A stretch of 64,000 bases of DNA from Fibrobacter sp. (GTDB lineage: Bacteria > Fibrobacterota > Fibrobacteria > Fibrobacterales > Fibrobacteraceae): assembly GCA_017412605.1 (NCBI GenBank), contig JAFPWY010000007.1:180239-244238 (forward strand). The letters run 5' to 3'. Made by a program: the position numbers and the translations under genes. This document shows, one piece after another, positions 1-64,000 of this stretch (within the stretch, counting starts at the first letter, position 1; each line of letters starts with the position of its first letter). The notes beneath the pieces are model-generated. The model ran no database searches and had not been told where the DNA came from. It was given only the letters and a program-made list of their open reading frames with translations.

Positions 1-1
1 G

Positions 2-961
2 TGCGGATTTTGTGGAATCCTTCCCGTGATGCGGGCGCATGTGGTGCAGAAGCGACTTACGGGACTGCTTGAGCAATTCCGCGTCGGCCTCCGGATTCAT
101 CTCGCGCGGGCCAGTAGACGTGTCAGGTGGCGGCTCGGCTGCCGAAGATGTCGGGGACGCAGCTGTTCCTGCGGCAGGGGTTGCCGGGGCGGGAGCGCCG
201 GACGGTGCCGAGGCGCCCGGTTTCGCAGGTGCAGGCGCGGGCTGACCCGCCTGGGGCGCCGGCGCCGGATTCTGCGGTGCGTTCTGCGCATTCGATGCGT
301 TGGCCTTCTGCACGGAATCGGCCTTCAGGGAATCCAACGCATGTTCCTTGGCCTCTTTCTGGTCCTCTTCCTTCAGGCGGTTCGCCGCATCCTGGAAAAT
401 GGCCGTCACGTTCGAGAGGATCTTCCAGTTGTCCATCCTGGCGTCGCTCTCGAATCCCTTTCCCTGCAGCACGTCTCCGTCTTCGGAAACCACGCGCACG
501 TAACTCTCAGTACGCACAAGGTTGTCCGCCTTGTTCCAGATAAGCGAGTCGGCGCGGACCGAGGCGCCCTTCGGGGTCAGGGCGTACACATGCCCGTAGG
601 CGTTCACGTAGGTAAACTTCATGTCGAAGCGGCCGGAATCCGCACGCATGAATGCGGCCCGTTCTCCCAAAGAGTCATAGATATCCACGAAAATCGGGCG
701 GACGAACACGATTTCCTTGTCGGCCCAGCGTTCCAGGTAGGCGGTCTTCAATTTCCACGAAAGCACGTTGCCGTTGTAGCTGTCGAGCAAGGTAGTGTCG
801 GTGAAGAGCATCTGCGGGCGGTCCACCTGAATCCAAGGCTTCTCTTCCTCGATTTCCTCACAAGCGGAAAAAATCACGGCACAGCAAAGCAGGAACAAGG
901 CTGCAAGGGTCGATGCCCCGGCGCCATTCCATTTTTTCAGGTTATGCAAAAATCGTGCCAC
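2..961 (-). CDS. lptC: LPS export ABC transporter periplasmic protein LptC-like with Pro/Ala-rich C-terminal extension (3' end runs off the window)
   Basis: Not in the ORF track because there is no stop in the window. Manual translation from GTG at 961: hydrophobic anchor/lipobox (LFLLCCAVIFSAC), then LptC-like beta-jellyroll motifs (..RADSGRFD..VNAYGHVYALTPKGASVRADSLIWN..LQGKGFESD..NVTAIF), then a P/A-rich tail. Confidence 0.75.
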   Translation of the reverse strand, partial: MARFLHNLKKWNGAGASTLAALFLLCCAVIFSACEEIEEEKPWIQVDRPQMLFTDTTLLDSYNGNVLSWKLKTAYLERWADKEIVFVRPIFVDIYDSLGERAAFMRADSGRFDMKFTYVNAYGHVYALTPKGASVRADSLIWNKADNLVRTESYVRVVSEDGDVLQGKGFESDARMDNWKILSNVTAIFQDAANRLKEEDQKEAKEHALDSLKADSVQKANASNAQNAPQNPAPAPQAGQPAPAPAKPGASAPSGAPAPATPAAGTAASPTSSAAEPPPDTSTGPREMNPEADAELLKQSRKSLLHHMRPHHGKDSTKSA

Positions 962-991
962 AAATACAATTTACAAATTATAATGCACCGG

Positions 992-1017
992 AAAAAGCCC
1001 GAAGGGCCTACTCGGGC
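992..1017 (-). terminator. probable rho-independent terminator after the sulfatase-family gene
   Basis: Minus strand GCCCGA-9nt-TCGGGC followed by TTTTT. Confidence 0.5.
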
Positions 1018-1025
1018 ACCGGAAA

Positions 1026-3056
1026 TCAGGGACGGAGCTTGTTGCTGTTCACGATATAGCGCCAAGCCTCGGCGGCATCGCGCATTGCCTTTTCCGTATC
1101 GGCGAAGTCGGCAGGGGGCGCCTGCAGCCTACGTCCGGTGACAAATCCCTCGGCAAGGTGCAAGGTATCCCAGTCGGGGACCATTCGCGTAGCAAACACC
1201 GAGGATGCCTCCGGATCGTCCATGTTGCCGTAGTAAGTCAGGGAATCCCGCTGCATAGCGATGTCCGCAAGGCGGAACGCAAACACCGGAGCATACTTGG
1301 AAGTCGCACGGAACAGGTAAGCCGGAGCAGCCGCGGCGGAATCCCCTTGGGCAAGCGAATCAGCCGAAGCAACCGTATCCGCCGGAACTTCGGCAATAGC
1401 AGGTTCGTCAACAATGCGTTCCAAAAGGGTATGACCGACAAAGTTATTTGAAATTTCAAGACCAAGGTAATCTAAGATTGTCGGAGCGATATCCACCTGC
1501 GAAACCACCTCCGTCCGGAGACTCGGCTCGATTCCCGGGCCAACGACCATCAGCGGAACCCAGGTGTAGCCTTCCTGCACCGTACCGATATATTCCGGAG
1601 TCGTATGCTGCGCGTTATTTCCAAAAGCGTGGTCACCCACCACAAAAATCAACGTCTGGTTGGCTCGCGGCCCCTTCTCTATTTCGTCGAGGACAATGCC
1701 GACTGCGCTATCCATGTAGGCGACCGACCTCACGTAAGCCTCGTCCGGATCGTCCGGCGTGGGCCCGTATTCGGAAGGAATCGTGAAAGGCACGTGCATC
1801 GAAGTGCTCATCCAGTTCAAGAAAATCGGTTTGTCGGCAGGGCGCGAAGCGTAAACCTCGCGGAAGCGGTTGGCCAGCGGAACATCGTGCTGGTTCTCGC
1901 TCTTGAATTCCCAGTGATCGAACCACGCCTCGAACCAAGGGTCCAACTTGTCGAAACTCGGTTCCGTCGCCGTGAGCACGTCGGTATAGTAGCCCGCATC
2001 CGTTAAGATCTGCGGCAAAGTGCGCAAATTCGTCTTGGGGTAATCCGAGAGGAATGACTTTGTCGGGTGGCTCCACACGCCGGCGAGCACTCCCAAGAAT
2101 CCCTCGACCGAGGGATAACCCACGCTGCGTGCATTCGGGTAATAGAGCGCCTTCTTGGAGAGGCGGCAGAGGTTATGGAATTTTTCGCAGGCCGTACCGA
2201 TGCGCATGTCGCCCGTCCAGCCGCGGAAAGTCTCGATGGTGAGGAAGATGATGTCGGGCCTTTCTTCCATCGGCTTCGCCTTGAACTCGGCAATAGAAAC
2301 AGCCTCGCGCGGAGCCTCCTTCCAGAAGGGATATTCCTTCGACGGGTCTCCCCCAAGCAAACGAATTCCCGCCTCGTAGCCCTCGCCCTTCACAGGGTCG
2401 GCAAGGTTTTCGCAGATTTCCCCGGCAATGCGCCAGAAGACAGGGCAGGCACGGTTCCAGCACATGTTGTTCGGGACAAGCCAGACGCGGGCAGAGAGCC
2501 CGACCACGGCGACAAGCAGCGTCATCGTAAGCATGGCAAGCGCAGCCCTTTCGCGCACGGAGCCGAACCACTTCCAATAAAGTCTGCGGTAGAGCATGAC
2601 CTCGGCCACGATCATCACCACAGCCCAACCGATACTCAGCGAGAAATGCCCGATGCCACCAATAAAGATTCGCCCGACGAGGCCCATGTCGGAGGCCGCG
2701 TTGGAATAAGTACCAAAGAAGGAGAGAGAAAGATGCTGGCCCATCCAGCGGACCAGTTCATCGTCGCCGCCGCTAGAGACAATGTATACACCCGCGATGA
2801 CGACGGAAAGCACACCCCACATCTTGCGCAAGGCATGCCCCTTCAGCAAAAGCGAGACCATGCCGAATACGAAAGCGATGGCCATGGCCATGCCCGCTTC
2901 GACAACCAGCGACTGCGGAAGGAACCGGCTCCAGTCCTCGACAATGGGACCGCCCGTGGGCGCATCCATCAAGTAGAGGAAACAGAGCTGCGCAGCGCGC
3001 GTGACCCACAGGATACCGCCAAACAGGACCCAGTATAACTTCTCCATAGAACCCAT
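1026..3056 (-). CDS. LTA synthase / sulfatase-family membrane phosphotransferase
   Basis: N-terminal TM segments, then alkaline-phosphatase-superfamily motifs (IIFLTIETF, YPSVEG, STSMHVPF, YMDSAVG, VGDH, SQVDIAPTILDYLG). Confidence 0.8.
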   Translation of the reverse strand: MGSMEKLYWVLFGGILWVTRAAQLCFLYLMDAPTGGPIVEDWSRFLPQSLVVEAGMAMAIAFVFGMVSLLLKGHALRKMWGVLSVVIAGVYIVSSGGDDELVRWMGQHLSLSFFGTYSNAASDMGLVGRIFIGGIGHFSLSIGWAVVMIVAEVMLYRRLYWKWFGSVRERAALAMLTMTLLVAVVGLSARVWLVPNNMCWNRACPVFWRIAGEICENLADPVKGEGYEAGIRLLGGDPSKEYPFWKEAPREAVSIAEFKAKPMEERPDIIFLTIETFRGWTGDMRIGTACEKFHNLCRLSKKALYYPNARSVGYPSVEGFLGVLAGVWSHPTKSFLSDYPKTNLRTLPQILTDAGYYTDVLTATEPSFDKLDPWFEAWFDHWEFKSENQHDVPLANRFREVYASRPADKPIFLNWMSTSMHVPFTIPSEYGPTPDDPDEAYVRSVAYMDSAVGIVLDEIEKGPRANQTLIFVVGDHAFGNNAQHTTPEYIGTVQEGYTWVPLMVVGPGIEPSLRTEVVSQVDIAPTILDYLGLEISNNFVGHTLLERIVDEPAIAEVPADTVASADSLAQGDSAAAAPAYLFRATSKYAPVFAFRLADIAMQRDSLTYYGNMDDPEASSVFATRMVPDWDTLHLAEGFVTGRRLQAPPADFADTEKAMRDAAEAWRYIVNSNKLRP

Positions 3057-3060
3057 CCTA

Positions 3061-3092
3061 AAAAAAGAACCGGCCTATATAATATAGGCCGG
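3061..3092 (-). terminator. rho-independent terminator after iorB
   Basis: Perfect inverted repeat CCGGCCTATAT-A-ATATAGGCCGG followed on the minus strand by TTCTTTTTTT. Confidence 0.75.
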
Positions 3093-3103
3093 CAATCTGA
3101 ATC

Positions 3104-3577
3104 TTAACCTTCGCGGCCAAGCATGAACGCCTTCTTGTTCCCTTCGTGGAACTTTTCGGCGAAGAGCTTGTTCAGGGCAACTTCCCACTGCTCGACGGTA
3201 AAGTCGAAGTGCTTGGAAAGCTTGCCGAGCATTGCGACGTTCAGGGCCTTCACGTTCTCGAGCTTCCCGACATCGATGTCGGCCGGAGTGAGGAGCACAC
3301 CGCCCTGCTTGAGGAAGGCCTCGTTCACCACGACCTGCGTCTCGTCGAATACCACCAGGTAGTCGGCTTCGCCCGTCGGGATCATCGGGGACTGAACTTC
3401 TTCGCCCTTCGCAAAGCGGACGTCAGATGCAATGGAACCGCCGCGCTGGCTCATGCCGTGCACTTCGGCCTTCTTCACGTCGTAACCCTGTTCGAACACG
3501 AGTTCCGCCATCACGTCGCTCGCCTTGATAACGCCTGTGCCACCGAGGCCGGCAAATTTCACGTTAACTACGCTCAT
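3104..3577 (-). CDS. iorB: indolepyruvate:ferredoxin oxidoreductase subunit beta
   Basis: GLGGTGVI, KKAEVHGMSQRGGS motifs; directly downstream of iorA. Confidence 0.9.
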   Translation of the reverse strand: MSVVNVKFAGLGGTGVIKASDVMAELVFEQGYDVKKAEVHGMSQRGGSIASDVRFAKGEEVQSPMIPTGEADYLVVFDETQVVVNEAFLKQGGVLLTPADIDVGKLENVKALNVAMLGKLSKHFDFTVEQWEVALNKLFAEKFHEGNKKAFMLGREG

Positions 3578-3607
3578 AAAAACTTCTCCTTAAAAGTTGC
3601 CGCAACT

Positions 3608-5275
3608 TTAGAAGTTGCTGTTCTTCTTTGCAGCGGCTTCGGACTCGGCGAGAGCCTTTTCAGCCTTTTCCTTGTTGGCCTTGTCCCAGGCGAGGATGCT
3701 CTTGAGAGCGAGAATGCAGGGGCTCTTCGCCACGATGAGCGTGAGCTCGTCCTTCTCGAGGGCTTCCTTCACGAGTTCCTTGAACTTCTCGGGTTCCTTG
3801 ACCTGGTTCACTTCGTACACGTTGTCAAAACCGGCAGTCTTCGCAATGGCACCGTAGTCGAGCTTGTAGGCCGGGCTGTGGTCCAGATGGCGGCCCGTAC
3901 CCGGGTGTTCCTGCTGGCCCGTCATGGCGGTGATGCTGTTGTCGAGAATGACGACCACGTGGCCGGTGTCGGGGCGGTTGTAGCCTGCTTCCACGAGGCC
4001 GGTGATACCGCTATGAACAAACGTGGAGTCGCCGATCACGGAGACGACCTTCTTGGCCTGTTCGCGCGGGAGCACGTTGCGGAGGCCGATGCCCATACCG
4101 ATAGCGGCACCCATGTCAATCATGTAGTCCATCGCGCTGATCGGCGGGAGAGCGGCGAGCGTGTAGCAGCCGATGTCGCCAGAGACGATGCAGTCGAGTT
4201 CCTTGAGCATGGCGAAAGAGCTGCGGTGCGGGCAGCCCGGGCAAAGCATAGGCGGCTTGCCCTTGACCGGAACCGGGTCCGGGTTGCGATCGCCAGCAAT
4301 AATGCGGCGCACGCGGTTCACGTCGAGTTCGCCGAAGCGGAAAATCGGATCGTACTTGGATTCCACCGGGATGCCAGCGGCCTTGATGTTCTCGGCGAGC
4401 CACGGGTCGTTCTCTTCGATGACCATGAGGCGCTTGCCTTCGAACTTCTTCGCGAAATCCTTGATGAGCTGCATCGGCAGCGGGTAGGTCATGCCGAGCT
4501 TGAGGATGCTTGCTTCCGGGGCGGCTTCACGAACATGGTGGTAGCTGATACCGCTCACGATGATACCGAAGTCCTCGCTGCGCATTTCCACCCGATTGGG
4601 GCCTTCCGCGACGTTCCAGGCTTCCATCTCGTCCATCTTGGCACGGAGACGGCGGCCGGCCGGCTTACTGAAACCGGGCACCATCACGTGGCCGGCGATA
4701 TTGCGTTCGAAGTTCGGCACCATGGCCGGGAGTTCTTCCTTCGGAACCACGATAGACTTGGAGTGGTCCACACGGGTCGTCATGCGGAGAATTACGGGAA
4801 TCTTGAACTTTTCGCTCGTCTGCACCGCAATGCGGAAGAAGTCGTAGGCTTCCTGGGAGTTGGAGGGCTCGAACATCGGGCAAACGGATGCCTTCGCATG
4901 GTTGCGGGTGTCTTGCTCGTTCTGGGAACTGCCCTGGCCCGGGTCGTCGGCAACAATCCACACCATGGCACCGTCCACGCCCGTGTAGGTCGCGGTGTAG
5001 AGCACGTCGCTAGCCACGTTGAGGCCGACCATCTTCATGGTGACCACGCTGCGGGCATGGCCAAAGGCTGCACCCAGGGCCACTTCGGCGGCGACCTTCT
5101 CGTTCGGGGCCCACTGGGCATACCCGCCGAGTTCAGAATAATCCTCGAGGATTTCGGTAGAGGGGGTACCCGGGTAACCTGCGGCAAACTGCACGTTGCA
5201 GTGGCGCATGGAAAGCGAGATGGCCTCGTTTCCCGAAATCAGCATCTTTTTCGCATTCGGATCAAAAGCTGGCAT
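3608..5275 (-). CDS. iorA: indolepyruvate:ferredoxin oxidoreductase subunit alpha (no C-terminal ferredoxin domain)
   Basis: GNEA, GYPGTPSTE, NEKVAAE, LCPGCPHR, GDIGCYTL, GDSTF..SG, LDNSITAMTGQQ (TPP-binding). Confidence 0.9.
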   Translation of the reverse strand: MPAFDPNAKKMLISGNEAISLSMRHCNVQFAAGYPGTPSTEILEDYSELGGYAQWAPNEKVAAEVALGAAFGHARSVVTMKMVGLNVASDVLYTATYTGVDGAMVWIVADDPGQGSSQNEQDTRNHAKASVCPMFEPSNSQEAYDFFRIAVQTSEKFKIPVILRMTTRVDHSKSIVVPKEELPAMVPNFERNIAGHVMVPGFSKPAGRRLRAKMDEMEAWNVAEGPNRVEMRSEDFGIIVSGISYHHVREAAPEASILKLGMTYPLPMQLIKDFAKKFEGKRLMVIEENDPWLAENIKAAGIPVESKYDPIFRFGELDVNRVRRIIAGDRNPDPVPVKGKPPMLCPGCPHRSSFAMLKELDCIVSGDIGCYTLAALPPISAMDYMIDMGAAIGMGIGLRNVLPREQAKKVVSVIGDSTFVHSGITGLVEAGYNRPDTGHVVVILDNSITAMTGQQEHPGTGRHLDHSPAYKLDYGAIAKTAGFDNVYEVNQVKEPEKFKELVKEALEKDELTLIVAKSPCILALKSILAWDKANKEKAEKALAESEAAAKKNSNF

Positions 5276-5471
5276 AGCGTTCCTTTTCTTGTGTCAAATG
5301 GTTCTTAAGGCATAACCTTAAACGCACGCAAATATAGAATCTTCAACGAATTCAAGGACGAATGCAAGTCGGAAACGTCAATGAAATTCGCGTCAACGGA
5401 AGAGGACTAGCCATAACGAACTCATGCGTGAAATCCCCCCTCACGTTTCCATAATGTAACATATTTTATGC

Positions 5472-7121
5472 TTGCGAATATATTATATTATGAACATGGA
5501 AGATCTATTCCATTCATTCGTGGCAGTCGCATGCGCCATGGTCCTGCTAATATCCCTCCCGCAATTCCGCAAAATGTGGGACAAGCAGGACATGAGGGAC
5601 CGTGCGTTCGTACGGCTCATCCTCTGGGTCATCCTGTTCTGCATCAACGACGCCCTTTGGTGGTTACTGGCCGCGAGGTTTCCTGACCAGACCACCCTCC
5701 TTTTCGGCTGCTCCACCGTCTATCACGGAGCCGCGGCGATTACGGCCTACCTCTGGCTCAGCTACACGCTTTATTACCTGGGCAAGCGCATCAAGTACGC
5801 CTCGGTCCTGCGTATCTTGGCGATGGTCCTTGTCGCCATCCAGTTCGGGCTTTTGCTCCTGAACATCCCGTACGATTTCCTCTTCTCCGTCAACAACGCC
5901 GTGCTCTACCACGAGACCCGCGCGATGCAGGTCCTGTTCTTCAGCCAGTACGCGACCTACATCATCATCGCGCTCCTTTGCCTGTTCAAGATGAAAGGCG
6001 GCACCCCGAAGGACCGCCGCAAATTCCTGGCCATGTTCCTCTGCGTGCTCGCCCCTATCTGCTGCGGCTTTCTCCAGATGATATCCCCGCTGAGTCCCTA
6101 CTATGTCGTCGGCTACATGCTCGGCTGCTGTGTCATCTTCACGCACGTTGTCCTGCACATGACCAAGGTATCCACCTACCAGCAGGACAACGCCATCATG
6201 GCGGCGCTCTCGGCCGATTTCGACATGATTTGCTACATCGACATACAACGTAACGAAGCGCGCTTCCAGACGATGAGCCCCAAATTCCAGAAAATCCTGG
6301 ACGAAAAGGTCGACAAGAAGCAGACCAACCTGCAAAAACTCGACCAGTTCCTGAAAACCATCGTCGTGCCGGAAGACATCTCGGAAATAATCAAGGACAG
6401 TTTCTGCAAACAGGTGGCAAGTTCGCTGTCCCAAGGCATTTCCTACACCAAGCGCATCCGAGTCCGGATAGACGATACGACGGAATTCTACGAGATGAAG
6501 ATAGTGCACGACACAGACAACAGGCTGGCCGGCTGCGTCCTAGGTTTGCACAACATAAACCACGTGGAACTCATCAAGGAAGAGAAGGAAAAGCTCAAGA
6601 ACGACCTCATGAAGACCACCATCATCGCGAACAGGGACCCCCTTACGGGCGTGGGCAACCGTGCGGCGTTCAACCAGAAGACCGAAGACCTCCTCAACGA
6701 AATCAACAAGGGACAGCTGGTCAAGTTCGCCATCATCGAATGCGACCTGAACAACCTGAAACTGGTCAACGACCTCCTCGGGCACGAAGAGGGAGATCTC
6801 TTCATCAAGAAGAACTGCCGCGTATTCTGCGAAACGTTCAAGCACAGCCCCGTCTACAGGATTGGCGGAGACGAGTTCGTCATCATCGCGCAGGGGAGCG
6901 ACTACGAGGAACGGGATGCGCTCATGGACAAACTGCGCTCGTTGCAGGAGCCCAACGACCCCGTGCAAGCCGACAGGGTATCGTTCGCGGCCGGGATCGC
7001 CGAATACAACCCACAAACCGACGAATCGGTGGCAGACGTGCTGAAACGGGCCGACTCGTTCATGTACATCAACAAGAAGCACATCAAAAAGCGCCAGCCC
7101 GTGCAGGAAACTTGGGAGTAG
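5472..7121 (+). CDS. membrane-bound GGDEF diguanylate cyclase
   Basis: About 7 N-terminal hydrophobic helices; DPLTGVGNR, DLNNLKLVND..GH..GD, YRIGGDEF. Confidence 0.9.
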   Translation: MRIYYIMNMEDLFHSFVAVACAMVLLISLPQFRKMWDKQDMRDRAFVRLILWVILFCINDALWWLLAARFPDQTTLLFGCSTVYHGAAAITAYLWLSYTLYYLGKRIKYASVLRILAMVLVAIQFGLLLLNIPYDFLFSVNNAVLYHETRAMQVLFFSQYATYIIIALLCLFKMKGGTPKDRRKFLAMFLCVLAPICCGFLQMISPLSPYYVVGYMLGCCVIFTHVVLHMTKVSTYQQDNAIMAALSADFDMICYIDIQRNEARFQTMSPKFQKILDEKVDKKQTNLQKLDQFLKTIVVPEDISEIIKDSFCKQVASSLSQGISYTKRIRVRIDDTTEFYEMKIVHDTDNRLAGCVLGLHNINHVELIKEEKEKLKNDLMKTTIIANRDPLTGVGNRAAFNQKTEDLLNEINKGQLVKFAIIECDLNNLKLVNDLLGHEEGDLFIKKNCRVFCETFKHSPVYRIGGDEFVIIAQGSDYEERDALMDKLRSLQEPNDPVQADRVSFAAGIAEYNPQTDESVADVLKRADSFMYINKKHIKKRQPVQETWE

Positions 7122-7128
7122 GGATACC

Positions 7129-7833
7129 CTACACCTGCATGTTTTCTAGCTTCAATTTACGGCGCTGCCAGTCGGGCATACGGGTTTCCAGCAGACGATA
7201 GAACTTTTTATCGTGGTTCGGGTATTTCAGGTGACACAATTCATGCACCACAACATACTCGATGCATTCCTTCGGGGCGGCAATCAACTTTGTATTTAAG
7301 GTCAATATACCGCCTTTAGAGAGCGAACCCCAGCGGGTTTTCATGTCGCGGATCTGCAGGCGAGGAGACTTAGAAGAATGCGAAAAACGAGCCATACAAG
7401 CCAAAAAAACATTCTCGAACTGCACCTTAGCACGCTCACGCAACCATTCATCAAGAAGTTTCTTCACAGTTGCGGGGCGAACATCCGCAGAAATAACCCT
7501 AATGAACCCGCCATCGATTTTCACCAAGCGTTCTTTATCTTTTTCGATTTTTAATCGATAACGGCGCCCCAAATACAAGTGTGTCTCGCCACCAAGATAT
7601 TGCCTTGGAGGAGGCGCTTTAGGAAATTTTGCGAACCAGTCCTGCTTTTCAACAATCCACGGAGCCTTTTTCTGCACCTTCTGCGCGATTGCTTCGAGCT
7701 TCGCCCCCTGCGGAGCCCGCACCTGCACGGCACTATCGGGCATTACAGAGATTTCCAGTGTCTTGCGACGGCAAAATTCAACCTCGTATACAATCTCGCG
7801 GTCTCCATATTTAACAACGTTCAGCTCATTCAT
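7129..7833 (-). CDS. M48/YgjP-like (DUF45) zinc metallopeptidase associated with type I RM
   Basis: MKTRWGS, YVVVHELCHL (HExxH), HDKKFY. ATG at 7833 overlaps the hsdR stop. Confidence 0.9.
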   Translation of the reverse strand: MNELNVVKYGDREIVYEVEFCRRKTLEISVMPDSAVQVRAPQGAKLEAIAQKVQKKAPWIVEKQDWFAKFPKAPPPRQYLGGETHLYLGRRYRLKIEKDKERLVKIDGGFIRVISADVRPATVKKLLDEWLRERAKVQFENVFLACMARFSHSSKSPRLQIRDMKTRWGSLSKGGILTLNTKLIAAPKECIEYVVVHELCHLKYPNHDKKFYRLLETRMPDWQRRKLKLENMQV

Positions 7834-10800
7834 GCGAACGCCGCCTTGCCACATTCATGATTTTCTCTTCCAGGGAATCAATGTCCGCATTCGTCCAGTC
7901 AAAACGTTCCCGGACACAAATATCATCGAACAGGAGGTCATCTAGTTCGTTTCGCACTCTGTTTTGTGCGTCCGGATCGTTCCAGAATTGCACCTTGTGA
8001 TGTTTTTTCAGCGCTTCAATAACGAATAAGGCTGTTTCTACGGCAAGCCGTTTGGCTTCTGCCGTATCGCACTTGTTTCCATACAAGAACGCTGTCAGTG
8101 CGACACCATAGTATGCGGCGGCATCTTCGTTTTCGCTGATTTCTGCCGGAACGTCATCACGTTTCTTGCTTTTGAAATTTTCCTCCAATCCTTTCACCTT
8201 GGAGAGATATTCATCTTCCGAAATCTTACCCGCCTGGAAACTGTCGATGACATCCTGAATCATCTTCGAGAATTTCTCGTAGAAGGCGGGATCTTCTTCC
8301 ATCTTTTCGGTTGCGGTTTTCTTGAGCATGTGCGCTATTGTATCAGCACTCGCCGCCTTGCCACGAGCATCATAGCTGCCTTTATCATCACTCAATATCT
8401 GGGTAAACTTCGGATCCAAAATATTCACAGGTGCTACAGTCTGCACCACATTATCCGACTGGATGTGCGTATCGAGCAACTTCTTGATTTTCGGTTCATA
8501 CTCGCTGTAGTCCACATCGTCGGCATAGCGGTGCTTTACAGACACGCGCATGTCCGAGAACATCTTGAACTCCCTGCGAAGCCGCGTCATATCTTCAGCT
8601 GGGGTCTTTTCCAGGAACTTCTGCGACGACATCGCGATACTCAGGCACTTTCCGAAATCTCGCAGGGCCTTGTAGAAATCGTTACGGCGTTTTTCATCGG
8701 CCAAGTGGCGTTCCATCTGTTCGGGGTCAGCCTTGTTCTTGACACCCCTGAAAACGTCCCACAGATTAGAGCGCAACTGCGGCAACTTGTCCACAAGTTC
8801 CGACACATCGGTCAGCAAGCCTTCCAAATCTTCGGGGTCAAAACCTTCCAGCGCCTTGTACATCACAAGCGCCGTATCTAGGTTGTCGCGAACGTTGGCG
8901 TAATCTACGATATAACCGAAATCCTTCTTCTTGCCGTTTTCCTCAAACAAGCGATTCACGCGCGCAATCGCCTGCAACAACGTATGTTCCTTGAGCGTGC
9001 GGCAAAGATACAGAACTGTGTTGCGTTCGGCATCAAAGCCCGTCAGCAACTTGTCACAGACAATCAGGATTTCCGGCTTACCTGGGCCCTTGAAACCATC
9101 AATAATCGACTTATTATACGAATCCTCGTCGCCATAGCGATCCATCATCTTTGTCCAGAATTTCGTCACTCGGCTAGTCGGTTCTTCGCCCACTTCCGAA
9201 TAGCCTTCGCGCTCATCGGGGCCCGAAATGATGACTTCAGAACTCACATGGCCAATTTCATCCAAGAATTCATGGTACAGAATAGCCGTTTCCTTGCTCG
9301 GTGCGACAAGTTGAGCCTTGAACGGAGTATCCTTCCAGTTTGCACGGAAATGTTCACTGATGTCAAACGCACGCATATACACGACACGTTCCGCCTTGTT
9401 CAGCATCTCGGCCCGTGCATATTTCTTCTTAAGATCGGCCTTCTGCTTGTCCGAAAGACCTGCCGTAAAGCGTTCAAACCAAAGGTCAATTGCAGCCTTG
9501 TCCTGTTTGAGTTCCGCATGGCGTCCCTCGTAAAGCAAAGGCACCACGGCGCCATCTTCGTTCGCTTGCCGGATAGTGTAACTCGGCTTGAGCATCCCGC
9601 CGAACTTGCCGAAACTGTTCTTTTCCTTCTTCATTAGCGGCGTGCCCGTAAAGCCGATATAGCAGGCATTCGGAAGCATCTGTTTCATACGCGCATGCAA
9701 GCTCTTGTATTGCGTACGGTGCGCTTCGTCCACTAGCAAAAAAATGTTGTTTGATTTTTCAACGTACTGGCGTTTGTTCAGCGCCTTGTCGAACTTGTTG
9801 ATAACAGTCGTTATCACGGCAGAATTGTCCGACGCCATAAGGTTGAGCAAATTTTCGCCCGAGGTCGCCTTGATGACCTCCGCACCACAATTTTTGAAGG
9901 TGTCGCATATTTGCGAATCCAATTCCTTGCGGTCGGTAACTAACACGACTCGCGGATTTTTGATATTACAATCGGGGTCATACGTCGAATCCAGCACGAT
10001 TCCGCGAGCAAGCATCACCATCGAAAGTGATTTACCTGAGCCCTGTGTGTGCCACACCAAGCCGCCCTTGCGCTTATTTTCGTTACCAATATTCCGAATA
10101 CGTTTTAACGCCGAATGGACCACAAAGAATTGCTGGTAGCGGGCAATCTTCTTTATTCCCTCATCGAACAGGGTAAAGCGATAGGCGATTTCAAGCAGGC
10201 GTTCAGGCTTGCACAGGCAATAAATCAGCCTGTCCTGTTCCGTCACTACACGCTTTGTCTGCGGATTATTCTTACGGAACGGCGCCAGTTTCGGCACCGA
10301 GAAAATCCTATCTTCATCTTCGGCAGAGACCTTTTTGTTAATCGCAGCTTCGATTTCCTTATCCTTGATTTCAAGCTCGTGCCAAAGGCTCCAGAACTTT
10401 TCGGGAGTCCCTACGGTGGAATAAGTCGCCGCATTCATGCTCACCGACAAAAGCGCCTGGCAAAAAACGAACAATCCCGGAATATATTCGTCGCCTTGAT
10501 TGCGAATCATCTGGGAAATGCCCTGTTTGATTCCTTCTTCGGGAGACTTATTCTCGATGACTGCAAACGGGATTCCGTTCACAAACAGCACGATATCAGG
10601 GATAACACGGGCATTGGATTTCGAGCATTCCACATCAAATTCGGCAACCGCATGGAACACATTGTTCGCCGGTTCCTGCCAGTCGATATAGCGAATGTCG
10701 TAACTGCGCTTGTCGCCCTCGACAGATTCCTCTTCGGATTGCGGGAGCGTGAGCAGGTCATATATCTTTGCATTCGTACGCACCAGACCATCGTACTGCA

Positions 10801-11053
10801 TGTTCTTGAGTTTCAGGATTGCATTGCGCAAATTCTCTTCGCTAAAGTCACGACGGACACCCTTGTGCGTAAATGAGTTCAACTTACGCAACTGCGAGAG
10901 CAGAATATCTTCGAGCAACACATTGGCAAGCTTGTCCTTACGCTCCAATGTCACCTCTTCGGGCGTAAGCGGCTTGAACCCGAGATTCGCCAGCAGCCGC
11001 ATCGCCGGAATCTGCGATGTCGGAATTTCTCTGTAATCAGGCTGTTGTTGCAT
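7826..11053 (-). CDS. hsdR: type I restriction endonuclease subunit R
   Basis: PDIVLFVNGIPFAVIENK nuclease motif, WHTQGSGKS Walker A, DEAHR, GFTGTP, DKLLTGFD, LLQAIARVNR. Confidence 0.97.
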   Translation of the reverse strand: MQQQPDYREIPTSQIPAMRLLANLGFKPLTPEEVTLERKDKLANVLLEDILLSQLRKLNSFTHKGVRRDFSEENLRNAILKLKNMQYDGLVRTNAKIYDLLTLPQSEEESVEGDKRSYDIRYIDWQEPANNVFHAVAEFDVECSKSNARVIPDIVLFVNGIPFAVIENKSPEEGIKQGISQMIRNQGDEYIPGLFVFCQALLSVSMNAATYSTVGTPEKFWSLWHELEIKDKEIEAAINKKVSAEDEDRIFSVPKLAPFRKNNPQTKRVVTEQDRLIYCLCKPERLLEIAYRFTLFDEGIKKIARYQQFFVVHSALKRIRNIGNENKRKGGLVWHTQGSGKSLSMVMLARGIVLDSTYDPDCNIKNPRVVLVTDRKELDSQICDTFKNCGAEVIKATSGENLLNLMASDNSAVITTVINKFDKALNKRQYVEKSNNIFLLVDEAHRTQYKSLHARMKQMLPNACYIGFTGTPLMKKEKNSFGKFGGMLKPSYTIRQANEDGAVVPLLYEGRHAELKQDKAAIDLWFERFTAGLSDKQKADLKKKYARAEMLNKAERVVYMRAFDISEHFRANWKDTPFKAQLVAPSKETAILYHEFLDEIGHVSSEVIISGPDEREGYSEVGEEPTSRVTKFWTKMMDRYGDEDSYNKSIIDGFKGPGKPEILIVCDKLLTGFDAERNTVLYLCRTLKEHTLLQAIARVNRLFEENGKKKDFGYIVDYANVRDNLDTALVMYKALEGFDPEDLEGLLTDVSELVDKLPQLRSNLWDVFRGVKNKADPEQMERHLADEKRRNDFYKALRDFGKCLSIAMSSQKFLEKTPAEDMTRLRREFKMFSDMRVSVKHRYADDVDYSEYEPKIKKLLDTHIQSDNVVQTVAPVNILDPKFTQILSDDKGSYDARGKAASADTIAHMLKKTATEKMEEDPAFYEKFSKMIQDVIDSFQAGKISEDEYLSKVKGLEENFKSKKRDDVPAEISENEDAAAYYGVALTAFLYGNKCDTAEAKRLAVETALFVIEALKKHHKVQFWNDPDAQNRVRNELDDLLFDDICVRERFDWTNADIDSLEEKIMNVARRRSHE

Positions 11054-11066
11054 AGATTACCTCGTT

Positions 11067-11091
11067 GTCATCCCTGCAAATGCGAGAATTC
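11067..11091. repeat. degenerate REP-like palindrome upstream of hsdR
   Basis: GTCATCCCTGCAAATGCGAGAATTC resembles the GTCATYCCCGCGAARGCGGGAATCY palindrome family. Confidence 0.4.
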
Positions 11092-11162
11092 TTTTCAATG
11101 TCACAATTGGAGATGCAGTCTTGAAATTGTCAAAATCTTTTCTTCTTACAATCTTTTGAAAT

Positions 11163-12428
11163 TCAAATAGATCCATCTACGTCATCATTATTATTTGTAT
11201 CTTCATCATTCGCGCCTAATATTTCAGGATAACCTAAATCTCTTTGCATTTCCAAATCATCAAATCCATGTCTTGAATTCTTTAGTTTTGATTCATAAGA
11301 TGGAACGACAAGAGAATTAGTTAGGCGTTCTCCTAAATGATTTAAAAAACCAAGTCTTTCTGTACTGGGTGAGCATTTTGAAAATTCACTTATTCCTGAC
11401 CATGCTTCATATTCAGGCATTCTTATTGATTGTATAATATCTATAGCAGGTTTAAATGAATCCGTTAATCCCCTTACAGCTGAGAACGAGTCTAATACTC
11501 TTTCTGGGAAAATAGACGCTTTTAATGAAAGTCCAACCTCATCAATTGTTCTTTCCGCTGTATTTTTCTTTTCTTGTTCTGTGATATCAACTTTGTCTAA
11601 TTTAGCGATCGCATCGTTGAGAATTTTTTGCATTTCCTCGCATTTTTTCAAACATTCTTCACATTCATTTTGGGGAATAATTCGATTATGTGCAACATCA
11701 CACCGATATTCATATAATTTTTCCCAATTAGACTTAAATTTTTCTGAATCGCAATCAACGAGGACGTTGAAATATCTATCCCAATTGTTTTTTGGAATAA
11801 ACAATCTTAATTCCTTCTTTTCTTCTTCCGTAATCTCTTTATCGATACATTTTTTTAATTCGTCAACTATGCTACCACTCTTATCAGCATAAGGGATTGT
11901 TAGAAAATAAGAGAGTTGAATGAAATCAAGATGATAAAGACAATCATTATTCCATTTATATTCACCTTTTACAGTATTTTTTACATCTTGAGGTGTTGCT
12001 TCATACCATTTCATTCCCAAAGTTTCAAGCATAAATTTGGAAACCAATTTACGGATAGAATTTTCTAATGTATAAATATTTGAGTACAGTTTTTCGGAAC
12101 GATTTTTAGCAAAGTCATTTCGAAGTTCAAGAATTGCAATATTTTTCTGATTTTCATCTTTAATATTGCTAATTACCTGACGAAACATTTTTAATAATTT
12201 TGTGGGCTCGTTATCCGAATCAGATGAAAAAGTAATAGCATAAACAACACCTTCGGAATCTTTAGTCTTCTTTTCCGATATTTTGATCTTACTTTGTTCA
12301 TTTTCATAAGATAATGTGTCTTTGACTAAAGATAAGTCTGATGCGTCCAAGAACGACCTCAATTTCGCCTTGCTTTTGCATGTAACACACTTAGAGCTTA
12401 CTGAAAAAATGTATTCGATTTCTTTCAT
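11163..12428 (-). CDS. HEPN-domain protein (putative RNase effector)
   Basis: IYTLENSIRKLV..DFIQL..NWDRYF..WEKLYEYRCDVAHN: R-x4-H motif in a helical domain; AT-rich. Confidence 0.7.
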   Translation of the reverse strand: MKEIEYIFSVSSKCVTCKSKAKLRSFLDASDLSLVKDTLSYENEQSKIKISEKKTKDSEGVVYAITFSSDSDNEPTKLLKMFRQVISNIKDENQKNIAILELRNDFAKNRSEKLYSNIYTLENSIRKLVSKFMLETLGMKWYEATPQDVKNTVKGEYKWNNDCLYHLDFIQLSYFLTIPYADKSGSIVDELKKCIDKEITEEEKKELRLFIPKNNWDRYFNVLVDCDSEKFKSNWEKLYEYRCDVAHNRIIPQNECEECLKKCEEMQKILNDAIAKLDKVDITEQEKKNTAERTIDEVGLSLKASIFPERVLDSFSAVRGLTDSFKPAIDIIQSIRMPEYEAWSGISEFSKCSPSTERLGFLNHLGERLTNSLVVPSYESKLKNSRHGFDDLEMQRDLGYPEILGANDEDTNNNDDVDGSI

Positions 12429-12441
12429 GTCACACCTGCCT

Positions 12442-12522
12442 TTATTTTTCTCAACACTGTTCGGTAAGAAATTTTTGCATCAAACTTTGTTTCTGCCTTT
12501 TGAAATTCATAGATTGTTGCAT
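12442..12522 (-). pseudogene. decayed copy of the hsdS 3' end (81 bp)
   Basis: Translates MQQSMNFKRQKQSLMQKFLTEQC*EK* versus HsdS C-terminus MQQLENYKKQKQGLMQKLLTGQWRVK*; 61/81 nt identical to 14068-14148 by manual gap-free alignment. Confidence 0.85.
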
Positions 12523-12532
12523 AATTGAGCCC

Positions 12533-13294
12533 TTAAAAATCTTTTATATCAATAAAATTATAACCACGCAGCAATAGAACATTTAATTTCAAACACAAAT
12601 TATGATTGTTCTTCCATATTTCATCAACAGTAGAGATTGGTAAGCCTATAGACAAGTTATCATTGCAAAAGAGTTTAAATTCATTCTCTGATTTATCAAT
12701 CCATTCATAGGTCCATTCTGCCTGAGCATTTCCCATAGGAGTTGGATAAATACGAACCTTGCTCCGTTCAGGAATGAATTTCTTCAATTTAAGATACATC
12801 GCTCTTGTTTTATTATCCATCATTCTCTTTTCCACCTCTTCAAATATCATAAAATGATTGCCATATTCCGTTCGATACGGGAAACTATATTGTCGCCTAT
12901 CTCTATCTAGGCAAACGCCAACGAGGTTAATCGAAGGTTCAGTATTTACAGCAGCAATAAGATTGCCAGAAACCACAATTGGTACAACTTGAACATCTAT
13001 TTTGGGAGAAACCAAATCAAGAATATGTGTAAAAACACACTTCTTTATTTCTTCAGCATCAACATTAGGTGCAAAACCTGAAGCAACCCTTAAGCCATTT
13101 ATCTTTTTTTCAGCCACACCTATTAACAATGTTCCACCGTATGTATTGGCGAAAGCAGCCAAATCGATAGCGATATTATCAGGTTCTTTGAGATTAAACA
13201 TCTGCTTATAATCCCAATGAATTCCTTCTGGAGTCTCGCCCATGCGGATGAGACTTTCAAAATCTTGCGCAGTTTTAAAAGGTTTGTAAAGCAT
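12533..13294 (-). CDS. Schlafen/AlbA_2-domain protein with unknown C-terminal domain
   Basis: GETPEGIHWDYK..DLAAFANTYGGTLLIGVAE is a typical AlbA_2 signature. Confidence 0.8.
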   Translation of the reverse strand: MLYKPFKTAQDFESLIRMGETPEGIHWDYKQMFNLKEPDNIAIDLAAFANTYGGTLLIGVAEKKINGLRVASGFAPNVDAEEIKKCVFTHILDLVSPKIDVQVVPIVVSGNLIAAVNTEPSINLVGVCLDRDRRQYSFPYRTEYGNHFMIFEEVEKRMMDNKTRAMYLKLKKFIPERSKVRIYPTPMGNAQAEWTYEWIDKSENEFKLFCNDNLSIGLPISTVDEIWKNNHNLCLKLNVLLLRGYNFIDIKDF

Positions 13295-13296
13295 AA

Positions 13297-14058
13297 TTAA
13301 AACACTGTTTTTATAATAGAATCAACACCTTTTATCATCTCTTCAACATCTTCTTGCGTTGGCTCCCGTTTTGAATCATGATCGCACAAATTTCTGATAT
13401 CTCCAAGATGCTGAATTTTCCGAAAAATGATTAAATCGTACACATTTCCTGCCTTTAAAGCATCATTTAAAGGTGATATTGTATCTTTTTTGCAGGTCAA
13501 ATTATGATTCTTTAAAACTTGCGATAAATGTCTTTCTAAAACAACTCCAGCCATAGCTCCCGCTGCTCGCATAAACTTATTTTTGTTCAAAAGTCTCGCT
13601 GCATCAAGTTCATTGTCAAACAAGTCTGCTTGAACAAACTGCTGAATATCAAACAAGGAACTTTCAAATCGAGATTGAACTGATTTTAAAATATATAGCT
13701 GTTGCTTGAATTTCGGTATCGCATTTTTTTCTTCAAAAGAATCGTAAGGGAATAATTCAGGATTCTCTAGAGCATCAAGATAGTCTTTTATTTGGTAATT
13801 TTGAGAAGTTATTTTCTTTCTGTTTGAAGGAACTTCATAATATGATTTAAAATCATTCAAACGATCTGGTAATAATTGTTTAATGACAATCAATGATTCA
13901 GAATACCATGGCTGATATCCTGTACAAAAACAAAGGTCGTTTTTATTTAGCTCTCTGCGATCAATAGGTTCACATTCATTACAAATCGCTTTATACAGAG
14001 CGTCACCCAGCGAAATCAATCGGCTTAAATCGCTTTTGTACTTTTCTAAATTTGTCAT
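13297..14058 (-). CDS. HEPN-like (DUF4145-like) protein
   Basis: C-terminal AAGAMAGVVLERHL..LNDALK..LGDIRNLCDH (R-x4-H). Confidence 0.65.
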   Translation of the reverse strand: MTNLEKYKSDLSRLISLGDALYKAICNECEPIDRRELNKNDLCFCTGYQPWYSESLIVIKQLLPDRLNDFKSYYEVPSNRKKITSQNYQIKDYLDALENPELFPYDSFEEKNAIPKFKQQLYILKSVQSRFESSLFDIQQFVQADLFDNELDAARLLNKNKFMRAAGAMAGVVLERHLSQVLKNHNLTCKKDTISPLNDALKAGNVYDLIIFRKIQHLGDIRNLCDHDSKREPTQEDVEEMIKGVDSIIKTVF

Positions 14059-14067
14059 ACAATTCCC

Positions 14068-15231
14068 TTATTTAACTCGCCATTGCCCGGTGAGGAGTTT
14101 TTGCATCAAGCCTTGTTTCTGCTTTTTGTAATTTTCAAGTTGCTGCATGAGAAGCGTACTTTCTTGATTCATTGTATTTAAAACAGAGACAATTTTCTGT
14201 TGTTTCTTTAAATCAAACTTTGGAATTTTGATTTTACATAAATCACCAAATCCAACTGTTTCACGAACGCTTCCTTGAGCACTATTTTTTATGCGTTGTT
14301 TAGCTTCGCTAGAATTAAGCCAATGTAAAAGAAAATCAGAATCAAGTTGCTTTTGATCTCCGATTTCAAATACAGTATACATTGGACTGATTACAGCCTC
14401 TTTCCAATCGTTTAATCGTGCTATAGACCCAACATTTATTCTTGACGGATTGTATGCATATTGTCCTAAACGAACAATCTTGTAATTAGATAGGTTTTCG
14501 CTAGCAACTTTTCTATCAAATTGTTCTTCTGGCAAGACAAAACCCTTGCTGTTACTAACGCTTAATACCTGTTGAATTTTTTCATCTTTATTTCTTTCTG
14601 AAACTTCCGTCAAAAATGTTCCTAATTCAGCATATGCATCACTCGTTATTGAAGTGGCTAAGAAACAAGCATAGGAATTTTCTTTCGCTTCGACGAGTTT
14701 TTCCATTTTTTCAATGGCGGAGTCCCAGACTGAAAGCGTCGCCGCAATCTTCTTCTGTTCTTCAATCGGAGGCAAATCTAATGGTATCTTTTTGATAATT
14801 TCTGCACTTAAATTCTTTTGCCCTCCATCATTGCTCAAATTTCGAATATTTTCATAATGGAATAAAAAATATTGAAACAAATAAGGAGTCAACACTTCGT
14901 CTTCTTTCAAATGAAATGCTGCACAAGCTTGATTGATTGTCGCATCTATATCAAGAATAGCAACTTGTCCCCTAGTTTTTCCCTGCCCATACATAGCCAT
15001 CAACAATGTTCCTTTTGGAACAATCTTTGCAGAAGACTCATTTACACCTAATTCCGTAATATACTCATCTACCTGATCTTTTGAAATATGCCCGTTTTGA
15101 ATTTGAGCGGTTTTCACCCAAGGAATATTGCCATTCCAATATTCAGATTGCGTCCTCAAAGGTGTACCACCAGATGTCACTTTGGCGACATCCCCCAATT
15201 TCACTTTTTTCCATCCATTAGGCAGCATCAT
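14068..15231 (-). CDS. hsdS: type I RM specificity subunit S (two TRDs)
   Basis: LPNGWKKVKLGDV, SGGTP, IPWVKT, LPPIEEQKKIA, second TRD, KQKQGLMQKLLTG terminus. Confidence 0.95.
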   Translation of the reverse strand: MMLPNGWKKVKLGDVAKVTSGGTPLRTQSEYWNGNIPWVKTAQIQNGHISKDQVDEYITELGVNESSAKIVPKGTLLMAMYGQGKTRGQVAILDIDATINQACAAFHLKEDEVLTPYLFQYFLFHYENIRNLSNDGGQKNLSAEIIKKIPLDLPPIEEQKKIAATLSVWDSAIEKMEKLVEAKENSYACFLATSITSDAYAELGTFLTEVSERNKDEKIQQVLSVSNSKGFVLPEEQFDRKVASENLSNYKIVRLGQYAYNPSRINVGSIARLNDWKEAVISPMYTVFEIGDQKQLDSDFLLHWLNSSEAKQRIKNSAQGSVRETVGFGDLCKIKIPKFDLKKQQKIVSVLNTMNQESTLLMQQLENYKKQKQGLMQKLLTGQWRVK

Positions 15232-17290
15232 TCTTTACTCCTAAAATCTTATTTATAGTTCTAATCAAATAATGAAGTGAGAAAACACTTGGTGACAATG
15301 GGCGCTCAGCCTCATTGAACTCCCTTTTTGCCTCGTTCAATAGCCGTTCTAAGAATTCTTTTTCTTTCTCTAAACGGTTATGGTTTTCATATCTCTTTTC
15401 AATCGCTTTTCTCAATGTGCTATTTCGATCTCGCTTAACGCCTTTGTATACCTCGCAAAATTTAACAACATCAACATCTGAAAAACAAAAGACATCAGAT
15501 TCGCCATATTGCATTGATATTTGAGAACAAGCAAGATTAAACCCATCGTAATCATCTCCCAACAAACGTTGGCAAAAAGCGTTTATTGCAGCGTCCCGAC
15601 GTTCACTCGTTTTATTTTTCAAAATATTACATAAAAAGGCAAGAAATTGATCATTCTTTTCCTCATATACCTTATAAGTATCTAAAAAAGGTAGTCGTTC
15701 TTTCCAATCATCCATTCGTTCATCGTCAAGTTTATCCTGTATTGATTTAACGTATGAAATCATCTTTTCTTCAAATTCTTCAGCAGTAAATTCAAATGCA
15801 TTATTCTTAGCATACCAATATATTCTATAGAACAAATCCATTATAAGAGACGGACTTTTTAAAGTTTTTGTATTTTCTATACAATTATTAAAAATTTTGA
15901 GCGCTTTATTTCCTTCGTCATCATCCAAAAAAGACCACTCAAGCATTTTCTTTAAATACGCTTCTTCTTCTCCGCCATACCATATTGAAGTCTTTATAAG
16001 GTCATTAACTTTTTTAAAATCAACTTTGTTTTCAAGCAACCATTTTTTCCATATTTGCAACCATTCATTGGCAAACGAAGACTCGTGTAAGGAAGTAAAT
16101 TTTTCCACTCCTCCAAATAATTTCTGAAAATTTTCTTCTTCATCTGGTCTCTGATTGCAAGGAGCAATAGTCCATGTAACAGCAGTTGCTTTTTCATCTA
16201 GAGGATTTGTTTGTAGTTGTAATTTCCCCTTTTTCTGGTGACGTTCCAAAGCGTCATCCATAGCCTGAGTCATGACATTTGAAATTTTATTCGGCTTGAG
16301 TAAACCTAAATAATAAGCATATTGGTACACAAAAAAATCTGCAACTAGCAATTCATTGCATTTTCTTTTTTCTAAGTTCTCCTTCGAAATGTTTTTTATA
16401 AATCTTTGAAAATCGATTAGGGAGTGTTTTAGTGAACGAAAATTCGGCACACCGGAAGCATCAAATACATTAGCAACAATCCCTCGATAGTCCTTTAAGA
16501 AATTATATGCATCATTACCTAGAATGTGGTGTTCTTCGTTAAACCAACAGTTCCAAACATCATCAAATGTCGTTTGTATTTGGAATTCTTTACCTATTAC
16601 CTTTTCCTTAGTACTTGACAAATGGTGAAGAGTCGATTTATCTTCTTGACATTTTTGTGCTTCTTCCCATCTGTCCTTATCTGCAAGCAGAATACAAGGA
16701 ACATGCAAGTGTTCCACATAGTCGTTCAGATACCCCAATAATTCAGGAAGGGGCATGTCAGCTCGTTCAACATCGTCAAAAACGACAACGAGTTTTTTAT
16801 AGTTTTTTTTATCAATTCTGATTTTCTTTAGAAAATCATTTGAAAAAAACTTTAATGATTCCCCAACAGCTCTTCCCGTTGCGATTGCGGCTGGAAGTAC
16901 TACAGATGCCGCTGGCGCACCAGCTGCGATTGCTGCCGTCCCTATCTTTGCGCCAACAGCAACTACAGCAAGATTTCCTACCAGCGACACTGCATTAGGA
17001 TGACAAAATAACTTTCTTAGCCCTAACTTTGGGCGAAAAACCTCTTGAATTTTTTTGTCAATTTCATCGCGATTTTTCAGTCCAAATAAACTTACATACA
17101 CAACCGTATATTTTACGCAGTCTGTTAGCCAATCTTTTATTTCTTTTCTATCGCCACCAAGATACTGCCTAATGAAATATGTCTTGCCAGAGCCCCAACA
17201 GCCCGTAATCAACACAGCGTAATCGGGAGACTGCTCCTCATTCAGGTAATTATTCAGGAATTCTTTAATGTGCTTGTTGCTATTCTCCAT
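15218..17290 (-). CDS. KAP-family P-loop NTPase
   Basis: YAVLITGCWGSGKTYF (Walker A), YVSLFGL, LVVVFDDVER (Walker B), KEKVIG; hydrophobic Gly/Ala insert within the NTPase domain. ATG at 17290 preferred over TTG at 17302. Confidence 0.85.
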   Translation of the reverse strand: MENSNKHIKEFLNNYLNEEQSPDYAVLITGCWGSGKTYFIRQYLGGDRKEIKDWLTDCVKYTVVYVSLFGLKNRDEIDKKIQEVFRPKLGLRKLFCHPNAVSLVGNLAVVAVGAKIGTAAIAAGAPAASVVLPAAIATGRAVGESLKFFSNDFLKKIRIDKKNYKKLVVVFDDVERADMPLPELLGYLNDYVEHLHVPCILLADKDRWEEAQKCQEDKSTLHHLSSTKEKVIGKEFQIQTTFDDVWNCWFNEEHHILGNDAYNFLKDYRGIVANVFDASGVPNFRSLKHSLIDFQRFIKNISKENLEKRKCNELLVADFFVYQYAYYLGLLKPNKISNVMTQAMDDALERHQKKGKLQLQTNPLDEKATAVTWTIAPCNQRPDEEENFQKLFGGVEKFTSLHESSFANEWLQIWKKWLLENKVDFKKVNDLIKTSIWYGGEEEAYLKKMLEWSFLDDDEGNKALKIFNNCIENTKTLKSPSLIMDLFYRIYWYAKNNAFEFTAEEFEEKMISYVKSIQDKLDDERMDDWKERLPFLDTYKVYEEKNDQFLAFLCNILKNKTSERRDAAINAFCQRLLGDDYDGFNLACSQISMQYGESDVFCFSDVDVVKFCEVYKGVKRDRNSTLRKAIEKRYENHNRLEKEKEFLERLLNEAKREFNEAERPLSPSVFSLHYLIRTINKILGVKNDAA

Positions 17291-19037
17291 CTCCGCCCCC
17301 AAATAAGTCTAGCGTTTCCGAATCTTTTTTCTTTTTCGTGCTGTTAGTAACTTTCTTAACCGATGTCTTGTTGGCGTCAACAAAACGTCCTTTCTCGTGC
17401 ACCCAGTGCCCATTCTTCGATGCACCTTCCCATACAAAGCCTAACTTTTGGAGGTCTCGCAGGATTGTCAATTTTGTTACGCCGAACATAGTCGCCAAGG
17501 CATCTTTTGATATCATAGAATTCACGCTAACAACCTGCAAAACCTTTTCGGTTCTTGATACATTCTTTTCGTTTTGAGTATCATTTAGGGCATCATTTTG
17601 ACTATCACTTTGGGTATCATTTTGAGATACATTTTGGGTATCAAACCAATATCCCTTTTTAGGCGCACCTTTCCAAACATAGCCCATTTTCTTCAGATAG
17701 CGACGAACCGTAATTTCGCTTAATTCCAGTGTTTCTGCTATGGTTTTTACAGAAACACTGTTGCTTTGAACAACAAGTTCTTTTATACGGAACGCCCGCT
17801 TTTGACTATCATTTTGGCTATCACTTTGACTATCATTTTGAGGTGCATTTTGGGTAACAATTTTGCCATTCAACTTGTTCAGCGGGAAGGTCACAACCGT
17901 ATATCCAGTCTGCTCACTCCAGAAGGGTTGGGGTGAATTTTCCGCCTTGCAAGCATCCATTATGCGCTTGATACCCGAGCCCCATTTTTCCAAATATGTA
18001 GTTTGGTATAAGACGTTCGCAAGGACTTCGTTTCGCGGGAACGATTGGTGCGACCGCTTGATAGTTTTCGGAGTCAGTTCATGTGGCAACAAACCGGGGC
18101 TTTCAATTTCTATACGGTCATCGTAAATGGCGATGCCGATAGAGCACTGGTGAATGTCGTAATCCCTATGGCAAAGGGCATTGATTAGAGCCTCACGCAA
18201 CGCAGCTACCGGAACATCGAGGTGTTCTTCCCTTTTGAGCCCCTTGATTTCACCGCTCAGGGACAGGTGCTTGAAGAAGAAGCCCATACCCGCATCCAGC
18301 AAATCAAAGAAATTGCCGTGGGCCTGCTGGTTATCGATAAAGTAGTTCTTATCGGTCCCCCGGAAGCGGGCCATCCGAAGTAGATATTCAAACGAGAACT
18401 TCTTTGAAAAAAGAAACACCGCGGCGTTCCTCACATTATCGCCATCCAACAGGTTCCATTTTTTCAGTATTACTTTAATCGGCTCATTGAGCGACCCCAC
18501 CGGAATTCGTTTTTCTTCGACGCCGAGACGCACAACCCCACGAATCGTGCCGGCGTTAAGATCCTTTATGCTATACCCTTCGGCAGTCCTCATTTCCCAT
18601 GAATACTGGTGGGGCATATTAATGCGAATCCGCTCATCAAACATATCCCTGGGCATCGCCTTGGTGACGCTCTCCAGTCTATAATATGGCTTCCCGTGGA
18701 ATGTGTATGGCTTTTGCCCATAGACCCACGGATTGAACCTCAGCACGATTACCTGGAGGTTCGGCTTGCCGGAAATATCTACATATTCAATGACGGGCGT
18801 AACTGCAGGTTCGATCCCCGCCAAAGCCTGCGCGATATCGCGGCGGGTAGATTCTGAAACAATCTGCCCGACAATATTCAAGGAGGGTGTGACACCGAAA
18901 ACGAGAACTCCGCCATCGGAATTCAAAAAGGCACATGCCGTATGCATGCCTTCACGAAGTTCACCGGTAGATTTCTTCAACTCGACATTCTTCGTCTCGT
19001 CTTTAGAAATCAGTTTTTTGAGTTCATCCAGTGTCAT
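17280..19037 (-). CDS. Schlafen/AlbA_2 + HATPase_c_4-type domain + two tandem winged HTH modules
   Basis: ETKNVELKKS, CAFLNSDGGVLVFGV, ALREALINALCHRDY, YDDRIEIESPG, RNEVLANVL, EKWGSGIKRI; two C-terminal HTH-wing repeats ending GYVWKG..GYW and GFVWEG..GHW. Confidence 0.85.
   Translation of the reverse strand: MTLDELKKLISKDETKNVELKKSTGELREGMHTACAFLNSDGGVLVFGVTPSLNIVGQIVSESTRRDIAQALAGIEPAVTPVIEYVDISGKPNLQVIVLRFNPWVYGQKPYTFHGKPYYRLESVTKAMPRDMFDERIRINMPHQYSWEMRTAEGYSIKDLNAGTIRGVVRLGVEEKRIPVGSLNEPIKVILKKWNLLDGDNVRNAAVFLFSKKFSFEYLLRMARFRGTDKNYFIDNQQAHGNFFDLLDAGMGFFFKHLSLSGEIKGLKREEHLDVPVAALREALINALCHRDYDIHQCSIGIAIYDDRIEIESPGLLPHELTPKTIKRSHQSFPRNEVLANVLYQTTYLEKWGSGIKRIMDACKAENSPQPFWSEQTGYTVVTFPLNKLNGKIVTQNAPQNDSQSDSQNDSQKRAFRIKELVVQSNSVSVKTIAETLELSEITVRRYLKKMGYVWKGAPKKGYWFDTQNVSQNDTQSDSQNDALNDTQNEKNVSRTEKVLQVVSVNSMISKDALATMFGVTKLTILRDLQKLGFVWEGASKNGHWVHEKGRFVDANKTSVKKVTNSTKKKKDSETLDLFGGGDGE
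17572..17639 (-). repeat. 12-bp coding minisatellite (QND/QSD tetrapeptides), block 2
   Basis: ACCCAAAATGTA TCTCAAAATGAT ACCCAAAGTGAT AGTCAAAATGAT GCCCTAAATGAT ACTCAAAA on the minus strand. Confidence 0.85.
17800..17855 (-). repeat. 12-bp coding minisatellite (QND/QSD tetrapeptides), block 1
   Basis: ACCCAAAATGCA CCTCAAAATGAT AGTCAAAGTGAT AGCCAAAATGAT AGTCAAAA on the minus strand. Confidence 0.85.
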
Positions 19038-19046
19038 TGAATAGCC

Positions 19047-20615
19047 TTACCCCCGCTTTATCTCCTTCAGTTTCTGGGCCATCTGCTTGCGGACTTCGGC
19101 AAGTTCCTTTTCGAGGCGGTCGATATCCTTCTGCACGGCATCCACATCGATAGGAGCTTCTTCTTCGAAGGTGTCCACATAGCGCGGGATGTTCAGGTTG
19201 AATTCATTGCCCGCAATTTCGTCGAAAGAGGCGACATGGGCGTACTTGTCCACATTCTTGCGCTTCTTGTAGGTGTTCACAATCTTCGAGATGTTCTCTT
19301 CGGAGAGCGAATTCTGCTTTTTGCCCTGCACAAATTCACGGCTTGCGTCAATGAACAGCACGTCCTTGCGCTTTGCGTTCTTGCCGCCGATTTCACGGCT
19401 GCGGTCGAATACCAGAATCGCCACGGGAATGCTCGTGGTCGGGAAAAGGTTTTCGGGGAGGCCGATTACCGCATCCAGCAGGTTTTCGCGAATCATCGCT
19501 TCGCGGATTTTGCCTTCGGAAGAACCGCGGAACAGCACGCCGTGAGGCACCACGACAACGACACGGCCTTCGCCCGCAAGGCTCGTCTCGACCATATGCG
19601 TAATGAAGGCCCAGTCACCCTTGCTTTTGGGCGGAATACCACGGAAAAAGCGCTTGTAGGGGTCACTTTCGGCATTTTCAGCGCCCCATTTGTCGAGGCT
19701 GAAAGGCGGATTCGCAACCACCACATTGAATTTCATCAACTTGTCTTTTTCGACAAGCATCGGGCTGTTGAGCGTATCGCCCCATTCAATGCGGGCGCTA
19801 TCGGTGCTGTGCAAGAACATATTCATGCGGCAAAGTGCCCATGTGCTGCCGTTTGATTCCTGACCAAACAAGGCGTAGTTGCCGCTCGGCACCTGCTTCG
19901 CACCCTGCAAAAGCAAACCACCCGCACCACATGTCGGGTCGCAAATCTTGTCGCCATCCTTCGGGGCCGCAAGTTTCGCCACGAGTTCGGTAACAACAAA
20001 CGGTGTAAAGAATTCACCCGCCTTCTTGCCCGCCTCGGCACCGAAACGTTCCAACAGATACATGTAGGTGTTGCCGATGATGTCTTCGGAAACGCGACTC
20101 GGCGACATGTCGAGTTCTTCTTTGTGGAAGTCTTCGAGCAGCGTGCGCAGACGACGGTTGCGGTCCTTCGTCTTGCCGAGATTCGGCTCGGAATTGAAGT
20201 CAATATTGCGGAACACGCCTTCAAGCTTGAGCCTGTTCTGCGTTTCAATTTTGTCGAGAACGATGTTGATTAAATCGCCGATGTTATCTGCAGTGCGGCG
20301 TTCGTAAAGGCTGTAATAGTCCGCGACAAACTTGTCGATGACCTTGCCTTTCTCGTTCTTGATTTCTACCATCGGGAGTACAAAACGTTCGCGCTCCAGT
20401 TTGCGGAGGATTCGCGCCTCGTCGCCGCCGTATTGTTTGCCATAAGCGTCGTAATGGTCGCGCCAAACATCCGACATATACTTCAAGAACAGCATCACCA
20501 GAATGTAGTCCTTGTACTGCGCCGGATCAACCGCCCCGCGGAAGGTATCGCACGCGGCCCAGGCGGCAGCGTTGATGGCATCTTGCTTGATTTTTTCGCT
20601 TTTCACTTCACTCAT
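19047..20615 (-). CDS. hsdM: type I RM methyltransferase subunit M (m6A)
   Basis: LRGAVD-like FRGAVD, GEFFTP, DPTCGAGG (motif I), VVANPPF (motif IV), GVLFRG. Confidence 0.97.
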   Translation of the reverse strand: MSEVKSEKIKQDAINAAAWAACDTFRGAVDPAQYKDYILVMLFLKYMSDVWRDHYDAYGKQYGGDEARILRKLERERFVLPMVEIKNEKGKVIDKFVADYYSLYERRTADNIGDLINIVLDKIETQNRLKLEGVFRNIDFNSEPNLGKTKDRNRRLRTLLEDFHKEELDMSPSRVSEDIIGNTYMYLLERFGAEAGKKAGEFFTPFVVTELVAKLAAPKDGDKICDPTCGAGGLLLQGAKQVPSGNYALFGQESNGSTWALCRMNMFLHSTDSARIEWGDTLNSPMLVEKDKLMKFNVVVANPPFSLDKWGAENAESDPYKRFFRGIPPKSKGDWAFITHMVETSLAGEGRVVVVVPHGVLFRGSSEGKIREAMIRENLLDAVIGLPENLFPTTSIPVAILVFDRSREIGGKNAKRKDVLFIDASREFVQGKKQNSLSEENISKIVNTYKKRKNVDKYAHVASFDEIAGNEFNLNIPRYVDTFEEEAPIDVDAVQKDIDRLEKELAEVRKQMAQKLKEIKRG

Positions 20616-21232
20616 AGCGACTCCAGATATTTTGAAATTTCCGTTTCTAAAATTAAGTTCTTTTGCTTGACAATTTCTGCCATAATCTCATGTTCTTTCC
20701 GGCCAAGTTTTACAAGGTCGGCAATAGCCTGCTGCGCATTTAAACTGGGCAACTTGATAGGCATTTGCTCCAAAACGCCCTTGCTCACCAGCGGAATGCC
20801 GGAACCCGTCGCAAACTCCTTAAAATAGGCCGCACCGTACGCCCCATTTATATACCACGCCAGGTATTCTGGCGAAACCAATTCGCGATTCAAACGGATG
20901 CGAATCATCGGGGCAACAACCAACAGTTTTTCGGTGATTTCAGGAACAACCGCCGCCATAAACGGCGTGCCACGCGAACGGAAGATAAGGTCCCCTCCCG
21001 CGGCAAAGTGTGAGTCATTTGGGTTGACGTTTTCCACGCGTTTCAGGTTCTGCAATTTCAATTCGCCCGAGTCGTCCACATCGCGCAGAAAGCACGCAAG
21101 CGTTCCCGATTCTCCAGGAACACACGTGTTGCGGAAGGGGTAACCTACCGAAAGCAGGGCAACATCGCGCAGCGATACCGTATGCGATTTCGACAAGCCA
21201 AGGGCGTTCTTTGACACATTTTCAAAGTCCAT
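20612..21232 (-). CDS. half-size (single-TRD) HsdS-like protein
   Basis: GDLIFRSRG, PEYLAWYIN, LEQMPIKLPSLNAQQAIA + coiled coil; ATGA overlap with hsdM. Confidence 0.8.
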   Translation of the reverse strand: MDFENVSKNALGLSKSHTVSLRDVALLSVGYPFRNTCVPGESGTLACFLRDVDDSGELKLQNLKRVENVNPNDSHFAAGGDLIFRSRGTPFMAAVVPEITEKLLVVAPMIRIRLNRELVSPEYLAWYINGAYGAAYFKEFATGSGIPLVSKGVLEQMPIKLPSLNAQQAIADLVKLGRKEHEIMAEIVKQKNLILETEISKYLESL

Positions 21233-21461
21233 GCCCTAAATATACCTTATTCGCCTCTAAAATGCAAATAATTTTGTAGTATTTCAAATACTAACACAGA
21301 CAGACATTTAAAAATGGCGATTTTAGCAAAATTTCAGCATTTAATATAGAAAAACCGCCTTATCCTATGTAGCAAATACAGAAAATCTAAAATTTTAGTC
21401 ACAATTTCACGTCAAATTGGCCTTTTTGGCGTTTTTTAGGCAATTTTTTAGAAAAAGAACG

Positions 21462-21496
21462 AAAAAAGCCCCGAATCGAACGACTCGGGGCCTTTT
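21462..21496 (-). terminator. terminator hairpin after tRNA-Ser
   Basis: AAAAAAGCCCCGAATCGAACGACTCGGGGCCTTTT: GC stem flanked by A and T runs. Confidence 0.7.
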
Positions 21497-21499
21497 CAG

Positions 21500-21588
21500 C
21501 GGGAAGAGCGAGATTCGAACTCGCGATAGGATTAAGTCCTATACGTCCTTAGCAGGGACGCGCCTTCGGCCAACTCGGCCATCTTCCC
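21500..21588 (-). tRNA. tRNA-Ser (anticodon GCT)
   Basis: GGGAAGA...TCTTCCC-G acceptor stem, D-loop TGGCCGAGTTGGCCGAAGGC, anticodon loop CTGCTAA, long variable arm, T-loop GTTCGAATC; CCA not encoded. Confidence 0.95.
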
Positions 21589-21690
21589 ATCTTGGGGACA
21601 CTAATTTACTTAATTTTCACGTTTTTTTCAAGGGTCGGGGCCCAAAAAATTCTAGATTTTGATAGATTCCATCTTATACCTACATCCAAA

Positions 21691-24600
21691 ATGCGAATTT
21701 TTAAAAAGCCTTTGAAAATTGCCGCAGCGTTCGCCCTGGTCGGCCTCATTTGCTGCATCCCCGCATACATCGTCGTGTTCAAGATCCTCCCCGAGCAGGA
21801 TCCCGACAACCAGTTCAACCGCAATACCATCCTCCAGGTGCTCAGCGGAGAGACCCGCGTCTATTTTAACGACGGCAACGAGCTGCTCGGAGCCTTCTTC
21901 GACGCCAACCACCGCGTGTACGTACCCTACGGCGACATCCCGGTGAACATCGTCAACGCGCTGGTGGCCGCCGAAGACGCCGGCTACTGGAACCACAGCG
22001 GATTCAGCTTCCACGGTTTCGCGCGCGCCATGGCCCGCAACATCCGCGAGGGCCACCTCCGCCAGGGCGGCTCCACGCTCACCCAGCAGGCGGTCAAGAA
22101 CATTTTCGGCCGCGAGGAACGCAGCGTCAAGGAAAAACTCAAGGAGCTGATGAACGCGCTCCGCATGGAAAAGCACTTCAGCAAGGAAGAAATACTGGAA
22201 TTCTACCTGAACCAGTTCCACGTCTCGGGCACGGGCAAGGGTGTCGCCATCGCGGCGCAGTATTTCTTCAACAAGGAACTCAAGGACCTGACGCTCGCCG
22301 AATGCGCGTTCATCGCGGGCTCGGTCAAGGGGCCGTTCAACTACGACCCGTTCATCCAGCGCTCCACCGAACGCCGCGAGAAGGCGATCGCCCGCGGCCA
22401 GGAACGCCTCAAGTACGTGCTCGAACGCATGCTCGACGAGGGCTACATCGAAAAGGAAGACATGGAAAAGGCGCTCGCCAAGCCGCTCGAGTTCAACCAC
22501 GGCAACTTCCGCTTCACCATGAGCACCACGCTCGAACGCCTCGAAGAAAAGCTTGACAGCGACTACTTCCACGACCTGTTCCAGAAGGAAGGCATCGAGG
22601 ACTGGCGCAAGGCGCAACTCGTCATCGTGACGACCCTCAACGCAAAAAGCCAGGACGCCGCAAAGCGTGCCCTCCAGACAAACATAAGCAACCTGCAGAT
22701 GCAGCTCGGCGGTTTCGTACTGCCCAAGGCCGAATTCGGGAACCGCGCCCAGAGCGCGCGCAAGGGCGACTACCTCTACGGCACGGTCGACAGCGTGTTC
22801 TTCGACGAGGCGGGCAAGCTCAAGTCCCTCACGCTCAGCTTCGGCCAGCTCAAGGGCATTGTCACCGAAAAGGCCGTAAACGACTTCGCGAAGCAGGTCG
22901 GCGGCGACGTGAACAAGATTCTCGCTTCCCAGCTCAAGCAGGGAGCCATCCTCTTGGTGAGCATCCTTTCGGACGAGCTGCAGGACGGTTACGCCACCTG
23001 CAAGATAGAGACGGAACCGGTGTTGCAGGGTGCGCTGTTCGCCTTGCAGAACGGCAAGGTCATCGCAAGCCAGGGCGGTTTCCACAATACGGGATTCGAC
23101 CGCAGCTTCAAGGCGCTGCGCCAGCTCGGCTCCAGCTGGAAACCTCTACTTTTCGCACTCGCGCTCAAATACCACTGGAACTACCTCGACGAACTGGAAA
23201 ACGAGTACAACGCCTTCCAGTACGTGAACCAGTTCTACTTCCCGCGCCCCGACCACAAGAACAAGGGTGACGTGGTGAGCATCGCCTGGGCGGCCACGCG
23301 CTCCGAGAACATCGCGAGCATCTGGCTCCTGGAACACCTGCTCGACAAGCTGAGCGACGAGGAATTCCACGACGTCGCCGCGAAGAACGAAATGGCCCGC
23401 ATGCCCGACGAGGAATCCAAGGCATTCTTCGAACGCCTGCGCGACAAGTTCGGGCTCACCATGAAGGAAGACGTCAAGCGCGAAATTGAGTTCACCCGCG
23501 CCCGCGACGCACTCGTGGAACGCTACAAGAACGAAGGCCTCTACGCACAGGCACGCGCCATGCAGGCGCTGCGTTACGGTAGCTTCACCGACGTGGGCAT
23601 CAAGCAGGCCAAGCGCGACGCTTCGGCTATCCGCTACCTGCGACACAACTACAAGAACTATTCCGAAGTCCTGCGCAACCGCGAAAACGAAATTCTCATG
23701 AACGGGCTCACCGAAACGTTCGCCTCCCTCGAGGCAATCGAGCTGTTCCCGAACTTCTCCCTTGCCGACTTCAAGCGCCTGAGCACGATGGTCGAGCCCA
23801 CCGACCCCGAGAGCGACTACCTCGACCCCGAGCACCTGCGTTACTGGCCCGACTACCGCCGCGCGCTCGCCATGTCGGAATTCGCGAGGTTCGCAGGCGA
23901 AATCGGCATTAAGCAGAAGCTGCAGAAGGTGTTCAGCATGCCGCTCGGCGTGAACGACATTACCCTGAGCGAAATCACGACCGCTTATCAGACGATCCTC
24001 ACAGGCAAGGTGTTCAAGTGCAAGGACGGCGACTGGACCGAGCCCTGCCTCATCAAGGAAATCAAGAACCGCGACGGGCGCACCATCTTCAAGAACGACA
24101 CCGAAAGCAAGGTTGTCTTGGATGATGTGGTCACCACGCAAATGGGTGCGATGTTACGCTCCGTGTTCAAGAACGGAACCGCCCGCAGCCAGTACGCGAA
24201 CATCACCGTATCGAACCCCGAAGGCGCGCAGAAGCTGCGCTACCCGGCGCTGGGCAAGACAGGTACCACAAACGACTACCGCAACGTGGCCTTCATGGGC
24301 GCACTCCCGACATACGTCAAGGACAAGAACGGCATAGCGCTCGATTCCGTGGTGGCCATCGGCAGCTACGTGGGCTTCGACGACAACAAGCCGCTAAAGT
24401 CCGGACGCACACGTATCGCAGGTGCTAGCGGCGGCCTCCCGCAATGGGCGGCATTCGCGAAGGAAGAAATCGGAATCCTCGGCATCCCGGAACAAATCGA
24501 CTTCCTCGACATCTCCATGATGGCCAGCGGCGAAGTCCCGCTAATCCTGACAAACGAACGCGGGGAACTCACGGTCGACCCGATGACGGGCCGGGCGATG

Positions 24601-24951
24601 GCGGGCGCAAGCAGTGCGGAGGGCAGGCCGCTCCCGTGGCTCGACGTGCCGGGCTTCACCCCGCCGCAGGTGCAGGAACGCGCAGCGGCCGCAAGCGCCG
24701 AAATGGGAATACTCACAAGCATGCCGATGCCCACCGTGACCGACTCCGGCGCGCCCGCCATAGACGGGGCCATCGGCCCCGACGCGGGCTCCATGAGCCC
24801 GTCCCCGGCCCAGCCGCTGCCCGGAATGGAAACCCCGGCCGCAGCAAGCCAGCCGGCAGCTCCGAAGGCCGCAGCGATGCCCAAGGACGACGACTGGGAT
24901 TTGCCTGAAGGCCTGGGCGGCAACGCCTTCGTGCCTATAGAAGCGGAGTAG
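21691..24951 (+). CDS. class A penicillin-binding protein (transglycosylase/transpeptidase)
   Basis: AAEDAGYWNH, GGSTLTQQAVKN, KEEILEFYLN, GSSWKP (SxxK), SEN, GKTGT. ATG at 21691 precedes the TM anchor. Confidence 0.9.
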   Translation: MRIFKKPLKIAAAFALVGLICCIPAYIVVFKILPEQDPDNQFNRNTILQVLSGETRVYFNDGNELLGAFFDANHRVYVPYGDIPVNIVNALVAAEDAGYWNHSGFSFHGFARAMARNIREGHLRQGGSTLTQQAVKNIFGREERSVKEKLKELMNALRMEKHFSKEEILEFYLNQFHVSGTGKGVAIAAQYFFNKELKDLTLAECAFIAGSVKGPFNYDPFIQRSTERREKAIARGQERLKYVLERMLDEGYIEKEDMEKALAKPLEFNHGNFRFTMSTTLERLEEKLDSDYFHDLFQKEGIEDWRKAQLVIVTTLNAKSQDAAKRALQTNISNLQMQLGGFVLPKAEFGNRAQSARKGDYLYGTVDSVFFDEAGKLKSLTLSFGQLKGIVTEKAVNDFAKQVGGDVNKILASQLKQGAILLVSILSDELQDGYATCKIETEPVLQGALFALQNGKVIASQGGFHNTGFDRSFKALRQLGSSWKPLLFALALKYHWNYLDELENEYNAFQYVNQFYFPRPDHKNKGDVVSIAWAATRSENIASIWLLEHLLDKLSDEEFHDVAAKNEMARMPDEESKAFFERLRDKFGLTMKEDVKREIEFTRARDALVERYKNEGLYAQARAMQALRYGSFTDVGIKQAKRDASAIRYLRHNYKNYSEVLRNRENEILMNGLTETFASLEAIELFPNFSLADFKRLSTMVEPTDPESDYLDPEHLRYWPDYRRALAMSEFARFAGEIGIKQKLQKVFSMPLGVNDITLSEITTAYQTILTGKVFKCKDGDWTEPCLIKEIKNRDGRTIFKNDTESKVVLDDVVTTQMGAMLRSVFKNGTARSQYANITVSNPEGAQKLRYPALGKTGTTNDYRNVAFMGALPTYVKDKNGIALDSVVAIGSYVGFDDNKPLKSGRTRIAGASGGLPQWAAFAKEEIGILGIPEQIDFLDISMMASGEVPLILTNERGELTVDPMTGRAMAGASSAEGRPLPWLDVPGFTPPQVQERAAAASAEMGILTSMPMPTVTDSGAPAIDGAIGPDAGSMSPSPAQPLPGMETPAAASQPAAPKAAAMPKDDDWDLPEGLGGNAFVPIEAE

Positions 24952-24954
24952 CAG

Positions 24955-25110
24955 TGAGGTATGAGGTCGGCGCGATGCGCCTTTGAGCTATGAGGCCGTT
25001 CGCCTTCGGCTCTCTCTGAGCAGTCAGCGATGAGTGGTAAAATTGCGGAAAAAATACCTCACCGCTCATCGCTCATTGCTCACCGCTCACTGCTCATTGC
25101 TCATCGCTCG
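24955..25110. repeat. heptamer/hairpin repeat element with a 7x CTCAYYG array
   Basis: TGAGGTA-type heptamers around hairpin GGCGC-GAT-GCGCC; seven tandem CTCAYYG at 25058-25106; 22-bp inverted stem 25017-25038/25061-25082. Confidence 0.8.
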
Positions 25111-25143
25111 AACCTCTCCCCTATTACCTATATTTACCTTTTG

Positions 25144-26331
25144 ATGAAGCACTTCCTTTTACTTTTATCGGCTTTTGCTCTGGCGGCTTGTGTGGCTAAT
25201 GCTCCAGCACCAGGCACATCGCCAGAACCTGTCACTGACCAGGACACCCCGGAGCAGACTGGCTCCGAAAAGTCCACCCTCGGCCAGCCCGCCAAGGCGC
25301 AGGCGCTTGACAGCTACCGCCTCGCCACTCCCGAAACCGTACCCTCGACCGAACCGGTACAGCAGTCTTCCATCGACGTGGTCCCGGTCTCCGAGAAAGG
25401 CAAGGACGCACAGGCGCAGGCCCCAGTCGATCCCTACAAGGCATTCCCCTCCCTCGCTGAAGGCGTATTCGCCTATGCGGACGCCCTCTACAAGGCAGGC
25501 TTTGCAGACTCCGCCGTGGCCTACCTCCAGCGCTTCCGCGTCATCAAGCCGCTCTGGGCACAGTGGGAAGCCAAAACCGACTCCATGATCTTCGCCTTCG
25601 ACAAGGTCCGCGCCGAAAGGGCGAAACGCTTTGAGCCCTTAGTCCTCGAAATCCAGAACATGAACCGCGCCCGCGCCGCCTACAGCATGGTCGCCGAAAC
25701 AGCCGACAGCCTCATCGCCCTCGCTCCCGACGACTCGCTCACCCGCTGGGCAATTGAACAGAAGCAGGTCGCTTACAAGAACACGCTTGCCAAGGCGAAA
25801 AAGGAATACGCCGAAATCAAGTCGCTCGCCGACGACAAGGCACAATTTGCCGAAGCCCAGAAAAAGGTGACCGAGTTCCAGATGCGCTACCGTGACTTCG
25901 AAGCCGAGCTCCAAATCCAGGCGCTTGTGGACCACATCCGCGAACTCGCCCAGGCAACCGATGCCGCCGCCGCCAAGTACTGGGAATCGCATGACCCGGC
26001 CGAAGCCCTCGCCAAGGCCGACGAATTCATCAAGGCCGGCAAGTACAAGGATGCAAAGGAACTATTGAACAAGCTCAAGGCAAGCAAGTTGCGCAAAGAA
26101 GCCAACGCGAAATACCACGAACTTGCCGATGCCTTCTGCAACACCCAGCGCAAGGAAACCTCAAACCTTTTCGCAAAAGCCCAGAAGCAGAAGGACCCCG
26201 ACAAAAAGCGCGAGCTCCTCAAACAGGCCATTGCACCGCTGGACAAGTGCATGAGCGAATATCCGGATAACAGCCAAAAGAAGACTGTCGTAGAGAACAG
26301 GCAATTCCTCGAGAAGGAAATCCAGAAGTGA
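25144..26331 (+). CDS. hypothetical lipoprotein, helical/TPR-like
   Basis: MKHFLLLLSAFALAAC lipobox; upstream ORF extension is just the translated heptamer repeat. Confidence 0.75.
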   Translation: MKHFLLLLSAFALAACVANAPAPGTSPEPVTDQDTPEQTGSEKSTLGQPAKAQALDSYRLATPETVPSTEPVQQSSIDVVPVSEKGKDAQAQAPVDPYKAFPSLAEGVFAYADALYKAGFADSAVAYLQRFRVIKPLWAQWEAKTDSMIFAFDKVRAERAKRFEPLVLEIQNMNRARAAYSMVAETADSLIALAPDDSLTRWAIEQKQVAYKNTLAKAKKEYAEIKSLADDKAQFAEAQKKVTEFQMRYRDFEAELQIQALVDHIRELAQATDAAAAKYWESHDPAEALAKADEFIKAGKYKDAKELLNKLKASKLRKEANAKYHELADAFCNTQRKETSNLFAKAQKQKDPDKKRELLKQAIAPLDKCMSEYPDNSQKKTVVENRQFLEKEIQK

Positions 26332-27104
26332 TCGACGCCGAAATTTGGCAATATGCGCAGTACCCGGCGTTTTTTGTCCTCGGGTTGGTTGTCAGCCTCA
26401 TCAACAGCATTGCAGGCGGCGGCTCCACGCTGAGCTTGCCCATCATGATATTCCTCGGCATGCCCGCAACCGTCGCGAATGGCACGAACCGCATCGGGCT
26501 CATCATCGGGAATTTCAGCAGCGTCTTCAACCTGATGAAGCACGGCTACCTGAACAAGAAGATATTCCTGCAACTCCTCCTGCCCACCATCGCCGGGACC
26601 GCCATCGGTGCGGTTTTCCTCGTGCACATCGGCGACCGCGCATTCCAGGCCATACTCGCCTGCGTCATCTGCCTCGTCGTGGTGATGAGCAACCTGCGCA
26701 AGGACATTCTCGGTAAGCCGCCCACAACGCCACCAGAAAAACTCACATGGAAAGGCGCCATCGGCTTTGCGTTGATTTCCATTTACGGGTGCATCGTGCA
26801 GGTCGGCGTGGGTTTTGTACAAATTTTCGGACTCACGCGTTACACCGGGCTTGATCCCATCCGCGTGAATGCGCTCAAGAATGCGCTCACCAACGTGTTC
26901 CTACTTATCAGCACGACCGTCCTCGGCATTGCAGGCAAAATCGACTGGCCCATCGCCATTGTGATGGCGGCGGGCGCCTGGCTGGGCGGCTACTGCGGAA
27001 GTTTCTTGCAGCGCAAAAAAGGCAACAAGTTCATACAGCACTTTATCAGTGCGACAAGCATCGCGATGGCCATATACCTGGTCGTCGACCTCATTGTTAG
27101 CTAG
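26328..27104 (+). CDS. TauE/SafE (TSUP) family transporter
   Basis: INSIAGGGSTL, ANGTNR, about 8 TM helices. Confidence 0.85.
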   Translation: MIDAEIWQYAQYPAFFVLGLVVSLINSIAGGGSTLSLPIMIFLGMPATVANGTNRIGLIIGNFSSVFNLMKHGYLNKKIFLQLLLPTIAGTAIGAVFLVHIGDRAFQAILACVICLVVVMSNLRKDILGKPPTTPPEKLTWKGAIGFALISIYGCIVQVGVGFVQIFGLTRYTGLDPIRVNALKNALTNVFLLISTTVLGIAGKIDWPIAIVMAAGAWLGGYCGSFLQRKKGNKFIQHFISATSIAMAIYLVVDLIVS

Positions 27105-27113
27105 GTTCTTCAG

Positions 27114-27461
27114 CTAGGCTTCTTGGCTTGGCTTTTCGCGTTTTTCCCTGCGTTCGCGGACCTTTTTCTGTTCCAGCGTCTCGCCCAGGCCAGCAAGCAG
27201 CCTGTCAGCAAGTTCCGCATCTCCCGAGGCCAGCAATTCCTTCTGTTGACGGGATAGCATCTTGATTCGCGCTTCGAGGCGCAGCGCCTCCTCGTGACTG
27301 TCCAATTCAAATTGACGCAGGATGCACACGGGCGGAAAAGCCTTCGTGAACTTGGCTCCCTTTCCGGCCTTATGTTGTTCAAAGCGCGCTTCTACATCCG
27401 TCGCGTAGCCCGTATATATACGGTCGCCCGAGCAACGGAGCATGTAGACAAAATGAGCCAT
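27114..27461 (-). CDS. GIY-YIG nuclease family protein
   Basis: FVYMLRC..IYTGY..ARFEQH..GKGAKFT..EALRLEARIK. Confidence 0.9.
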   Translation of the reverse strand: MAHFVYMLRCSGDRIYTGYATDVEARFEQHKAGKGAKFTKAFPPVCILRQFELDSHEEALRLEARIKMLSRQQKELLASGDAELADRLLAGLGETLEQKKVRERREKREKPSQEA

Positions 27462-27512
27462 GAGGTATGAGGTCGGCTCTTCGAGCCTTTGAGGTATGAG
27501 TTAGACGAAAGA
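27461..27512. repeat. heptamer/hairpin repeat element (second copy)
   Basis: 34/40 nt identical to 24955-24994, hairpin GGCTC-TTC-GAGCC, followed by TTAGACGAAAGA. Confidence 0.8.
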
Positions 27513-27517
27513 GGGAA

Positions 27518-28867
27518 TTATTCGCTCTTCGTTTCCCCCGTTTTGGACACGATGCTCATGTAGATGGTGCCGAGGATCGCTGCGCAGAAGCTGCCCAGCA
27601 AGATGCCAAGCTTCGCGGAATCCTGACGGCCGCCCACATCGAATGCAAGGCTAGCCACAAACAGCGCCATGGTAAAGCCGATACCGGCAAGCATGCCGCC
27701 ACCCCACAGCACCTTCCAGCTGTAGCTGGGCTTCTTCGAGAGGCCAATCTTCACGGAAAGCAGGCTGAACAGGAATATGCCAATCGGCTTACCGAAAATC
27801 AGCGCAAGGGCAACGGCGCTCATCACGGGCAACTCGAAACCCTGGAGCTTGATCTCGACACCGGCATTGGCCAGGGCGAACAGCGGCATGATGGCGAAAT
27901 TCACCCAGGGCACAAGAGGCTTGAACAGGCGTTCCTGCATGGAAATACTTTCGCTCGCGCCACGCTTGAGCATGGTAAAGACTTCGTACTGTTCGTTGCG
28001 GTCCTTGGCTTCGCCCGAAAGGACACCGCCCACGCTGCTTGCGAAGTGAGCCATCTTGCCATTAGCGACGACTGCCTTCGCCGGGACAGAGAGACCGAGC
28101 AGCACACCCGCAATGGTCGGGTGCACGCCGCTCTTGACGAAGAACGCCCAGACAGCGACACCGATAACGCCATGCAGCAACAAGTTGCGCACGCCGATGC
28201 GGAAGAGCACGTTGATGAGGACCAGCAAAGCAAATCCAGCACCGAGAGCCGCGAAGTTGATGCCGTCACCGCTCGGGTAGCCAATCGCAATCACGAGGAT
28301 GGCACCGATATCGTCGGCAATGGCAAGCGTCAAGATCATCACGCGGAGCGCATGCGGCACCTTCTTGCCAAGGATAGCCATGCAGCCCACGACAAAGGCA
28401 ATATCGGTTGCCGTCGGGATACCCCAACCGTTCGTGGCGGTGTTTTCGCCATGCGGGCAAAGGGTCAGGTAAATGAGTGCCGGGAAAAGCATACCGCCCG
28501 CAGCGGCAATAATGGGCAGGCTCGCCGCCTTCGGGTCGTGCAACTCGCCGTAAGTCATCTCGCCCTTGACTTCAAGGCCGATGTTGAAGAAGAATATCGT
28601 CATCAGGGCATCGTTGATAAGCCAATGCAAATCACCGTTGCCAATCCAGTCGCCAATCTTCAGCGCAAAGGGCATGTGCCAAAAATGCTCGTAAGATGAG
28701 GGACTCAGGTTCGCCCAGAGCAATGCGGCGATCGTCATGACAATCAACACAATGCCGCCCGTCGTCTCCACCTTCATCAGGCGTTCGATCGGGGTTATGA
28801 TTTTACGGACCGGGGTTTCCGGAAAAAGATTTTCGATTTTATCGCTGCTAGTAACTTTTGCTGACAT
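27518..28867 (-). CDS. nhaA: Na+/H+ antiporter NhaA
   Basis: WLINDALM, GLEVKGE, GWGIPTATDIAF, LAIADD, LAGIGFTMALF. Confidence 0.95.
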   Translation of the reverse strand: MSAKVTSSDKIENLFPETPVRKIITPIERLMKVETTGGIVLIVMTIAALLWANLSPSSYEHFWHMPFALKIGDWIGNGDLHWLINDALMTIFFFNIGLEVKGEMTYGELHDPKAASLPIIAAAGGMLFPALIYLTLCPHGENTATNGWGIPTATDIAFVVGCMAILGKKVPHALRVMILTLAIADDIGAILVIAIGYPSGDGINFAALGAGFALLVLINVLFRIGVRNLLLHGVIGVAVWAFFVKSGVHPTIAGVLLGLSVPAKAVVANGKMAHFASSVGGVLSGEAKDRNEQYEVFTMLKRGASESISMQERLFKPLVPWVNFAIMPLFALANAGVEIKLQGFELPVMSAVALALIFGKPIGIFLFSLLSVKIGLSKKPSYSWKVLWGGGMLAGIGFTMALFVASLAFDVGGRQDSAKLGILLGSFCAAILGTIYMSIVSKTGETKSE

Positions 28868-28935
28868 ACGCTATTCAATATACATTACTTTTGTTTGGAA
28901 ACCGCAAAAAAAACGAACGAAAGCGATAAATATCG

Positions 28936-31026
28936 TTATTTGGGCGACCGGGTGCCAATGAATTCCGATAGCACCTTGCAGAGAACGTCCACACCCACGG
29001 GCTTGGCCAGGTGAGCGTTCATGCCGACCGCCAGCGAAGCCTTGCGGTCCTCGTCAAAAGCGTTCGCCGTCATCGCGATAATGGGGATGTTGGCCAGGAC
29101 CTTGTTAGGCAGGGCGCGTATACGCCGGGTCGCCTCGTAGCCGTCCATCACGGGCATCTGGATATCCATCAGCACGAGGTCGAAATCGCCCGGCTTGGAC
29201 GCAGCAATCGCCTCGACCGCCTTGAAGCCGTTATCCGCCGTTTCCACAAGTACGCCGTTGTCACTGAGCATGTCCATGGCAATTTCGCGGTTCATCTCGT
29301 TGTCGTCGACAAGGAGCACCTTCCTGCCGGTCAGCACAACAGATTCTTCGTGCACTTCTTCTGCATCCGAGGGCTTCGGGAAGTCCGCCTCGGTACACTT
29401 TTCAACCGGCAGGCTGAACGAGACCAGCGTTCCCTTCCCCTTTTCGCTGTTGATATTGATAGCACCGCCCATCTTTTCGACCAGTTCGTGGCACACGGCA
29501 AGTCCGAGACCGGTTCCCTCTATGCCGCTGACCGTAGAACTATGCTCACGGCTGAATCGCTCGAACGCATGCTCGATAAAGTCCGCATCCATGCCTATGC
29601 CATTGTCTCGGATGGACCACTTGTACAGAACGCGGCCATCGGGCAGATTGCCCACTTGATCCAGCCTGTACCAGATATTCCCTCCAGCAGGCGTGTACTT
29701 GATGGCGTTTGAAAGGATATTGAACACGACCTTGTTCACACGTGCGACATCCATGCGCACCAGGTAATCGCGGACATTGACTTCCTCCGCATAATTCAGG
29801 AACTTCTTTTCGATTAGCGGCCGTACGACATCTTCCAGCTGGGTAATGCCCGCCCTCACGTCACAAGGCACCGGTTCGATATCAATCTTTCCCGACTCAA
29901 TCCTGGAAAGTTCCAGGACCTCGTTGATGATGTTGAGGAGCACCGTCCCGGAATTCTTCAGCTTGGCCACAGCTTCGCGGACCTTTTCGGCATCGTCACT
30001 ACACTTTTCTATCTTGTCTGCAAAACCAAGTACGGCATTCATGGGCGTGCGGATGTCGTGGCTCATGTTGAACAGGAACGTAGACTTCGACTTACTCGCC
30101 GACTGTGCCGCATCGCGGGCTGCCTGGAGAGCCTTGTTCTGCATCTCGAGTTCGGCCTTGCGCTGCTGCTCTTCCGTAATCTCGCTCGTGATGTCCCTGA
30201 TACCGATAAGCACGTTGTTCGCGCTCGATGCCGTCGCATGCAGAACAAACTTCATGCCGAGCCAGCTCGGGTTGGCCAAGCTTCCATAGCGGACAGAGAC
30301 ATTGCAGGGTTTTCCGCTTCGGATAGCAGGGATCAGCTTGTCCTGCTGGACCTGGCGCAAAAATTCTTCCCTGTCGCCGGGAAGCACAATCCTTCCCGCA
30401 TAAAGCTTCATCAAGGCGTCAAAGCTGCCCGCCCCACGCCACTCGTCCTGCGCGGCCCCTATGAGGCGGCCAGCGCGGAAAATCGACCCCACATTCGAGT
30501 CGAAATCGTACTGGACAATCGAGTCGTAGTCTTCCGCTATAGCACTGATGATATGCTGCAAGCCTTGAGTCTTGCGTTCAGCCTGGGCCTCGTTGTCGAT
30601 ACAACGGAGCGCGGCGATATAGCCGACAAGCTTGCCGACGGAATTCCTGTCGGCGATAAACTTTATCTGGTAATAGTGGGTTTTCCCGAGCACCTTCGCC
30701 TGGAAGTTCACGAAGTACATCGGACTCTTCCGGAGGTTTTCCAAGATGACCTCACGCTTGGTCCTGAAGGCAAAGGCTTCCCGTTCCGGACCGGCGACAA
30801 TGGTATTCTTGACCAGGTCGAACCTTTCGTATATGCCCATCTCCCTGAGCCAGCCCGGGATACATTCCCCGAGCCTTGGACTGATGCGGTACCGGATGGA
30901 CGGTTCCCTGAGGACGTTCCCCACCACGACGTAGTTGATGCATTCATACTCAGAGGCCAGGGCCTCCATGACCCTGTCCTTCTTAGCGTTCTTCGTAAGA
31001 ACGTCACGTGCGCCGGGAGTTTCCAT
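28936..31026 (-). CDS. hybrid sensor histidine kinase/response regulator
   Basis: SHDIRTPMN (H box), NILSNAIKYT, DNGIGM, GTGLGL, receiver domain LLVDDN..MDIQMPVMDG. Confidence 0.95.
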   Translation of the reverse strand: METPGARDVLTKNAKKDRVMEALASEYECINYVVVGNVLREPSIRYRISPRLGECIPGWLREMGIYERFDLVKNTIVAGPEREAFAFRTKREVILENLRKSPMYFVNFQAKVLGKTHYYQIKFIADRNSVGKLVGYIAALRCIDNEAQAERKTQGLQHIISAIAEDYDSIVQYDFDSNVGSIFRAGRLIGAAQDEWRGAGSFDALMKLYAGRIVLPGDREEFLRQVQQDKLIPAIRSGKPCNVSVRYGSLANPSWLGMKFVLHATASSANNVLIGIRDITSEITEEQQRKAELEMQNKALQAARDAAQSASKSKSTFLFNMSHDIRTPMNAVLGFADKIEKCSDDAEKVREAVAKLKNSGTVLLNIINEVLELSRIESGKIDIEPVPCDVRAGITQLEDVVRPLIEKKFLNYAEEVNVRDYLVRMDVARVNKVVFNILSNAIKYTPAGGNIWYRLDQVGNLPDGRVLYKWSIRDNGIGMDADFIEHAFERFSREHSSTVSGIEGTGLGLAVCHELVEKMGGAININSEKGKGTLVSFSLPVEKCTEADFPKPSDAEEVHEESVVLTGRKVLLVDDNEMNREIAMDMLSDNGVLVETADNGFKAVEAIAASKPGDFDLVLMDIQMPVMDGYEATRRIRALPNKVLANIPIIAMTANAFDEDRKASLAVGMNAHLAKPVGVDVLCKVLSEFIGTRSPK

Positions 31027-31077
31027 CCTCTGACCTCGTTTCCGAACGAACCATCAAACTTATGTTGTATAAGATAC

Positions 31078-31102
31078 AAAAAAAGCTCCCCCGAAGGAGA
31101 GC
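31078..31102 (-). terminator. rho-independent terminator
   Basis: Minus strand GCTCTCC-TTCG-GGGGAGC-TTTTTTT (UUCG tetraloop). Confidence 0.85.
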
Positions 31103-31134
31103 CTTTTGAAAGACTTCGAGCAATCGCCCAGAAA

Positions 31135-31893
31135 TTATTGAGCCATTTCCGTGAAAGCGGCAATCATAGCCTTGTAGTCTTCACAAGACATTTCTGCACC
31201 TTCGTAGAAGTACATGGTAACACCGGTTTCGCCAATATCGCAAGGTTCACCACCGGCCGGGCATGCATCCAGAAGGGTTTCACCTTCTTCGGTAGAGCAT
31301 CCGGACGCCATAGCAGCAGGACCTTCCGTGCACATCTTGCCCACCTGGCATGCGACCTTGTCGCCAGCAGGGGCAGCCGGGGTCGTCTCGGCCGGAGTTT
31401 CGGCCGGGGTTTCAGCCGGAGTTTCTGCCGGGGCGGCAGCCGCAGTGTCAGCCGGGGTTTCTGCCGGAGCCGTTTCAGCCGGAGCCGGAGTTGTCTCGGC
31501 CGGAGTTTCTGCCGGAGTGGTTTCGGCAGGGGCGGTTTCGGTCGGAGTGGTTACACCCGTATCTTCAGCAGGCGTCGTGCTTCCTTCGCCGTTGGCGGCA
31601 GAATCAGCAGCCGGAGCGGCATTTTCGCAGCCAGCAACCGGAGTATCCTTGCCCTGGAGCATCATATTCCACTGGGTTCCATTGCACTGGTAGTTGTCAT
31701 TGTGTTCTTCTACAAGCACAATGGCGCAAAGGTTCTGCGTAGCAGAGCACGGGATGTTGCCGATATCCATGAAGGTTTCGACGCTGGCCGGAGCGACATC
31801 GCTGCCAGCGCTAGAAGAGCTATCGTCGCCACAAGCAACAAAAGATGCCATTGCAGCAGTAGCTAAAGGGAAAAGAACTTTTTTTGAAAACAT
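31135..31893 (-). CDS. lipoprotein with a PAET-rich linker between two Cys-rich domains
   Basis: ASFVAC lipobox; repeated TPAET/APAET units. Confidence 0.85.
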   Translation of the reverse strand: MFSKKVLFPLATAAMASFVACGDDSSSSAGSDVAPASVETFMDIGNIPCSATQNLCAIVLVEEHNDNYQCNGTQWNMMLQGKDTPVAGCENAAPAADSAANGEGSTTPAEDTGVTTPTETAPAETTPAETPAETTPAPAETAPAETPADTAAAAPAETPAETPAETPAETTPAAPAGDKVACQVGKMCTEGPAAMASGCSTEEGETLLDACPAGGEPCDIGETGVTMYFYEGAEMSCEDYKAMIAAFTEMAQ

Positions 31894-32061
31894 TGTTACT
31901 CCTGTGTTTTTAATGAATTGTCGTCAAAATACATTTTAATTTGAAATGTGGACATATTATGAGAAAAAAAACTTATGCTATCGTTGTATTATAAAACAAC
32001 AAACCCCTAAATAAGCACTCATTTAGGGGCTTAAGCTCTTGTGGACAAATAATTGTGCCAA

Positions 32062-33228
32062 TTAGAAGAACACAGGCGGCCAACGCGGGTTCTTGGAGGA
32101 CATATCGATCTTGTAGAAGTCCTTCTCGAAACGTCCGTCGTCGAGGCCGTACATCTGCATCACGTGGCGGGCAATCCACTTACCGAGCTTCATCACGGTG
32201 AGCTTCTTGCGCAGGCGGCCCTGGCAGTCGCGGTTCATGATGTCCGGGAGGGTGGATGTCGTGAGGATTTCGTCGATAGCGGGGCTGTTGAGCTTTTCGC
32301 GGGCCTCGGGGCTCGTGTGGAAGTGCGTCACGCCGAAGCAAACGCGGTTCGGGTTGCCCTTCTTGATGTGTTCGCAGCACTGCACAATCGTCGTACCCGT
32401 ACGCACCATGTCATCGAACACGATCACGTCCTTGCCCTGGATTTCCTCGATGCTGATGTCGGAGAGTTCCGGGTTGAAGGTCATGCTGATTTCACGTTCG
32501 CCGGTACGGACCTTGTCCATCACCACGCGCTTGCATTCGGGCAGGTCCAAAGCTTCATAGACGGCATTCATGAACGGGCGGGCGCCCTTGTCCGGGGAGA
32601 CGATCACGAGGTTGTTGCCGTCCTTGCCCGTCTGCACAAAGTTGCTGTTCTTGATGTAGTGTGCGTAGACGTCGGTCGGGATGAGGTTGTGGAAGTGACC
32701 TTCGAAAATTTCGTTGAAGAGGTTCTGCACCTTGATGCTGTGGTTGTGCACTGTCACCACGGCGTCCACGCCGGCCTTCTTAAGGAGTTCGGCGTAAAGG
32801 AGGCTCGTGAAGGCCTGGCCGTCGAACTTCTTGAGGTCGATGTCTGGGCGGTCCTTCTCGAGGGGGCCGATGCGGTGCGGGCCGCGGTCCTGGGCGCTGT
32901 AGAACAGGTCGGGTTCAACGAGCACCACCTGCTCGGCACCGTTGTCCTTGGCGGCGCGGGCCAAAATGCAGTTACGCATGGCGTAGTCGTTACGGCTGCG
33001 TTCGTGGTTCGAGACCGAGCAAATCAGGACGATCTTGCCTTCGAGACGGCGGCCGATATGTTCCATATCGTCCACGTCCAGCCCGTAGCGGGGGCAGAAT
33101 TCGGAGTTAGCGAAGGTCTTCAGGGAGACCACGTCGGAGATGTCTTCACGGAGGCCGATGTACTGGGCCATGTCGATGGCGAACGGGTCATCGGTGAAGT
33201 TGCCGGTCACGATAAAACGATCTGACAT
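32062..33228 (-). CDS. prs: ribose-phosphate pyrophosphokinase (divergent)
   Basis: FANSE, YSAQDR, VSPDKGA, VIVFDDMVRTGTT (PRPP-binding loop). Confidence 0.85.
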   Translation of the reverse strand: MSDRFIVTGNFTDDPFAIDMAQYIGLREDISDVVSLKTFANSEFCPRYGLDVDDMEHIGRRLEGKIVLICSVSNHERSRNDYAMRNCILARAAKDNGAEQVVLVEPDLFYSAQDRGPHRIGPLEKDRPDIDLKKFDGQAFTSLLYAELLKKAGVDAVVTVHNHSIKVQNLFNEIFEGHFHNLIPTDVYAHYIKNSNFVQTGKDGNNLVIVSPDKGARPFMNAVYEALDLPECKRVVMDKVRTGEREISMTFNPELSDISIEEIQGKDVIVFDDMVRTGTTIVQCCEHIKKGNPNRVCFGVTHFHTSPEAREKLNSPAIDEILTTSTLPDIMNRDCQGRLRKKLTVMKLGKWIARHVMQMYGLDDGRFEKDFYKIDMSSKNPRWPPVFF

Positions 33229-33306
33229 TTTTGTGCCTTGAAATTGAGGGTTGAACCTTTAGGTTTGGCTCAAATATAGATACTTGCAGGGCAAATTTCA
33301 ACGGCC

Positions 33307-33335
33307 AAAAAAACGACGGGCCAAGGACCCGCCGT
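33307..33335 (-). terminator. rho-independent terminator after lysA
   Basis: Minus strand ACGGCGGG-TCCTTGG-CCCGTCGT-TTTTTT. Confidence 0.75.
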
Positions 33336-33400
33336 AAATAATAAACAGAAAAGGCAATCGCCGTAATGCTAAGCTTATTGTTATTGATTTAGAAACGAGT

Positions 33401-34663
33401 TTATAAATCAATAACCCTGTCATTTTGTAGAAGCTGCTCAAAAGTCTGCCTTTCGCGAATGACCTTGAGTTCGCCGTTCGTGTACATGGTTTCGGCGGCG
33501 TACCGGCGGCTGTTGTAGTTGCTGCTCATGGCCGCACCGTAGGCGCCGGCATCATGGAGAATCAGCAAGTCGCCGACCTTGGCCTTCGGGAGCTTGCGGG
33601 TCACGACGAATCCGCCTTCTTCCTGAGTGAACACGTCACCGGATTCGCAGAGCGGGCCAGCCACGACGGCGTCGACCATCTCGTTCATCTCGCGACCGTC
33701 GCGGGCGATGATGGAAATGCCGTGATAACTGCCGTAGAAACTCGGGCGGACGAGGTCAGTAAAGCCAGCGTCGAGCAGGTAGAACAAATTATCTCCCTGC
33801 TTCTTGACGGCGCGGATTTCTGCCATCAGGTAACCGCTCTCGGCCACCAGGTAACGGCCGGGTTCGACTTCCAGGTGAACCTCGTGGCCGATGCTCTGCT
33901 GGATGTTCTTGCGGGCCTTGTCCCACAGGTCGTAGTAGGCCTGCATGTCGATGCGGTTGCCCTTGTCTTCTTCGTGGTACGGAATCGGGAGGCCGCCCCC
34001 TGCACTGATGGTGCGGAGGTGAGAGCCCAGGCGGCGGCTGGCGTCCACCATGGCGTCGCAAACCTGCGAGAGGTGTTCGAAGTCGGAGCCGGAACCGATG
34101 TGCATGTGGAGTCCTGTAATCCACATCCCGTTTGCCTGCGCGAGCTTGACGCAGTCCTTAATCTGTTCGTGCCACACGCCATGCTTGCTGAGCGGACCGC
34201 CGGTATTCACCTTGCTCGAATGCCCGTGGCCAAAGCCCGGGTTCACGCGGATGGTGAGTTCCGACTTCACGCCGAAATCGGCGAGCTGCTGGATCATGTC
34301 GGGAGAACCGACGTTCACGGCGATGTTGTGTTCCTTCACAAGTTCGAGAGCGTCCTTGTCGAAGATGTCCGCGGTGTAGACGATTTCGGGAGCCTTGTCC
34401 TTCTGGACTCCGCCCTTGAAGCCCGCCTTGAGAGCGCGCACGATTTCGCCAGCAGAGACGGCATCGACAACGCAGCCGAGCTTACGGATGAGCGAAACCA
34501 CGGAAAGGTTCGGGCATGCCTTCTGGGCAAAACGCACGGTGTCAAAAACCTGGACATCCTTCACGCACTTTTCAATAGTGGCGCGGTCATAAATCCAGAG
34601 GGGGGTGCCGTACTGCTCGGCAGCCTTCACAAAAACATCTTGGGGAATAGAATAGTTTGCCAT
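33401..34663 (-). CDS. lysA: diaminopimelate decarboxylase
   Basis: GTPLWIYD, FAQKA (PLP lysine), HMHIGS, EPGRYLVAE, GPLCESGD, GAYG. Start at ATG 34663. Confidence 0.95.
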   Translation of the reverse strand: MANYSIPQDVFVKAAEQYGTPLWIYDRATIEKCVKDVQVFDTVRFAQKACPNLSVVSLIRKLGCVVDAVSAGEIVRALKAGFKGGVQKDKAPEIVYTADIFDKDALELVKEHNIAVNVGSPDMIQQLADFGVKSELTIRVNPGFGHGHSSKVNTGGPLSKHGVWHEQIKDCVKLAQANGMWITGLHMHIGSGSDFEHLSQVCDAMVDASRRLGSHLRTISAGGGLPIPYHEEDKGNRIDMQAYYDLWDKARKNIQQSIGHEVHLEVEPGRYLVAESGYLMAEIRAVKKQGDNLFYLLDAGFTDLVRPSFYGSYHGISIIARDGREMNEMVDAVVAGPLCESGDVFTQEEGGFVVTRKLPKAKVGDLLILHDAGAYGAAMSSNYNSRRYAAETMYTNGELKVIRERQTFEQLLQNDRVIDL

Positions 34664-34680
34664 GGGGACAAATTTAGAAA

Positions 34681-34830
34681 AAGTGTAGTGTGTAATGTGG
34701 AATGTTAGTTGAGGGAATGATTGTCTAAAGCCGCAGCCCTCGGGCTGGCTCCGCTGCAAGCTTTACACAAAATGAAAAATGCCGAGCGATTTGCCCAGCA
34801 CATTCCCGGGCGATTGGCCCAGCGCATTCC
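34681..34830. repeat. intergenic repeat cluster upstream of lysA
   Basis: Degenerate heptamers (TGTGTAA/TGTGGAA), hairpin CAGCCC-TC-GGGCTG, and a 21-bp imperfect direct repeat at 34786-34806/34810-34830. Confidence 0.55.
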
Positions 34831-34839
34831 TCATAAGTT

Positions 34840-35358
34840 CTACAGGCTCATCGCCAGTCTTGCACCCACCACCTTGTTGAAGGGATCGACGAGCGGAACA
34901 AAATCCACCTTGACCTGCTGCGGCTTTGTGCGGTACCGCCCCGCCGTATTGCGATACTCCTCCGCCTTCCTGATTCTCATGTCGCTGCTGGCGCCGAGCC
35001 CGATACCTTCAAAAATTGCCAGCACACCGCCAACCAAGATGCAGGCACTCGGAATCAGGATAACGATCGCGCCGCCACCACCCTCCAACGAGGCGCCTGC
35101 TCCAGCACACCATATAGTGCCGGCACCACCCAGCAAGGCCATGACAACTCCAAAACCGATATTCGACTTGGCCTCGCTCATCAGCGAGTCACCTTCAAGC
35201 TGCAGACGTGCCGCCAACGAATCATAATGTATGGCGCTATCAATAACTACGCTATCCGCAGTGGTTACGTTATCCGCAGTGGGGACTGCCGGTTCGCCCG
35301 GAGTAGCAAGGGCCAGCGAACAAAGCGCAAGGAGCAATATGGCGACAAGCTTTTTCAT
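34840..35358 (-). CDS. hypothetical secreted/membrane protein
   Basis: Signal peptide MKKLVAILLLALCSLALA, two Gly-rich hydrophobic segments. Confidence 0.7.
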   Translation of the reverse strand: MKKLVAILLLALCSLALATPGEPAVPTADNVTTADSVVIDSAIHYDSLAARLQLEGDSLMSEAKSNIGFGVVMALLGGAGTIWCAGAGASLEGGGGAIVILIPSACILVGGVLAIFEGIGLGASSDMRIRKAEEYRNTAGRYRTKPQQVKVDFVPLVDPFNKVVGARLAMSL

Positions 35359-35384
35359 ATACCATAATATAGGCTATTTGCAGC

Positions 35385-35412
35385 AAAAAAGGCCCCGGTA
35401 ACCCGGAGCCTT
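35385..35412 (-). terminator. rho-independent terminator
   Basis: Minus strand GGCTCCGG-GTTA-CCGGGGCC-TTTTTT. Confidence 0.8.
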
Positions 35413-35437
35413 CCGATAAACGAGCAAAAAGGCGCGA

Positions 35438-35833
35438 TTAGACGTGCTTGATCTTGTTGTCGCCTGCGTCCCAGTTCTTGCCGTCGCACACGAACTTGTA
35501 TTCGTAGTCGCCAGGAACGAGGGCAATCTTGGTTGTCCAGAGGCCGGACTTCTTGTCCTTCTTGAGCATGTCGACATCGACAGCCCAGTTGTTGAAGGTG
35601 CCAGCGATGGACACGGTGCTTGCAAGCGGGCAATCCGCGATGAACTCCACGGTGACCTTCTTGGGAGCGGCCTTAGCGGCAGCAGCCTTGGTGGCCTTCG
35701 GAGCGGCAGCCTTTGCAGCGGGCTTGGCAGCGGGCTTCTTGGCCGGGGCGGCCTTGGCGGCAGCCTTCGGGGCAGCAGCGGGCTTTGCGGCAGCCTTCTT
35801 TGTTGTTGCTTTAGAAGCAGTTGTTTTCGTCAT
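35438..35833 (-). CDS. histone H1-like K/A/P-rich N-terminus fused to a CBM48/AMPK-type glycogen-binding domain
   Basis: KKAAAKPAAAPKAAAK repeats, then VSIAGTFNNW..GLW..L.PGDYEYKFVCDGKNW. Confidence 0.85.
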   Translation of the reverse strand: MTKTTASKATTKKAAAKPAAAPKAAAKAAPAKKPAAKPAAKAAAPKATKAAAAKAAPKKVTVEFIADCPLASTVSIAGTFNNWAVDVDMLKKDKKSGLWTTKIALVPGDYEYKFVCDGKNWDAGDNKIKHV

Positions 35834-35891
35834 AATTATCTCCTTTCATCTTAGTACAAGTAAAGGTAGCAAAAAAATGTATATTTGCAAC

Positions 35892-36542
35892 ATGCTCAAG
35901 CAAATTATCGCACCCAGCGTCCTAAACGCAAATTTCCTCGAACTCGGTAACGGCATCAAGGCCATCGAAAACGGTGGTGCTGGCCTCGTCCACCTCGACA
36001 TCATGGACGGGCACTTTGTCCCAAATATCAGCTTCGGCCCGGGCATTTCCGCCTGTGTCGGCAAGGGCACCAAGCTCCCGCTCGATTGCCACCTGATGAT
36101 TGAAAACCCCGAAAAGTACGTGGGTGAATTCGCGAAGGCCGGTGCAAGCATCATCAGCGTGCACGCCGAAACCACGAACCACCTCGACCGCTTGCTGCAC
36201 CAGATTGCGGAACTCGGCGTGAAGCCCGCCGTGGCCATCAACCCGGCGACCCCGCTGGAAAGCATCAAGTACGTGCTCGACATCGTAGACATGGTGCTCA
36301 TCATGTCGGTGAACCCGGGCTTCGGCGGCCAGAGTCTCATCCCCTACTGCCTCGACAAGATTCGTGAGCTCCGCCAGATGAAACCGGAACTCGACATCCA
36401 GATCGACGGTGGCGTCAAGCTCGACAACATCCTTGCCTGCAAGGAAGCCGGCGCGAACATCTTTGTGGTCGGTTCAGCCATCTTCGGCAAGCCCGATCCC
36501 GAAGCCGTGTGCCGCGAATTCGTGAAGCTCGTTAACGGCTAG
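35892..36542 (+). CDS. rpe: ribulose-phosphate 3-epimerase
   Basis: IAPSVL, HLDIMDGHFVPNISFG, DCHLMI, MSVNPGFGGQ, IDGG. Confidence 0.97.
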   Translation: MLKQIIAPSVLNANFLELGNGIKAIENGGAGLVHLDIMDGHFVPNISFGPGISACVGKGTKLPLDCHLMIENPEKYVGEFAKAGASIISVHAETTNHLDRLLHQIAELGVKPAVAINPATPLESIKYVLDIVDMVLIMSVNPGFGGQSLIPYCLDKIRELRQMKPELDIQIDGGVKLDNILACKEAGANIFVVGSAIFGKPDPEAVCREFVKLVNG

Positions 36543-38244
36543 TCGCACCATTTGCGCGGTAGCGTTTTTCGCCATCGCGAATAATCGCATTATTGCGCTC
36601 CCTCTGTACGAAGGGAGCGTTTTTCTTTTGCGCAGCATCTGTGAAGGCGCGCGGGCGAATCGAGGTCTTCACGCTCTCATCGAAATAAATCTTGCCCAGA
36701 TAAACGGCAGGCTGCTCTCCGCCACAAGAGCCTATACCCGAAGGGACGCGGTTTGCAAATTCAATTTCACCGATTTTCAGATACACCTGATAACGGCTTT
36801 TATCGTGTCCCTTTATCTTGGCAGTAATTTCAAGTTCGTTATTCCCGTCAAACGTCATCACGGTATCGCCGCCCGCAATAGAAATGGTGCGGCTATGAAT
36901 ATTACGGGAATCGATATCCGGCAAGTCATAATAAGTCGGCGTCGGGCACATATCCAAATCGCTACCTTCTAGATCGTCCAAAACAGCAAGCTTCACAGGA
37001 GCTTCTCGCGTCAGGTTTCCAAAGCCCACGTTCTGGATACGCAGTTTCGCACGTAAAATTCCGTCACTCCCTACCGTATCGCTCAGCCACGATTCGCGCA
37101 GCACGAAGCGGTAGCCCAGGTGGTCGTTGATGTACTTGAATCCCGAAAGCGAATCGACACGCGACGGGTCGTAATCGAAATCCTTCTGCGTGAAGGACGT
37201 CTTTTTCCAGCCGTCAATCAGGTTGTTGTTCCACTGGATGTTCAGGTAGCTCGTATGCGTGCGGAAACCCTCGTAAGAGAGAAATTCCGGAGTGTTGATG
37301 ACTTCGTAATTTTCGGCGGTCGTGAGTGCTTCGCCGCCATAAGGCGTATTGATGCCGTACTTCTCGAGCCAAGCTACGCCCTCTTCGCGGCAGATGGATG
37401 TCGCACAGTCGGCACCCCAGGTGCCGTAATCGTACTGCGTTCCCAGATAGCCGTCGTTGAACATTCCCACGCGGTACATCGTGTCGCCCTTCGCCTTCGC
37501 GATTTCGGCAAACTTCTCGCCGTCAATATGGAAATCTACGCCCCAGTCGTCAAAGCCAAGCACCTTCGCCGAATAGTTACCCGTGCGGGTCAAGATTTTC
37601 AGTTCGGGCGGCGTGCTACGCAGCATCAGGTTTGTCGCCTCGGCAATACGGTCATAGGTGATGTTCGTATCGGAGTGCATCTCGCCGTAAGCGCCGTGCA
37701 TCCCCATCTCTAGCGCCACGATCACGTCGGTATTCTTCGAAAGCACAGGAGCGAGCTGCTTCACATGCTTCAGCACCCACTCGTGATCCGGAGTCACGTT
37801 GCTACGCCCATTGTACCACGGGTCGTAACAGATGCGCACAATTACGTGCCCGCCAAATTTGCGGATGCTGTCGAGCGATTCCTGCAACACGTTCAGGGCG
37901 TCTTCGGTCAGGTCCTGGTCCTTGCCCCAGGTGGTATCCTTCTTGCCACCGGTCGTGTCGATGCCCAGCCAGGCATGGCTACTGAATTCCGAAATTTCCG
38001 CGCGCAGGTGCAGCAACTTGGCATACGGCTTTTCAATCGGCTTGCCGCCCGAAGGCTTGAGGTGCAGTACCTGCGGCGTATAGAACCCGCGGTCATAATT
38101 GTCGAGCGTCGCCATCGCATCGGTCGTGTCGATATTCTGCTTTACGAGATCCGCCGCCAAAACTGGTGCATGAGAAAGCACAAGCAAAAACGCTGCCAGC
38201 GCGGCAACCCTCATATTGAAAAAACGGATACGAGAACATCTCAT
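36532..38244 (-). CDS. secreted DUF4874/DUF4832-type putative glycoside hydrolase
   Basis: Signal peptide; GMHGAYGEMH, GMFNDGYLG, GGE, HTSYLN, LGYRFVL, NVGFG motifs; basic C-terminal tail. Start could be 38244 or 38214. Confidence 0.7.
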   Translation of the reverse strand: MRCSRIRFFNMRVAALAAFLLVLSHAPVLAADLVKQNIDTTDAMATLDNYDRGFYTPQVLHLKPSGGKPIEKPYAKLLHLRAEISEFSSHAWLGIDTTGGKKDTTWGKDQDLTEDALNVLQESLDSIRKFGGHVIVRICYDPWYNGRSNVTPDHEWVLKHVKQLAPVLSKNTDVIVALEMGMHGAYGEMHSDTNITYDRIAEATNLMLRSTPPELKILTRTGNYSAKVLGFDDWGVDFHIDGEKFAEIAKAKGDTMYRVGMFNDGYLGTQYDYGTWGADCATSICREEGVAWLEKYGINTPYGGEALTTAENYEVINTPEFLSYEGFRTHTSYLNIQWNNNLIDGWKKTSFTQKDFDYDPSRVDSLSGFKYINDHLGYRFVLRESWLSDTVGSDGILRAKLRIQNVGFGNLTREAPVKLAVLDDLEGSDLDMCPTPTYYDLPDIDSRNIHSRTISIAGGDTVMTFDGNNELEITAKIKGHDKSRYQVYLKIGEIEFANRVPSGIGSCGGEQPAVYLGKIYFDESVKTSIRPRAFTDAAQKKNAPFVQRERNNAIIRDGEKRYRANGATSR

Positions 38245-38292
38245 ATCCGTAATATATACTTTTGCTTTGACCGATGTCAAGATTTCTGGATA

Positions 38293-39030
38293 TTACCAGT
38301 CCTTAGCGGGTCTTGCCTGGCCGCGCAAAGGTTTCCAAGGTTTGCGTTCGCCGTTCTGCTCGTCGAAATCCTTCAGGAGCTGCGCTGCTTCTTCGGGGCT
38401 CATCTCGCCCATCTGCACAGGCTGTTCCTGGGGTTCCTCGCCACCCTGGCTATCGCTTGAACCTTCTTCGGGCTGCTGCGGCTCGGGCTGTTCTCCGCCC
38501 TGGCTGCTGCTCGATTCGCCGTTCTGGCCCTCGCCATTCTGGTTCTGGTCTTGGTCTCCACCGCTCGAAGAACTTTCTCCCTGATTCTGGTCCTGCTTAT
38601 CCTGATTTTGGTCCTGGTTCTGCTGGTCCTTATCCTGGTCCTGATTCTGATCTTGGTTCTGATCTTTATTCTGGTCCTGGTTGTTATCCTGGTTCTTGTC
38701 GTTCTTCTTGTTCTCGTTCTTCTGCTCGTCCTTGGCCTCCTTGATGCGGTCGAGGAGCATTTGCAGTTTCTGATCGTTCGGATAGTATTGCAGGCCCTCG
38801 TTGCAGGTAATCTCGGCAGAGGGCAAGCGGTTCTCGATGTACTGGAATGCGGCATCGCTGTAGTAGGCACTCGCCGACTTCGGCGCCGCAAAAGCAGCGA
38901 CGGATAGCAGCAAAACCGTTAAAAGAGCAAGCAAAGACTTACCAACGGTCACTTCGGCAAGCTCAGTGACCTTACCATAAACATTCTTTCGTCTTTCGTC
39001 TTTCGTCTTTCGTCTAATCAAACGCATCAT
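38293..39030 (-). CDS. secreted protein with Q/N/D-rich low-complexity region (BatC-like C-terminus)
   Basis: Signal peptide, short helical domain, QDQN repeats, MSPEEAAQLL..KDW terminus; ATGA-coupled to the upstream gene. Confidence 0.7.
   Translation of the reverse strand: MMRLIRRKTKDERRKNVYGKVTELAEVTVGKSLLALLTVLLLSVAAFAAPKSASAYYSDAAFQYIENRLPSAEITCNEGLQYYPNDQKLQMLLDRIKEAKDEQKNENKKNDKNQDNNQDQNKDQNQDQNQDQDKDQQNQDQNQDKQDQNQGESSSSGGDQDQNQNGEGQNGESSSSQGGEQPEPQQPEEGSSDSQGGEEPQEQPVQMGEMSPEEAAQLLKDFDEQNGERKPWKPLRGQARPAKDW
38947..39017. repeat. hairpin plus 4x TTTCGTC heptamer inside the 5' end of the CDS
   Basis: GGTCACT-TCGGCAAGCTC-AGTGACC at 38947-38971; (TTTCGTC)x4 at 38987-39014. Confidence 0.85.
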
Positions 39031-39764
39031 ATCACCTCCAGGTCGTTGTCGGTGTTGCTTGCGTCAATCTTGGCCTTGGGCTTGCGGCCGGCCTTGATTT
39101 CGATGACGTCGTCGATGCGCTGCACGTGACCATTCAGCTGGCCCGCAGTCTCGTCTTCGGCAATCAGGTTCTCGAGCATTTCCTTGCCTTCGGCGTACTT
39201 GCCGTCTTTGCAGAGCTGGAGCGCACGCGCCAGAACTTCCTTCGCCTTCTCGGAAAGCGGCGGCTGTTTCTGGTCGTTGTTTTGGTCCTGATTCTGGTCT
39301 TGGTTCTGCTTTTGCTTGTCGAGTTCCTCTTTCAGCTTGCGCTGAACGATTTCCACGTTCTTCTTCGCGTTCTCGAAACTGTTGTCGAGGTCAATCGCTT
39401 TCTTGAGGTAGGCGACCGACTCGCGCCACGCGGCAATGCGTTCGCTCCCTTCGGCGGCCTTCTCGCCCATGCGGAAATGCGTGTTCGCGAGGTTGTAGGC
39501 GGCCTTCGCGGCCATCTTCTTGTCGGGCATGCGCACGGCACTCTCGAGTTCCTTCTTGGCCTCTTCGTAATTGCCGAGCCTGTACTGGCACGTACCAATA
39601 TTGTAGAACAAAAGCGGGTTCGCGGGTTCGGCCTCGCGGGCCTTCATGTACTTTTCAAGCGCACCGGCGTAGTCGCCGTTCTTGAACAGCTTGTTGCCGT
39701 CATTGATTGGCCGCGCACAAATCGTCACCGCAAATAAGCACGTCAAAAGAACAAATAATCGCAT
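39027..39764 (-). CDS. tetratricopeptide repeat protein (BatC-like)
   Basis: Signal peptide; GNKLFKNGDYAGALEKY, YNIGTCQYRLGNYEEA, YNLANT TPRs. Confidence 0.85.
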   Translation of the reverse strand: MRLFVLLTCLFAVTICARPINDGNKLFKNGDYAGALEKYMKAREAEPANPLLFYNIGTCQYRLGNYEEAKKELESAVRMPDKKMAAKAAYNLANTHFRMGEKAAEGSERIAAWRESVAYLKKAIDLDNSFENAKKNVEIVQRKLKEELDKQKQNQDQNQDQNNDQKQPPLSEKAKEVLARALQLCKDGKYAEGKEMLENLIAEDETAGQLNGHVQRIDDVIEIKAGRKPKAKIDASNTDNDLEVI

Positions 39765-39842
39765 TTTTAGCCTCTAACGGCTAGAATATACAAAACTGCG
39801 AGGCAAAAAACCGCCCATTCCGTTCAAAAAACGCACTAGAGA

Positions 39843-40871
39843 CTATTGCAAGTTTTTATAAAGAAATTCCACAAGACGCTTTAATACATCCGCTTTGTAG
39901 GGCTCTTTGCCATAAAATTCATGTCCTTCGCCCTCTACGAAAAAAGATTCATGATTTATACGACGATTATTCAAGACAGAATCTATGACAAAACTTCCGT
40001 AAAAAATGGGACTAGAGAATTTAATATTAAATGCTTTGGCAGCGGAACCATATCCGGGCATATAACTGTTTTTCTCTTTTACGGAATCGAGATTCAACAT
40101 CCGTCCCTCCTTGAACGGAATAATCTCGTCCCTCGTTCCATGAACCAACAAGACAGGAACGGAGATATTTTTTATCTGAACCTTATCTATCACGGCACCC
40201 CATAACGAAATCACCGCATCAGGTTTCGCTTCTGCATTTTCAATCGAAGATTGCAACGCCAAGATTGCACCAGAACTACAACCAACAACAAAAATGCGAT
40301 TGGGATTGATTCCATAATCTTTTGCATTCACTTTAAAATATTGAATGGCCGCTTGTAAATCTTGAACACCCCATTGAACAGCTCTTTTAAAATCCGAACT
40401 ATCCAAGAACATTTTGTTGCGAACAGTTTTCAAAACAAGGCCAATTCGGTAATCTATGGAAGCCACCACATAGCCACGGGCTGCAAGCGAGTCGCTATAT
40501 GCTACAATAGGTTGATTTTGATCATCCCTACCCCCAGATACAAAAGCACCCCCATGAACTATTATCACTAGAGGACGTCTTTTGGCGGTATCATTTTGGG
40601 GTTGGTATAAATCAAATCGCAAGTCTTCGTCCTTTGTTTCGTTATCATTTTGATAGAACCAAAGGACAGGAATATCGTTGGATGACGTTTTCAAGCCAGA
40701 AACCAAGGATGTAATCATGTGTTTCTTAGCTAGATGCGGAACACCGGACGCATAGACAAGATTTGGTATTTTTTCAACTTCAAATATAGGCTCTTTATAC
40801 CGCTCCGCACTTAATGCCGACGGAACAAAAAAGAACAAAATGAAGATGACGGCCAATAATGCTGGCATCAT
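39843..40871 (-). CDS. secreted alpha/beta hydrolase (carboxylesterase)
   Basis: HGGAF oxyanion motif, GCSSG nucleophile elbow, HGTRD, GEGH. Confidence 0.9.
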   Translation of the reverse strand: MMPALLAVIFILFFFVPSALSAERYKEPIFEVEKIPNLVYASGVPHLAKKHMITSLVSGLKTSSNDIPVLWFYQNDNETKDEDLRFDLYQPQNDTAKRRPLVIIVHGGAFVSGGRDDQNQPIVAYSDSLAARGYVVASIDYRIGLVLKTVRNKMFLDSSDFKRAVQWGVQDLQAAIQYFKVNAKDYGINPNRIFVVGCSSGAILALQSSIENAEAKPDAVISLWGAVIDKVQIKNISVPVLLVHGTRDEIIPFKEGRMLNLDSVKEKNSYMPGYGSAAKAFNIKFSSPIFYGSFVIDSVLNNRRINHESFFVEGEGHEFYGKEPYKADVLKRLVEFLYKNLQ

Positions 40872-42211
40872 TCAAGCTTGCGAACTAAACGTATCCCATT
40901 GAGCCAATCGGGAATTATAGATTTAACAGATCTAGAACTTCGACATACATGTTTTCTCATAAACATACATGATCGCCCAATGCCAAAACTTCTTTTATTA
41001 TATTGAAAACATTCCAATGCCACACCAGAACCAATGCGATTGTCCATTTGATCATCCCGATTATTCTTGTGGTAAAACATTGAATACTCTTCCGCATTTC
41101 CATAAACGTCATAAAGTCCAAAGGCATTTGGGGCAAACTGTTTTACCGGATAGACACCCGGATTGGTGGATGCACAATTAATGTCCATGTACTTTTTCAA
41201 TTCATTTTCATCCTCTTCATCCCCCCACAAAAATGTGGAAGATTTGCCCCCTAGTTGGAGAACCTTCCATTCATCTCTCATCGGCATTCGATATCCATTG
41301 GCTGTAGAGTCAAACACGTCAACAGAATGACGAATTTGTGTTTCCACGAACCGAACATGAGCTGTATCAATTTCACTAATAGAAAAAGTTTTGAATACAT
41401 GATCAAGCCCATCCTTTTCCGAACGCCATTCCGAAAAAAGATAAATGTAACTCTTCGGATCAATAGGATAATCCATTATTTTAAGGGAATCAGTCGTATG
41501 ATAAAAATTTTCCCAATCTTGCTTGAAATAAAGATCTTTATGCGTTTTTCCTTCCATGAGCCAGAATGCATCTCTAGCTCGCAACTCCGTTCTATCAACA
41601 ATTAAATCCTGCGACAGGACAACCTCTTTCCTTTCTATTTCTTCCTTTTTTGTTCCATATCCTTGATACTCTACTCTATAATCCCCTCTTACACTAAACT
41701 TTTTTCCCGCCAATTCTACAACAACCTGATTCACCAGAATCCAGCTAGAATCGGCGTCCGTCAAATCATTCAGGTTTCTTGAAAACAGAACCAAGATGCT
41801 CCTCGTATAAGGCGACCCATCAACATAGACGCAATTCTTGGAATCAACATGAGCCGAGCCATTCACAATCCAGGTTCCATTCCCCGTATTAAAATTCTTC
41901 TCAGGACAAAGTTTGACACCCTGATTCCAGTCCACCTCATACCAGCGCTTTTTTCCTTTTGACTTGACATAGTCCTTTTTAATAAAAGCGCTCGCATTAG
42001 TTTTCTTTCCAGTGTTTTTTGCCACAAAACATCTTTTACTTGGGCATTTCTTCGAATTTAACTCTGACAAAGAGCCCATTTTAGTCAGCAGATGTCCTTC
42101 TGCATCATAAACGTTCAGCCCCTGTTGCGCAAAACAGGATATACAGGCAACTAATATGATGTTTACTAAAATTCTCTTCACCATCACCTTCAAATTCATG
42201 ATGCGTATCAA
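40868..42211 (-). CDS. secreted SUMF1/FGE-sulfatase-domain protein, copy A
   Basis: GYRMPMRDEW..GG, PVKQFAPNAFGLYDVYGNAEE. Start uncertain (42211 TTG, 42199 or 42184 ATG). Confidence 0.75.
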   Translation of the reverse strand: MIRIMNLKVMVKRILVNIILVACISCFAQQGLNVYDAEGHLLTKMGSLSELNSKKCPSKRCFVAKNTGKKTNASAFIKKDYVKSKGKKRWYEVDWNQGVKLCPEKNFNTGNGTWIVNGSAHVDSKNCVYVDGSPYTRSILVLFSRNLNDLTDADSSWILVNQVVVELAGKKFSVRGDYRVEYQGYGTKKEEIERKEVVLSQDLIVDRTELRARDAFWLMEGKTHKDLYFKQDWENFYHTTDSLKIMDYPIDPKSYIYLFSEWRSEKDGLDHVFKTFSISEIDTAHVRFVETQIRHSVDVFDSTANGYRMPMRDEWKVLQLGGKSSTFLWGDEEDENELKKYMDINCASTNPGVYPVKQFAPNAFGLYDVYGNAEEYSMFYHKNNRDDQMDNRIGSGVALECFQYNKRSFGIGRSCMFMRKHVCRSSRSVKSIIPDWLNGIRLVRKLE

Positions 42212-42240
42212 TCACAAATTAATTCATTTATAACAAAAAA
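41934..42240. repeat. 307-bp direct repeat, copy 1 (5' end of SUMF1 gene A plus upstream)
   Basis: 10 mismatches versus 43407-43713 by manual alignment. Confidence 0.95.
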
Positions 42241-42251
42241 TCAAGTTTATT

Positions 42252-42323
42252 TTACACCTCTCCGAGGCGATTGCCAGCAAAAAATATCAGAATAAAGACC
42301 GGACCCAATATTCTTAGCATCAT
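42252..42323 (-). pseudogene. relic of the esterase signal-peptide coding region (23 codons)
   Basis: MMLRILGPVFILIFFA.. aligns codon for codon with the esterase start MMPALLAVIFILFFFV, with the same ATGA overlap to the preceding SUMF1 stop. Confidence 0.6.
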
Positions 42324-43684
42324 TCAAGCTTGCGGACAAAACGTATACCATTCATTCCACGATATACATAACTGCGACAGTTACCGCCAACACATATTTG
42401 CCTTCCATGCACTACTTGAGAAGCTTGGATTTTCTGTTGGAACCAACAGGTTGTGCTCATTGTATAATGTACAGAAAAGCCATTGCATTCTATAGGGAAT
42501 AAAACGTTTCCATCTTTTTCTTCAATAACCTTCTCATTAGCATTTCCATACACATCATACAATCCAAATGGATTAGCATCAAGTTTTGCAACAGCGCGAA
42601 CACCGCCATCATATGAGTCACTTAAATCCCACTCATAGCGACGCGCAAGCAAAGTGTCATCGCCCCAAAAGAAATCTGATTGTCGCCCCCCGCTCTGCAA
42701 AAAGGTCCATTCTGAATCATACGGAATTCTATACCCATTTTTAGAGGTATCCATAACCATTTTTTCTTTTTTATCTGAACGAATAGACAAAAGAATTCCT
42801 GCAACAGAAGAATCAAATGGAACCTTAAAAAAAACATCATCTAATTGATCACGTTGAGATCTCCATATTGCATATCTCATCATATCCGCTCTTTCAGAAA
42901 GTTCAACCGGACAATCTAGAAGGGCCGTTGAATCATCAGTCGAATAAAAAGACAAATCCGTCTCCTTATTACACACATTTTTGCAAAAATATTTATTCTT
43001 TTCGCTATAATTCTCGCCACAATCCTGCTTGCATATATCTTTTTTTAATTCAAAAGCTTCCCTAATGGTAAATTCCGTCCGGTCAACAATAAGATCATGT
43101 TTAAGAGTCTCAGTTTTCCATTTTTCCTTTAACCTAGGAGCCCCAACATAATCCCGCTGAGGAATCCAAACCTTAGACAACGAACCACTCATTTTCACAA
43201 CCGTCTGGTTCACCAAGATCCAACTTGTATCGGCATCAGATAGGTCATCCTGATTTTTCGCGAAAAGGACCAAAATGCTTCTTGCATAAGGAGAGCCCTC
43301 CACAAGAACGCAATTTTTGGAATCAACAGAGGCAGCGCCATTAACAATCCAGATTCCCTTCGAGTTTTTTGTTTCGGGGCAAAGCTTTATCCCTTCGTTA
43401 AGATTTACCTCATACCAACGCTTTTTTCCCTTTGACTTGACATAGTCCTTTTTAATAAAAACGCTCGCATTGGTTTTCTTTCCAGTGTTTTTTGCCACAA
43501 AACATCTTTTACTTGGACAGTTTTTCGAATTTAACTCTGACAAAGAGGCCATTTTAGTCAGCAGATGTCCTTCTGCATCATAAACGTTCAACCCCTGTTG
43601 TGCAAAACAGGATATACAGGCAACTAATATGATGTTTACTAAAATTCTCTTCACCATCACCTTCAAATTCATGATGCGTATCAA
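42320..43684 (-). CDS. secreted SUMF1/FGE-sulfatase-domain protein, copy B
   Basis: GYRIPYDSEW..GG, ANPFGLYDVYGNANE; N-terminus nearly identical to copy A. Confidence 0.75.
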   Translation of the reverse strand: MIRIMNLKVMVKRILVNIILVACISCFAQQGLNVYDAEGHLLTKMASLSELNSKNCPSKRCFVAKNTGKKTNASVFIKKDYVKSKGKKRWYEVNLNEGIKLCPETKNSKGIWIVNGAASVDSKNCVLVEGSPYARSILVLFAKNQDDLSDADTSWILVNQTVVKMSGSLSKVWIPQRDYVGAPRLKEKWKTETLKHDLIVDRTEFTIREAFELKKDICKQDCGENYSEKNKYFCKNVCNKETDLSFYSTDDSTALLDCPVELSERADMMRYAIWRSQRDQLDDVFFKVPFDSSVAGILLSIRSDKKEKMVMDTSKNGYRIPYDSEWTFLQSGGRQSDFFWGDDTLLARRYEWDLSDSYDGGVRAVAKLDANPFGLYDVYGNANEKVIEEKDGNVLFPIECNGFSVHYTMSTTCWFQQKIQASQVVHGRQICVGGNCRSYVYRGMNGIRFVRKLE

Positions 43685-43713
43685 TCACAAATTAATTCAT
43701 TTATAACAAAAAA
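43407..43713. repeat. 307-bp direct repeat, copy 2
   Basis: Offset 1473 bp from copy 1. Confidence 0.95.
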
Positions 43714-43742
43714 ACAAGAAAGTCCGCCGGGCGGGCGGACTT
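43710..43742 (-). terminator. rho-independent terminator
   Basis: Minus strand AAGTCCGCC-CGCCC-GGCGGACTT followed by TCTTGTTTTTTT. Confidence 0.75.
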
Positions 43743-43771
43743 ATTTTCCCATTTTATAGAGGTTTTCCTTG

Positions 43772-44974
43772 TTACGGCATCGATGCAGAGCACATGGCCT
43801 CGGGCATTGATGCGGAAGTCACGGGGAAAGGCATCGACGCCGAAGACATGGATTCACCGCCTAGTGCGTCGAACGGGTCTTCTTCATCGTCTTGCACATT
43901 GAAGTGCTCGTTTTCGCCGTCCATGTCCGGACAAACCGTATAGCACTTGCCATTCAAGCTATTTTCGCATACAGAGTAGCATGATTCCATCGACGTGGCA
44001 CTCATTGTCCCATCCACCGAGGCAGAACTCATAGCCTCGGGCATCGCAGCCGAAGTCACGGGGAAAGGCATCGATGCAGAAGACATGGATTCGCCGCCTT
44101 GCGGGTCAAACGGGTCGTCATCATCGCCTTGTACATTGAAGTACTCTTCTTCGCCTTCCATGTCGAGGCAAATCTCCTGACACTCCATATTGTCAAACGG
44201 ATTAGCGACCGTGTCTTTCGAAGAAATGTTCTCCAACGGATTCGTGCATACAATGGAGCACTGCGGGCCCTCTGCCATCACCAAGGAATCGCAGCGCGCC
44301 TTATAGTAGTAATCCGCCTCATGCGTCAGCACTTCCGGGGTAATGGCCAGACCGAACAGTGGCACAGCGCAGGCGACCCGGAGGTTCCTAAAGTCATTAC
44401 AACCGGTTCCATCATTATAATCCCTGAATACGCCATACAACGATTCACAACGCAGCCGGAACGCCGTAAGGTCCGCTTCGCAATCTATTTTGTCTTCTTC
44501 AAACCAATAGTTATTTTCAACCTTTTCTATCAAGACCTCGTCCTTTGTCAACAAAAGACTGGTTTCCATGTAGTCTGCGCTAGTTCCGGTAAAGAGCATC
44601 TGGGTGCCAGATTCCGCTTCATAATAAGTAACGTTGCATCCCTGCCGGCTATAATAAACTTCGCCCGAAGTCTCGAAATCATGGGCTGTTTGCGGCACAG
44701 GAATTTGAACGGACGGGTCGTCAATTTCCACTATGCCTGAATCTAACCTTACCTCATTGGTGCTTTCCAAAGTTCCGACGCCACCAGATTCCATAGTCTT
44801 GAGGATGCTATCCATGATGGCTTTTTGTCCTGCAGAAGGCTCCTGGGGCAAAACGGACAGTCTAGTGTCAAGATCGCCAGCCGGTTCCGTCGTCACGCCG
44901 GCACCCTCTTCCGAAGAACATGCCGCAAACAAGGCAAGCGAGAAAACGATTCCTATATATTTCTTCTTATCCAT
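43772..44974 (-). CDS. hypothetical lipoprotein with a C-terminal 79-residue-period repeat
   Basis: ALFAAC lipobox; two copies of FNVQ..DPFD..GGESMSSASMPFPVTSA.MPEAM.SAS. Confidence 0.8.
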   Translation of the reverse strand: MDKKKYIGIVFSLALFAACSSEEGAGVTTEPAGDLDTRLSVLPQEPSAGQKAIMDSILKTMESGGVGTLESTNEVRLDSGIVEIDDPSVQIPVPQTAHDFETSGEVYYSRQGCNVTYYEAESGTQMLFTGTSADYMETSLLLTKDEVLIEKVENNYWFEEDKIDCEADLTAFRLRCESLYGVFRDYNDGTGCNDFRNLRVACAVPLFGLAITPEVLTHEADYYYKARCDSLVMAEGPQCSIVCTNPLENISSKDTVANPFDNMECQEICLDMEGEEEYFNVQGDDDDPFDPQGGESMSSASMPFPVTSAAMPEAMSSASVDGTMSATSMESCYSVCENSLNGKCYTVCPDMDGENEHFNVQDDEEDPFDALGGESMSSASMPFPVTSASMPEAMCSASMP

Positions 44975-45797
44975 GATTTTCCTCCTGCCGCCTTGTCAGC
45001 GGAAACAGCTGTAAATTCAACCTGTAAACCTGTTCACCGTGCTTGTCTTCACTTGCGATGGCGACGACCTTCTGTCTGAACTTTTCCGCCTCGCACGCAA
45101 TACGGCGGTACGTATCGCGAGAAATCCCCATAGTGGCGCCCGCGAAGCTGCGATCTTCGACAGGGACGTTATCTATCGCGTCCATCGCCAACTTGGCCAT
45201 CTGCCTGTGCATGGGGCGCATGGCCGGGGGCACCATTCCCGCGACGCCCATCACAACCTTCTCGGTCTGCTCGTAATGGTATTCATCGTGTTTCTTGAGC
45301 AACCCCATCTGGATCAGAAAATCGAGAGTCTTCCGGATTTCGGTCGCGCTGATTTCCGGGTAGCAGAGCTTGGACAGTTCCATCGGTTTCGCGCCGGGAT
45401 TCATGGGAGCGAGTTCGCGCAGCACCGGGTTGTACCATTCGCTAAAGTAGGCGTAGGCATCCGCCGACAGCGTACGCACCTTGTTCTCCTTCGCGAGTTC
45501 GCGCATTCTCTTCAACGCGGCATTCTTTTTTGCCTCGTCACTGGAATCGGCGAACACGACCATCTGGGCAAAGTATTCCTTGGCGCTCCCTTCGAGCTCC
45601 ATTGCCATAGCGACACGTTCCACACCCACCTTGGAAAGGCGGGTTTTCCCATCACACACCAACTTCATGTAGTTCGACGAAGAGAACCCCGCCAAATGCG
45701 AGAATTCCCTCCACGAGAAGGCGGAACAGCGCTTGCGTTCTTCGTAGAACTCCTGCATGTACCGCCTGTAATCAAGGTATTCGTATATTGCTTTCAT
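44967..45797 (-). CDS. TIGR02147-family protein (HTH + DUF4423-like)
   Basis: IYEYLDYRRYM..FSWREFS..GFSS..WYNPVLRELA..VYRLNLQLFPLT. Confidence 0.85.
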   Translation of the reverse strand: MKAIYEYLDYRRYMQEFYEERKRCSAFSWREFSHLAGFSSSNYMKLVCDGKTRLSKVGVERVAMAMELEGSAKEYFAQMVVFADSSDEAKKNAALKRMRELAKENKVRTLSADAYAYFSEWYNPVLRELAPMNPGAKPMELSKLCYPEISATEIRKTLDFLIQMGLLKKHDEYHYEQTEKVVMGVAGMVPPAMRPMHRQMAKLAMDAIDNVPVEDRSFAGATMGISRDTYRRIACEAEKFRQKVVAIASEDKHGEQVYRLNLQLFPLTRRQEENHG

Positions 45798-45983
45798 AGG
45801 TTTGACCTCGACAACAATATATCTCTTTCAAAACACAAAATCAATGTTTTTGAGTCAAAATCAAAAGATTTTACAGAAATACTAAAAATTCGGACGTATA
45901 TAACACAAGCCGTGGTATATGCAATTATCGTTGAAAAACAAAAAAGATCCAGTCAAGAAATTGACTGGACCGAGGCATTTTGA

Positions 45984-46796
45984 TTAATGAACTTTCTTGC
46001 GGGGCAGTGGCACGGCAAGCCCATTTTCGAACCGCACTATTGCCGGAGAACGGAATTCAATGGCAGAGTCTTCCCGCCATGTACCGCTACGGATAAGGTT
46101 GCCGTTCATGTCGAACGCGCGGAATTGCATACCCTGCATAGGATACTGTGGCACGGGAGATTTCAAGGACAGCGGAGTTTCTCCTTGAAACAACTCGGGG
46201 CATTGACGGACCGAGTCAATAAGGCCGCAAAAATAAACATCATGACCCGAGCGCTGATAATAACAAAAGCCCGCAACAGGAACGTATATATCAGCGACAT
46301 CTTCATTATGAGGCAAACCGTACATTACAGAATACAAACCTGACGTTAATACTTTTCCCATCACAGAAACAATATGTCGAATCAGAGAATCCGCTTCCGA
46401 TGCGCTACCGCCAAATACACCGGCATTTTGAAGACGCAAAAATTCATCAATAACGACATCCTCTACAAGGAAGGGCGACCCCATACTATCACATTCTGCT
46501 TTTGACGAACAAAATTTGAAGAACGTAAGGACATCTTCCGTAACGAACACCATAATCGTCGAATCTGACCGCGAAATATAGGCCCAATATACCGAATCTA
46601 CCGAGCTCAGATTTTTTACTGGAGGGTCAAGCAAGGGCATTTTCGACATATCCAAGCGATGTTCGTCAAACAGGTTGATCTGTGTCGCAGGGTACATGAT
46701 ATCAAGGCGCCCAGAACCTATTACTTCACATTCCTGTGCATGGAGCTGCATCGCCATGCAAAAGCAAACAAAAAATGCTAAAGCGAATCTTTTCAT
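45984..46796 (-). CDS. hypothetical secreted protein with Fibrobacter-type C-terminal domain
   Basis: Signal peptide; C-terminal FRAFDMNGNLIRSG motif. Confidence 0.7.
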   Translation of the reverse strand: MKRFALAFFVCFCMAMQLHAQECEVIGSGRLDIMYPATQINLFDEHRLDMSKMPLLDPPVKNLSSVDSVYWAYISRSDSTIMVFVTEDVLTFFKFCSSKAECDSMGSPFLVEDVVIDEFLRLQNAGVFGGSASEADSLIRHIVSVMGKVLTSGLYSVMYGLPHNEDVADIYVPVAGFCYYQRSGHDVYFCGLIDSVRQCPELFQGETPLSLKSPVPQYPMQGMQFRAFDMNGNLIRSGTWREDSAIEFRSPAIVRFENGLAVPLPRKKVH

Positions 46797-46903
46797 ATTC
46801 CACCCACGTTTATCCGAACAACCGTTTTATAAATATAAGCACAAACAGGGGTAAAAAGCAATAGCCTTGTTAAGTTGAATATTGGGTATAGGGTTCCCTT
46901 TAG

Positions 46904-47854
46904 TTACTTTGTTACTATCAAATCCTCGGAGGAATAACCAATAGAAATCCCTGTTGAGTCTACGAAATTATTGTATTCCATACGTACAGGTAAAACAGGC
47001 GTTCCCAATGGTTTCAAATAATGAATAAAAGTTCCGTTTAGGGGATTAGGTTTACCATCAATCATCTTGGTTGGATGCTTTATCGTAAACATATTTCCCC
47101 GTATTTCCAATACATTTTCAGTATATATAGACCAACTAGCGTCATTCCAAATTAATGAATCCATCAAACCATCTTTTCCATATTCATAAATTCCATATCT
47201 CTTTTCATCATACAACGCTTTCAAGCACACGGCCTCCCCGTCAATGTACGTAATATCGTCGCATCCCTCAAGCCATGCGTATTCGCCAGCAAACTCCAAT
47301 TTACTCACGATTCCTGTAGCCGTATCCAAAACAGCAAATGGACATTTTTGGGCCCCTTCTAGCAAAATATTTCCCTTATTCCATGGTCGAACATTCTGAA
47401 TATTCTTTTCTCCATTACAATCCTCGGACCATTTCATTTTCCCTCGAACATCTATAGATTTGCGAATTTTCCAAAACCCAAATTCATTTTCATCATTATA
47501 AAAGAAAACCGTTGAATCATAAGCAAGGCCATTCATTATGTGATAAATGCCCTTTGCGGTATCCCCCCAATACGGCTGCTGCTTGTTTCTATAATTCACA
47601 AGAAAAATACCATGATTCATCGTACCTTTGTCGCATGTTTCATTATAATCACAACTTTCTGCATGTTCTTCCCATCCTCTAGAATTTTTTAAAATAGCCA
47701 AAGAATCATCAAGAATCGCGACCATCGTGCCACCAGTTCTCACATCATCAACAGCCGTAGTCGCCTCTTCATCAAACAGTCCGCACCCCCACATGCAAAT
47801 ACACGCTACTACCAGCGCCATAGCAATCCAAGGTCTTTTTTTCAGGAACGGCAT
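46904..47854 (-). CDS. hypothetical lipoprotein
   Basis: CMWGC lipobox; AT-rich ORF with no better overlapping frame. Confidence 0.7.
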   Translation of the reverse strand: MPFLKKRPWIAMALVVACICMWGCGLFDEEATTAVDDVRTGGTMVAILDDSLAILKNSRGWEEHAESCDYNETCDKGTMNHGIFLVNYRNKQQPYWGDTAKGIYHIMNGLAYDSTVFFYNDENEFGFWKIRKSIDVRGKMKWSEDCNGEKNIQNVRPWNKGNILLEGAQKCPFAVLDTATGIVSKLEFAGEYAWLEGCDDITYIDGEAVCLKALYDEKRYGIYEYGKDGLMDSLIWNDASWSIYTENVLEIRGNMFTIKHPTKMIDGKPNPLNGTFIHYLKPLGTPVLPVRMEYNNFVDSTGISIGYSSEDLIVTK

Positions 47855-47989
47855 AAGAATCCCTTTTCAACAGTCCACAAACCGATGTGACTCTATCACA
47901 TGCAAATATACCCAAACTTGCGGGCAAAATCAAATTAAACTAAAAGCAATTCTGCAAAAAAACAGAAAAGCTGTTTGCAAGTCAATAGC

Positions 47990-49570
47990 CTATTTTTTCG
48001 GATAACCGACCAGGTAGAAACCGAAATCGCGGACTTCGTAGCCAGCGTCTTCTAGCGTATAGCGCGATTCGAAATCGTTGTTCAAAAGATAGACCGACGA
48101 TCCGTCTATGCGATTCTTGTCAAAGTAAAAGTGGTAGCGCCCGAAACGGGAAACGTCCAGGAAGGCGGAGGGATAGTTCGTGTAGCTCACGGTCTGCAGA
48201 AAATCGCCGAGTTTCGGCTTCGCAAAGAAAAGGACGCGCGGCCAGCTCACGCTTATTTCCACATTCACGTCGGGGGCGTCCTTCAGCTCCGTCTCCACAA
48301 AATTCATGGCGCCTTCGATACCGTAGCTGAAAAACCAGGCGATACCGTTCCGGTAATCGGTAAAGTAATGCTTCTCGAACGAGACGAACATGCACGCATA
48401 CGCGACAAGGGGTACTACCAATGTCTTCGGGCTCAAATAGTTGAACACGAGATACAGCCCCTTCGCCATCATCGTAAGCATCGGGATAAAGAGCAAGTTC
48501 ACGCGGTTGATGTTCACGCTGATGAGTATCCCGATGGCAAAGCCGGCAGCGAGCCACACAAGCATGAAAAAGTCAAGCGTCGCGACGCGGGCCTTGAGCC
48601 CCTTCCAAGCGCCGTCGATACTCCACAGGAGTCCCGCAAAGAAGAACGGGATGGATATGGGATAGAAAATGCCGACCTTTTCACTGAAGTTCCACGGCAG
48701 TCCATCGCTTTGCAGCGTGAGGATGCTGAACAGGGTGCCGACATTCTCGGGAATCATCGCCAGGGATATTTCGCTATCGCGGAAATACAGCAGCTTGGGA
48801 ATGGTCAAAAACGGCAGGGTGATAGCATCCAGACGGCCCTGGTTCACCAGCACGAACAGCAAAAGCGGAACCGTGAGCAACAGGAGGACAGCAAGGGCTA
48901 TCCAGGTATAGCGGCAGTTGCGCAGCTTGCGAATCCAGAACAGGTAGGCGACCTGCACAAGAATCATGAACGGCACAACCGCCCAGATAGTCGCGTAGGC
49001 GTACAGCGAGAGCCCGTAGAACAGCGCCGAGAGCACCAGGAATTTCGGGCGCTCGATTCCCTTGGCAAAAAAGTACAGGCCGAACAGCACGAAGGCGGGA
49101 GCAAGGTTGGATTCCAGCGCCCAGCGCGACAGCATAACATGCCAGGGCGATATGGCGAGCAGGAACATCGCGGCAAGCGCAAGGCGGGTACCGCCATACA
49201 TCTTCACCAACTTGTAAAGGGCGACAAGCGAGAGGATGCCGGCCAACAGCATGGGCAGGCGAATGACCCATACCTTGAGGCCAAAGAGCGCAACGAAGGG
49301 AACCATCAAGTAGGACTCGAGCGCATTCATGCCGGAACCCCAGGCAGGGAGGTAAACAGGCATGCGGAACCCGAAGGAATCCCGCGCCGTCGTCATGAGC
49401 GTATAGGCATTATAGCCGGCAAGGGCCTCGTCCTGGTTGATGTCGGCGGGAACGCTTGTAAACATGAAGCAGCGGGCAAAAATACCCGCGGCAAGGAAAA
49501 GCCAGAAAAGACAAATCTCTACCGGAACTTTTCGAACAAGACGTACGACATCAGCAACAGGAACCTTCAC
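47990..49570 (-). CDS. GT-C (ArnT/PMT-like, family 39/83) membrane glycosyltransferase
   Basis: NQDEA..GYNAY, WVIRLP, ISPWHVMLSRWALE; multiple TMs. Confidence 0.85.
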   Translation of the reverse strand: MKVPVADVVRLVRKVPVEICLFWLFLAAGIFARCFMFTSVPADINQDEALAGYNAYTLMTTARDSFGFRMPVYLPAWGSGMNALESYLMVPFVALFGLKVWVIRLPMLLAGILSLVALYKLVKMYGGTRLALAAMFLLAISPWHVMLSRWALESNLAPAFVLFGLYFFAKGIERPKFLVLSALFYGLSLYAYATIWAVVPFMILVQVAYLFWIRKLRNCRYTWIALAVLLLLTVPLLLFVLVNQGRLDAITLPFLTIPKLLYFRDSEISLAMIPENVGTLFSILTLQSDGLPWNFSEKVGIFYPISIPFFFAGLLWSIDGAWKGLKARVATLDFFMLVWLAAGFAIGILISVNINRVNLLFIPMLTMMAKGLYLVFNYLSPKTLVVPLVAYACMFVSFEKHYFTDYRNGIAWFFSYGIEGAMNFVETELKDAPDVNVEISVSWPRVLFFAKPKLGDFLQTVSYTNYPSAFLDVSRFGRYHFYFDKNRIDGSSVYLLNNDFESRYTLEDAGYEVRDFGFYLVGYPKK

Positions 49571-49579
49571 GAAACATCC

Positions 49580-51322
49580 CTATTTTTTTAGCTTGATGAC
49601 CGGAGAGAGCCAGTCAGCATGGTCGTAGGAATCCGGGCCATGGGGATCCGTCTCGAGACGGAGAGTCTTGTAGCCCTGAACCGATACCCCAACGAACACA
49701 GGTTCTTCCGCATCACCCTTCACAGGTCCGCTCTGCCACAGGAGTTTGCCATCTCCATAAACGCGGAAGATGACTTCACCATTATCAAAGACTTCATCGT
49801 CAAGACCCACGTAGGCATATAGCGAATCGGCATTCTCGGGCAACGTATAGACTACCCGCGACGGGGCATGGGTGCCAATCCCGTACTTGTACTGCCTGCC
49901 GCTAACGGCGAGAGGAGCGTTTTCCACAGACTTGTTCATCAACGGAACCTTGTAGTTCTGACGGAAGCTATCGTACTTGACTCCGCTCAGGATGATTTCG
50001 TCATCGGCATGCTTGAGCTTGACCGGGCAAAGCGAGTAGACGTGATAGACGCAATCCACGAGAAGGCAGACGGCGAGGAAGCAATACGGAACAAAACGCG
50101 GAATATTGAGCGAGGCAATTAGCCCGGTAACCTTCGCAAAAGTCTTCGGGAAGAACAGGTAGAACAGGGCAAAGACCATCGTCGACACAGACATCACCGA
50201 AAGCCAGGTCCATGCATCGCCGCCATGGAATCCGTTACAGAGGATGCTCACGTTGCACGAGGCGACGGCGGTCAGGAGCGACACCCAGATGAAGGCCTTT
50301 TTCCAGTCCAGCACGAGCCAAATTACTGCAACGGGAATAGCGTACAGGATGTAGCGTTCGTGCATGCCCGGCAGGAACACGAAGAAAGCAGTAGCGTTCC
50401 ACGTGGCCAGTTCAAAAACGCGGCGCAGGGACTTGCAACGGATAGAGGCGACAAGCGTAAAGACAGAGAACAGGACAAACAGTCCCTTACCCACATAGGA
50501 AGGACAAAGCCAGAAGAACGGGCCACTCTTTGACAAGCCGAAAAGCGGAGTCGAATCGGGCGAAACGTTGCCCGCAATAAGCATCCAGAGATTCGCCGCA
50601 TTGTAAGTGGCAAACGGATACTGCGAAGTCGTATTGACGTACGCGCGCCTCAGCATGCCCGCAAGGTTATCGCCCAGGAAGAACGGCAGGAATACGAGAA
50701 CGCAGACAAGAACGGCAAACGGAAGGCCCTTCCAGGAACGGCGCCAGTGCTTGAGGAAAAGACCGCCGAATACAGGCAAGAAAAGAATCATCTGGAATTT
50801 CGCAAGCAGCGCCAAAATATACAACGGCGCGGCAAACATGGTCGTGCGGCGGAAATAGATGCTATAGAGGGCGCCAATCGCAAGCGCAACCGGCACAAGG
50901 TCCACCTGGCCCCACATCGGACCGCCGAGCAAAATAGCGGGGTTCAGCGCGACAAGGGCAATCACGAGGTTCTGCTGCCAATGCGGAAGGTTATACCGGT
51001 CGACAAGGCGGCAAGAAATATCCACCAGGAAAAGGTGGGCAAAATATACCGGCCACAGGCAGAGGAACTTCAAAAGGAAAGTCTTTGCGATGACGATTCC
51101 AAAAATGGAATGAACCTGCGCGACAATCCAGAGCCAGAAAACATAGAGCGGCGGATAGTTTCCGCGGAATCCGCCCACCCCGCTGTCAATCAGAGACTGG
51201 ATCCAGCCCAGCCAAAAACTCTGATCACCATCGTAAGCCGACGAAAGCGTGCAGAACAAGTTCGCAATGACACAAATAAATCCCCAAAGGACAAACGTTC
51301 TAATATTAGTAGTTTTTCTCAT
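49580..51322 (-). CDS. GT-C (GT87-like) membrane glycosyltransferase with C-terminal NPCBM/NEW2 domain
   Basis: GNYPP, LNPA..WGQVD, ANLW, MHERY; C-terminal GIGTHAPS..YVGLDD..VYGDGKLLW..DHADW. Start at 51322 (ATG) or 51346 (TTG). Confidence 0.8.
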   Translation of the reverse strand: MRKTTNIRTFVLWGFICVIANLFCTLSSAYDGDQSFWLGWIQSLIDSGVGGFRGNYPPLYVFWLWIVAQVHSIFGIVIAKTFLLKFLCLWPVYFAHLFLVDISCRLVDRYNLPHWQQNLVIALVALNPAILLGGPMWGQVDLVPVALAIGALYSIYFRRTTMFAAPLYILALLAKFQMILFLPVFGGLFLKHWRRSWKGLPFAVLVCVLVFLPFFLGDNLAGMLRRAYVNTTSQYPFATYNAANLWMLIAGNVSPDSTPLFGLSKSGPFFWLCPSYVGKGLFVLFSVFTLVASIRCKSLRRVFELATWNATAFFVFLPGMHERYILYAIPVAVIWLVLDWKKAFIWVSLLTAVASCNVSILCNGFHGGDAWTWLSVMSVSTMVFALFYLFFPKTFAKVTGLIASLNIPRFVPYCFLAVCLLVDCVYHVYSLCPVKLKHADDEIILSGVKYDSFRQNYKVPLMNKSVENAPLAVSGRQYKYGIGTHAPSRVVYTLPENADSLYAYVGLDDEVFDNGEVIFRVYGDGKLLWQSGPVKGDAEEPVFVGVSVQGYKTLRLETDPHGPDSYDHADWLSPVIKLKK

Positions 51323-51364
51323 AGGCCCAAATATATAAAACTTCAATAAGGCGTTTATAACGAC

Positions 51365-52633
51365 TTAACGAAAGAATTCAGCAAGAAGCCGCACCATGCC
51401 TTCGTGGTCGCTTGCCGCCGTCATTTCGCGGATGCTGTGCATACTGAGCATGGGCTCGCCGATATCCACGGTCGGAATGCCGAGAGCCGAAGAGACGGAC
51501 GGGCCAACCGTCGAGCCGCAGGGCATATCGTTGCGCATCACGAACGTCTGGAGCGCAACTCCCGCTTTTTCGCAGAGCAGCCGAAGCCTAGCCGCCGAAA
51601 CGGCCTCGCTCGCATAGCGCTTTTGTGCATTCGTCTTAAGCACAATGCCGCCGCCCAGCACAGGAGAATGGTTAGCATCGTGTTTTTCGGGGTGGTTCGG
51701 ATGCACGGCATGCGCCGCATCTACAGAAAGAGCAAAAGATTCGTCAAGAATTGCAGACAAACTAACAAATCCTGTTTTTCCTGCATTTGCAGCGTTCCAT
51801 ACAGTTTCCAGTACACTGCGCAACAAATTCCCGCCTGCACCTTCCCGCGTCTCGCTGCCGACTTCCTCGTTGTTATAGAAGCACGCTACGCAAAAGTCGT
51901 TCGCACAAGCCTCCGAGCCAATCAACGCCTGTGCCGCCGCATGGCAACTGCCCAAGTTGTCGAGCCGGCCCGAATAAATCCATTCGTCGTTGAAACCGCC
52001 ATGGGCCGCCGGTTGTGCATCGAAGAGCTGCACATCGAAATCCAGGAGTCTTTCACCCGTGCCCAGTTCGCCTTGCAGGGCGGCGGCGAACGCGGACGCC
52101 TTGCCGTCCGCCGTGGCAGACTGCCACAGGGCATTGAAATCCGCCTGCGGGTCCACCTTCGTCCCGTCCTGGTTCACGCCACGGTTCAAATGAACTGCTA
52201 GGCTTGGGATGCGGAACAGCTTATTGCCGCGCACGAGTTTCGTCTGGACACTGCCGTCCTTCTCGAAGGCAAGCAGCCCCGCATAGCCCAGGTCGCGGTC
52301 CAGCCATGTCGAATAAATGGGAGAGCCGTACACTTCGGCATGCAGCGTACAAGCGCCCGACGCCGTGCGATCCGGGTTCGGGGAAATCTTGAGCGCCGGG
52401 AAATCCGTATGCGCCAGGGCCAGCCGGAATCGGGACTTCTCGTTTACCTGTAGCGGCATCCTGAGGGCAACCAGGGCGGCTCCCCGGACAAACATATAGG
52501 CAGCACCGGGCTCCACCGGCGCCCCGTCCGACATCCGCAGTTCCCTAAATCCGGCCGAAGCAAACTCGCGGCGCAGGCATTCCACCGTATGCCAAGGTGA
52601 AACCGATCCGTTCAGAAAATCAAAAAATTCCAT
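51365..52633 (-). CDS. M18 family (aspartyl) aminopeptidase
   Basis: AHTDFP, RLDNL, NEEVGS, DAAHAVHPN, PCGSTVG, LSMHSIRE. Confidence 0.92.
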   Translation of the reverse strand: MEFFDFLNGSVSPWHTVECLRREFASAGFRELRMSDGAPVEPGAAYMFVRGAALVALRMPLQVNEKSRFRLALAHTDFPALKISPNPDRTASGACTLHAEVYGSPIYSTWLDRDLGYAGLLAFEKDGSVQTKLVRGNKLFRIPSLAVHLNRGVNQDGTKVDPQADFNALWQSATADGKASAFAAALQGELGTGERLLDFDVQLFDAQPAAHGGFNDEWIYSGRLDNLGSCHAAAQALIGSEACANDFCVACFYNNEEVGSETREGAGGNLLRSVLETVWNAANAGKTGFVSLSAILDESFALSVDAAHAVHPNHPEKHDANHSPVLGGGIVLKTNAQKRYASEAVSAARLRLLCEKAGVALQTFVMRNDMPCGSTVGPSVSSALGIPTVDIGEPMLSMHSIREMTAASDHEGMVRLLAEFFR

Positions 52634-52720
52634 AACAGCTCCAAGCCCGAATTCTTTATCCGAAATACAAGTTCCCGAATTTCTCGAGCATTCCATGTAA
52701 AAATTTATATATTCCTGAAT

Positions 52721-53728
52721 ATGCAGATCAAACCGTTCAAACAGATCAACTGGATGGAAATCTCCGGACTACTGGTCGGAGTGCTCTTCACCGTTGCTGT
52801 CATGATTTTCGGTATTGTTCTCTACGCAAAGATCTTTTCGACTGGCATGGTCGGCATCGAGGAGTACAAGCTCCACAGTACCTTTGACAAGGCGCTCGGC
52901 CTAAGGCCCGGCACCCGCGTGCAGATTAGCGGCGTCGACATCGGCCAGATTTCGAACATGACTATCATCGCAAACGGCGTGAGCATGGAGTTCACCATCC
53001 GCAAGGAATTCCAGAACTGGATTACCGACAGCGCCGAAGTCTTCGCCATCCGCGACCAGAACGTGATTTCCGCGCGCGTCATCAACATCGACGTCCGTCG
53101 CGGCAAGGGACGCGTATTGCAGGACGGCGACTACCTCCCGCCCGGAAAGGCGCAGGACATCGAGACCGTGCTTGAAACGGCGAACGAACTCCTGGGCCGC
53201 GTGAACAAGCTCATCGACGCAGCAGATACGCTCCTCGGCATGGCCATGGATACAGGAACGACCGTGGGCGCCCTCTTTGGCAGCCGCCTGCTGTACGACA
53301 ACCTGAACCGCCAGCTCACCCGCCTCGACGACATTACCTACACAGGCATGAACGCCCTCAACAAGGCATCAAAGCTCATGGATACGTTGCAGAACGATGT
53401 GCCCGTGTTGCTCAACAAGGTGGACACCATCGCCACGAACGTTTCGGGAATGGTGGACAATGTTTCCGGCATGGTCGACAGTCTCAAGGAAGTCCCAGGC
53501 CACGTGAACACACTCCTGAGCAAGCTGGATACGACCATCGGTCGTGTGGACGGCATGGTCGACAATATCGGCAACGTGAGTACCAGCTTGACGGACTTCA
53601 TCTCCTCGTCCGAAGAAACTCTTGAAAACGCCGACGACCTCATGACCGGCATATCGAAGATATGGCTCATCCGCAGGTCCATCCCGAGCAAGGACACCGT
53701 TCCCTTCATGGTGGAGACGCTATGGTAA
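52721..53728 (+). CDS. MlaD/MCE family protein
   Basis: N-terminal TM, GLRPGTRVQISGVDIGQI MCE signature, helical tail. Confidence 0.9.
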   Translation: MQIKPFKQINWMEISGLLVGVLFTVAVMIFGIVLYAKIFSTGMVGIEEYKLHSTFDKALGLRPGTRVQISGVDIGQISNMTIIANGVSMEFTIRKEFQNWITDSAEVFAIRDQNVISARVINIDVRRGKGRVLQDGDYLPPGKAQDIETVLETANELLGRVNKLIDAADTLLGMAMDTGTTVGALFGSRLLYDNLNRQLTRLDDITYTGMNALNKASKLMDTLQNDVPVLLNKVDTIATNVSGMVDNVSGMVDSLKEVPGHVNTLLSKLDTTIGRVDGMVDNIGNVSTSLTDFISSSEETLENADDLMTGISKIWLIRRSIPSKDTVPFMVETLW

Positions 53729-54495
53729 AGTGCAGAACCGCCATCGCCATGTTGCTCGCTCTCGGCGCAGCCGCGTTCGCATCGGAATCCGGCGAACTTT
53801 CGTACCGTGCACAGAAATCGCTCGAGAACGGGAAGTTCGCGCGCAGCTATAGCCAGCTCGAACGCGCACTCCTTGCCAGCCGCAAGGAAGCGGACCTTTT
53901 GTCCGAAGCGCGAGTGCTGCTTTCGATGGCGCACATCCGCACGCTCAGCCTCGACTTTGCACTCGCGGATTCACTGGTATCTATCGTACGCAAGGGCGTG
54001 CTCGACAACCAAACCGCTGTGCTCTACAACCAGGTTAAAATTGCACTGGACAATGCGCAGGGCAAATACGCCGACGCGGCAAAGCTTTGTGCAGAGCAGA
54101 ATGCGGACACGCTGAAAAAAGTCGCCAACGGAGTGCAGGCCACATTCTATTCCGAATGCGCCATCGCACAAGGCGCCATCCACAAAACGCAGGAAGCACA
54201 AGAAGCACTGAAGATGGTCGGAAAGCGCGCCGACAAGAACAGCGGCATCTACGCCTGGACCGAAGCCCGCATCGCCGACCTGAACAACCAGGCCTCGGCG
54301 GACTCGCTCTACCAGGTTGCAGAGTCGCGCACTATCCAGGGTAACCGCCCGCACATGACAGCCACCATCCTGTACTACCGTGGACTGCTAGCCGAAAAGA
54401 AGAACGCAGAACTCGCAAAGGACTACTTCCTCCGCAGCAAGAACGCATTCGAACTGATGGGACTGCCCAACAACGCAAAGCGCAGCACAAAATAA
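53722..54495 (+). CDS. hypothetical secreted helical (TPR-like) protein
   Basis: Signal peptide from ATG 53722, overlapping the mlaD-like stop. Confidence 0.7.
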   Translation: MVKCRTAIAMLLALGAAAFASESGELSYRAQKSLENGKFARSYSQLERALLASRKEADLLSEARVLLSMAHIRTLSLDFALADSLVSIVRKGVLDNQTAVLYNQVKIALDNAQGKYADAAKLCAEQNADTLKKVANGVQATFYSECAIAQGAIHKTQEAQEALKMVGKRADKNSGIYAWTEARIADLNNQASADSLYQVAESRTIQGNRPHMTATILYYRGLLAEKKNAELAKDYFLRSKNAFELMGLPNNAKRSTK

Positions 54496-54527
54496 TTCCG
54501 CAAGAAAATCCTGCCGTAAAAAATTTA

Positions 54528-54552
54528 AGCCGTCCCGGAATTCCGGACGGCT
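54528..54552. terminator. bidirectional terminator between convergent genes
   Basis: AGCCGTCC-9nt-GGACGGCT flanked by AT-rich runs. Confidence 0.65.
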
Positions 54553-54577
54553 AATTTGTATGCAGTACTTTATGCAA

Positions 54578-55483
54578 TCAGTTGGAAGCGCTTGCAGGAA
54601 CAGCGGACGAATCGAAAACCGTCGAATCGGCAGACGTCACAGTCTTGGCGCTATCGGCCGTAGCGACATTGGCGCTATCGGCGGCCGTTGAATCGGCTGC
54701 GGGAGGTTCCACGGGCGGCTTGTACTTCATCGACATGCACAAGCCAAACGCCTGTTGCGGATGCAGATTGCCATCGGCCACCTTCTGAAGGATATCCTTG
54801 ATGATTTCCTTCACCCGGTCCTTTTCTTCCATGGTCGGCAAGGCGCGCAGTCCCAGCATGCGGAACATCTTGTTGCTCAGGCTCTCGAGGAACGCCTTGT
54901 AGCGCGGCTGCATCGCATCTTCGATAATTGTCGCGACAGCCATCTCCGTCTGCATGGTATCCAGCTCGAACGTCCTGTATATGGTGCGGATGTGTGGAGG
55001 AATCGTCGAGTCCGGACTGTCAAAGTAGGGGCGCATCACATCGGCAGCGGCCTTCTTGTCCGGATGCGGACCATTCGCAAGCCGCAAGGCATAATACAGC
55101 GCAAGCCTCCAATCTTCCGGGAATATCCTGATGCCACGGCGGAACACCTTGAAGTCCGACGTATCGGGAGAGTCCATAGCACTGATGCCGCCCACCACGT
55201 AGTACGGCGTGTAGAACAGGCTGTCGAGATCCGTGCAGAGGTCGGCGATGTGGCCGAGGTAGGCAAACTCGGTCCCGGTCAAGTAGCTTTCACCCAAATT
55301 GGTCAGCGCCTTGATCCAGAACAGCCCCGCCACCGTGGAATTGTTCCCTGCGGCAATATAGCGCACATAGTTTGCCTTGGGCATGAACGATTCGTCAAAC
55401 TGGGTATTGGGCAGCGGCTTGGCGAAATAGAACGCCGCCGCGATAACCAGAACCGAAAGAATCAACGTGACCAAGTAGCGCAT
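54578..55483 (-). CDS. hypothetical membrane-anchored helical protein
   Basis: N-terminal TM, helical body, ADS-repeat tail; last gene of the ispA-dxs-trmH-pyrF run. Confidence 0.7.
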   Translation of the reverse strand: MRYLVTLILSVLVIAAAFYFAKPLPNTQFDESFMPKANYVRYIAAGNNSTVAGLFWIKALTNLGESYLTGTEFAYLGHIADLCTDLDSLFYTPYYVVGGISAMDSPDTSDFKVFRRGIRIFPEDWRLALYYALRLANGPHPDKKAAADVMRPYFDSPDSTIPPHIRTIYRTFELDTMQTEMAVATIIEDAMQPRYKAFLESLSNKMFRMLGLRALPTMEEKDRVKEIIKDILQKVADGNLHPQQAFGLCMSMKYKPPVEPPAADSTAADSANVATADSAKTVTSADSTVFDSSAVPASASN

Positions 55484-55497
55484 CGATTGCCCACCTC

Positions 55498-56382
55498 TTA
55501 GCGCAAGCTGTCAGCCAAGCGCTCCAATGCGTCAACGCAGTCGTTGGCAAAGTTTGCAGGTGTATTGTTGCGCTGCCAAGCAAAGTTCAAGCCGCTGCTG
55601 GAATTCAGCACGTGAAACTTGCGCTTGCCGCCACCGTTTGCGATGGCATTGAGCACCGTCTTCGCGTCACCGCCCTGTCCGCCAGGCACGCCAGGAATGG
55701 ACACACCAGGAATCAGGAAGGGAATCTCGTGCTTTTTGGCAACACAGTATGCAGTAATCTGTTCGAGCTCTTCGGGATGGGTCGCACCCACGACAGCGCC
55801 GAGGTAGCCCTTGCCGTCATCCCATTCCACAATCTTGTCTGCAACAGAATAGAAGGCACTGGCGACATCGCGCGGGTCGTCACCGCGCAGGACATTCATG
55901 TCCTGAAAGTCGTGCGCGCCCTTGTTGCTCGTACGCAACAAGACGTAGGCGCCGTTCTCGCTATTTTCGCGAATGAACGGGGAAACCGAATCCGTCCCCA
56001 TCCACGGAGACACCGTCACGGCGTCGGCGCCGTAAACGTCGTACGCGGCATTCGCGTAGGCCGCGCTCGACTTTCCGATGTCGCCCCTCTTCGCGTCGAG
56101 AATCACCGGGATACCCGCACTCCTGTAGTCAGCAATCAGCTGCTGGAGCACAAGCATTGCCTGGACGCTCACGCATTCATAGTAGGCGCTGTTCGGCTTC
56201 ACCACGGCGGGGAACACGTTGCGCTTGGCGCAGCATTCCAGGATGTCGGAATAGAAACGCTTAATCTTGTCTTCCGGCGTACCCTCGAGCGGGATAAGCT
56301 TGAGCACAGGGTCCATACCCATGCACACCGGGTTGCCGCATGCGGCGATACGTTGTTCAAGACGGTCGTAGAAGCAAGTCAT
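55498..56382 (-). CDS. pyrF: orotidine-5'-phosphate decarboxylase
   Basis: CMGMDP, KPN, ILDAKRGDIG (DxKxxD), LRTSN, GAVVGAT, LIPG..GQGG, NSS. Confidence 0.92.
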   Translation of the reverse strand: MTCFYDRLEQRIAACGNPVCMGMDPVLKLIPLEGTPEDKIKRFYSDILECCAKRNVFPAVVKPNSAYYECVSVQAMLVLQQLIADYRSAGIPVILDAKRGDIGKSSAAYANAAYDVYGADAVTVSPWMGTDSVSPFIRENSENGAYVLLRTSNKGAHDFQDMNVLRGDDPRDVASAFYSVADKIVEWDDGKGYLGAVVGATHPEELEQITAYCVAKKHEIPFLIPGVSIPGVPGGQGGDAKTVLNAIANGGGKRKFHVLNSSSGLNFAWQRNNTPANFANDCVDALERLADSLR

Positions 56383-57593
56383 TACTTGAGTTCCTCTTGA
56401 ATCTTCGCAGCTTCGTAAGAGAGGATGCCGTGAGCGACAGCGACATTCAGGGATTCGAGATCGCTGCTCATCGGAATCTTCACAGTCTCGTCGGCAAGTT
56501 CAATCAGGTACTGGTTCGTGCCGGCACCTTCGTTACCCACCAGGAACGCCATCTTGCGCAGCTTGCGGGCGGGAATGTCGCCGAGGCTCTGCCTTGCGTG
56601 CAAGTCGGAAGCGATGATGGTGTAGCCCTTGCTGCGGAGGAAATTGATCTGTTCGACCAAGTCCACGTCGTATTCGAACGGAACACGGAGGAACGTGCCC
56701 GACGAACCGCGCACCACCTTCGGGTTGAACGGGTTCACCGTACCACGGCCAAGCACCATACCGTTGGAACCGAAACCGAGGCTCGTGCGGAAGAGCGTTC
56801 CCAGGTTGCCCGGATCCTGCACGGCATCCACAAGCGTCAGCACGCTGCGGCTCTGTTCGTAGTTGGGCTTGTTGCTTGCGCAACGGCAATGGGCGATAAT
56901 CCCCTGCGTCGTCACGGTAGAAGACAGACGCTTCATCTGTTCTTCGGTGAGCACATGCAGGTTGACTTCGGCCTCGTTAATCTTTTCAATCAGGTTCTCG
57001 TCGCTGAAGCCTTCGACCACGTAGACCGCGATAACGATTTCGCGGTGATGGCTCACGAGCTCGTCAACGACATGCACACCTTCGCCAAGGAAGTGGCCTT
57101 CGCGTTCGCGACCCTTTTCGGTCGTGAGGGCGATGAGCTTCTTGAACCAAGGCGGATTGGAAACCGGATCCTCGATAGCCTCCACCTGAGCGGAACGTGC
57201 TTCCAGTGCCTTCTCGTCCAAGTTCTCGTCAAAGACGGCTTCCTTCTGCTCGGGACGCTGACGGTAGACCGGGGCGGCGCCGCGGTCGGCATCCTTGCCC
57301 CTGCGGTTGAACGGACGATCCCCGCCACGACGGTCGCCAAAACGGCGAGGGCGGCGGTCGCGGTTCCACGGACGGTCTTCGCGGCCTTCGCGGGACGGGC
57401 GGTCCTCGCGGTCACGGGGGCGACGGTCGTCGCGCTGGTCGGATTCCCCGCGGGCGCGGAAAGGCTTGCGGCCACCACGGGCATCGTCGTCACGACGGCC
57501 ACGACGTTCACGGTCTTGCACTTCGCTCACACCGAACTTGCGGTCAAGAGCAGTCTTCAAAGTGCGCTTCGGCTGATTGATTTCTTCGCTCAT
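56382..57593 (-). CDS. TrmH/SpoU family RNA methyltransferase with R/D-rich N-terminal extension
   Basis: VQDPGNLGTLFRT, VGNEGAG, IPM..LESLNVAVA. Confidence 0.92.
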   Translation of the reverse strand: MSEEINQPKRTLKTALDRKFGVSEVQDRERRGRRDDDARGGRKPFRARGESDQRDDRRPRDREDRPSREGREDRPWNRDRRPRRFGDRRGGDRPFNRRGKDADRGAAPVYRQRPEQKEAVFDENLDEKALEARSAQVEAIEDPVSNPPWFKKLIALTTEKGREREGHFLGEGVHVVDELVSHHREIVIAVYVVEGFSDENLIEKINEAEVNLHVLTEEQMKRLSSTVTTQGIIAHCRCASNKPNYEQSRSVLTLVDAVQDPGNLGTLFRTSLGFGSNGMVLGRGTVNPFNPKVVRGSSGTFLRVPFEYDVDLVEQINFLRSKGYTIIASDLHARQSLGDIPARKLRKMAFLVGNEGAGTNQYLIELADETVKIPMSSDLESLNVAVAHGILSYEAAKIQEELK

Positions 57594-59461
57594 AGTTTTT
57601 CCATTATCCGTTTGGCGACAGACTCGCCATCGATTTCCAACATCTTGTACAGTTCTTTGATTTCACCCTGTTCCACAAACTTGTCCGGGAGCCCGAAGCG
57701 GAGCAGTTTCTTGTCGGTAAGCCCGAAGTCGGCGAGGAGTTCCGCGACGGCGGAACCGTAACCGCCCACGAGGGTATTGTCCTCGAGCGTCACGATGACC
57801 TTGTGCGACTCCAGGAGCTTCCTGTAGCACTCCGTATCCAGCGGCTTGATGATGCGTGCGTCCACCAGCGTGGGATTGTAGCCCTTTTCGCGCAGCACCT
57901 CGGCAGTGCGCTTCAGCTCGTTCGTCATGAAGCCGGCACCGAGCAGCAGGATATCGGAACCCTGCTCAAGCACCTTGGGCAGCGCATAGTCAAACTCGCC
58001 CGTCGCGGGCTTGAGTTCCTTCTCGAGGGAGACCCCGCGCGGATAGCGGATAGCCACCGGGCCCTTCATGCCGATAGAGGCGACAACCATGTCTCGCAGC
58101 TCGTTCTCGTTCGACGGCGCCATGATAGTCAGGCCAGGAACAGAACGCATAAACGTGAGGTCGAAGGCGCCATGGTGCGTGGGGCCGTCGGCACCCACAA
58201 GGCCCGCGCGGTCGAGCACGAACACCACGTGCAAATTCTGTAAAGCCACATCGTGCATCATCTGGTCGTAGGCACGCTGCATGAACGACGAGTAAATAGC
58301 CACGACAGGAATGACACCTTCGCAGGCAAGTCCCGCTGCAAAAGTCACGGCATGCTCCTCGGCAATGCCCACGTCCACGACACGGTCCGGCAATTCCTTC
58401 GCGACGATATCCATGCCGCAGCCCGTAGGCATGGCGGCCGTGATACCCATGATGCGCTCGTCCTTCTTCGCCAGTTCGAGCAAGGTCTTGCCGAACACGC
58501 TGGTCAAGGAGGGGTTCATGTTGCCCGGATGGAGCGGAAGCCCGCTTTCAGGATCGAACGGTCCCGTACCGTGCCACTTGGTCGGGTTCTTCACGGCGGC
58601 GTCGAGGCCGCGGCCCTTCTCGGTCAAGATATGCACGAGGCACGGCCCCGGCTGCACCTTGACTCGCTTGAGGAGCATAATAAGTTCGTTGATATCGTGG
58701 CCGTCAACCGGGCCGAAGTAGCGGATGCCCAGGTCCTCGAAGAAGCGGCCAGGCTTCACGACCATCTTCGCGGCCTTCTCCGCCTGCAGGAACAGATCGC
58801 GGAAACGCAGGCCAAGCACACCGGGGAGCCTGGTCATCAGGCGGTCCAGGTCGCTACGCATCTTGTTGTAGACCGGGTCCGAAATGATGCGGTTCAGGTA
58901 CTTGCTGAACTCGCCGACGTTCGGGGCAATGCTCATCCTGTTGTCGTTCAGGATGATGGTCATGTTGTGCTTCGAGATGCCCACGTTGTTGATGGCCTCG
59001 TAAGCCATGCCGCCCGTCATGGAGCCGTCGCCGATAATGGCGACCACATTGTTCTTGCGGCCCAGCTGGTTGCGCGCAGCGGCAAAGCCAAGTGCAGCAG
59101 AAATCGACGTGGAAGCGTGGCCAGCGCCAAAGCAGTCGTACTCGCTCTCGTTGCGCTTCAGGAACCCGGAAATGCCGCCCTTCTGGCGAAGCGTTTCAAA
59201 TTTCTCATAGCGGCCGGTAATCAGCTTGTGCACATAGGCCTGGTGGCCCACGTCCCAAATGAGCTTATCGTCGGGAGTGTCAAAAACGTAATGCAAGGCG
59301 AGCGTGAGCTCGACAACGCCCAGGCTAGACGCCAGGTGTCCGCCATGCTTCGCGACCTGACTAATAATCGTCTCACGGACCTGCTTGGCCAACTGTTGCA
59401 GCTCTTCGACGGAACACTGCCTGATATCCGCAGGCGACTTTATGTCTTTCAAATCTTTCAT
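57590..59461 (-). CDS. dxs: 1-deoxy-D-xylulose-5-phosphate synthase
   Basis: GGHLASSLG, DVGHQAY, AGHASTS, IGDG..LNDN, YFGPVDGH, DVGIAE, IRYPRG. Confidence 0.98.
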   Translation of the reverse strand: MKDLKDIKSPADIRQCSVEELQQLAKQVRETIISQVAKHGGHLASSLGVVELTLALHYVFDTPDDKLIWDVGHQAYVHKLITGRYEKFETLRQKGGISGFLKRNESEYDCFGAGHASTSISAALGFAAARNQLGRKNNVVAIIGDGSMTGGMAYEAINNVGISKHNMTIILNDNRMSIAPNVGEFSKYLNRIISDPVYNKMRSDLDRLMTRLPGVLGLRFRDLFLQAEKAAKMVVKPGRFFEDLGIRYFGPVDGHDINELIMLLKRVKVQPGPCLVHILTEKGRGLDAAVKNPTKWHGTGPFDPESGLPLHPGNMNPSLTSVFGKTLLELAKKDERIMGITAAMPTGCGMDIVAKELPDRVVDVGIAEEHAVTFAAGLACEGVIPVVAIYSSFMQRAYDQMMHDVALQNLHVVFVLDRAGLVGADGPTHHGAFDLTFMRSVPGLTIMAPSNENELRDMVVASIGMKGPVAIRYPRGVSLEKELKPATGEFDYALPKVLEQGSDILLLGAGFMTNELKRTAEVLREKGYNPTLVDARIIKPLDTECYRKLLESHKVIVTLEDNTLVGGYGSAVAELLADFGLTDKKLLRFGLPDKFVEQGEIKELYKMLEIDGESVAKRIMEKL

Positions 59462-60345
59462 TTTACGCGGGTAATGATGAATGCGGCAATAGCGCGGAAG
59501 ATGGAAGTGTCACGGTCGATTCCGTCAAGGAACTTGATGGACTCCTCATAGAGTTCCTTCGCCCTTTCACGGGACTTTTCAAGGCCGATCAGGGCCGGGT
59601 AAGTAGCCTTACCCCTTTCCACGTCGGAACCGGCATCCTTGCCGAGTTCTTCCGTCGTAGAGACGATGTCCAGGATGTCGTCCACAATCTGGAAGGCAAG
59701 CCCGATGCAACGTCCGTACTGGCGGATGGTTTCCACATCCTTTTCCGAGGCGCCCGCCAAAAGCGCGCCGACCTCAAGCGAAGCCTCGATGAGGGCCGCC
59801 GTCTTGTGGTAGTGGATGTAATCGACCGTTTCGAGGTCAACCTTCTGGCCCTCGCACTCGATATCGATCATCTCGCCGCCAATCATGCCGAAAGTGCCAA
59901 GCAGGTGTGCCAGAACTTCGATAGCCTTCGCATTGCCTGTCTTGCCCATCAGTTCAAAAGCAAGTACACACAGGGCATCGCCCGCCATGACAGCGGTCGC
60001 CTCGCCAAACTGCTTGTGAGATGTCGGCTTGCCACGACGGAAATCGTCGTTGTCGATGCAGGGCAGGTCGTCATGAATCAGCGAGAACGTGTGGAGCATC
60101 TCAAGGGCGCTCATGGCGTACCATACGGAATCGCCCTTACCCCCGAACAGGTCAAACGCGGCGCGCACAAGTGCCGGACGCAAACGCTTGCCGCCAGCGA
60201 ACATGGAATACCGCATGGCCTCGTGCAAACGACAGGGACGTTCCTTTTCACTGGGAAGAAATTCTTCAAACTTCGCTTCGACTTCCTTGGAAATCGTGGA
60301 AAGATACTGGACGGCAACAGCCGCTTCTTTTTCTAAGCTCTGCAT
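59458..60345 (-). CDS. ispA: farnesyl/geranyl diphosphate synthase (polyprenyl synthetase)
   Basis: GGKRLRP, SLIHDDLPCIDNDDFRRG, KTAAL, FQIVDDILD, GKATYP. Confidence 0.95.
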   Translation of the reverse strand: MQSLEKEAAVAVQYLSTISKEVEAKFEEFLPSEKERPCRLHEAMRYSMFAGGKRLRPALVRAAFDLFGGKGDSVWYAMSALEMLHTFSLIHDDLPCIDNDDFRRGKPTSHKQFGEATAVMAGDALCVLAFELMGKTGNAKAIEVLAHLLGTFGMIGGEMIDIECEGQKVDLETVDYIHYHKTAALIEASLEVGALLAGASEKDVETIRQYGRCIGLAFQIVDDILDIVSTTEELGKDAGSDVERGKATYPALIGLEKSRERAKELYEESIKFLDGIDRDTSIFRAIAAFIITRVK

Positions 60346-60454
60346 AACGATACAAAGATACTTAATTATCGGTGTTACGAAAAGGGCGCCAGAAGCGAAA
60401 GATTCACCCTAAAACGCCCGTTAATAAGAAAATAAGCGGAAACGGCGCGATTTC

Positions 60455-62092
60455 CTAGAACAGCACGCCGTATAGCTTGATGTCGTCAATGTAGAAGTTG
60501 GAGCCGCCCTGGGCAAAGAAGTTGAGCTGCTTCACCCAGCCCTTGACGTATGTCCAGGGTTTCAGGCCCTCGGCATTGTCGAGAGCGTTCATGATGAGGT
60601 CGGAAGGCTCGATCACGTAGCGCTGCCACTTCGCTGTATCCAGGTCCTTCCATTCAGATGCAGCCTTCAGGTTCATGCTGAGTTCCTCGGAGACCTTGTC
60701 CCAGTTCTCGACAGCCACGCGAATCTGTCCATCGCCCTTCGCGTAGAACACGATGGAATCCAACAGCGACAGGTTCCACACATGGTCGCGCAGGTTAGTG
60801 CCCACCAGCACCCAGGCGTAAGAGGAATTCCCCAGCCAGTACTGTCCGTGGAACACGTTGGACTTGCGCGTGGAATCGTATTCGACGCCATTCTCGATAG
60901 AAGAGTCCTTAGGACTCGGCTTCATGAACGAACCCAGAGAATCCGTGGCCGTGTACCAGTAGTCAAAAGAATCCTCGAAATTCTCGAACGTCATGGACGG
61001 CGCATGGAAATCGGCGGTATTCTCGTCGACCACGGTCTTCACCTCGACAGGGAGTTTTTCCATCTTCTTTGTAACAAAGTAAAGTTCAACGGAATCCCCT
61101 ACCGGCAGCGACGGGAACACGTAGCTTCCGTTCATGTCGGTCTTCACGAACACGTCCATGCCATAGACGCCCACGTATGCGTACATCATGTCGCTGCGGA
61201 GAGTCACGCGCCCAACAAGGGACCCCGTCGCGGACAACTCCACAGTGTCAAGTTTTTCAATTTCCTTGGCAGAAAGCACCTTGGAATAGGCGATGCCATT
61301 GTCCACCACGGTAAGGCGGTAATTACCCTTCTTCAGGCTATCCAGCACAAAGCGGCCATTGGAATCCGCGCGGATTTCGGAAACAATAATCGAGTTCGTC
61401 TGGTTGGAAGAATCCTCCACCATCTGGTCAACCGGGCGCACAGCCACGGTAGCGAAGGGAACGACCTTGCCTTTCGACACGGCGACAATACCTTCCGTCT
61501 TCAGGTTCACCGTTTCCACACCGTAGGGCTGGACCACGACCTTGTGGCTTTCGTACACCGAGTCATAGCTTTCTTCGGCAAAATACAGTTTCAGGGAATC
61601 ACCGGAGGGAACCGTCGGCAAAGCGAACTTGCCTTCGGCATCGGTCTTCACGAGCATGTCCATGCCATAGACGCCGACCCATGCATACTCGCTTCCCTTC
61701 GGGAGGTCAACAACGCCCGACACGGAGCCAGTGGCGGTGAGTTCAACAGTGTCTAGCTTGGAAAGTTCCTTGGCGGAGAACGTTCTGGAGAATGCGGAGC
61801 CGCCGCTCACCACGGTCATGCGGAATTCGTTGTCAGAAGAAACGGTATCCAGGACAAAGCGACCATTGGAATCGGCAAAGAAGTCCGGCTGGATTACGGA
61901 GTTTTCAAGCGCAGCAAGAGAGGCCTTCTGGTCAACACGGCGGAGAGCCACGCTCGCGAAAGCCGCAGGCGCACCGTCTACGTAGGCCACGATGCCGTTG
62001 GTTGTTTCACTGCCGGGGCCACCAGCGGTCTCGGTTTCGGAACAGCACAAGAGCAAAAAGACCCAGGGCAGAAGAAGAAATGCTTTTCTCAT
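60455..62092 (-). CDS. lipoprotein with two tandem carboxypeptidase-regulatory-like modules and a C-terminal CBM-like beta-sandwich
   Basis: LLLCC lipobox, GPGSETTNG, duplicated ADSNGRFVLD..LDTVEL.ATGS..VGVYGMD..VKTD module, C-terminal ENFED..DSIVFYAKG..FYIDDIKL. Confidence 0.8.
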   Translation of the reverse strand: MRKAFLLLPWVFLLLCCSETETAGGPGSETTNGIVAYVDGAPAAFASVALRRVDQKASLAALENSVIQPDFFADSNGRFVLDTVSSDNEFRMTVVSGGSAFSRTFSAKELSKLDTVELTATGSVSGVVDLPKGSEYAWVGVYGMDMLVKTDAEGKFALPTVPSGDSLKLYFAEESYDSVYESHKVVVQPYGVETVNLKTEGIVAVSKGKVVPFATVAVRPVDQMVEDSSNQTNSIIVSEIRADSNGRFVLDSLKKGNYRLTVVDNGIAYSKVLSAKEIEKLDTVELSATGSLVGRVTLRSDMMYAYVGVYGMDVFVKTDMNGSYVFPSLPVGDSVELYFVTKKMEKLPVEVKTVVDENTADFHAPSMTFENFEDSFDYWYTATDSLGSFMKPSPKDSSIENGVEYDSTRKSNVFHGQYWLGNSSYAWVLVGTNLRDHVWNLSLLDSIVFYAKGDGQIRVAVENWDKVSEELSMNLKAASEWKDLDTAKWQRYVIEPSDLIMNALDNAEGLKPWTYVKGWVKQLNFFAQGGSNFYIDDIKLYGVLF

Positions 62093-62925
62093 TTTTCTCT
62101 CTCCTGTAACTTCTTCACGAATCCCAGCGGGAACAACTGAACGTTCAGCTGGAACACCGTGTTGTCGCCGGTTCCTTCCTGCGACAATCTCAAAAGCTCC
62201 GAACGGAACTCCTTGATCTTTTCACGAATGAGTGCGATGTCGTCCATGTTGAAGGTCATGGTCACCGTGCTGATATCCCTCAGCGGCGGCGCATGGCGTT
62301 CAAGGGATTCCCCTGCCAGGCGGATGGTTTCCTTCTGGAAGGCGCGGACCGCCTCGGAACGCCAGTTACCCCCCGTACTCACGAAGGTGTCGTTGACTTT
62401 CCAGAAGCCGTCTCTATCCGTGGAAATCATATTCAGGTCGTGCAGAAGCTGGACAGCCTCCTTAGCCTGTTCCACCGTAATCGCCGGTGTACAGCTCTCC
62501 GCTAGACCCTCATAATCATCCTTGAATTTACATATTCCTATGATGGAACGTATCGCGTTATAGTACCAATGTCTGTAAAATTCGAGCTCTTTCTTGGCAA
62601 GGCGCTTCAGGGGGATGCCCTTGAGCATCTGCATTTTCTCGTAATGGTTCAGGGCTTCGGAGTCGGTTTTGGCCCTGCCAAAATGCACAAGTTCGGTCCA
62701 GTATGCCGTTTCCTTCTCGTCCAGGCCAAAAAATTCGGCCATGGGCTTGATCAGGTTTACCGAAAGATGGATCTTGCTCTGGGAAACGCGCAGGAGGTTA
62801 CCCGGATCGGCGTCTAGCTTCATCGCCATATAGCGCCACGACACGACGGACTTGCGCTTCTTGAAATCTTCAAAAGCGTCACGTATCCATTCGCGGTAAT
62901 CCGTGTATTCAAAAATCGGTTTCAC
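62089..62925 (-). CDS. TIGR02147-family protein
   Basis: IFEYTDYREWI..WYYNAIRSII..LAGESLER..VFQLNVQLFPL. Confidence 0.85.
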   Translation of the reverse strand: MKPIFEYTDYREWIRDAFEDFKKRKSVVSWRYMAMKLDADPGNLLRVSQSKIHLSVNLIKPMAEFFGLDEKETAYWTELVHFGRAKTDSEALNHYEKMQMLKGIPLKRLAKKELEFYRHWYYNAIRSIIGICKFKDDYEGLAESCTPAITVEQAKEAVQLLHDLNMISTDRDGFWKVNDTFVSTGGNWRSEAVRAFQKETIRLAGESLERHAPPLRDISTVTMTFNMDDIALIREKIKEFRSELLRLSQEGTGDNTVFQLNVQLFPLGFVKKLQEREK

Positions 62926-63024
62926 AATCGGTCCTTTATTTCATTTATAGCCAGTGAGTTAACCCACCCAAGACCCTTAAAATAAAAGATACTTTTGTAA
63001 AATAAAAAAAACGAGTAGCCCCCC

Positions 63025-63471
63025 CTAGAGTTCGTTGTGGAAATTTACAACGACTTTTCCGGCACCGCATTCGGCGGTCCAGCGGCATTCGGGGGCACCC
63101 TTAGCTGCGCTATTTAAGCAAATTCCTTCAAAAACGAACCATCCGGCCCTGCTTCGGTCAGGGGCGAACGTGGCCGAGTACTCCAGTTCGGCAACCTTGG
63201 AGGCATGCACTTCGGGTGCGGCCATCACGGCGTTCGTGACACGTATCACGCATTCTCCCTTGCCCGGCATTTCGGCATCCGGGTCGACGCCCTCGGCAGC
63301 CGACCAGTGCAGCTGGACAGGCCTGAACCCGACACCGAGGTCCGGGGAATCGGACCGATTCCCCGTGCATGCGGAAAACGACGCCACGAGGGCGCCGCAG
63401 ACCAATAATTTAGCGGGTACGCTTATATGTGGCGCTCGTAACGCGATTACGGCCACCTTCCTTCGACGCAT
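63025..63471 (-). CDS. hypothetical small lipoprotein (start uncertain)
   Basis: FSAC lipobox, Cys-containing small domain; annotated start overlaps the upstream GGDEF gene. Confidence 0.55.
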   Translation of the reverse strand: MRRRKVAVIALRAPHISVPAKLLVCGALVASFSACTGNRSDSPDLGVGFRPVQLHWSAAEGVDPDAEMPGKGECVIRVTNAVMAAPEVHASKVAELEYSATFAPDRSRAGWFVFEGICLNSAAKGAPECRWTAECGAGKVVVNFHNEL

Positions 63472-64000
63472 AGAGAGCCTTGTCGGCGCGCTCGAACAGG
63501 CGCTTCGGGTCTTCGTCGGGAATCATCTCGGCAATACCGAAGGAGCAGGTCACCTGCTGCTGCTTGATGAGCACGGTATTTTCGATTGCAATGCGGAGCT
63601 TTTCGGCAAGGAACTGCGCATTCTGGATCGGCGTGTCGCCGCAGAGCACCACGAATTCTTCGCCGCCCCAACGCACGAGAGCATCGGTATTGCGGATCTT
63701 GCCTTGAATTAGTTTGGTCAAGTTCACCAACACCTCGTCGCCGACCTGGTGGCCGTAGGTGTCGTTGATATGCTTGAAGTGGTCGATATCCAGCATCACG
63801 AACGAAACCGGACGGCCGTTCTTGCTCAGGTTCTCCTGCTCGCGCATGAGCACGCTGCTGAAGCCGGCGCGGTTGAGGCAACCCGTGAGCGGGTCTTCCT
63901 TGCTGGAACGCTCGTACTCGGACTTCTCGATTTCCAAGGCGCGGAGGTTCTTCTCGAGTTCCTCTCGCTTCTTCTTCTCCTTCGCGCGTTCGCGGCTATA
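63410..64000 (-). CDS. GGDEF diguanylate cyclase (5' end beyond the window)
   Basis: Frame open to 64000; DPLTGCLNR, DIDHFKHINDTYGH..GD, RNTD I-site, RWGGEEF. Confidence 0.92.
   Translation of the reverse strand, partial: YSRERAKEKKKREELEKNLRALEIEKSEYERSSKEDPLTGCLNRAGFSSVLMREQENLSKNGRPVSFVMLDIDHFKHINDTYGHQVGDEVLVNLTKLIQGKIRNTDALVRWGGEEFVVLCGDTPIQNAQFLAEKLRIAIENTVLIKQQQVTCSFGIAEMIPDEDPKRLFERADKALYASKEGGRNRVTSATYKRTR

What the first reader, a model, noticed from the sequence alone, without database searches (positions are those of the whole stretch)
7129..21232. Type I RM operon used as a scaffold for five interleaved candidate anti-phage genes
Seen: a co-oriented, mostly overlapping or tightly spaced run: halfS-hsdM-[AlbA_2/HATPase/2xHTH]-[KAP NTPase]-hsdS-[HEPN-like]-[AlbA_2]-[HEPN]-hsdR-M48. 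The cargo from 11163 to about 17290, including hsdS, is much more AT-rich than hsdM (spot check 17/60 GC at 11761 vs 37/60 at 19501). Known: type I RM loci host second-line defences such as PrrC/RloC, which are HEPN anticodon nucleases; HEPN, Schlafen and KAP domains are recurrent defence modules. Inference: this is a multilayer defence island, and the combination of two Schlafen, two HEPN and one KAP gene inside one RM operon may be an undescribed RM-guarding or backup system.
Basis: partly seen in the sequence, partly recalled or inferred. Interest (0 to 1): 0.85.

Follow-up and report, generated by a model that had tools for sequence, protein, structure and literature searches.

The report
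Restriction operon as swappable defence-gene hotspot
A type I restriction-modification operon of a rumen Fibrobacter carries five extra candidate anti-phage genes, but related genomes show these are independently swapped cassettes in a known kind of defence hotspot, not one new five-gene system.

Summary
Ten co-oriented, tightly spaced minus-strand genes (7129-21232) form halfS-hsdM-[Schlafen/GHKL/2xHTH]-[KAP NTPase]-hsdS-[HEPN]-[short Schlafen]-[HEPN]-hsdR-YgjP. The block from the 421-aa gene to the KAP gene has 32-36% GC, against 52% for the genome.

In about 25 related Fibrobacter loci the backbone is constant (hsdM 89-100% and hsdR 77-99% amino-acid identity). Everything between the hsdM stop and the hsdR start is a mosaic drawn from a shared cassette pool: PsyrTA, fused PARIS AriAB, PDC-S02, -S05, -S13 and -S49, DUF3800, CdiA_C and others.

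No other locus with the whole hsdM-hsdR interval has the window's five genes together, and each occurs without the others. They are therefore independent modules, not one system.

An 84-nt relic of the hsdS 3' end (12439-12522) marks cassette accretion. One sequencing run holds the cargo at 99.8% identity on a backbone only about 95% identical.

Gene embedding in type I RM is already described (Payne 2024), as are bacterial Schlafen and KAP defences (2026). Three cargo families remain unnamed: the 253-aa HEPN protein, the 253-aa Schlafen found only between hsdS and hsdR, and the 421-aa HEPN-like protein. This is a new member of a known kind, of moderate interest.

The parts
21239..21343 (-). 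Conserved upstream leader or promoter region of the island. It contains a sigma-70-like site at 21268-21239.
   Evidence: Similarity to sibling loci starts about 110 nt upstream of halfS (W about 21342-21344) in L004, L044, L045, L049 and L052. The promoter-like hit is, but the total number of hits there is not above chance.
20612..21232 (-). Half-size HsdS (206 aa, one TRD). It is part of the conserved backbone.
   Evidence: Pfam Methylase_S 1.5e-5; PADLOC Specificity_I 1e-15. It is 58-99% identical in loci with the close backbone.
19047..20615 (-). hsdM, the type I methyltransferase. It forms the conserved left arm.
   Evidence: N6_Mtase 1.3e-98, HsdM_N 2.5e-23, TIGR00497 1.5e-85. It is 89-100% identical at the amino-acid level in 16 other species genomes. 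Nucleotide similarity to siblings ends at its stop codon, 19045-19048.
17280..19037 (-). Cargo 1: prokaryotic Schlafen (AlbA_2) fused to a GHKL-type HATPase_c_4 domain and two winged-HTH units.
   Evidence: The Schlafen motif Ex4ExK is present as ETKNVELK at residue 14. The architecture corresponds to the 'HisKinase-HTH' pSlfn class (PMC13056530). It is present in only some siblings: L045, L049, L050, L056-L058.
15218..17302 (-). Cargo 2: KAP-family P-loop NTPase with a hydrophobic insert and a C-terminal region of about 350 aa with no recognised domain. The true start is probably the ATG at 17290.
   Evidence: KAP_NTPase 3.9e-16; PADLOC PDC-S49 1.2e-80. Walker A is GCWGSGKT at residue 34 and Walker B is LVVVFDD at 171, with a hydrophobic segment at about 103-145 between them. 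KAP genes of several subtypes (30-89% identity) sit at the end of slot A in most siblings, directly before hsdS in most of them.
14068..15231 (-). hsdS, full length with two TRDs. It lies inside the variable, AT-rich segment and its TRDs are mosaic.
   Evidence: Methylase_S 4e-39, two stretches. It is only 26-68% identical across siblings. The N-terminal half is 89% identical in nucleotides to L050, and the C-terminal half 92% to L046 and 87.5% to L013.
13297..14058 (-). Cargo 3: 253-aa protein with an N-terminal helical domain and a C-terminal HEPN domain (RNLCDH at 222-227).
   Evidence: AF2 pLDDT 85.5. The best Foldseek hits are HEPN proteins 1o3u, 2hsb, 1wol and 5yep, with prob 1.0 and TMt 0.56-0.73 but E only 0.05-0.3. 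12 of 43 homologues hit Pfam HEPN and 2 hit DUF4145. R222, N223, C225, D226 and H227 are invariant. The family has more than 4300 members across phyla and can stand alone (L008).
12533..13294 (-). Cargo 4: short prokaryotic Schlafen (253 aa), an AlbA_2 nuclease core plus a C-terminal domain of about 110 aa with no recognised family.
   Evidence: SLFN_AlbA_2 5.7e-14, 53 bits against a cutoff of 25. E23, D28 and K30 are invariant and form Ex4DxK. Every locus examined, about 20 on three diverged backbones, has it between hsdS and hsdR. It occurs in 7 of 151 family genomes. 421 cluster representatives, mostly 250-300 aa, match at E<=1e-3 in 1.84 billion.
12439..12522 (-). Non-coding relic of the hsdS 3' end, upstream of the 421-aa gene. 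It is a footprint of cassette accretion.
   Evidence: It matches 14065-14148 at 75% identity over 84 nt (D2). It aligns with functional hsdS 3' ends of L009, L011 and L013, where the 421-aa gene follows hsdS directly, and with a more decayed relic in L048.
11163..12428 (-). Cargo 5: 421-aa protein with an N-terminal ferredoxin-like alpha/beta domain (1-104), a helical Swt1-like HEPN-type core (105-283; RCDVAHN at 242-248) and a disordered tail (284-421).
   Evidence: AF2: the N-terminal domain has pLDDT of about 88 and the tail below 50. HEPN_Swt1 scores 1.6e-3, below threshold. The same family is hit by relatives P0264 and HEPN364. PDC-M34B scores 4e-9 over 83 residues only. E122, N123, R126, R242, H247 and N248 are invariant. 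Its position relative to hsdS varies. Relatives at 27-39% identity lie mostly outside RM.
7826..11053 (-). hsdR, the type I restriction subunit. It forms the conserved right arm.
   Evidence: HSDR_N, SWI2_SNF2, T1R_D3-like; TIGR00348 2e-131; PADLOC REase_I 1e-187. Nucleotide similarity to siblings resumes at 11044-11063, at the hsdR start codon.
7129..7854 (-). YgjP-like (M48/WLM-type) zinc metallopeptidase, the last gene of the conserved backbone. The island ends at its stop codon.
   Evidence: YgjP-like 2.3e-60; HELCH motif. Similarity to loci with other chromosomal flanks ends at 7129.
21499..21588 (-). tRNA-Ser(GCT) with its terminator (21462-21497), directly upstream of the island. This is context, not part of the operon.
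   Evidence: ARAGORN; terminator-like hairpin.

Best explanation
The locus is one type I restriction-modification operon: halfS, hsdM, hsdS, hsdR and a YgjP-like peptidase. In rumen Fibrobacter this operon serves as a recombination-anchored hotspot for defence cassettes.

The conserved hsdM and hsdR genes act as homologous arms, and so does the conserved 3' end of hsdS. The 6-11 kb between the arms is an AT-rich mosaic that includes hsdS itself. It is assembled from a shared pool of one- and two-gene cassettes that are exchanged between strains, species and even different type I backbones.

The window's five cargo genes are five separate modules expressed with the RM genes:
1. A Schlafen-GHKL-2xHTH protein.
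2. A membrane-inserted KAP NTPase (PDC-S49).
3. A HEPN RNase-type protein.
4. A short Schlafen nuclease.
5. A protein with a ferredoxin-like domain followed by a Swt1-like HEPN core.

Shown here: the anatomy, the domain content, the catalytic-type motifs, the mosaic exchange and the breakpoints.

Inferred: each module senses infection on its own, and four of the five shut down translation by cutting tRNA or other RNA. They would act as a second line of defence when DNA restriction fails.
For: Operon anatomy and domains.

Mosaic cargo: 28 of 151 family genomes carry an hsdM homologue, 16 of them at 89-100% amino-acid identity. The cargo maps of L001-L014, L044-L058 and L064-L072 show a constant backbone with non-identical cargo sets.

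Breakpoints: nucleotide similarity stops at the hsdM stop codon (19045-19048) and at the hsdR start codon (11044-11063) in nearly every locus with the close backbone that spans those junctions. L003 shares the chromosomal flank at 96-98% nucleotide identity but has entirely different cargo and a different hsdS.

Cassettes cross backbones: in L005, L013 and L068, hsdM is 54% and hsdR 40% identical, yet the cargo is 76-87% identical at the nucleotide level.

hsdS-tail relic.

Run X14: the cargo block 11023-14145 differs at 1-4 positions per contig piece (about 99-99.9% identical), while hsdR and hsdM are about 95% identical.

Composition: the cargo segment has 35-41% GC against 49-53% for hsdM in all 18 loci measured.

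Defence identity of the pool: PsyrTA 6e-248 and 5e-72, AriAB 3e-119, and PDC-S02, -S05, -S13 and -S49.

Catalytic-type motifs: Ex4(E/D)xK in both Schlafens (motif defined in PMC13056530). Invariant Rx4H in both HEPN-type proteins. HEPN fold for the 253-aa protein.

Published experiments on the classes: bacterial Schlafens are phage-activated tRNases (PMC13056530). KAP NTPases fused to unknown C-terminal regions defend Enterococcus faecalis (PMC13552941). Embedding in type I RM predicts defence (bioRxiv 10.1101/2024.01.29.577857).
Against: No function was tested here, and no Fibrobacter phage data exist for these genes.

The HEPN assignment of the 421-aa protein rests on sub-threshold Pfam hits and a motif. 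Foldseek matched only its N-terminal domain, weakly.

Foldseek E-values for the 253-aa protein are weak (0.05-0.3), even though prob is 1.0.

Co-transcription is inferred from gene spacing. The promoter and terminator scans are not above chance: 30 against 27.7+/-5.5, and 19 against 14.7+/-4.2.

Run X14 is only guessed to be RNA. It is also contig data, which could mix strains.

Two HisKinase-type pSlfns were among the seven systems tested in E. coli, and only the DUF262 and Ig-like fusions gave protection (PMC13056530).

The short Schlafen has never been seen outside RM, which would fit functional coupling to RM rather than full independence.
Confidence: 0.78

Rival explanations
1. One reading: the two Schlafen, two HEPN and one KAP gene form one integrated, previously undescribed RM-guarding system.
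For: All five are co-oriented and tightly packed in one operon. L071 repeats the order KAP-hsdS-HEPN-Schlafen-421aa-hsdR.
Against: No other locus that covers the whole hsdM-hsdR interval has all five.

KAP occurs with BroN, PsyrTA or KilA-N instead of the Schlafen-GHKL gene. The short Schlafen occurs without KAP (L009, L012, L048, L066). The 421-aa gene occurs without either Schlafen (L011, L072). The 253-aa HEPN protein and relatives of the 421-aa protein stand alone outside RM.

L003 has the same chromosomal site and the same backbone but a different cargo set.
Confidence: 0.04
2. PrrC-like guard. The slot-B RNase-type genes, above all the short Schlafen, are held inactive by the type I RM complex. 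They are released when a phage anti-restriction protein disables the complex. They would then be RM-dependent effectors rather than autonomous modules.
For: Every one of about 20 loci holding the short Schlafen places it between hsdS and hsdR, on three diverged backbones. It is never elsewhere in 151 genomes.

In sibling loci L046, L049, L050 and L054 the same slot holds a fused PARIS AriAB. PARIS is triggered by the anti-restriction protein Ocr and cleaves tRNA (PMC11464382).

PrrC is always linked to, and silenced by, a type I RM enzyme (PMC3458546, PMC2610378).
Against: The close family is confined to one genus in which the RM operon is the hotspot, so linkage may only reflect where cassettes land.

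The proteins have no ABC-ATPase domain.

Relatives of the 421-aa protein, and the one distant relative of the 253-aa HEPN protein whose context was examined, lie outside RM.

Confidence: 0.18
3. The 253-aa HEPN gene and the 253-aa Schlafen gene form an obligate two-gene module, either sensor-effector or toxin-antitoxin.
For: The two genes are 2 nt apart. They travel together as one block of about 80% nucleotide identity in the window, L001-L007, L053, L064, L069 and L071, on two different backbones.
Against: The Schlafen is instead preceded by other genes in other loci: an unrelated 334-aa protein (L009, L013), a DUF2806 protein (L048, L052), a 364-aa HEPN (L012), or an AAA_21-methyltransferase (L068). 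In L066, L067 and L070 it follows hsdS directly.

A 54%-identical HEPN homologue stands alone with no Schlafen nearby (L008).
Confidence: 0.15
4. The cargo is not defence. It is regulatory or selfish ballast that merely hitch-hikes in the operon, for example the HTH protein as an operon regulator and the RNases as addiction toxins that stabilise the island.
For: The Schlafen-GHKL protein carries two DeoR-type wHTH units. Bro-N, KilA-N and ORF6N DNA-binding proteins occupy the same slot in siblings. HEPN proteins are frequent toxins of TA pairs (structures 5yep and 6m6u).
Against: The same slots hold validated defence systems, PsyrTA and PARIS. No antitoxin-like partners (MNT) are present. Published experiments support defence roles for the Schlafen and KAP classes (PMC13056530, PMC13552941).
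Confidence: 0.08

Closest known systems
Genes embedded in type I RM, BREX, DISARM or Hma systems ('guilt-by-embedding', Payne et al. 2024, bioRxiv 10.1101/2024.01.29.577857; PADLOC PDC candidates)
   Same: Co-oriented extra genes are nested between hsd genes. The KAP gene matches PDC-S49. Sibling cargo matches PDC-S02, -S05 and -S13, PsyrTA and AriAB.
   Different: This work resolves a genus-level population of one backbone. It shows exact exchange breakpoints, a duplication footprint of the hsdS tail and up to about 10 embedded genes per operon. Three of the window's cargo families have no convincing match in PADLOC v2.
PrrC / RloC anticodon nucleases linked to type I RM (PMC2610378, PMC3458546)
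   Same: HEPN-type Rx4H proteins are encoded inside a type I RM operon, so a role as a backup to restriction is plausible.
   Different: There is no N-terminal ABC-ATPase domain, the accessory domains are different, and there is no sequence match. Relatives of the 421-aa and 253-aa HEPN-type proteins occur outside RM.
Prokaryotic Schlafen defence nucleases (pSlfn; Perez Taboada et al. 2026, PMC13056530)
   Same: Both AlbA_2 proteins keep the Ex4(E/D)xK motif. The 585-aa protein has the commonest type of architecture, pSlfn with HisKinase-like and HTH domains.
   Different: The 253-aa protein is a minimal Schlafen with an unannotated C-terminal domain of about 110 aa. So far it has been seen only between hsdS and hsdR. 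Neither protein has been tested.
KAP P-loop NTPase defence proteins (PifA; EF_KAP and relatives, PMC13552941)
   Same: The P-loop domain has a hydrophobic insert between Walker A and Walker B, followed by a C-terminal region of more than 300 aa with no recognised domain.
   Different: No sequence comparison with EF_KAP or PifA was made here. The Fibrobacter proteins are RM-embedded and fall into several subtypes of 30-89% identity.
Defence hotspots flanked by conserved genes, and P2/P4 hotspots that carry PARIS (stated from my own knowledge, not checked here)
   Same: Conserved flanks surround highly variable defence cargo of lower GC, which is exchanged by recombination.
   Different: Here the flanks are themselves the subunits of a working defence system, and its specificity gene lies inside the exchanged segment.

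Membership tests
Type I restriction-modification system | HsdM (N6-adenine MTase with HsdM_N), HsdS with two TRDs, and HsdR (nuclease plus SF2 motor), all in one locus | tested here: met
   N6_Mtase 1.3e-98; Methylase_S x2 4e-39; HSDR_N, SWI2_SNF2 and T1R_D3; TIGR00497 and TIGR00348 above their cutoffs.
PrrC/RloC anticodon nuclease | N-terminal ABC-ATPase domain fused to a C-terminal HEPN-type ACNase | tested here: not met
   None of the three slot-B proteins has a P-loop or ABC hit in Pfam, NCBIfam or PADLOC.
PrrC/RloC anticodon nuclease | Obligate linkage to a type I RM locus (PrrC) | tested here: inconclusive
   The feature is met for the short Schlafen clade: about 20 of 20 loci. It is not met at family level for the 421-aa protein, where none of the 38 distant loci except L111 (an hsdM fragment) had a recognisable hsd gene beside it. 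It is also not met for the 253-aa HEPN protein (L008).
HEPN superfamily | Conserved Rx4-6H motif | tested here: met
   253-aa protein: R222 and H227 are invariant in 43 sequences. 421-aa protein: R242 and H247 are invariant in 23 sequences.
HEPN superfamily | Four-helix HEPN fold | tested here: inconclusive
   253-aa protein: the top Foldseek hits are HEPN structures (prob 1.0, TMt 0.56-0.73) but E is 0.05-0.3, and 12 of 43 homologues hit Pfam HEPN. 421-aa protein: no HEPN structure appears among the top hits, and Pfam HEPN_Swt1 is below threshold. hhalign of the two families aligns the motifs without significance.
Prokaryotic Schlafen (pSlfn) | AlbA_2/Slfn nuclease domain above the Pfam threshold | tested here: met
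   64.7 and 53.1 bits against a cutoff of 25.3.
Prokaryotic Schlafen (pSlfn) | Catalytic Ex4(E/D)xK motif (PMC13056530) | tested here: met
   ETKNVELK at residue 14 and EGIHWDYK at residue 23. E23, D28 and K30 are invariant in 34 homologues.
Prokaryotic Schlafen (pSlfn) | Phage-triggered tRNA cleavage and protection | not testable with these tools
   Needs wet-lab assays.
KAP NTPase / PADLOC PDC-S49 | KAP P-loop domain with a hydrophobic insert between Walker A and Walker B; match to the PDC-S49 model | tested here: met
   KAP_NTPase 59.6 bits against a cutoff of 20. PDC-S49 1.2e-80. Walker A at residue 34 and Walker B at 171, with Kyte-Doolittle hydropathy above 1.6 for windows spanning about 107-142.
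PADLOC PDC-M34 (two-gene candidate) | Both the A and the B protein present, with full-length matches | tested here: not met
   Only a partial match to the B model was found: 83 residues, 4e-9. There was no A match.
Integron or site-specific cassette platform | Integrase or recombinase and attC-like sites at the cassette junctions | tested here: not met
   The flanking genes are housekeeping: GGDEF, a TPP enzyme, a sulfatase, tRNA-Ser, PBP1, TauE and NhaA. No terminal or junction repeats were found other than the hsdS-tail relic. Exchange therefore looks homologous rather than site-specific.

The most novel reading that the evidence does not exclude
The short 253-aa Schlafen family, and possibly the HEPN-type genes that share its slot, is an RM-dependent guard. 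It would be an ATPase-less functional analogue of PrrC that docks on the type I RM complex through its C-terminal domain of unrecognised family, and turns into a tRNase when a phage anti-restriction protein disables the enzyme. The hsdS-hsdR slot would then be a dedicated 'anti-anti-restriction' position, where this gene alternates allelically with fused PARIS AriAB. Because hsdS lies inside the exchanged segment, a single recombination event would reset both the restriction specificity and the backup effector.
Probability: 0.15. Interest if true: 0.75.

Novelty: new member of a known kind. Interest (0 to 1): 0.45.

Why it matters
The locus is a clear natural example of how a restriction operon collects and reshuffles second-line defences. 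The conserved enzyme genes act as recombination arms, the specificity gene and the cargo move together, and the junction footprints are still readable.

It also yields three compact, uncharacterised RNase-type candidates whose genomic position alternates with validated systems (PARIS, PsyrTA). They are a 253-aa HEPN protein from a family of more than 4300 members, a minimal Schlafen known only from inside type I RM operons, and a protein of about 430 aa with a ferredoxin-like domain and a HEPN-type core. All three are cheap to test.

For rumen microbiology, the result shows that Fibrobacter species share a mobile, low-GC defence gene pool.

Tried and rejected
- PDB sequence searches for the three slot-B proteins gave nothing useful.
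- Foldseek on the 421-aa model matched only its N-terminal ferredoxin-like or ACT-like domain, weakly.
- hhalign between the two HEPN-type families aligned the Rx4H motifs but without significance: probability 0.06%.
- The PDC-M34 lead: the supplement gives only family numbers, and the match is partial. I rejected it as an identity.
- The short Schlafen has no relatives in the viral contig collection.
- The genome-contig scan returned only 5 loci, all from rumen or ruminant-gut MAGs: four labelled Fibrobacter, and one 3-kb contig in a bin labelled uncultured Alphaproteobacteria.
- I looked for terminal repeats, target duplications or recombinases at the island ends (7129 and about 21343) and found none.
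- The promoter and terminator scans are not above chance.
- The 13-bp direct repeat noted earlier: one copy lies inside the hsdS-tail relic and the other overlaps the stop codon of the 421-aa gene. Only 13 exact bases match, so chance cannot be excluded in AT-rich DNA.
- Evidence of transcription from run X14 is not solid, because the run type is only guessed.

Full report
**1. Observation**

They are separated by -29 to +109 nt. Pfam, NCBIfam and PADLOC confirm the gene order:

- half-size HsdS, 20612-21232
- HsdM, 19047-20615
- an AlbA_2/HATPase_c_4/2xHTH protein, 17280-19037
- a KAP NTPase, 15218-17302
- a full HsdS, 14068-15231
- a 253-aa protein with no Pfam hit, 13297-14058
- a 253-aa AlbA_2 protein, 12533-13294
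- a 421-aa protein with a sub-threshold HEPN_Swt1 hit, 11163-12428
- HsdR, 7826-11053
- a YgjP-like metallopeptidase with an HELCH motif, 7129-7854

The block from the 421-aa gene to the KAP gene, including hsdS, has 32-36% GC (GC3 0.24-0.31). hsdM has 53%, hsdR 49% and the whole genome 52.1%. Fewer than 5% of 1-kb genome windows are this AT-rich. A tRNA-Ser(GCT) and its terminator lie directly upstream. The other flanking genes are housekeeping.

**2. The individual cargo genes**

*(a) The 585-aa protein.* It has the Schlafen catalytic-type motif Ex4ExK, as ETKNVELK at residue 14. Its architecture corresponds to the 'pSlfn-HisKinase-HTH' group, the second most frequent composition (19.2%) in the survey of prokaryotic Schlafens (PMC13056530).

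*(b) The 694-aa protein.* It matches PADLOC PDC-S49 at 1e-80. It has Walker A and B motifs with a hydrophobic Gly/Ala-rich insert between them. KAP NTPases fused to unknown C-terminal regions were shown in 2026 to be antiphage proteins (PMC13552941).

*(c) The first 253-aa protein.* It belongs to a family of more than 4300 clusters spread across phyla.
- R222, N223, C225, D226 and H227 are invariant.
- 12 of 43 homologues hit Pfam HEPN and 2 hit DUF4145.
- The AlphaFold model has pLDDT 85.5.
- Its C-terminal half best matches HEPN structures 1o3u, 2hsb, 1wol and 5yep (prob 1.0, TMt 0.56-0.73, E 0.05-0.3).

*(d) The second 253-aa protein.* It is a minimal Schlafen.
- Its Pfam AlbA_2 score is above threshold.
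- E23-x4-D28-x-K30 is invariant.
- It has an unassigned C-terminal domain of about 110 aa.
- An exhaustive HMMER search found 421 cluster representatives at E<=1e-3, mostly 250-300 aa. Only one of these clusters is more than 50% identical.

*(e) The 421-aa protein.*
- The N-terminal ferredoxin-like domain is well modelled, the middle is a helical core, and the tail is disordered.
- E122, N123, R126, R242, H247 and N248 are invariant.
- Its HEPN assignment is probable, not proven.
- The database gene call of 395 aa misses a conserved and structured N-terminus.

**3. Comparative genomics, the decisive evidence**

hsdM homologues occur in 28 of 151 genomes of the family. Sixteen other species representatives carry hsdM at 89-100% amino-acid identity. 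I mapped the cargo of about 25 distinct loci from genomes and metagenome contigs.

The backbone halfS-hsdM...hsdS...hsdR-YgjP is constant, while hsdS is only 26-68% identical. The slots hold different genes in almost every locus:

- *Slot A (hsdM to hsdS):* Bro-N, ORF6N, KilA-N, CdiA_C plus a 71-aa ORF, Schlafen-GHKL-HTH, DEAD-PRTase plus DprA, DUF3800, and KAP of several subtypes.
- *Slot B (hsdS to hsdR):* the HEPN and short-Schlafen genes, the 421-aa gene, ORF6N, RhuM, YhcG, AAA_21-DUF4435, AAA_21-methyltransferase and others.

PADLOC identifies several of these alternatives:

| Alternative cargo | PADLOC match |
|---|---|
| DEAD-PRTase plus DprA | PsyrTA (6e-248 / 5e-72) |
| AAA_21-DUF4435 | fused PARIS AriAB (3e-119) |
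| YhcG | PDC-S02 |
| RhuM and ORF6N | PDC-S05 |
| Bro-N | PDC-S13 |

No other locus that spans the whole interval has the window's five genes, and each gene occurs without the others. L003 shares the window's chromosomal flank (96-98% nucleotide identity) and its backbone, but has a different hsdS and a different cargo set.

**4. How the mosaic arises**

- Nucleotide similarity between the window and nearly every close-backbone sibling that spans those junctions stops at the hsdM stop codon (19045-19048) and resumes at the hsdR start codon (11044-11063).
- Cargo cassettes 76-87% identical in nucleotides also sit in a second backbone, whose HsdM is 54% and HsdR 40% identical (L005, L013, L068).
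- The 84 nt upstream of the 421-aa gene (12439-12522) are a decayed copy of the hsdS 3' end (75% identity). In L009, L011 and L013 the 421-aa gene directly follows a functional hsdS. The HEPN and Schlafen genes therefore entered together with a fresh hsdS tail, by recombination in that conserved tail. L048 keeps a more decayed relic.
- One sequencing run (X14) holds contigs in which 11023-14145 differs from the window at only 1-4 positions per piece, while hsdR and hsdM are about 95% identical. The switch lies within 30 nt of the hsdR start, and the other end lies inside hsdS.
- In all 18 loci measured, the inter-arm segment has 35-41% GC against 49-53% for hsdM.
- The whole island ends at the YgjP stop codon (7129) and about 110 nt upstream of halfS (about 21343). 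It sits next to at least seven different chromosomal neighbours, with no recombinase or terminal repeats.

**5. Sub-module questions**

The HEPN and short-Schlafen genes are 2 nt apart and travel together in about ten loci. However, the Schlafen also follows four unrelated genes, or hsdS directly. A 54%-identical HEPN homologue stands alone. The pair is therefore not obligate.

The short Schlafen is found only between hsdS and hsdR, in about 20 of 20 loci on three backbones. It occurs in 7 of 151 genomes and never elsewhere. This keeps a PrrC-like guard model alive.

For the 421-aa protein, 38 relatives at 27-39% identity in environmental metagenomes have no recognisable hsd gene beside them. 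The one exception is an hsdM fragment in L111.

**6. Mechanism**

Shown: this is one compact operon whose conserved RM genes bracket an exchangeable segment of independent cassettes.

Inferred:
- The RM enzyme restricts incoming DNA.
- The two Schlafens cut tRNA, by analogy with PMC13056530.
- The two HEPN-type proteins cut RNA, by analogy with the Rx4H chemistry of PrrC, RloC and HEPN toxins.
- The KAP NTPase acts at the membrane through its C-terminal region of unrecognised family, by analogy with PMC13552941.

Together they would give several backup layers, each triggered on its own. The PARIS alternative in the same slot is triggered by the anti-restriction protein Ocr and targets tRNA (PMC11464382). 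This fits the theme of a backup for failed restriction.

**7. Comparison with known work, and novelty**

Embedding of defence genes in type I RM operons, and its use for discovering new defences, is published (bioRxiv 10.1101/2024.01.29.577857). So are PrrC (PMC2610378, PMC3458546), bacterial Schlafens and KAP defences.

This locus is therefore a new member of a known kind. New here are the genus-level picture of cassette exchange with exact breakpoints and a footprint, and three cargo families without names or tests.

**8. Limits**

- No experiments were done.
- Co-transcription is not shown.
- The HEPN call for the 421-aa protein is weak.
- The evidence from run X14 rests on contigs.

Noticed in passing
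window 7129 and about 21343; L001, L009, L011, L044, L047, L049-L054, L064: The whole RM island has sharp ends, at the YgjP stop codon and about 110 nt upstream of halfS. In different Fibrobacter species it lies next to at least seven different chromosomal neighbours: GGDEF, RecQ, an RND pump, urease and others. There is no integrase, no terminal repeats and no target duplication. How the island moves is unexplained.
   Followed up: partly
window 19047-20615 (hsdM) compared with G112, G085, G084, G089, G100 and others: HsdM is 98-100% identical at the amino-acid level between representatives of different species. This implies recent horizontal spread of the backbone within the genus.
   Followed up: partly
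window 17560-17874: Two blocks of 12-bp tandem repeats lie inside the Schlafen-GHKL-HTH gene. They encode QND/QSD-type linkers, one before each of the two HTH units (repeat finder family D1).
   Followed up: no
window 11163-12428: The public gene call for this ORF is 395 aa. The 26 extra N-terminal residues of the 421-aa ORF are conserved in homologues and form a confident beta-strand, so the ATG at 12428 is the likely start.
   Followed up: yes
window 14068-15231: hsdS is a TRD mosaic. Its N-terminal half is 89% identical in nucleotides to L050. Its C-terminal half is 92% identical to L046 and 87.5% to L013. The whole-gene amino-acid identities to these loci are 60-68%.
   Followed up: partly
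window 20612-21232: A half-size hsdS with one TRD overlaps the hsdM start by 4 nt and is conserved in all backbones. These RM systems therefore encode two different specificity subunits.
   Followed up: no
L009 3874-4612; L051 4310-5048: A CdiA_C toxin-domain ORF (178 aa) followed by an overlapping 71-aa ORF, possibly an immunity gene, is embedded right after hsdM in some sibling operons.
   Followed up: no
L066 2434-9991: A sibling operon on the diverged backbone carries seven embedded genes between hsdM and hsdS: Bro-N, a DpnII/MboI-type nuclease, an AAA_21 ATPase plus DUF4145 (a HEPN-type domain), a metallo-beta-lactamase-fold protein, a 167-aa ORF and a dCTP-deaminase-like protein. McrBC and a NERD protein lie downstream.
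   Followed up: no
L075 and L076 (one environmental contig, at positions 62155 and 137428): The same 15-kb stretch, holding a distant relative of the 421-aa protein, appears twice on one 375-kb metagenome contig. This is either a large duplication or a repeated element.
   Followed up: no
L013 17166-17766: A PhD/YefM-ParE toxin-antitoxin pair sits directly downstream of YgjP in the second-backbone loci.
   Followed up: no

Follow-up and report, generated by a model that had tools for sequence, protein, structure and literature searches.

A gene of 421 codons plus stop at positions 11163..12428 on the minus strand of a 64,000-nucleotide stretch of Fibrobacter sp. DNA (hereafter the window) probably specifies an endoribonuclease of HEPN type from the Abi2/Swt1 clade that is self-contained and serves, as a single gene, in abortive infection or back-up defence. 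The protein is read as autonomous, no neighbouring gene being conserved beside it across the family, and as one that would spread horizontally and often land in defence loci; its distribution is patchy and its G+C content low.

The 421-aa open reading frame claimed in a preliminary description of this DNA was confirmed from the open reading frames of the window; it has 33% G+C and possesses homologues, 27 of which were retrieved by a word-indexed search with the target. The public gene call is 395 aa long, 26 codons short at the N-terminus, and misses the stretch at 12350-12428 (-) of the window. The first 26 residues (MKEIEYIFSVSSKC..C; MKEIEYIF...C..C) are kept in relatives, indicating that the 421-aa reading is correct, and relative P0023 from locus L004, called as 364 aa, is also N-terminally short, with the same extension present in the L004 DNA. 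Comparison with five close relatives gave dN/dS values of 0.07-0.13 for residues 1-105 and 0.08-0.11 for residues 106-295. The gene is real, and strongly purifying selection acts on residues 1-295 (dN/dS ~0.1).

The protein had been described as an N-terminal domain followed by a helical core and a long C-terminal tail, and this layout is borne out by an AlphaFold2 model of the whole protein, built on a 17-sequence alignment; a second model, restricted to the core (residues 100-300) and built from 42 sequences, has a pLDDT of 85 and a pTM of 0.79. The N-terminal alpha/beta domain (residues 1-105; 12114..12428, minus strand) is modelled as strand-helix-3 strands-helix-strand with a pLDDT of about 80-90 over about residues 1-104, and has no match in Pfam, NCBIfam or PADLOC. 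A Foldseek search of the whole model against the PDB returned only weak matches, which fall on this domain, the best being small ferredoxin-like folds (ACT, PII, ribosomal S6 and the N-terminal domain of MJ1480, PDB 3mgj), with target TM-scores up to 0.5-0.56 and E-values of 0.09-0.3. The modelled similarity hints at a ferredoxin-like fold and is a fold-level clue only, and the domain is proposed to serve as a sensor or dimerisation domain.

The Swt1-like HEPN core (residues 106-283; 11580..12113, minus strand) consists of a long helix, an insert of ~90 residues and two further long helices. The first long helix carries E122-N123-x2-R126 (12051..12065, minus strand), in which E122 and R126 are invariant in the alignments; the insert carries a family-specific motif, P212-K-N-N-W-D-R-Y-F220 (11769..11795, minus strand), in which N215, W216 and F220 are invariant; and the catalytic-type motif R242-C-D-V-A246-H247-N248 (11685..11705, minus strand) spans a helix end and the start of the next loop, with R242 encoded by cgg at 11705-11703 and H247 by cat at 11690-11688. 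Invariant or near-invariant positions of the core comprise Y115, E122, N123, R126, M133, G138 and D168-F-I170, as well as P212, N215-W-D-R-Y-F220, W235, Y239, R242, A246, H247 and N248. The C-terminal tail (residues 284-421; 11166..11579, minus strand) was modelled with a pLDDT <50.

The proposal that the core is a HEPN domain is supported by its motif, its helix topology and its sequence profile, although the target itself falls under the cut-off of the Pfam HEPN_Swt1 model. R242, A246 and H247 of the previously noted R-x4-H motif are invariant in alignments of 17, 32 and 42 homologues, with identity down to ~25%, N248 is at least 90% conserved in these alignments, and RxxxAH[NS] is present in 169 of the 174 relatives retrieved. 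In both AlphaFold2 models, A246 closes the helix formed by residues 228-246, the loop behind it contains H247 and N248, and residues 253-279 make up the following helix. This placement agrees with the description of canonical HEPN domains, in which R-x4-6-H straddles the boundary between a helix and the loop that follows it (PMC3710099). HEPN_Swt1 (PF18731) scores 19.2 bits on the target (E 0.0016), below its gathering cut-off of 27.5 bits, yet it matches 25 of 32 family members at E<=0.01 (best E 5.7e-7), placing the family at the edge of the Pfam model. Abi_2 (AbiD/AbiF) has no match at E<=0.1 in the target and none among the 32 relatives. RefSeq names relatives either 'Swt1 family HEPN domain-containing protein' or 'HEPN domain-containing protein'. 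Two close relatives, P0013 and P0014, are named 'ribosomal protein S24E' by JGI, a name for which no Pfam support appeared and which looks like a spurious transfer.

Structure comparison was less informative. Foldseek searches with the whole and core models against the PDB and BFVD gave nothing at E <0.08 and no HEPN entry in the top 50, the matches of the core model being just long-helix noise, and a search of PDB sequences with two family profiles found nothing relevant. The lack of a HEPN structure among these matches and the sub-threshold Pfam score would fit a protein that is not a defence nuclease at all, being instead an addiction-type toxin that stabilises its cargo, an RNA-binding or regulatory protein with a HEPN-like motif, or a non-HEPN helical protein; the HEPN domains of eukaryotic Swt1 are regarded as RNA binders without activity (PMC3710099), and many relatives of the target lie outside defence islands. 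However, the R, H and N of the motif are conserved together with E122 and R126 across sequences of ~25% identity, which argues for catalysis, no antitoxin-like partner is kept among the distant loci, and a patchy, low-GC distribution with embedding in R-M loci is what defence cargo typically shows; these alternatives are considered quite unlikely.

The tail differs from the remainder of the protein in its rate of change. Among ten close relatives, identity is 89% in the N-terminal domain and 89.5% in the core but 38.5% in the tail (minimum 17%), and the tail (~135 residues, modelled at low confidence) evolves ~10x faster than the rest, with dN/dS values of 0.3-0.76 that may be inflated by alignment error. 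In the pair formed with the copy in locus L001, dS is 0.59 for the tail and 0.58 for the N-terminal domain, indicating that the tail is fast-evolving there and is not a foreign replacement. The tail keeps its length and open frame among close relatives. Tail types go with particular downstream genes: the type shared by the window and L001 is followed by hsdR or ORF6N, that of L042 by RhuM, and that of L002, L043 and L045 by a 334-aa RNSFVH protein and an AlbA_2 protein. The 334-aa protein (L002:11293-12297 in L002, where it overlaps the stop codon of the gene) has a weak HEPN_Apea match and is always followed by the AlbA_2 protein, a pair that resembles the 253-aa RNLCDH and AlbA_2 pair of the window.

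In part of the distant relatives, the position of the tail is occupied by a second, HepT-like HEPN domain. A second motif, RNxxVH, occurs ~120 residues past the first in 59 of 169 motif-bearing sequences, or ~40% of distant representatives, with carriers including P0042, P0058, P0088, P0104, P0116 and about 55 others. The second domain matches the Pfam HepT-like model and passes its cut-off in P0042, and alignment by hhalign of a 149-sequence profile of the core with a 57-sequence profile of the second domain placed RxxxAH in register with RNxxVH (probability 64%, pairwise E 6.6e-5). Some two-HEPN relatives carry extra C-terminal domains, namely DUF1508 in P0088 and DUF5655 in another member.

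An acidic C-terminus acting as an autoinhibitory nucleic-acid mimic was considered for the window copy, whose tail end has a net charge of -7 over 20 residues, and was dropped because mean charge is alike in single-HEPN (-1.5) and two-HEPN (-1.6) proteins. A broader scheme is that of a sensor-RNase family, in which the conserved, ferredoxin-like N-terminal domain would sense an infection cue, the C-terminal module would swap between a second HEPN domain and a fast-evolving tail, and the Fibrobacter tail would be autoinhibitory or a decoy. The two-HEPN members would then be intramolecular, Cas13-like nucleases, and the Fibrobacter tail, with dN/dS up to 0.76 and preserved length, would reflect an arms race with phage proteins. 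Such a scheme, which if true would define an undescribed, widespread single-chain immune family, is considered unlikely in this full form.

The minus strand of the window between 7.1 and 20.6 kb is a single co-oriented run of genes, with hsdM (19047-20615) first and a gene for a YgjP-like metallopeptidase last. After hsdM, the run includes genes for an AlbA_2/HATPase_c_4/HTH protein and a KAP NTPase (PADLOC PDC-S49; 15218-17302), the active hsdS belonging to this type I R-M operon (14068..15231), a gene for a 253-aa protein with an RNLCDH motif (13297-14058), a gene for a 253-aa AlbA_2/Schlafen protein, the target and, immediately downstream of it, hsdR (7826..11053), which starts 109 nt beyond the target. 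No terminator was predicted on the coding strand from hsdS to hsdR. G+C content is 33-37% over 11-18 kb, against ~49-53% for hsdR and hsdM and 55-60% for the chromosome on either side, which marks the target as part of a foreign AT-rich cargo within the operon. The gene does occupy the hsdS-hsdR slot to which it had been assigned, with two cargo genes between hsdS and itself, but only within the Fibrobacter clade, and not across the family, is it tied to this slot.

Directly upstream of the start codon lies a decayed hsdS 3' end of 84 nt (12439..12522, minus strand) that is 75% identical to 14065-14148 and whose alignment to the hsdS ends of relatives runs across the stop codon and a purine-rich spacer. 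This relic marks a recombination join, by which a unit consisting of an hsdS 3' end and the gene came to lie behind another set of hsdS and cargo. A 13-nt exact direct repeat, CTTTTGAAATTCA, flanks the target at 11153-11165, where it overlaps the stop codon, and at 12497-12509, within the relic. The repeat was considered as an insertion footprint, but it is probably fortuitous, given its overlap with the relic and the several other repeats of 12-13 nt within the same AT-rich 4.3 kb.

In every Fibrobacter-type locus from metagenomes and MAGs (L001-L004, L013 and L042-L046), 11-14 nt separate the gene from the hsdS in front of it, and this arrangement reaches a 50%-identical copy beside a 50%-identical hsdM. 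Among same-phylum genomes, 2 of 296 carry the gene, both of the same genus. The gap between hsdM and hsdS constitutes a second variable slot (L001, L002, L042, L043 and L045), whose cargo includes a DEAD helicase-phosphoribosyltransferase fusion with DprA-like and DUF3800 proteins, a SMODS and S_4TM pair, a CdiA_C-like toxin domain and ORF6N/Bro-N/KilA-N proteins. A KAP NTPase adjoins the gene in two distant relatives, at L023 (1854-3764) and L033 (4071-7598), and belongs to the same operon in the window and L043-L046, an association that is recurrent and not constant.

The constancy of the position behind hsdS, which holds in every close relative (at least 10 loci, to 50% identity), is what would be expected of a PrrC-like guard, an RNase silenced by HsdMSR that fires, without an ATPase, when a phage anti-restriction protein disables the complex. 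A dead hsdS 3' end still precedes the window copy, a separate hsdM-hsdS embedding exists in a Fulvivirga locus (L030), and the slot is the same as that of PrrC (bioRxiv 10.1101/2024.01.29.577857). Against a guard function, only one of 24 distant loci is fully embedded in a type I R-M system, with one further partial case, and others lie beside housekeeping genes. Moreover, tail type is independent of HsdR similarity, the window copy sharing 91% identity in HsdR but 23% in the tail with L002, and 82% in HsdR but 40% in the tail with L001. The conserved hsdS 3' end could plausibly have anchored recombination as well, which would account for the linkage with no functional tie, and a guard of the complex is accordingly unlikely.

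The neighbours between hsdS and the target raise a further alternative, in which the HEPN protein would pair in trans with an RNxxxH neighbour (253-aa or 334-aa), possibly along with an AlbA_2/Schlafen protein, and so rebuild the two-HEPN arrangement found in one chain of distant relatives. An RNxxxH protein and an AlbA_2 protein accompany the gene in the window, L002, L003 and L043-L046, and ~40% of distant relatives have an RNxxVH second HEPN domain fused to the first. The profile of this second domain aligns by hhalign with the 253-aa RNLCDH protein of the window at a probability of 74% and more weakly, at 28%, with the 334-aa RNSFVH protein, but such similarity is expected between any two HepT-type HEPN domains. 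Furthermore, both neighbours are missing beside the gene in L001 and L042, and L004 has AlbA_2 alone, the dead hsdS end lies between the pair and the gene in the window and so points to separate acquisition, and single-HEPN distant relatives stand alone. A multi-gene module is therefore very unlikely.

The wider family is large. An exhaustive HMMER search of 1.84 billion cluster representatives gave 747 matches at E<=0.001, of which 525 reach E<=1e-10; the alignments almost all span residues 1 to ~295. The family thus comprises at least 747 clusters at 50% identity. When GTDB species genomes were scanned with a pattern based on a narrower alignment, 29 loci were found in Bacteroidota, Cyanobacteria, Pseudomonadota, Bacillota, Chloroflexota, Myxococcota, Patescibacteria, Verrucomicrobiota and others. 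A profile word-search aimed at distant relatives returned the close clade only. No family member was found in phage records, and two were found in plasmid records.

The label 'stand-alone' given to the protein in the preliminary description holds at the level of the family, in that no partner gene is kept beside 24 distant homologues and Pfam and PADLOC tallies of 75 neighbours of these 24 loci revealed no conserved partner. A nucleotidyltransferase, the antitoxin of HepT-MntA (HEPN-MNT) systems, where a minimal form is encoded adjacent to the toxin, was found neither in the operon of the target nor among the top families of the 75 neighbours. The Fulvivirga MAG locus (L030, 5823-13515), which contains hsdM, a DUF559 (Vsr-like) endonuclease gene, the gene itself, hsdS and hsdR in that order, is the one distant locus that lies fully within a type I R-M system and is an independent embedding at a different position in a type I operon. 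Several distant loci lie near Mokosh genes or R-M genes of type I, II or III, and others adjoin genes for DnaE, ribonucleotide reductase, HisRS or an S46 peptidase. With housekeeping genes next to many of the distant relatives, the enrichment in defence islands is only partial.

The target shares several features with the anticodon nucleases PrrC, of the EcoprrI locus, and RloC: it is co-oriented within the hsdS-hsdR slot of a type I R-M operon, is a predicted RNase with a motif of the R-x4-H type and is presumed to act as a second line of defence. Unlike these proteins, which possess an ABC/Rad50-like ATPase, the target has an unrelated ~105-residue alpha/beta N-terminal domain; it gave no P-loop or ABC-ATPase match in Pfam, NCBIfam or PADLOC and is neither PrrC nor RloC, just as had been stated. 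Its HEPN clade is also different, being Swt1-like, and most members of its family lie outside R-M loci, whereas PrrC is almost exclusively R-M-embedded (bioRxiv 10.1101/2024.01.29.577857). The suggestion that the target is a differently activated RNase effector is retained as a prediction.

Members of the Abi2/Swt1 HEPN clade (AbiD/AbiF) are R-M-embedded and predicted to be active back-up suicide RNases (Anantharaman et al. 2013, PMC3710099). HEPN_Swt1 is the best profile match of the target, which places it near this clade, although the missing Abi_2 match and the sub-threshold HEPN_Swt1 score set it apart. The architectures found in PMC3710099 do not include the N-terminal domain, the NNWDRYF insert or the optional second HepT-like domain. 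HEC-08 (a DUF3644 HEPN domain with zinc ribbons), which is also ATPase-less, was validated via mutation of the motif histidine (bioRxiv 10.1101/2024.01.29.577857). Both HEC-08 and ApeA, another validated ATPase-less HEPN defence made of one protein, resemble the target in combining a HEPN and an accessory domain in one polypeptide with no antitoxin and in having been found by embedding in defence systems. However, they belong to other HEPN families, the target having no DUF3644 or HEPN_Apea match, and the accessory domain of the target is different and located on the N-terminal side.

The family is not represented at full length in PADLOC v2.0, where its sole partial model is PDC-M34B, which matches residues 84-166 of the target, including the first HEPN helix (E 4e-9). 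The PDC-M34 candidate comprises two genes, and its B protein is ~150-190 aa long. The 83-residue match misses the R-x4-H region of the target, and no neighbour of the target matches PDC-M34A. Literature searches on PDC-M34 and on bacterial Swt1-family HEPN proteins returned nothing past the 2013 survey and no paper on the target family. A weak Csm6-like match (E 0.033) covers the motif region in PADLOC. Csm6 and Csx1 also place an alpha/beta N-terminal domain ahead of a dimerising HEPN domain, and Cas13, like the two-HEPN relatives of the target, has two HEPN domains per chain. The N-terminal domain of the target, however, is not CARF/Rossmann-like and its context lacks CRISPR or cyclic-oligonucleotide genes, and the resemblance to Csm6, Csx1 and Cas13 is a functional analogy only.

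HEPN RNases generally require two R-x4-H motifs. For the preferred reading, an autonomous HEPN-type defence effector, two copies of the target would dimerise through their HEPN domains to form a composite R-x4-H active site, and relatives with a fused HepT-like HEPN domain would hold both motifs within a single chain. The N-terminal alpha/beta domain may hold the nuclease off until an infection cue is sensed, upon which the activated nuclease would cut cellular or phage RNA and phage growth would stop. The tail may be no more than a spacer that is tolerated, or else a segment for regulation or interaction that changes rapidly, and the place right behind hsdS may provide co-transcription and co-transfer with the R-M system as opposed to mechanistic dependence on it. 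Genes embedded in type I R-M loci are mostly defence genes (Payne et al. 2024, bioRxiv 10.1101/2024.01.29.577857).

A HEPN RNase nested in a restriction operon is a recognised theme, represented by PrrC, AbiD/F, the 2013 survey and guilt-by-embedding, and so the general idea is not new. What is new is a large, defined family with a three-part anatomy and an uncatalogued N-terminal domain, to which are added invariant candidate catalytic residues and the contrast between two-HEPN members and those with a single HEPN domain plus tail. Since PADLOC v2.0 holds no full-length model of it, the family is a concrete candidate for defence-system catalogues, and it is useful for asking how an ATPase-less HEPN nuclease stays off.

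Follow-up and report, generated by a model that had tools for sequence, protein, structure and literature searches.

A stranded hsdS tail as a probable recombination scar among the cargo genes of a Fibrobacter Type I restriction-modification operon

Defence genes have been described within several Type I restriction-modification (R-M) operons, among them prrC in EcoprrI, the rlo genes in Campylobacter jejuni and tgvAB on VPI-2 of Vibrio cholerae. Such embedding and its 'gene cassettes' are familiar from the literature, and 'guilt by embedding' has been applied to genes in Type I operons (Payne et al., bioRxiv 10.1101/2024.01.29.577857). The searched text of that preprint is concerned with which genes are embedded, not how, and the word 'recombination' is absent from it (Payne et al.). 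The nesting of candidate defence genes in Type I operons is established; the route by which they enter has hardly been addressed. The target-recognition domains (TRDs) of hsdS are known to reassort by recombination in conserved hsdS regions, as in the hybrids of StySQ type formed from StySB and StySP. The Fibrobacter locus described here resembles the R-M loci with embedded defence genes: co-oriented non-RM genes lie among hsdM, hsdS and hsdR, and relatives differ in what the slot contains.

The locus was studied in a stretch of 64,000 nucleotides of Fibrobacter sp. DNA, called the window below (assembly GCA_017412605.1, contig JAFPWY010000007.1, positions 180,239 to 244,238). Pfam searches found hsdM, hsdS and hsdR all intact and all on the minus strand. 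The part of the operon at 15218-21232 consists of a half-hsdS (20612-21232), hsdM (19047-20615; N6_Mtase and HsdM_N, 1e-98), a gene with AlbA_2, HATPase_c_4 and HTH domains (17280-19037) and a KAP NTPase gene (15218-17302) that matches PADLOC candidate PDC-S49 at 1e-80; the last two fill a second cargo slot in the gap between hsdM and hsdS. The specificity subunit gene hsdS (14068-15231, minus strand) encodes 387 aa with two stretches of PF01420 (E = 4e-39). It is followed by geneA (13297-14058, minus strand; 253 aa, no Pfam match at E ≤ 0.01), geneB (12533-13294, minus strand), which encodes a 253-aa protein of the AlbA_2/Schlafen type (PF04326, E = 5.7e-14), and g421 (11163-12428, minus strand), whose 421-aa product weakly matches HEPN_Swt1 and PADLOC candidate PDC-M34B (4e-9). 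The conserved right-hand flank of this cargo slot is hsdR (7826-11053, minus strand; 1075 aa with HSDR_N, SWI2_SNF2 and T1R_D3-like domains). Judged by family resemblance of the KAP, g421 and AlbA_2 products, this is a Type I R-M operon with embedded candidate defence cargo, five non-RM genes in all.

Within this operon, positions 12442-12522 (minus strand) align without gaps to 14068-14148, the last 27 codons of hsdS and its conserved C-terminal region, with 61 of 81 bases identical. The repeat, which had been reported in a first-pass annotation, was reproduced with identical translations: the copy, hereafter the relic, reads MQQSMNFKRQKQSLMQKFLTEQC, a stop, EK and a second stop, and the working tail reads MQQLENYKKQKQGLMQKLLTGQWRVK and a stop, with the terminal AAA-TAA in register. 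The longest exact run common to both in the alignment is now 12 nt. The similarity ends at 81 nt because this is about where any two hsdS alleles cease to resemble each other. The relic is the sole extra copy of the hsdS tail in the 3.5-Mb genome, and no orphan copies of the tails of the other hsdS genes of this genome were found. The same annotation had placed a HEPN-like gene and an AlbA_2 gene between the copies. The two genes do lie there, but the HEPN match of geneA is below threshold (E = 0.063), and the gene with the weak HEPN_Swt1 match, g421, is outside the pair, downstream of the relic. On either side of the relic the operon is intact and looks functional, and its working tail is identical at 65-76 of 81 positions to hsdS tails at other Fibrobacter loci.

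The segment at 12442-12522 reads as a pseudogene fragment of the hsdS 3' end. Compared with the working tail it has 10 replacement and 3 silent codon differences; among themselves, working tails differ by 2.6 replacement and 6.4 silent codon changes. Ten of the 54 columns that are invariant in nine working tails are altered in the relic, which also has a premature in-frame TGA stop. A comparison of the window with a second relic-bearing locus, L045, gives 75% identity in the spacer and 76% at third codon positions of geneB, so that the relic diverges at about the silent-site rate. Other lineages carry different lesions. A second haplotype of the relic has an earlier stop and two indels, and a contig about 90% identical (run X18) has three 1-nt deletions within it. 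The premature stop, the excess of replacements, the silent-site rate and the indels and stops in other lineages together identify a pseudogene remnant. No TRD sequence lies upstream of it, and the geneB stop is only 10 nt away. The whole 104-nt spacer between geneB and g421 (12429-12532, minus strand) is probably derived from hsdS, with ~91 nt of tail, made up of the 81-nt relic and 10 nt that are probably hsdS too, and a native 13-nt spacer of the kind found between hsdS and the next gene.

The likely source of this tail is indicated by g421. Homologues with about 75-82% aa identity are located directly behind an intact hsdS in five other loci (L035, L036, L038, L043 and L051), with the same 13 nt from stop to ATG, and the 13-nt spacer with its ribosome-binding site has been retained between the relic and g421. 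This common geometry suggests that g421 once followed an hsdS gene whose tail survives as the relic. Both parental allele types exist: hsdS-geneA-geneB-hsdR in L039 and run X15, and hsdS-g421-hsdR in L051. The geneA-geneB pair is found behind hsdS in L039, L048, L050 and L052-58, and the 253-aa form of geneB, ending FIDIKDF, also occurs with other right-hand neighbours. It is a natural and widespread allele, and the idea that the joint had removed the last ~28 codons of an AlbA_2 gene was rejected on this ground.

The joint itself, TAA(A) followed by GGGCTCAATTATGCA, falls 1-2 nt after the geneB stop codon. It is identical in 10 loci from different studies, which have spacers of 102-104 nt and carry the relic in two haplotypes. 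One identical joint in at least 10 independent assemblies points to a single origin, with homologous recombination spreading it afterwards. Among loci in which the adjoining geneB 3' ends have only ~67% identity, haplotype 1 still has 97-100%, and over the 3' two-thirds of the relic ~35% of positions distinguish haplotype 1 from haplotype 2. The near-invariance of haplotype 1 and the fixed spacer length are attributed to a recombination tract that spread recently, selection on the spacer being a less likely cause. Compared with L045, geneB of the window is a mosaic, 97.5% identical over nt 481-762 and 78% identical over nt 1-480. Sharp switches of identity occur inside hsdS CR2, geneB, the relic and g421, and at the border of geneB and the relic. 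Exactly geneA and geneB separate hsdS from the relic in the window, L050 and L052-58, and four genes do so in L045. Contigs L027-L034 are 99.7-100% identical to the window, represent the same clone and are uninformative for strain comparison. An exact-pattern scan of JGI metagenome contigs did not find the relic. Two short matches were set aside: a 13-bp repeat, CTTTTGAAATTCA, at 11153 and 12497, considered as a cassette signature, is a chance occurrence (g421 homologues end differently, and the window holds ~31 independent 13-mer direct repeats within 2 kb of each other), and ATCTATGAA, 9 nt that the relic has in common with the 3' end of the long form of geneB, is probably also a chance match.

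Exchange at the working end of hsdS can be followed in the same alleles. One TRD2 allele is followed by three different cargos in L035, L039 and L045. Conversely, the KAP gene (95% aa) and geneA (99% aa) are common to the window and L050, between which the TRDs are unrelated; the right-hand switch lies ~66 nt before the hsdS stop. This combination of the same hsdS alleles with different cargo and the same cargo with different alleles marks the conserved hsdS 3' end as a real crossover zone and recombination boundary. Orthologous loci in which hsdM is 95-99% identical and hsdR 89-92% identical in amino acids differ in what fills the slot, which may be YhcG and RhuM, an AAA_21-methyltransferase gene, g421 and ORF6N, or others. 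In every locus the variable region begins 4-14 nt past the hsdS stop. Gene scars of another kind, remnants of RhuM, are present in the same slot of L023, L043 and L047. In a close allele that has neither g421 nor the relic (run X15), the breakpoints are inside the AlbA_2 gene, at ~12770, and at the start of hsdR, at 11055.

These observations are probably best explained by a dead hsdS tail that was stranded by one illegitimate joint and then spread by homologous recombination. In Fibrobacter Type I operons the normal place of g421 is 13 nt behind the hsdS stop. A segment starting ~91 nt before that stop, and containing the tail, the 13-nt spacer and g421, would once have become attached, in an ancestor, just behind an AlbA_2 cargo gene, 1-2 nt beyond its stop, in an illegitimate join independent of homology. 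Two cargo modules would thereby have been stacked in one operon with the tail stranded between them. The most economical route may be homology-facilitated illegitimate recombination, with one crossover in conserved flanking sequence, hsdR or hsdS, and one non-homologous joint. Ordinary homologous recombination would then have carried the block of AlbA_2 gene, relic and g421 from one Fibrobacter Type I locus to another, the tail meanwhile decaying about as fast as silent sites. Turnover of cargo would be driven by homologous recombination between alleles, in zones formed by the hsdS 3' end, the hsdR 5' end and shared cargo genes, and such exchange would normally leave no scar. We infer this step from its products; present sequences would fit more than one direction and mechanism of the founding event.

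Similarity arising by chance or through misassembly might have been suspected in AT-rich DNA, the more so with a low-complexity tail rich in Lys and Gln, but both are refuted. In a scan of 81-mers over the whole window (background mean 20.1, sd 4.1, next-best score 40), the match of the relic to the hsdS tail stands ~10 SD above background and is in register with the stop codon, and different studies have the same relic in assemblies made independently, at least 10 in all, which excludes an assembly artefact. It is distinctly unlikely that the tail has been kept because it is useful, as a 5' leader, promoter or translation-initiation context for g421 or as a peptide mimicking the HsdS C-terminal helix. 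The constant spacer length in 10 loci, the near-invariance of haplotype 1 among divergent neighbours and the retained 13-nt spacer with its ribosome-binding site would suit such a role; the ~35% difference between the haplotypes, divergence at the silent-site rate and a reading frame whose breaks differ in position between haplotype 1, haplotype 2 and run X18 would not. Nor was a fold signal found in the spacer RNA (z = +1.31), or a sigma-70-like promoter or terminator in the spacer, with the proviso that the sigma-70 consensus may not be that of Fibrobacter. In all likelihood the relic has no function today. Its direct orientation, the lack of a TRD and the lack of a nearby recombinase set it apart from a phase-variable hsdS shufflon, and an element of attL/attR type is not apparent either, since the repeats are only 75% identical and no gene other than geneA and geneB lies in the 1.6 kb that they enclose.

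A more serious contender, though still improbable, is duplication in situ, in which the geneA-geneB block was inserted into an hsdS-g421 operon via the hsdS tail and the two copies are a target duplication on either side of the insert, much as the first-pass annotation had pictured. A circularised fragment with ~91 nt of hsdS tail could have entered by Campbell-type integration, or sister copies could have exchanged unequally. The relic does resemble the resident hsdS tail of the window most (18-20 differences; other tails have 21-29), and both begin ATG(M)CA(A/G)CAA, where eight other tails have AAA, AAG or GAG and two more CAG; the proximity and the shared ATG codon would fit duplication as well, as would the presence of exactly geneA and geneB between hsdS and relic in the window, L050 and L052-58. 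Against it, the same joint recurs in L045 and L046, where hsdS and relic are separated by four genes and geneB has a different partner, and in L050 and L056 the hsdS allele that precedes the relic lacks an ATG-type tail. Two rare steps would be needed, or recombination through only ~91 nt of homology, and the longest exact match of the copies is 12 nt today. Duplication in situ and the stranding of a tail have a common core, a dead tail of the hsdS preceding g421, and differ only in how the joint arose. The first-pass annotation had gone further, proposing that the hsdS C-terminal region is a dedicated docking site behind which cassettes are stacked serially in an integron-like manner, each event leaving a tail relic. 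In its favour, cargo behind hsdS comes in modular arrays of closely packed genes in one orientation, which differ between orthologous loci, and the variable region begins just past the hsdS stop in every locus. Serial accretion is nevertheless very improbable, and the available sequences largely refute it. All relics belong to a single lineage with a single shared joint; an HMM of the hsdS tail gave no independent second relic in the genomes of 101 Fibrobacter species, among which 17 have this hsdS family (16 besides the present species), and 81-mer scans of ~25 loci, about 12 of them other distinct loci with up to four stacked modules, gave only working tails and the one relic lineage. Matches of the tail HMM in G030 and G010 were weak, outside any hsd locus and unrelated, and one in G065 comes from a working hsdS truncated at the end of its contig. 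Recombinase domains of the tyrosine or serine type were not detected in the 10 operon proteins or in 10 flanking proteins within ~10 kb, in keeping with the earlier remark that no integrase was visible. Junction sequences differ and share no repeat or att-like site, a recurrent palindrome tracks ORF6N genes and also occurs inside them, and the order of modules is inconsistent, g421 preceding an AlbA_2 pair in L036 and following one in the window. What stands of the proposal is that the relic marks an AlbA_2-ending module placed before a g421 module and that the hsdS 3' end is a recombination boundary. Growth by repeated docking does not stand, the relic being a one-off, and cargo gain and loss break mostly elsewhere, as in run X15, except at the hsdS stop itself. 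The repeat is a recombination scar, with no evidence for an integron-like cassette machine.

In more than a dozen alleles of one Fibrobacter operon, cargo appears to have been swapped by ordinary homologous recombination, and one traceable illegitimate joint, followed across many alleles, appears to have stacked two modules and left a datable scar. The value of the relic is as a marker of history, and it carries a caution that direct repeats flanking cargo need not imply a cassette mechanism. It may tentatively be proposed, as the less probable side of an uneven bet, that the conserved hsdS 3' end, with the short spacer and ribosome-binding site that follow it, forms a portable homology adaptor across bacteria. 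Attached to such a tail, cargo would pass from one Type I operon to another, and crossovers within the tail would swap or stack it with no integrase involved. If so, a stranded tail would be expected only in the rare events whose joint lies upstream of the adaptor, and the Fibrobacter locus would be a natural model for the embedding of defence genes in restriction operons.

Compared with the searched text of Payne et al., which asks which genes are embedded, the scar and the mosaic alleles found here would add a route, homologous exchange at the flanks together with one illegitimate joint. As in the reassortment of StySB and StySP to StySQ, crossovers occur in the conserved parts of hsdS; in Fibrobacter, unlike in these hybrids, the crossover zone also exchanges downstream cargo, and would thus reassort cargo and specificity together. 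Homology-facilitated illegitimate recombination, in which a homologous anchor and a non-homologous joint bring in foreign DNA, was reportedly described in transformable bacteria in 2002, by de Vries and Wackernagel and also by Prudhomme et al.; an arbitrary joint of this kind can strand a gene fragment, as is proposed for this locus. Integron arrays (IntI, attI, attC) likewise consist of tightly packed, promoterless accessory genes in one direction behind a fixed element. The Fibrobacter locus differs from them in having no integrase within 10 kb, no attC-like site at its junctions and no fixed insertion point, and in carrying a relic of a single event.

The copy of the hsdS 3' end lies in a Type I restriction operon of a rumen Fibrobacter, which is flanked on both sides by housekeeping genes, with no recombinase found within ~10 kb. 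All of its genes are on the minus strand: a half-size hsdS (20612-21232), hsdM (19047-20615), an AlbA_2-HATPase_c_4-HTH cargo gene (17280-19037), a KAP NTPase gene matching the PADLOC candidate PDC-S49 (15218-17302), hsdS (14068-15231), geneA (13297-14058; 253 aa), geneB (12533-13294; 253 aa, AlbA_2), the 104-nt spacer that bears the relic (12429-12532), g421 (11163-12428; weak HEPN_Swt1 and PDC-M34B matches) and hsdR (7826-11053), followed by a YgjP-like gene (7129-7854). The cargo and hsdS have a G+C content of 30-37%, compared with 48-55% for hsdM and hsdR. The label 'HEPN-like' for geneA rests on a match that exists but is sub-threshold (E = 0.063). The half-size hsdS (206 aa, one target-recognition domain, TRD) precedes hsdM and is kept at 69-85% aa identity in orthologous loci. 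The hsdM-hsdS slot varies as much as the one between hsdS and hsdR; in seven comparison loci (L022, L035, L036, L043, L045, L047, L055) it often contains a DEAD-helicase-PRTase gene, a DprA-like gene and DUF3800, or SMODS plus S_4TM, and differs from the AlbA_2-HATPase and KAP NTPase pair of the window.

The first-pass annotation had aligned 12442-12522, without gaps, to the last 27 hsdS codons (14068-14148), with 61 of 81 bases identical. This was reproduced, as were the translations of both copies and the terminal AAA-TAA in register. When both strands of the full window were scanned with 81-mers, background scores averaged 20.1 (sd 4.1) and the second-best match reached 40. Neither BLAST nor the tail profile found a further relic copy in the 3.5-Mb genome, and no orphan tail copies of its other hsdS genes were found. 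Because the longest exact run common to the two copies is 12 nt, we take them to be poor substrates for excision by RecA-dependent recombination.

Compared with nine working tails, the relic differs at 18-29 bases; 10-13 codons carry replacement changes and 1-6 silent ones. Among the working tails themselves the means are 10.6 base differences, 2.6 replacement and 6.4 silent codons. Ten of the 54 columns invariant in working tails are altered in it. Between the window and L045, another relic-bearing locus, the spacer is 75% identical and geneB 76% at third codon positions (86% overall). In a second haplotype the relic is stopped earlier and carries two indels, and in a contig from run X18 (~90% identical) it has three 1-nt deletions. 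The spacer yielded no RNA fold signal (z = +1.31) and no promoter-like or terminator-like site. Judged by these sequence comparisons, the relic is dead and decays at the neutral rate.

Its origin became apparent when homologues of g421 (~75-82% aa) were followed back to their contigs. In L035, L036/37, L038, L043 and L051 the homologue stands directly behind an intact hsdS, at a distance of 13 nt and with the start ATGAAAGAAAT(C/A)GAATA, both of them as in the stretch from the relic's TAA to g421. Since g421 homologues occur there with the same spacing and start, the relic is the tail of an hsdS that formerly preceded g421. The other parent arrangement, hsdS-geneA-geneB-hsdR without g421, is found in L039, the orthologous locus of an F. 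succinogenes MAG (hsdM 96% and hsdR 89% identical to the window), and in a contig of run X15, ~96.5% identical over hsdS-geneA-geneB. The window's own tail is the relic's nearest relative, with the same ATG codon, which would also fit a duplication in situ; this is a live variant for the origin of the relic, which we consider unlikely. On the preferred reading, a tail inherited along with g421, one illegitimate joint would have put the hsdS tail and g421 behind geneB, most simply through homology-facilitated illegitimate recombination with its homologous anchor in hsdR.

The joint lies 1-2 nt past the geneB stop codon. Truncation of geneB by the joint was considered and rejected: the 253-aa form is itself a natural allele, found next to several different genes on its right-hand side. 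geneB and its homologues have short (253 aa) or long (270-283 aa) C-terminal forms, and in one species the gene follows hsdS alone. The same joint, TAA(A) followed by GGGCTCAATTATGCA, and a spacer of 102-104 nt are common to L045/46, L050 and L052-L058, which come from several studies and have differing hsdS alleles and upstream cargo; contigs of runs X9, X13 and X18 also carry this joint. These fall into haplotype 1 (window, L050, L055-58) and haplotype 2 (L045/46, L052-54), and their common joint points to a single, widely inherited origin. L045 has four genes between hsdS and the relic, and its geneB is partnered by a DUF2806 gene, not geneA, so the picture of a two-gene cassette flanked by both copies fits one haplotype and is not a rule. 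Across geneB and its homologues (L043, L045, L047, L036, L040) the upstream partner is either geneA (253/258 aa) or an unrelated DUF2806 protein of 334 aa. Within haplotype 1 the relic and first ~250 nt of g421 are 95-100% identical (window 12429-12548 compared with L050 and L055-L057), and the adjoining geneB 3' ends only ~67%; this uniformity reflects recent spread of a recombination tract or else constraint acting on the spacer.

Integron-like, serial stacking of cargo at the hsdS C-terminal region, as first proposed, is not supported by the wider sample. Run on 101 Fibrobacter species genomes, the hsdS-tail profile matched 17 working tails of the family, and its only short-frame match was the window's own relic; three other odd matches proved unrelated or a contig-end artefact. 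81-mer scans across ~25 fetched loci turned up nothing beyond working tails and the single relic lineage. A 36-nt stretch in G030 contig 11 (L041:8047-8082), ~89% identical to the tail core and encoding DLENYKKRKQGL, sits in an open frame of 241 aa that is unrelated and distant from all hsd genes, and is probably a chance match. A 13-bp exact direct repeat (11153-11165, 12497-12509) was ascribed to chance: the window has ~31 independent such repeats within 2 kb, and the ends of g421 homologues differ. At cargo junctions no att-like repeat was found; the palindrome family that does recur (RGTCRCAAWTTGYGACY) tracks ORF6N genes.

These palindromes are perfect, with covarying outer arms (TATGGTC..GACCATA, TGAAGTC..GACTTCA, CAAGGTC..GACCTTG), and are placed both ahead of ORF6N-domain cargo genes and within those genes at ~+41 and/or +230-277. 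Copies occur at L035:1712, 2485, 2620, 9313, 9386 and 9608; L036:11144 and 11439; L025:2134 and 2429; L048:5763 and 5973; L039:8669; and L051:3872, with a half copy at window ~11085-11105 and only two copies elsewhere in the window's genome. They may serve the ORF6N protein as a set of operators.

The operon has at least 16 distinct alleles, mosaic in structure, with modular, co-oriented cargo of variable order (g421 is ahead of an AlbA_2 pair in L036). The variable region starts 4-14 nt past the hsdS stop, and identical TRD2/tail sequences lead into g421 (L035), geneA (L039) or a 323-aa gene (L045). The window and L050 have near-identical cargo (geneA 99% aa) behind unrelated TRDs, identity switching ~66 nt upstream of the hsdS stop, within the conserved tail. 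Identity also changes abruptly within geneB, where geneB meets the relic, ~35 nt into the relic, and within g421. The expectation that cargo gain and loss would break at the relic did not hold for the X15 allele, which lacks g421 and the relic and has its breakpoints within geneB (~12770) and at the start of hsdR (11055). The same cargo slot holds another gene scar: in three loci (L023:10216-10661, L043:7763-8283, L047:7763-8266) the ~450-520-nt spacer before hsdR contains RhuM aa 1-19 and 75-90, with an internal deletion between. The overall picture is one of frequent homologous recombination between alleles, with occasional illegitimate joints and deletions leaving scars.

Embedding of defense genes in Type I operons has precedents in prrC, the rlo genes and tgvAB and in the 'guilt by embedding' survey (Payne et al., bioRxiv 10.1101/2024.01.29.577857), the searched text of which does not discuss the route of gene acquisition. 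A gene remnant in a defense locus is likewise a known kind of thing, of which this is a new example; what the relic adds is a well-resolved recombination history.
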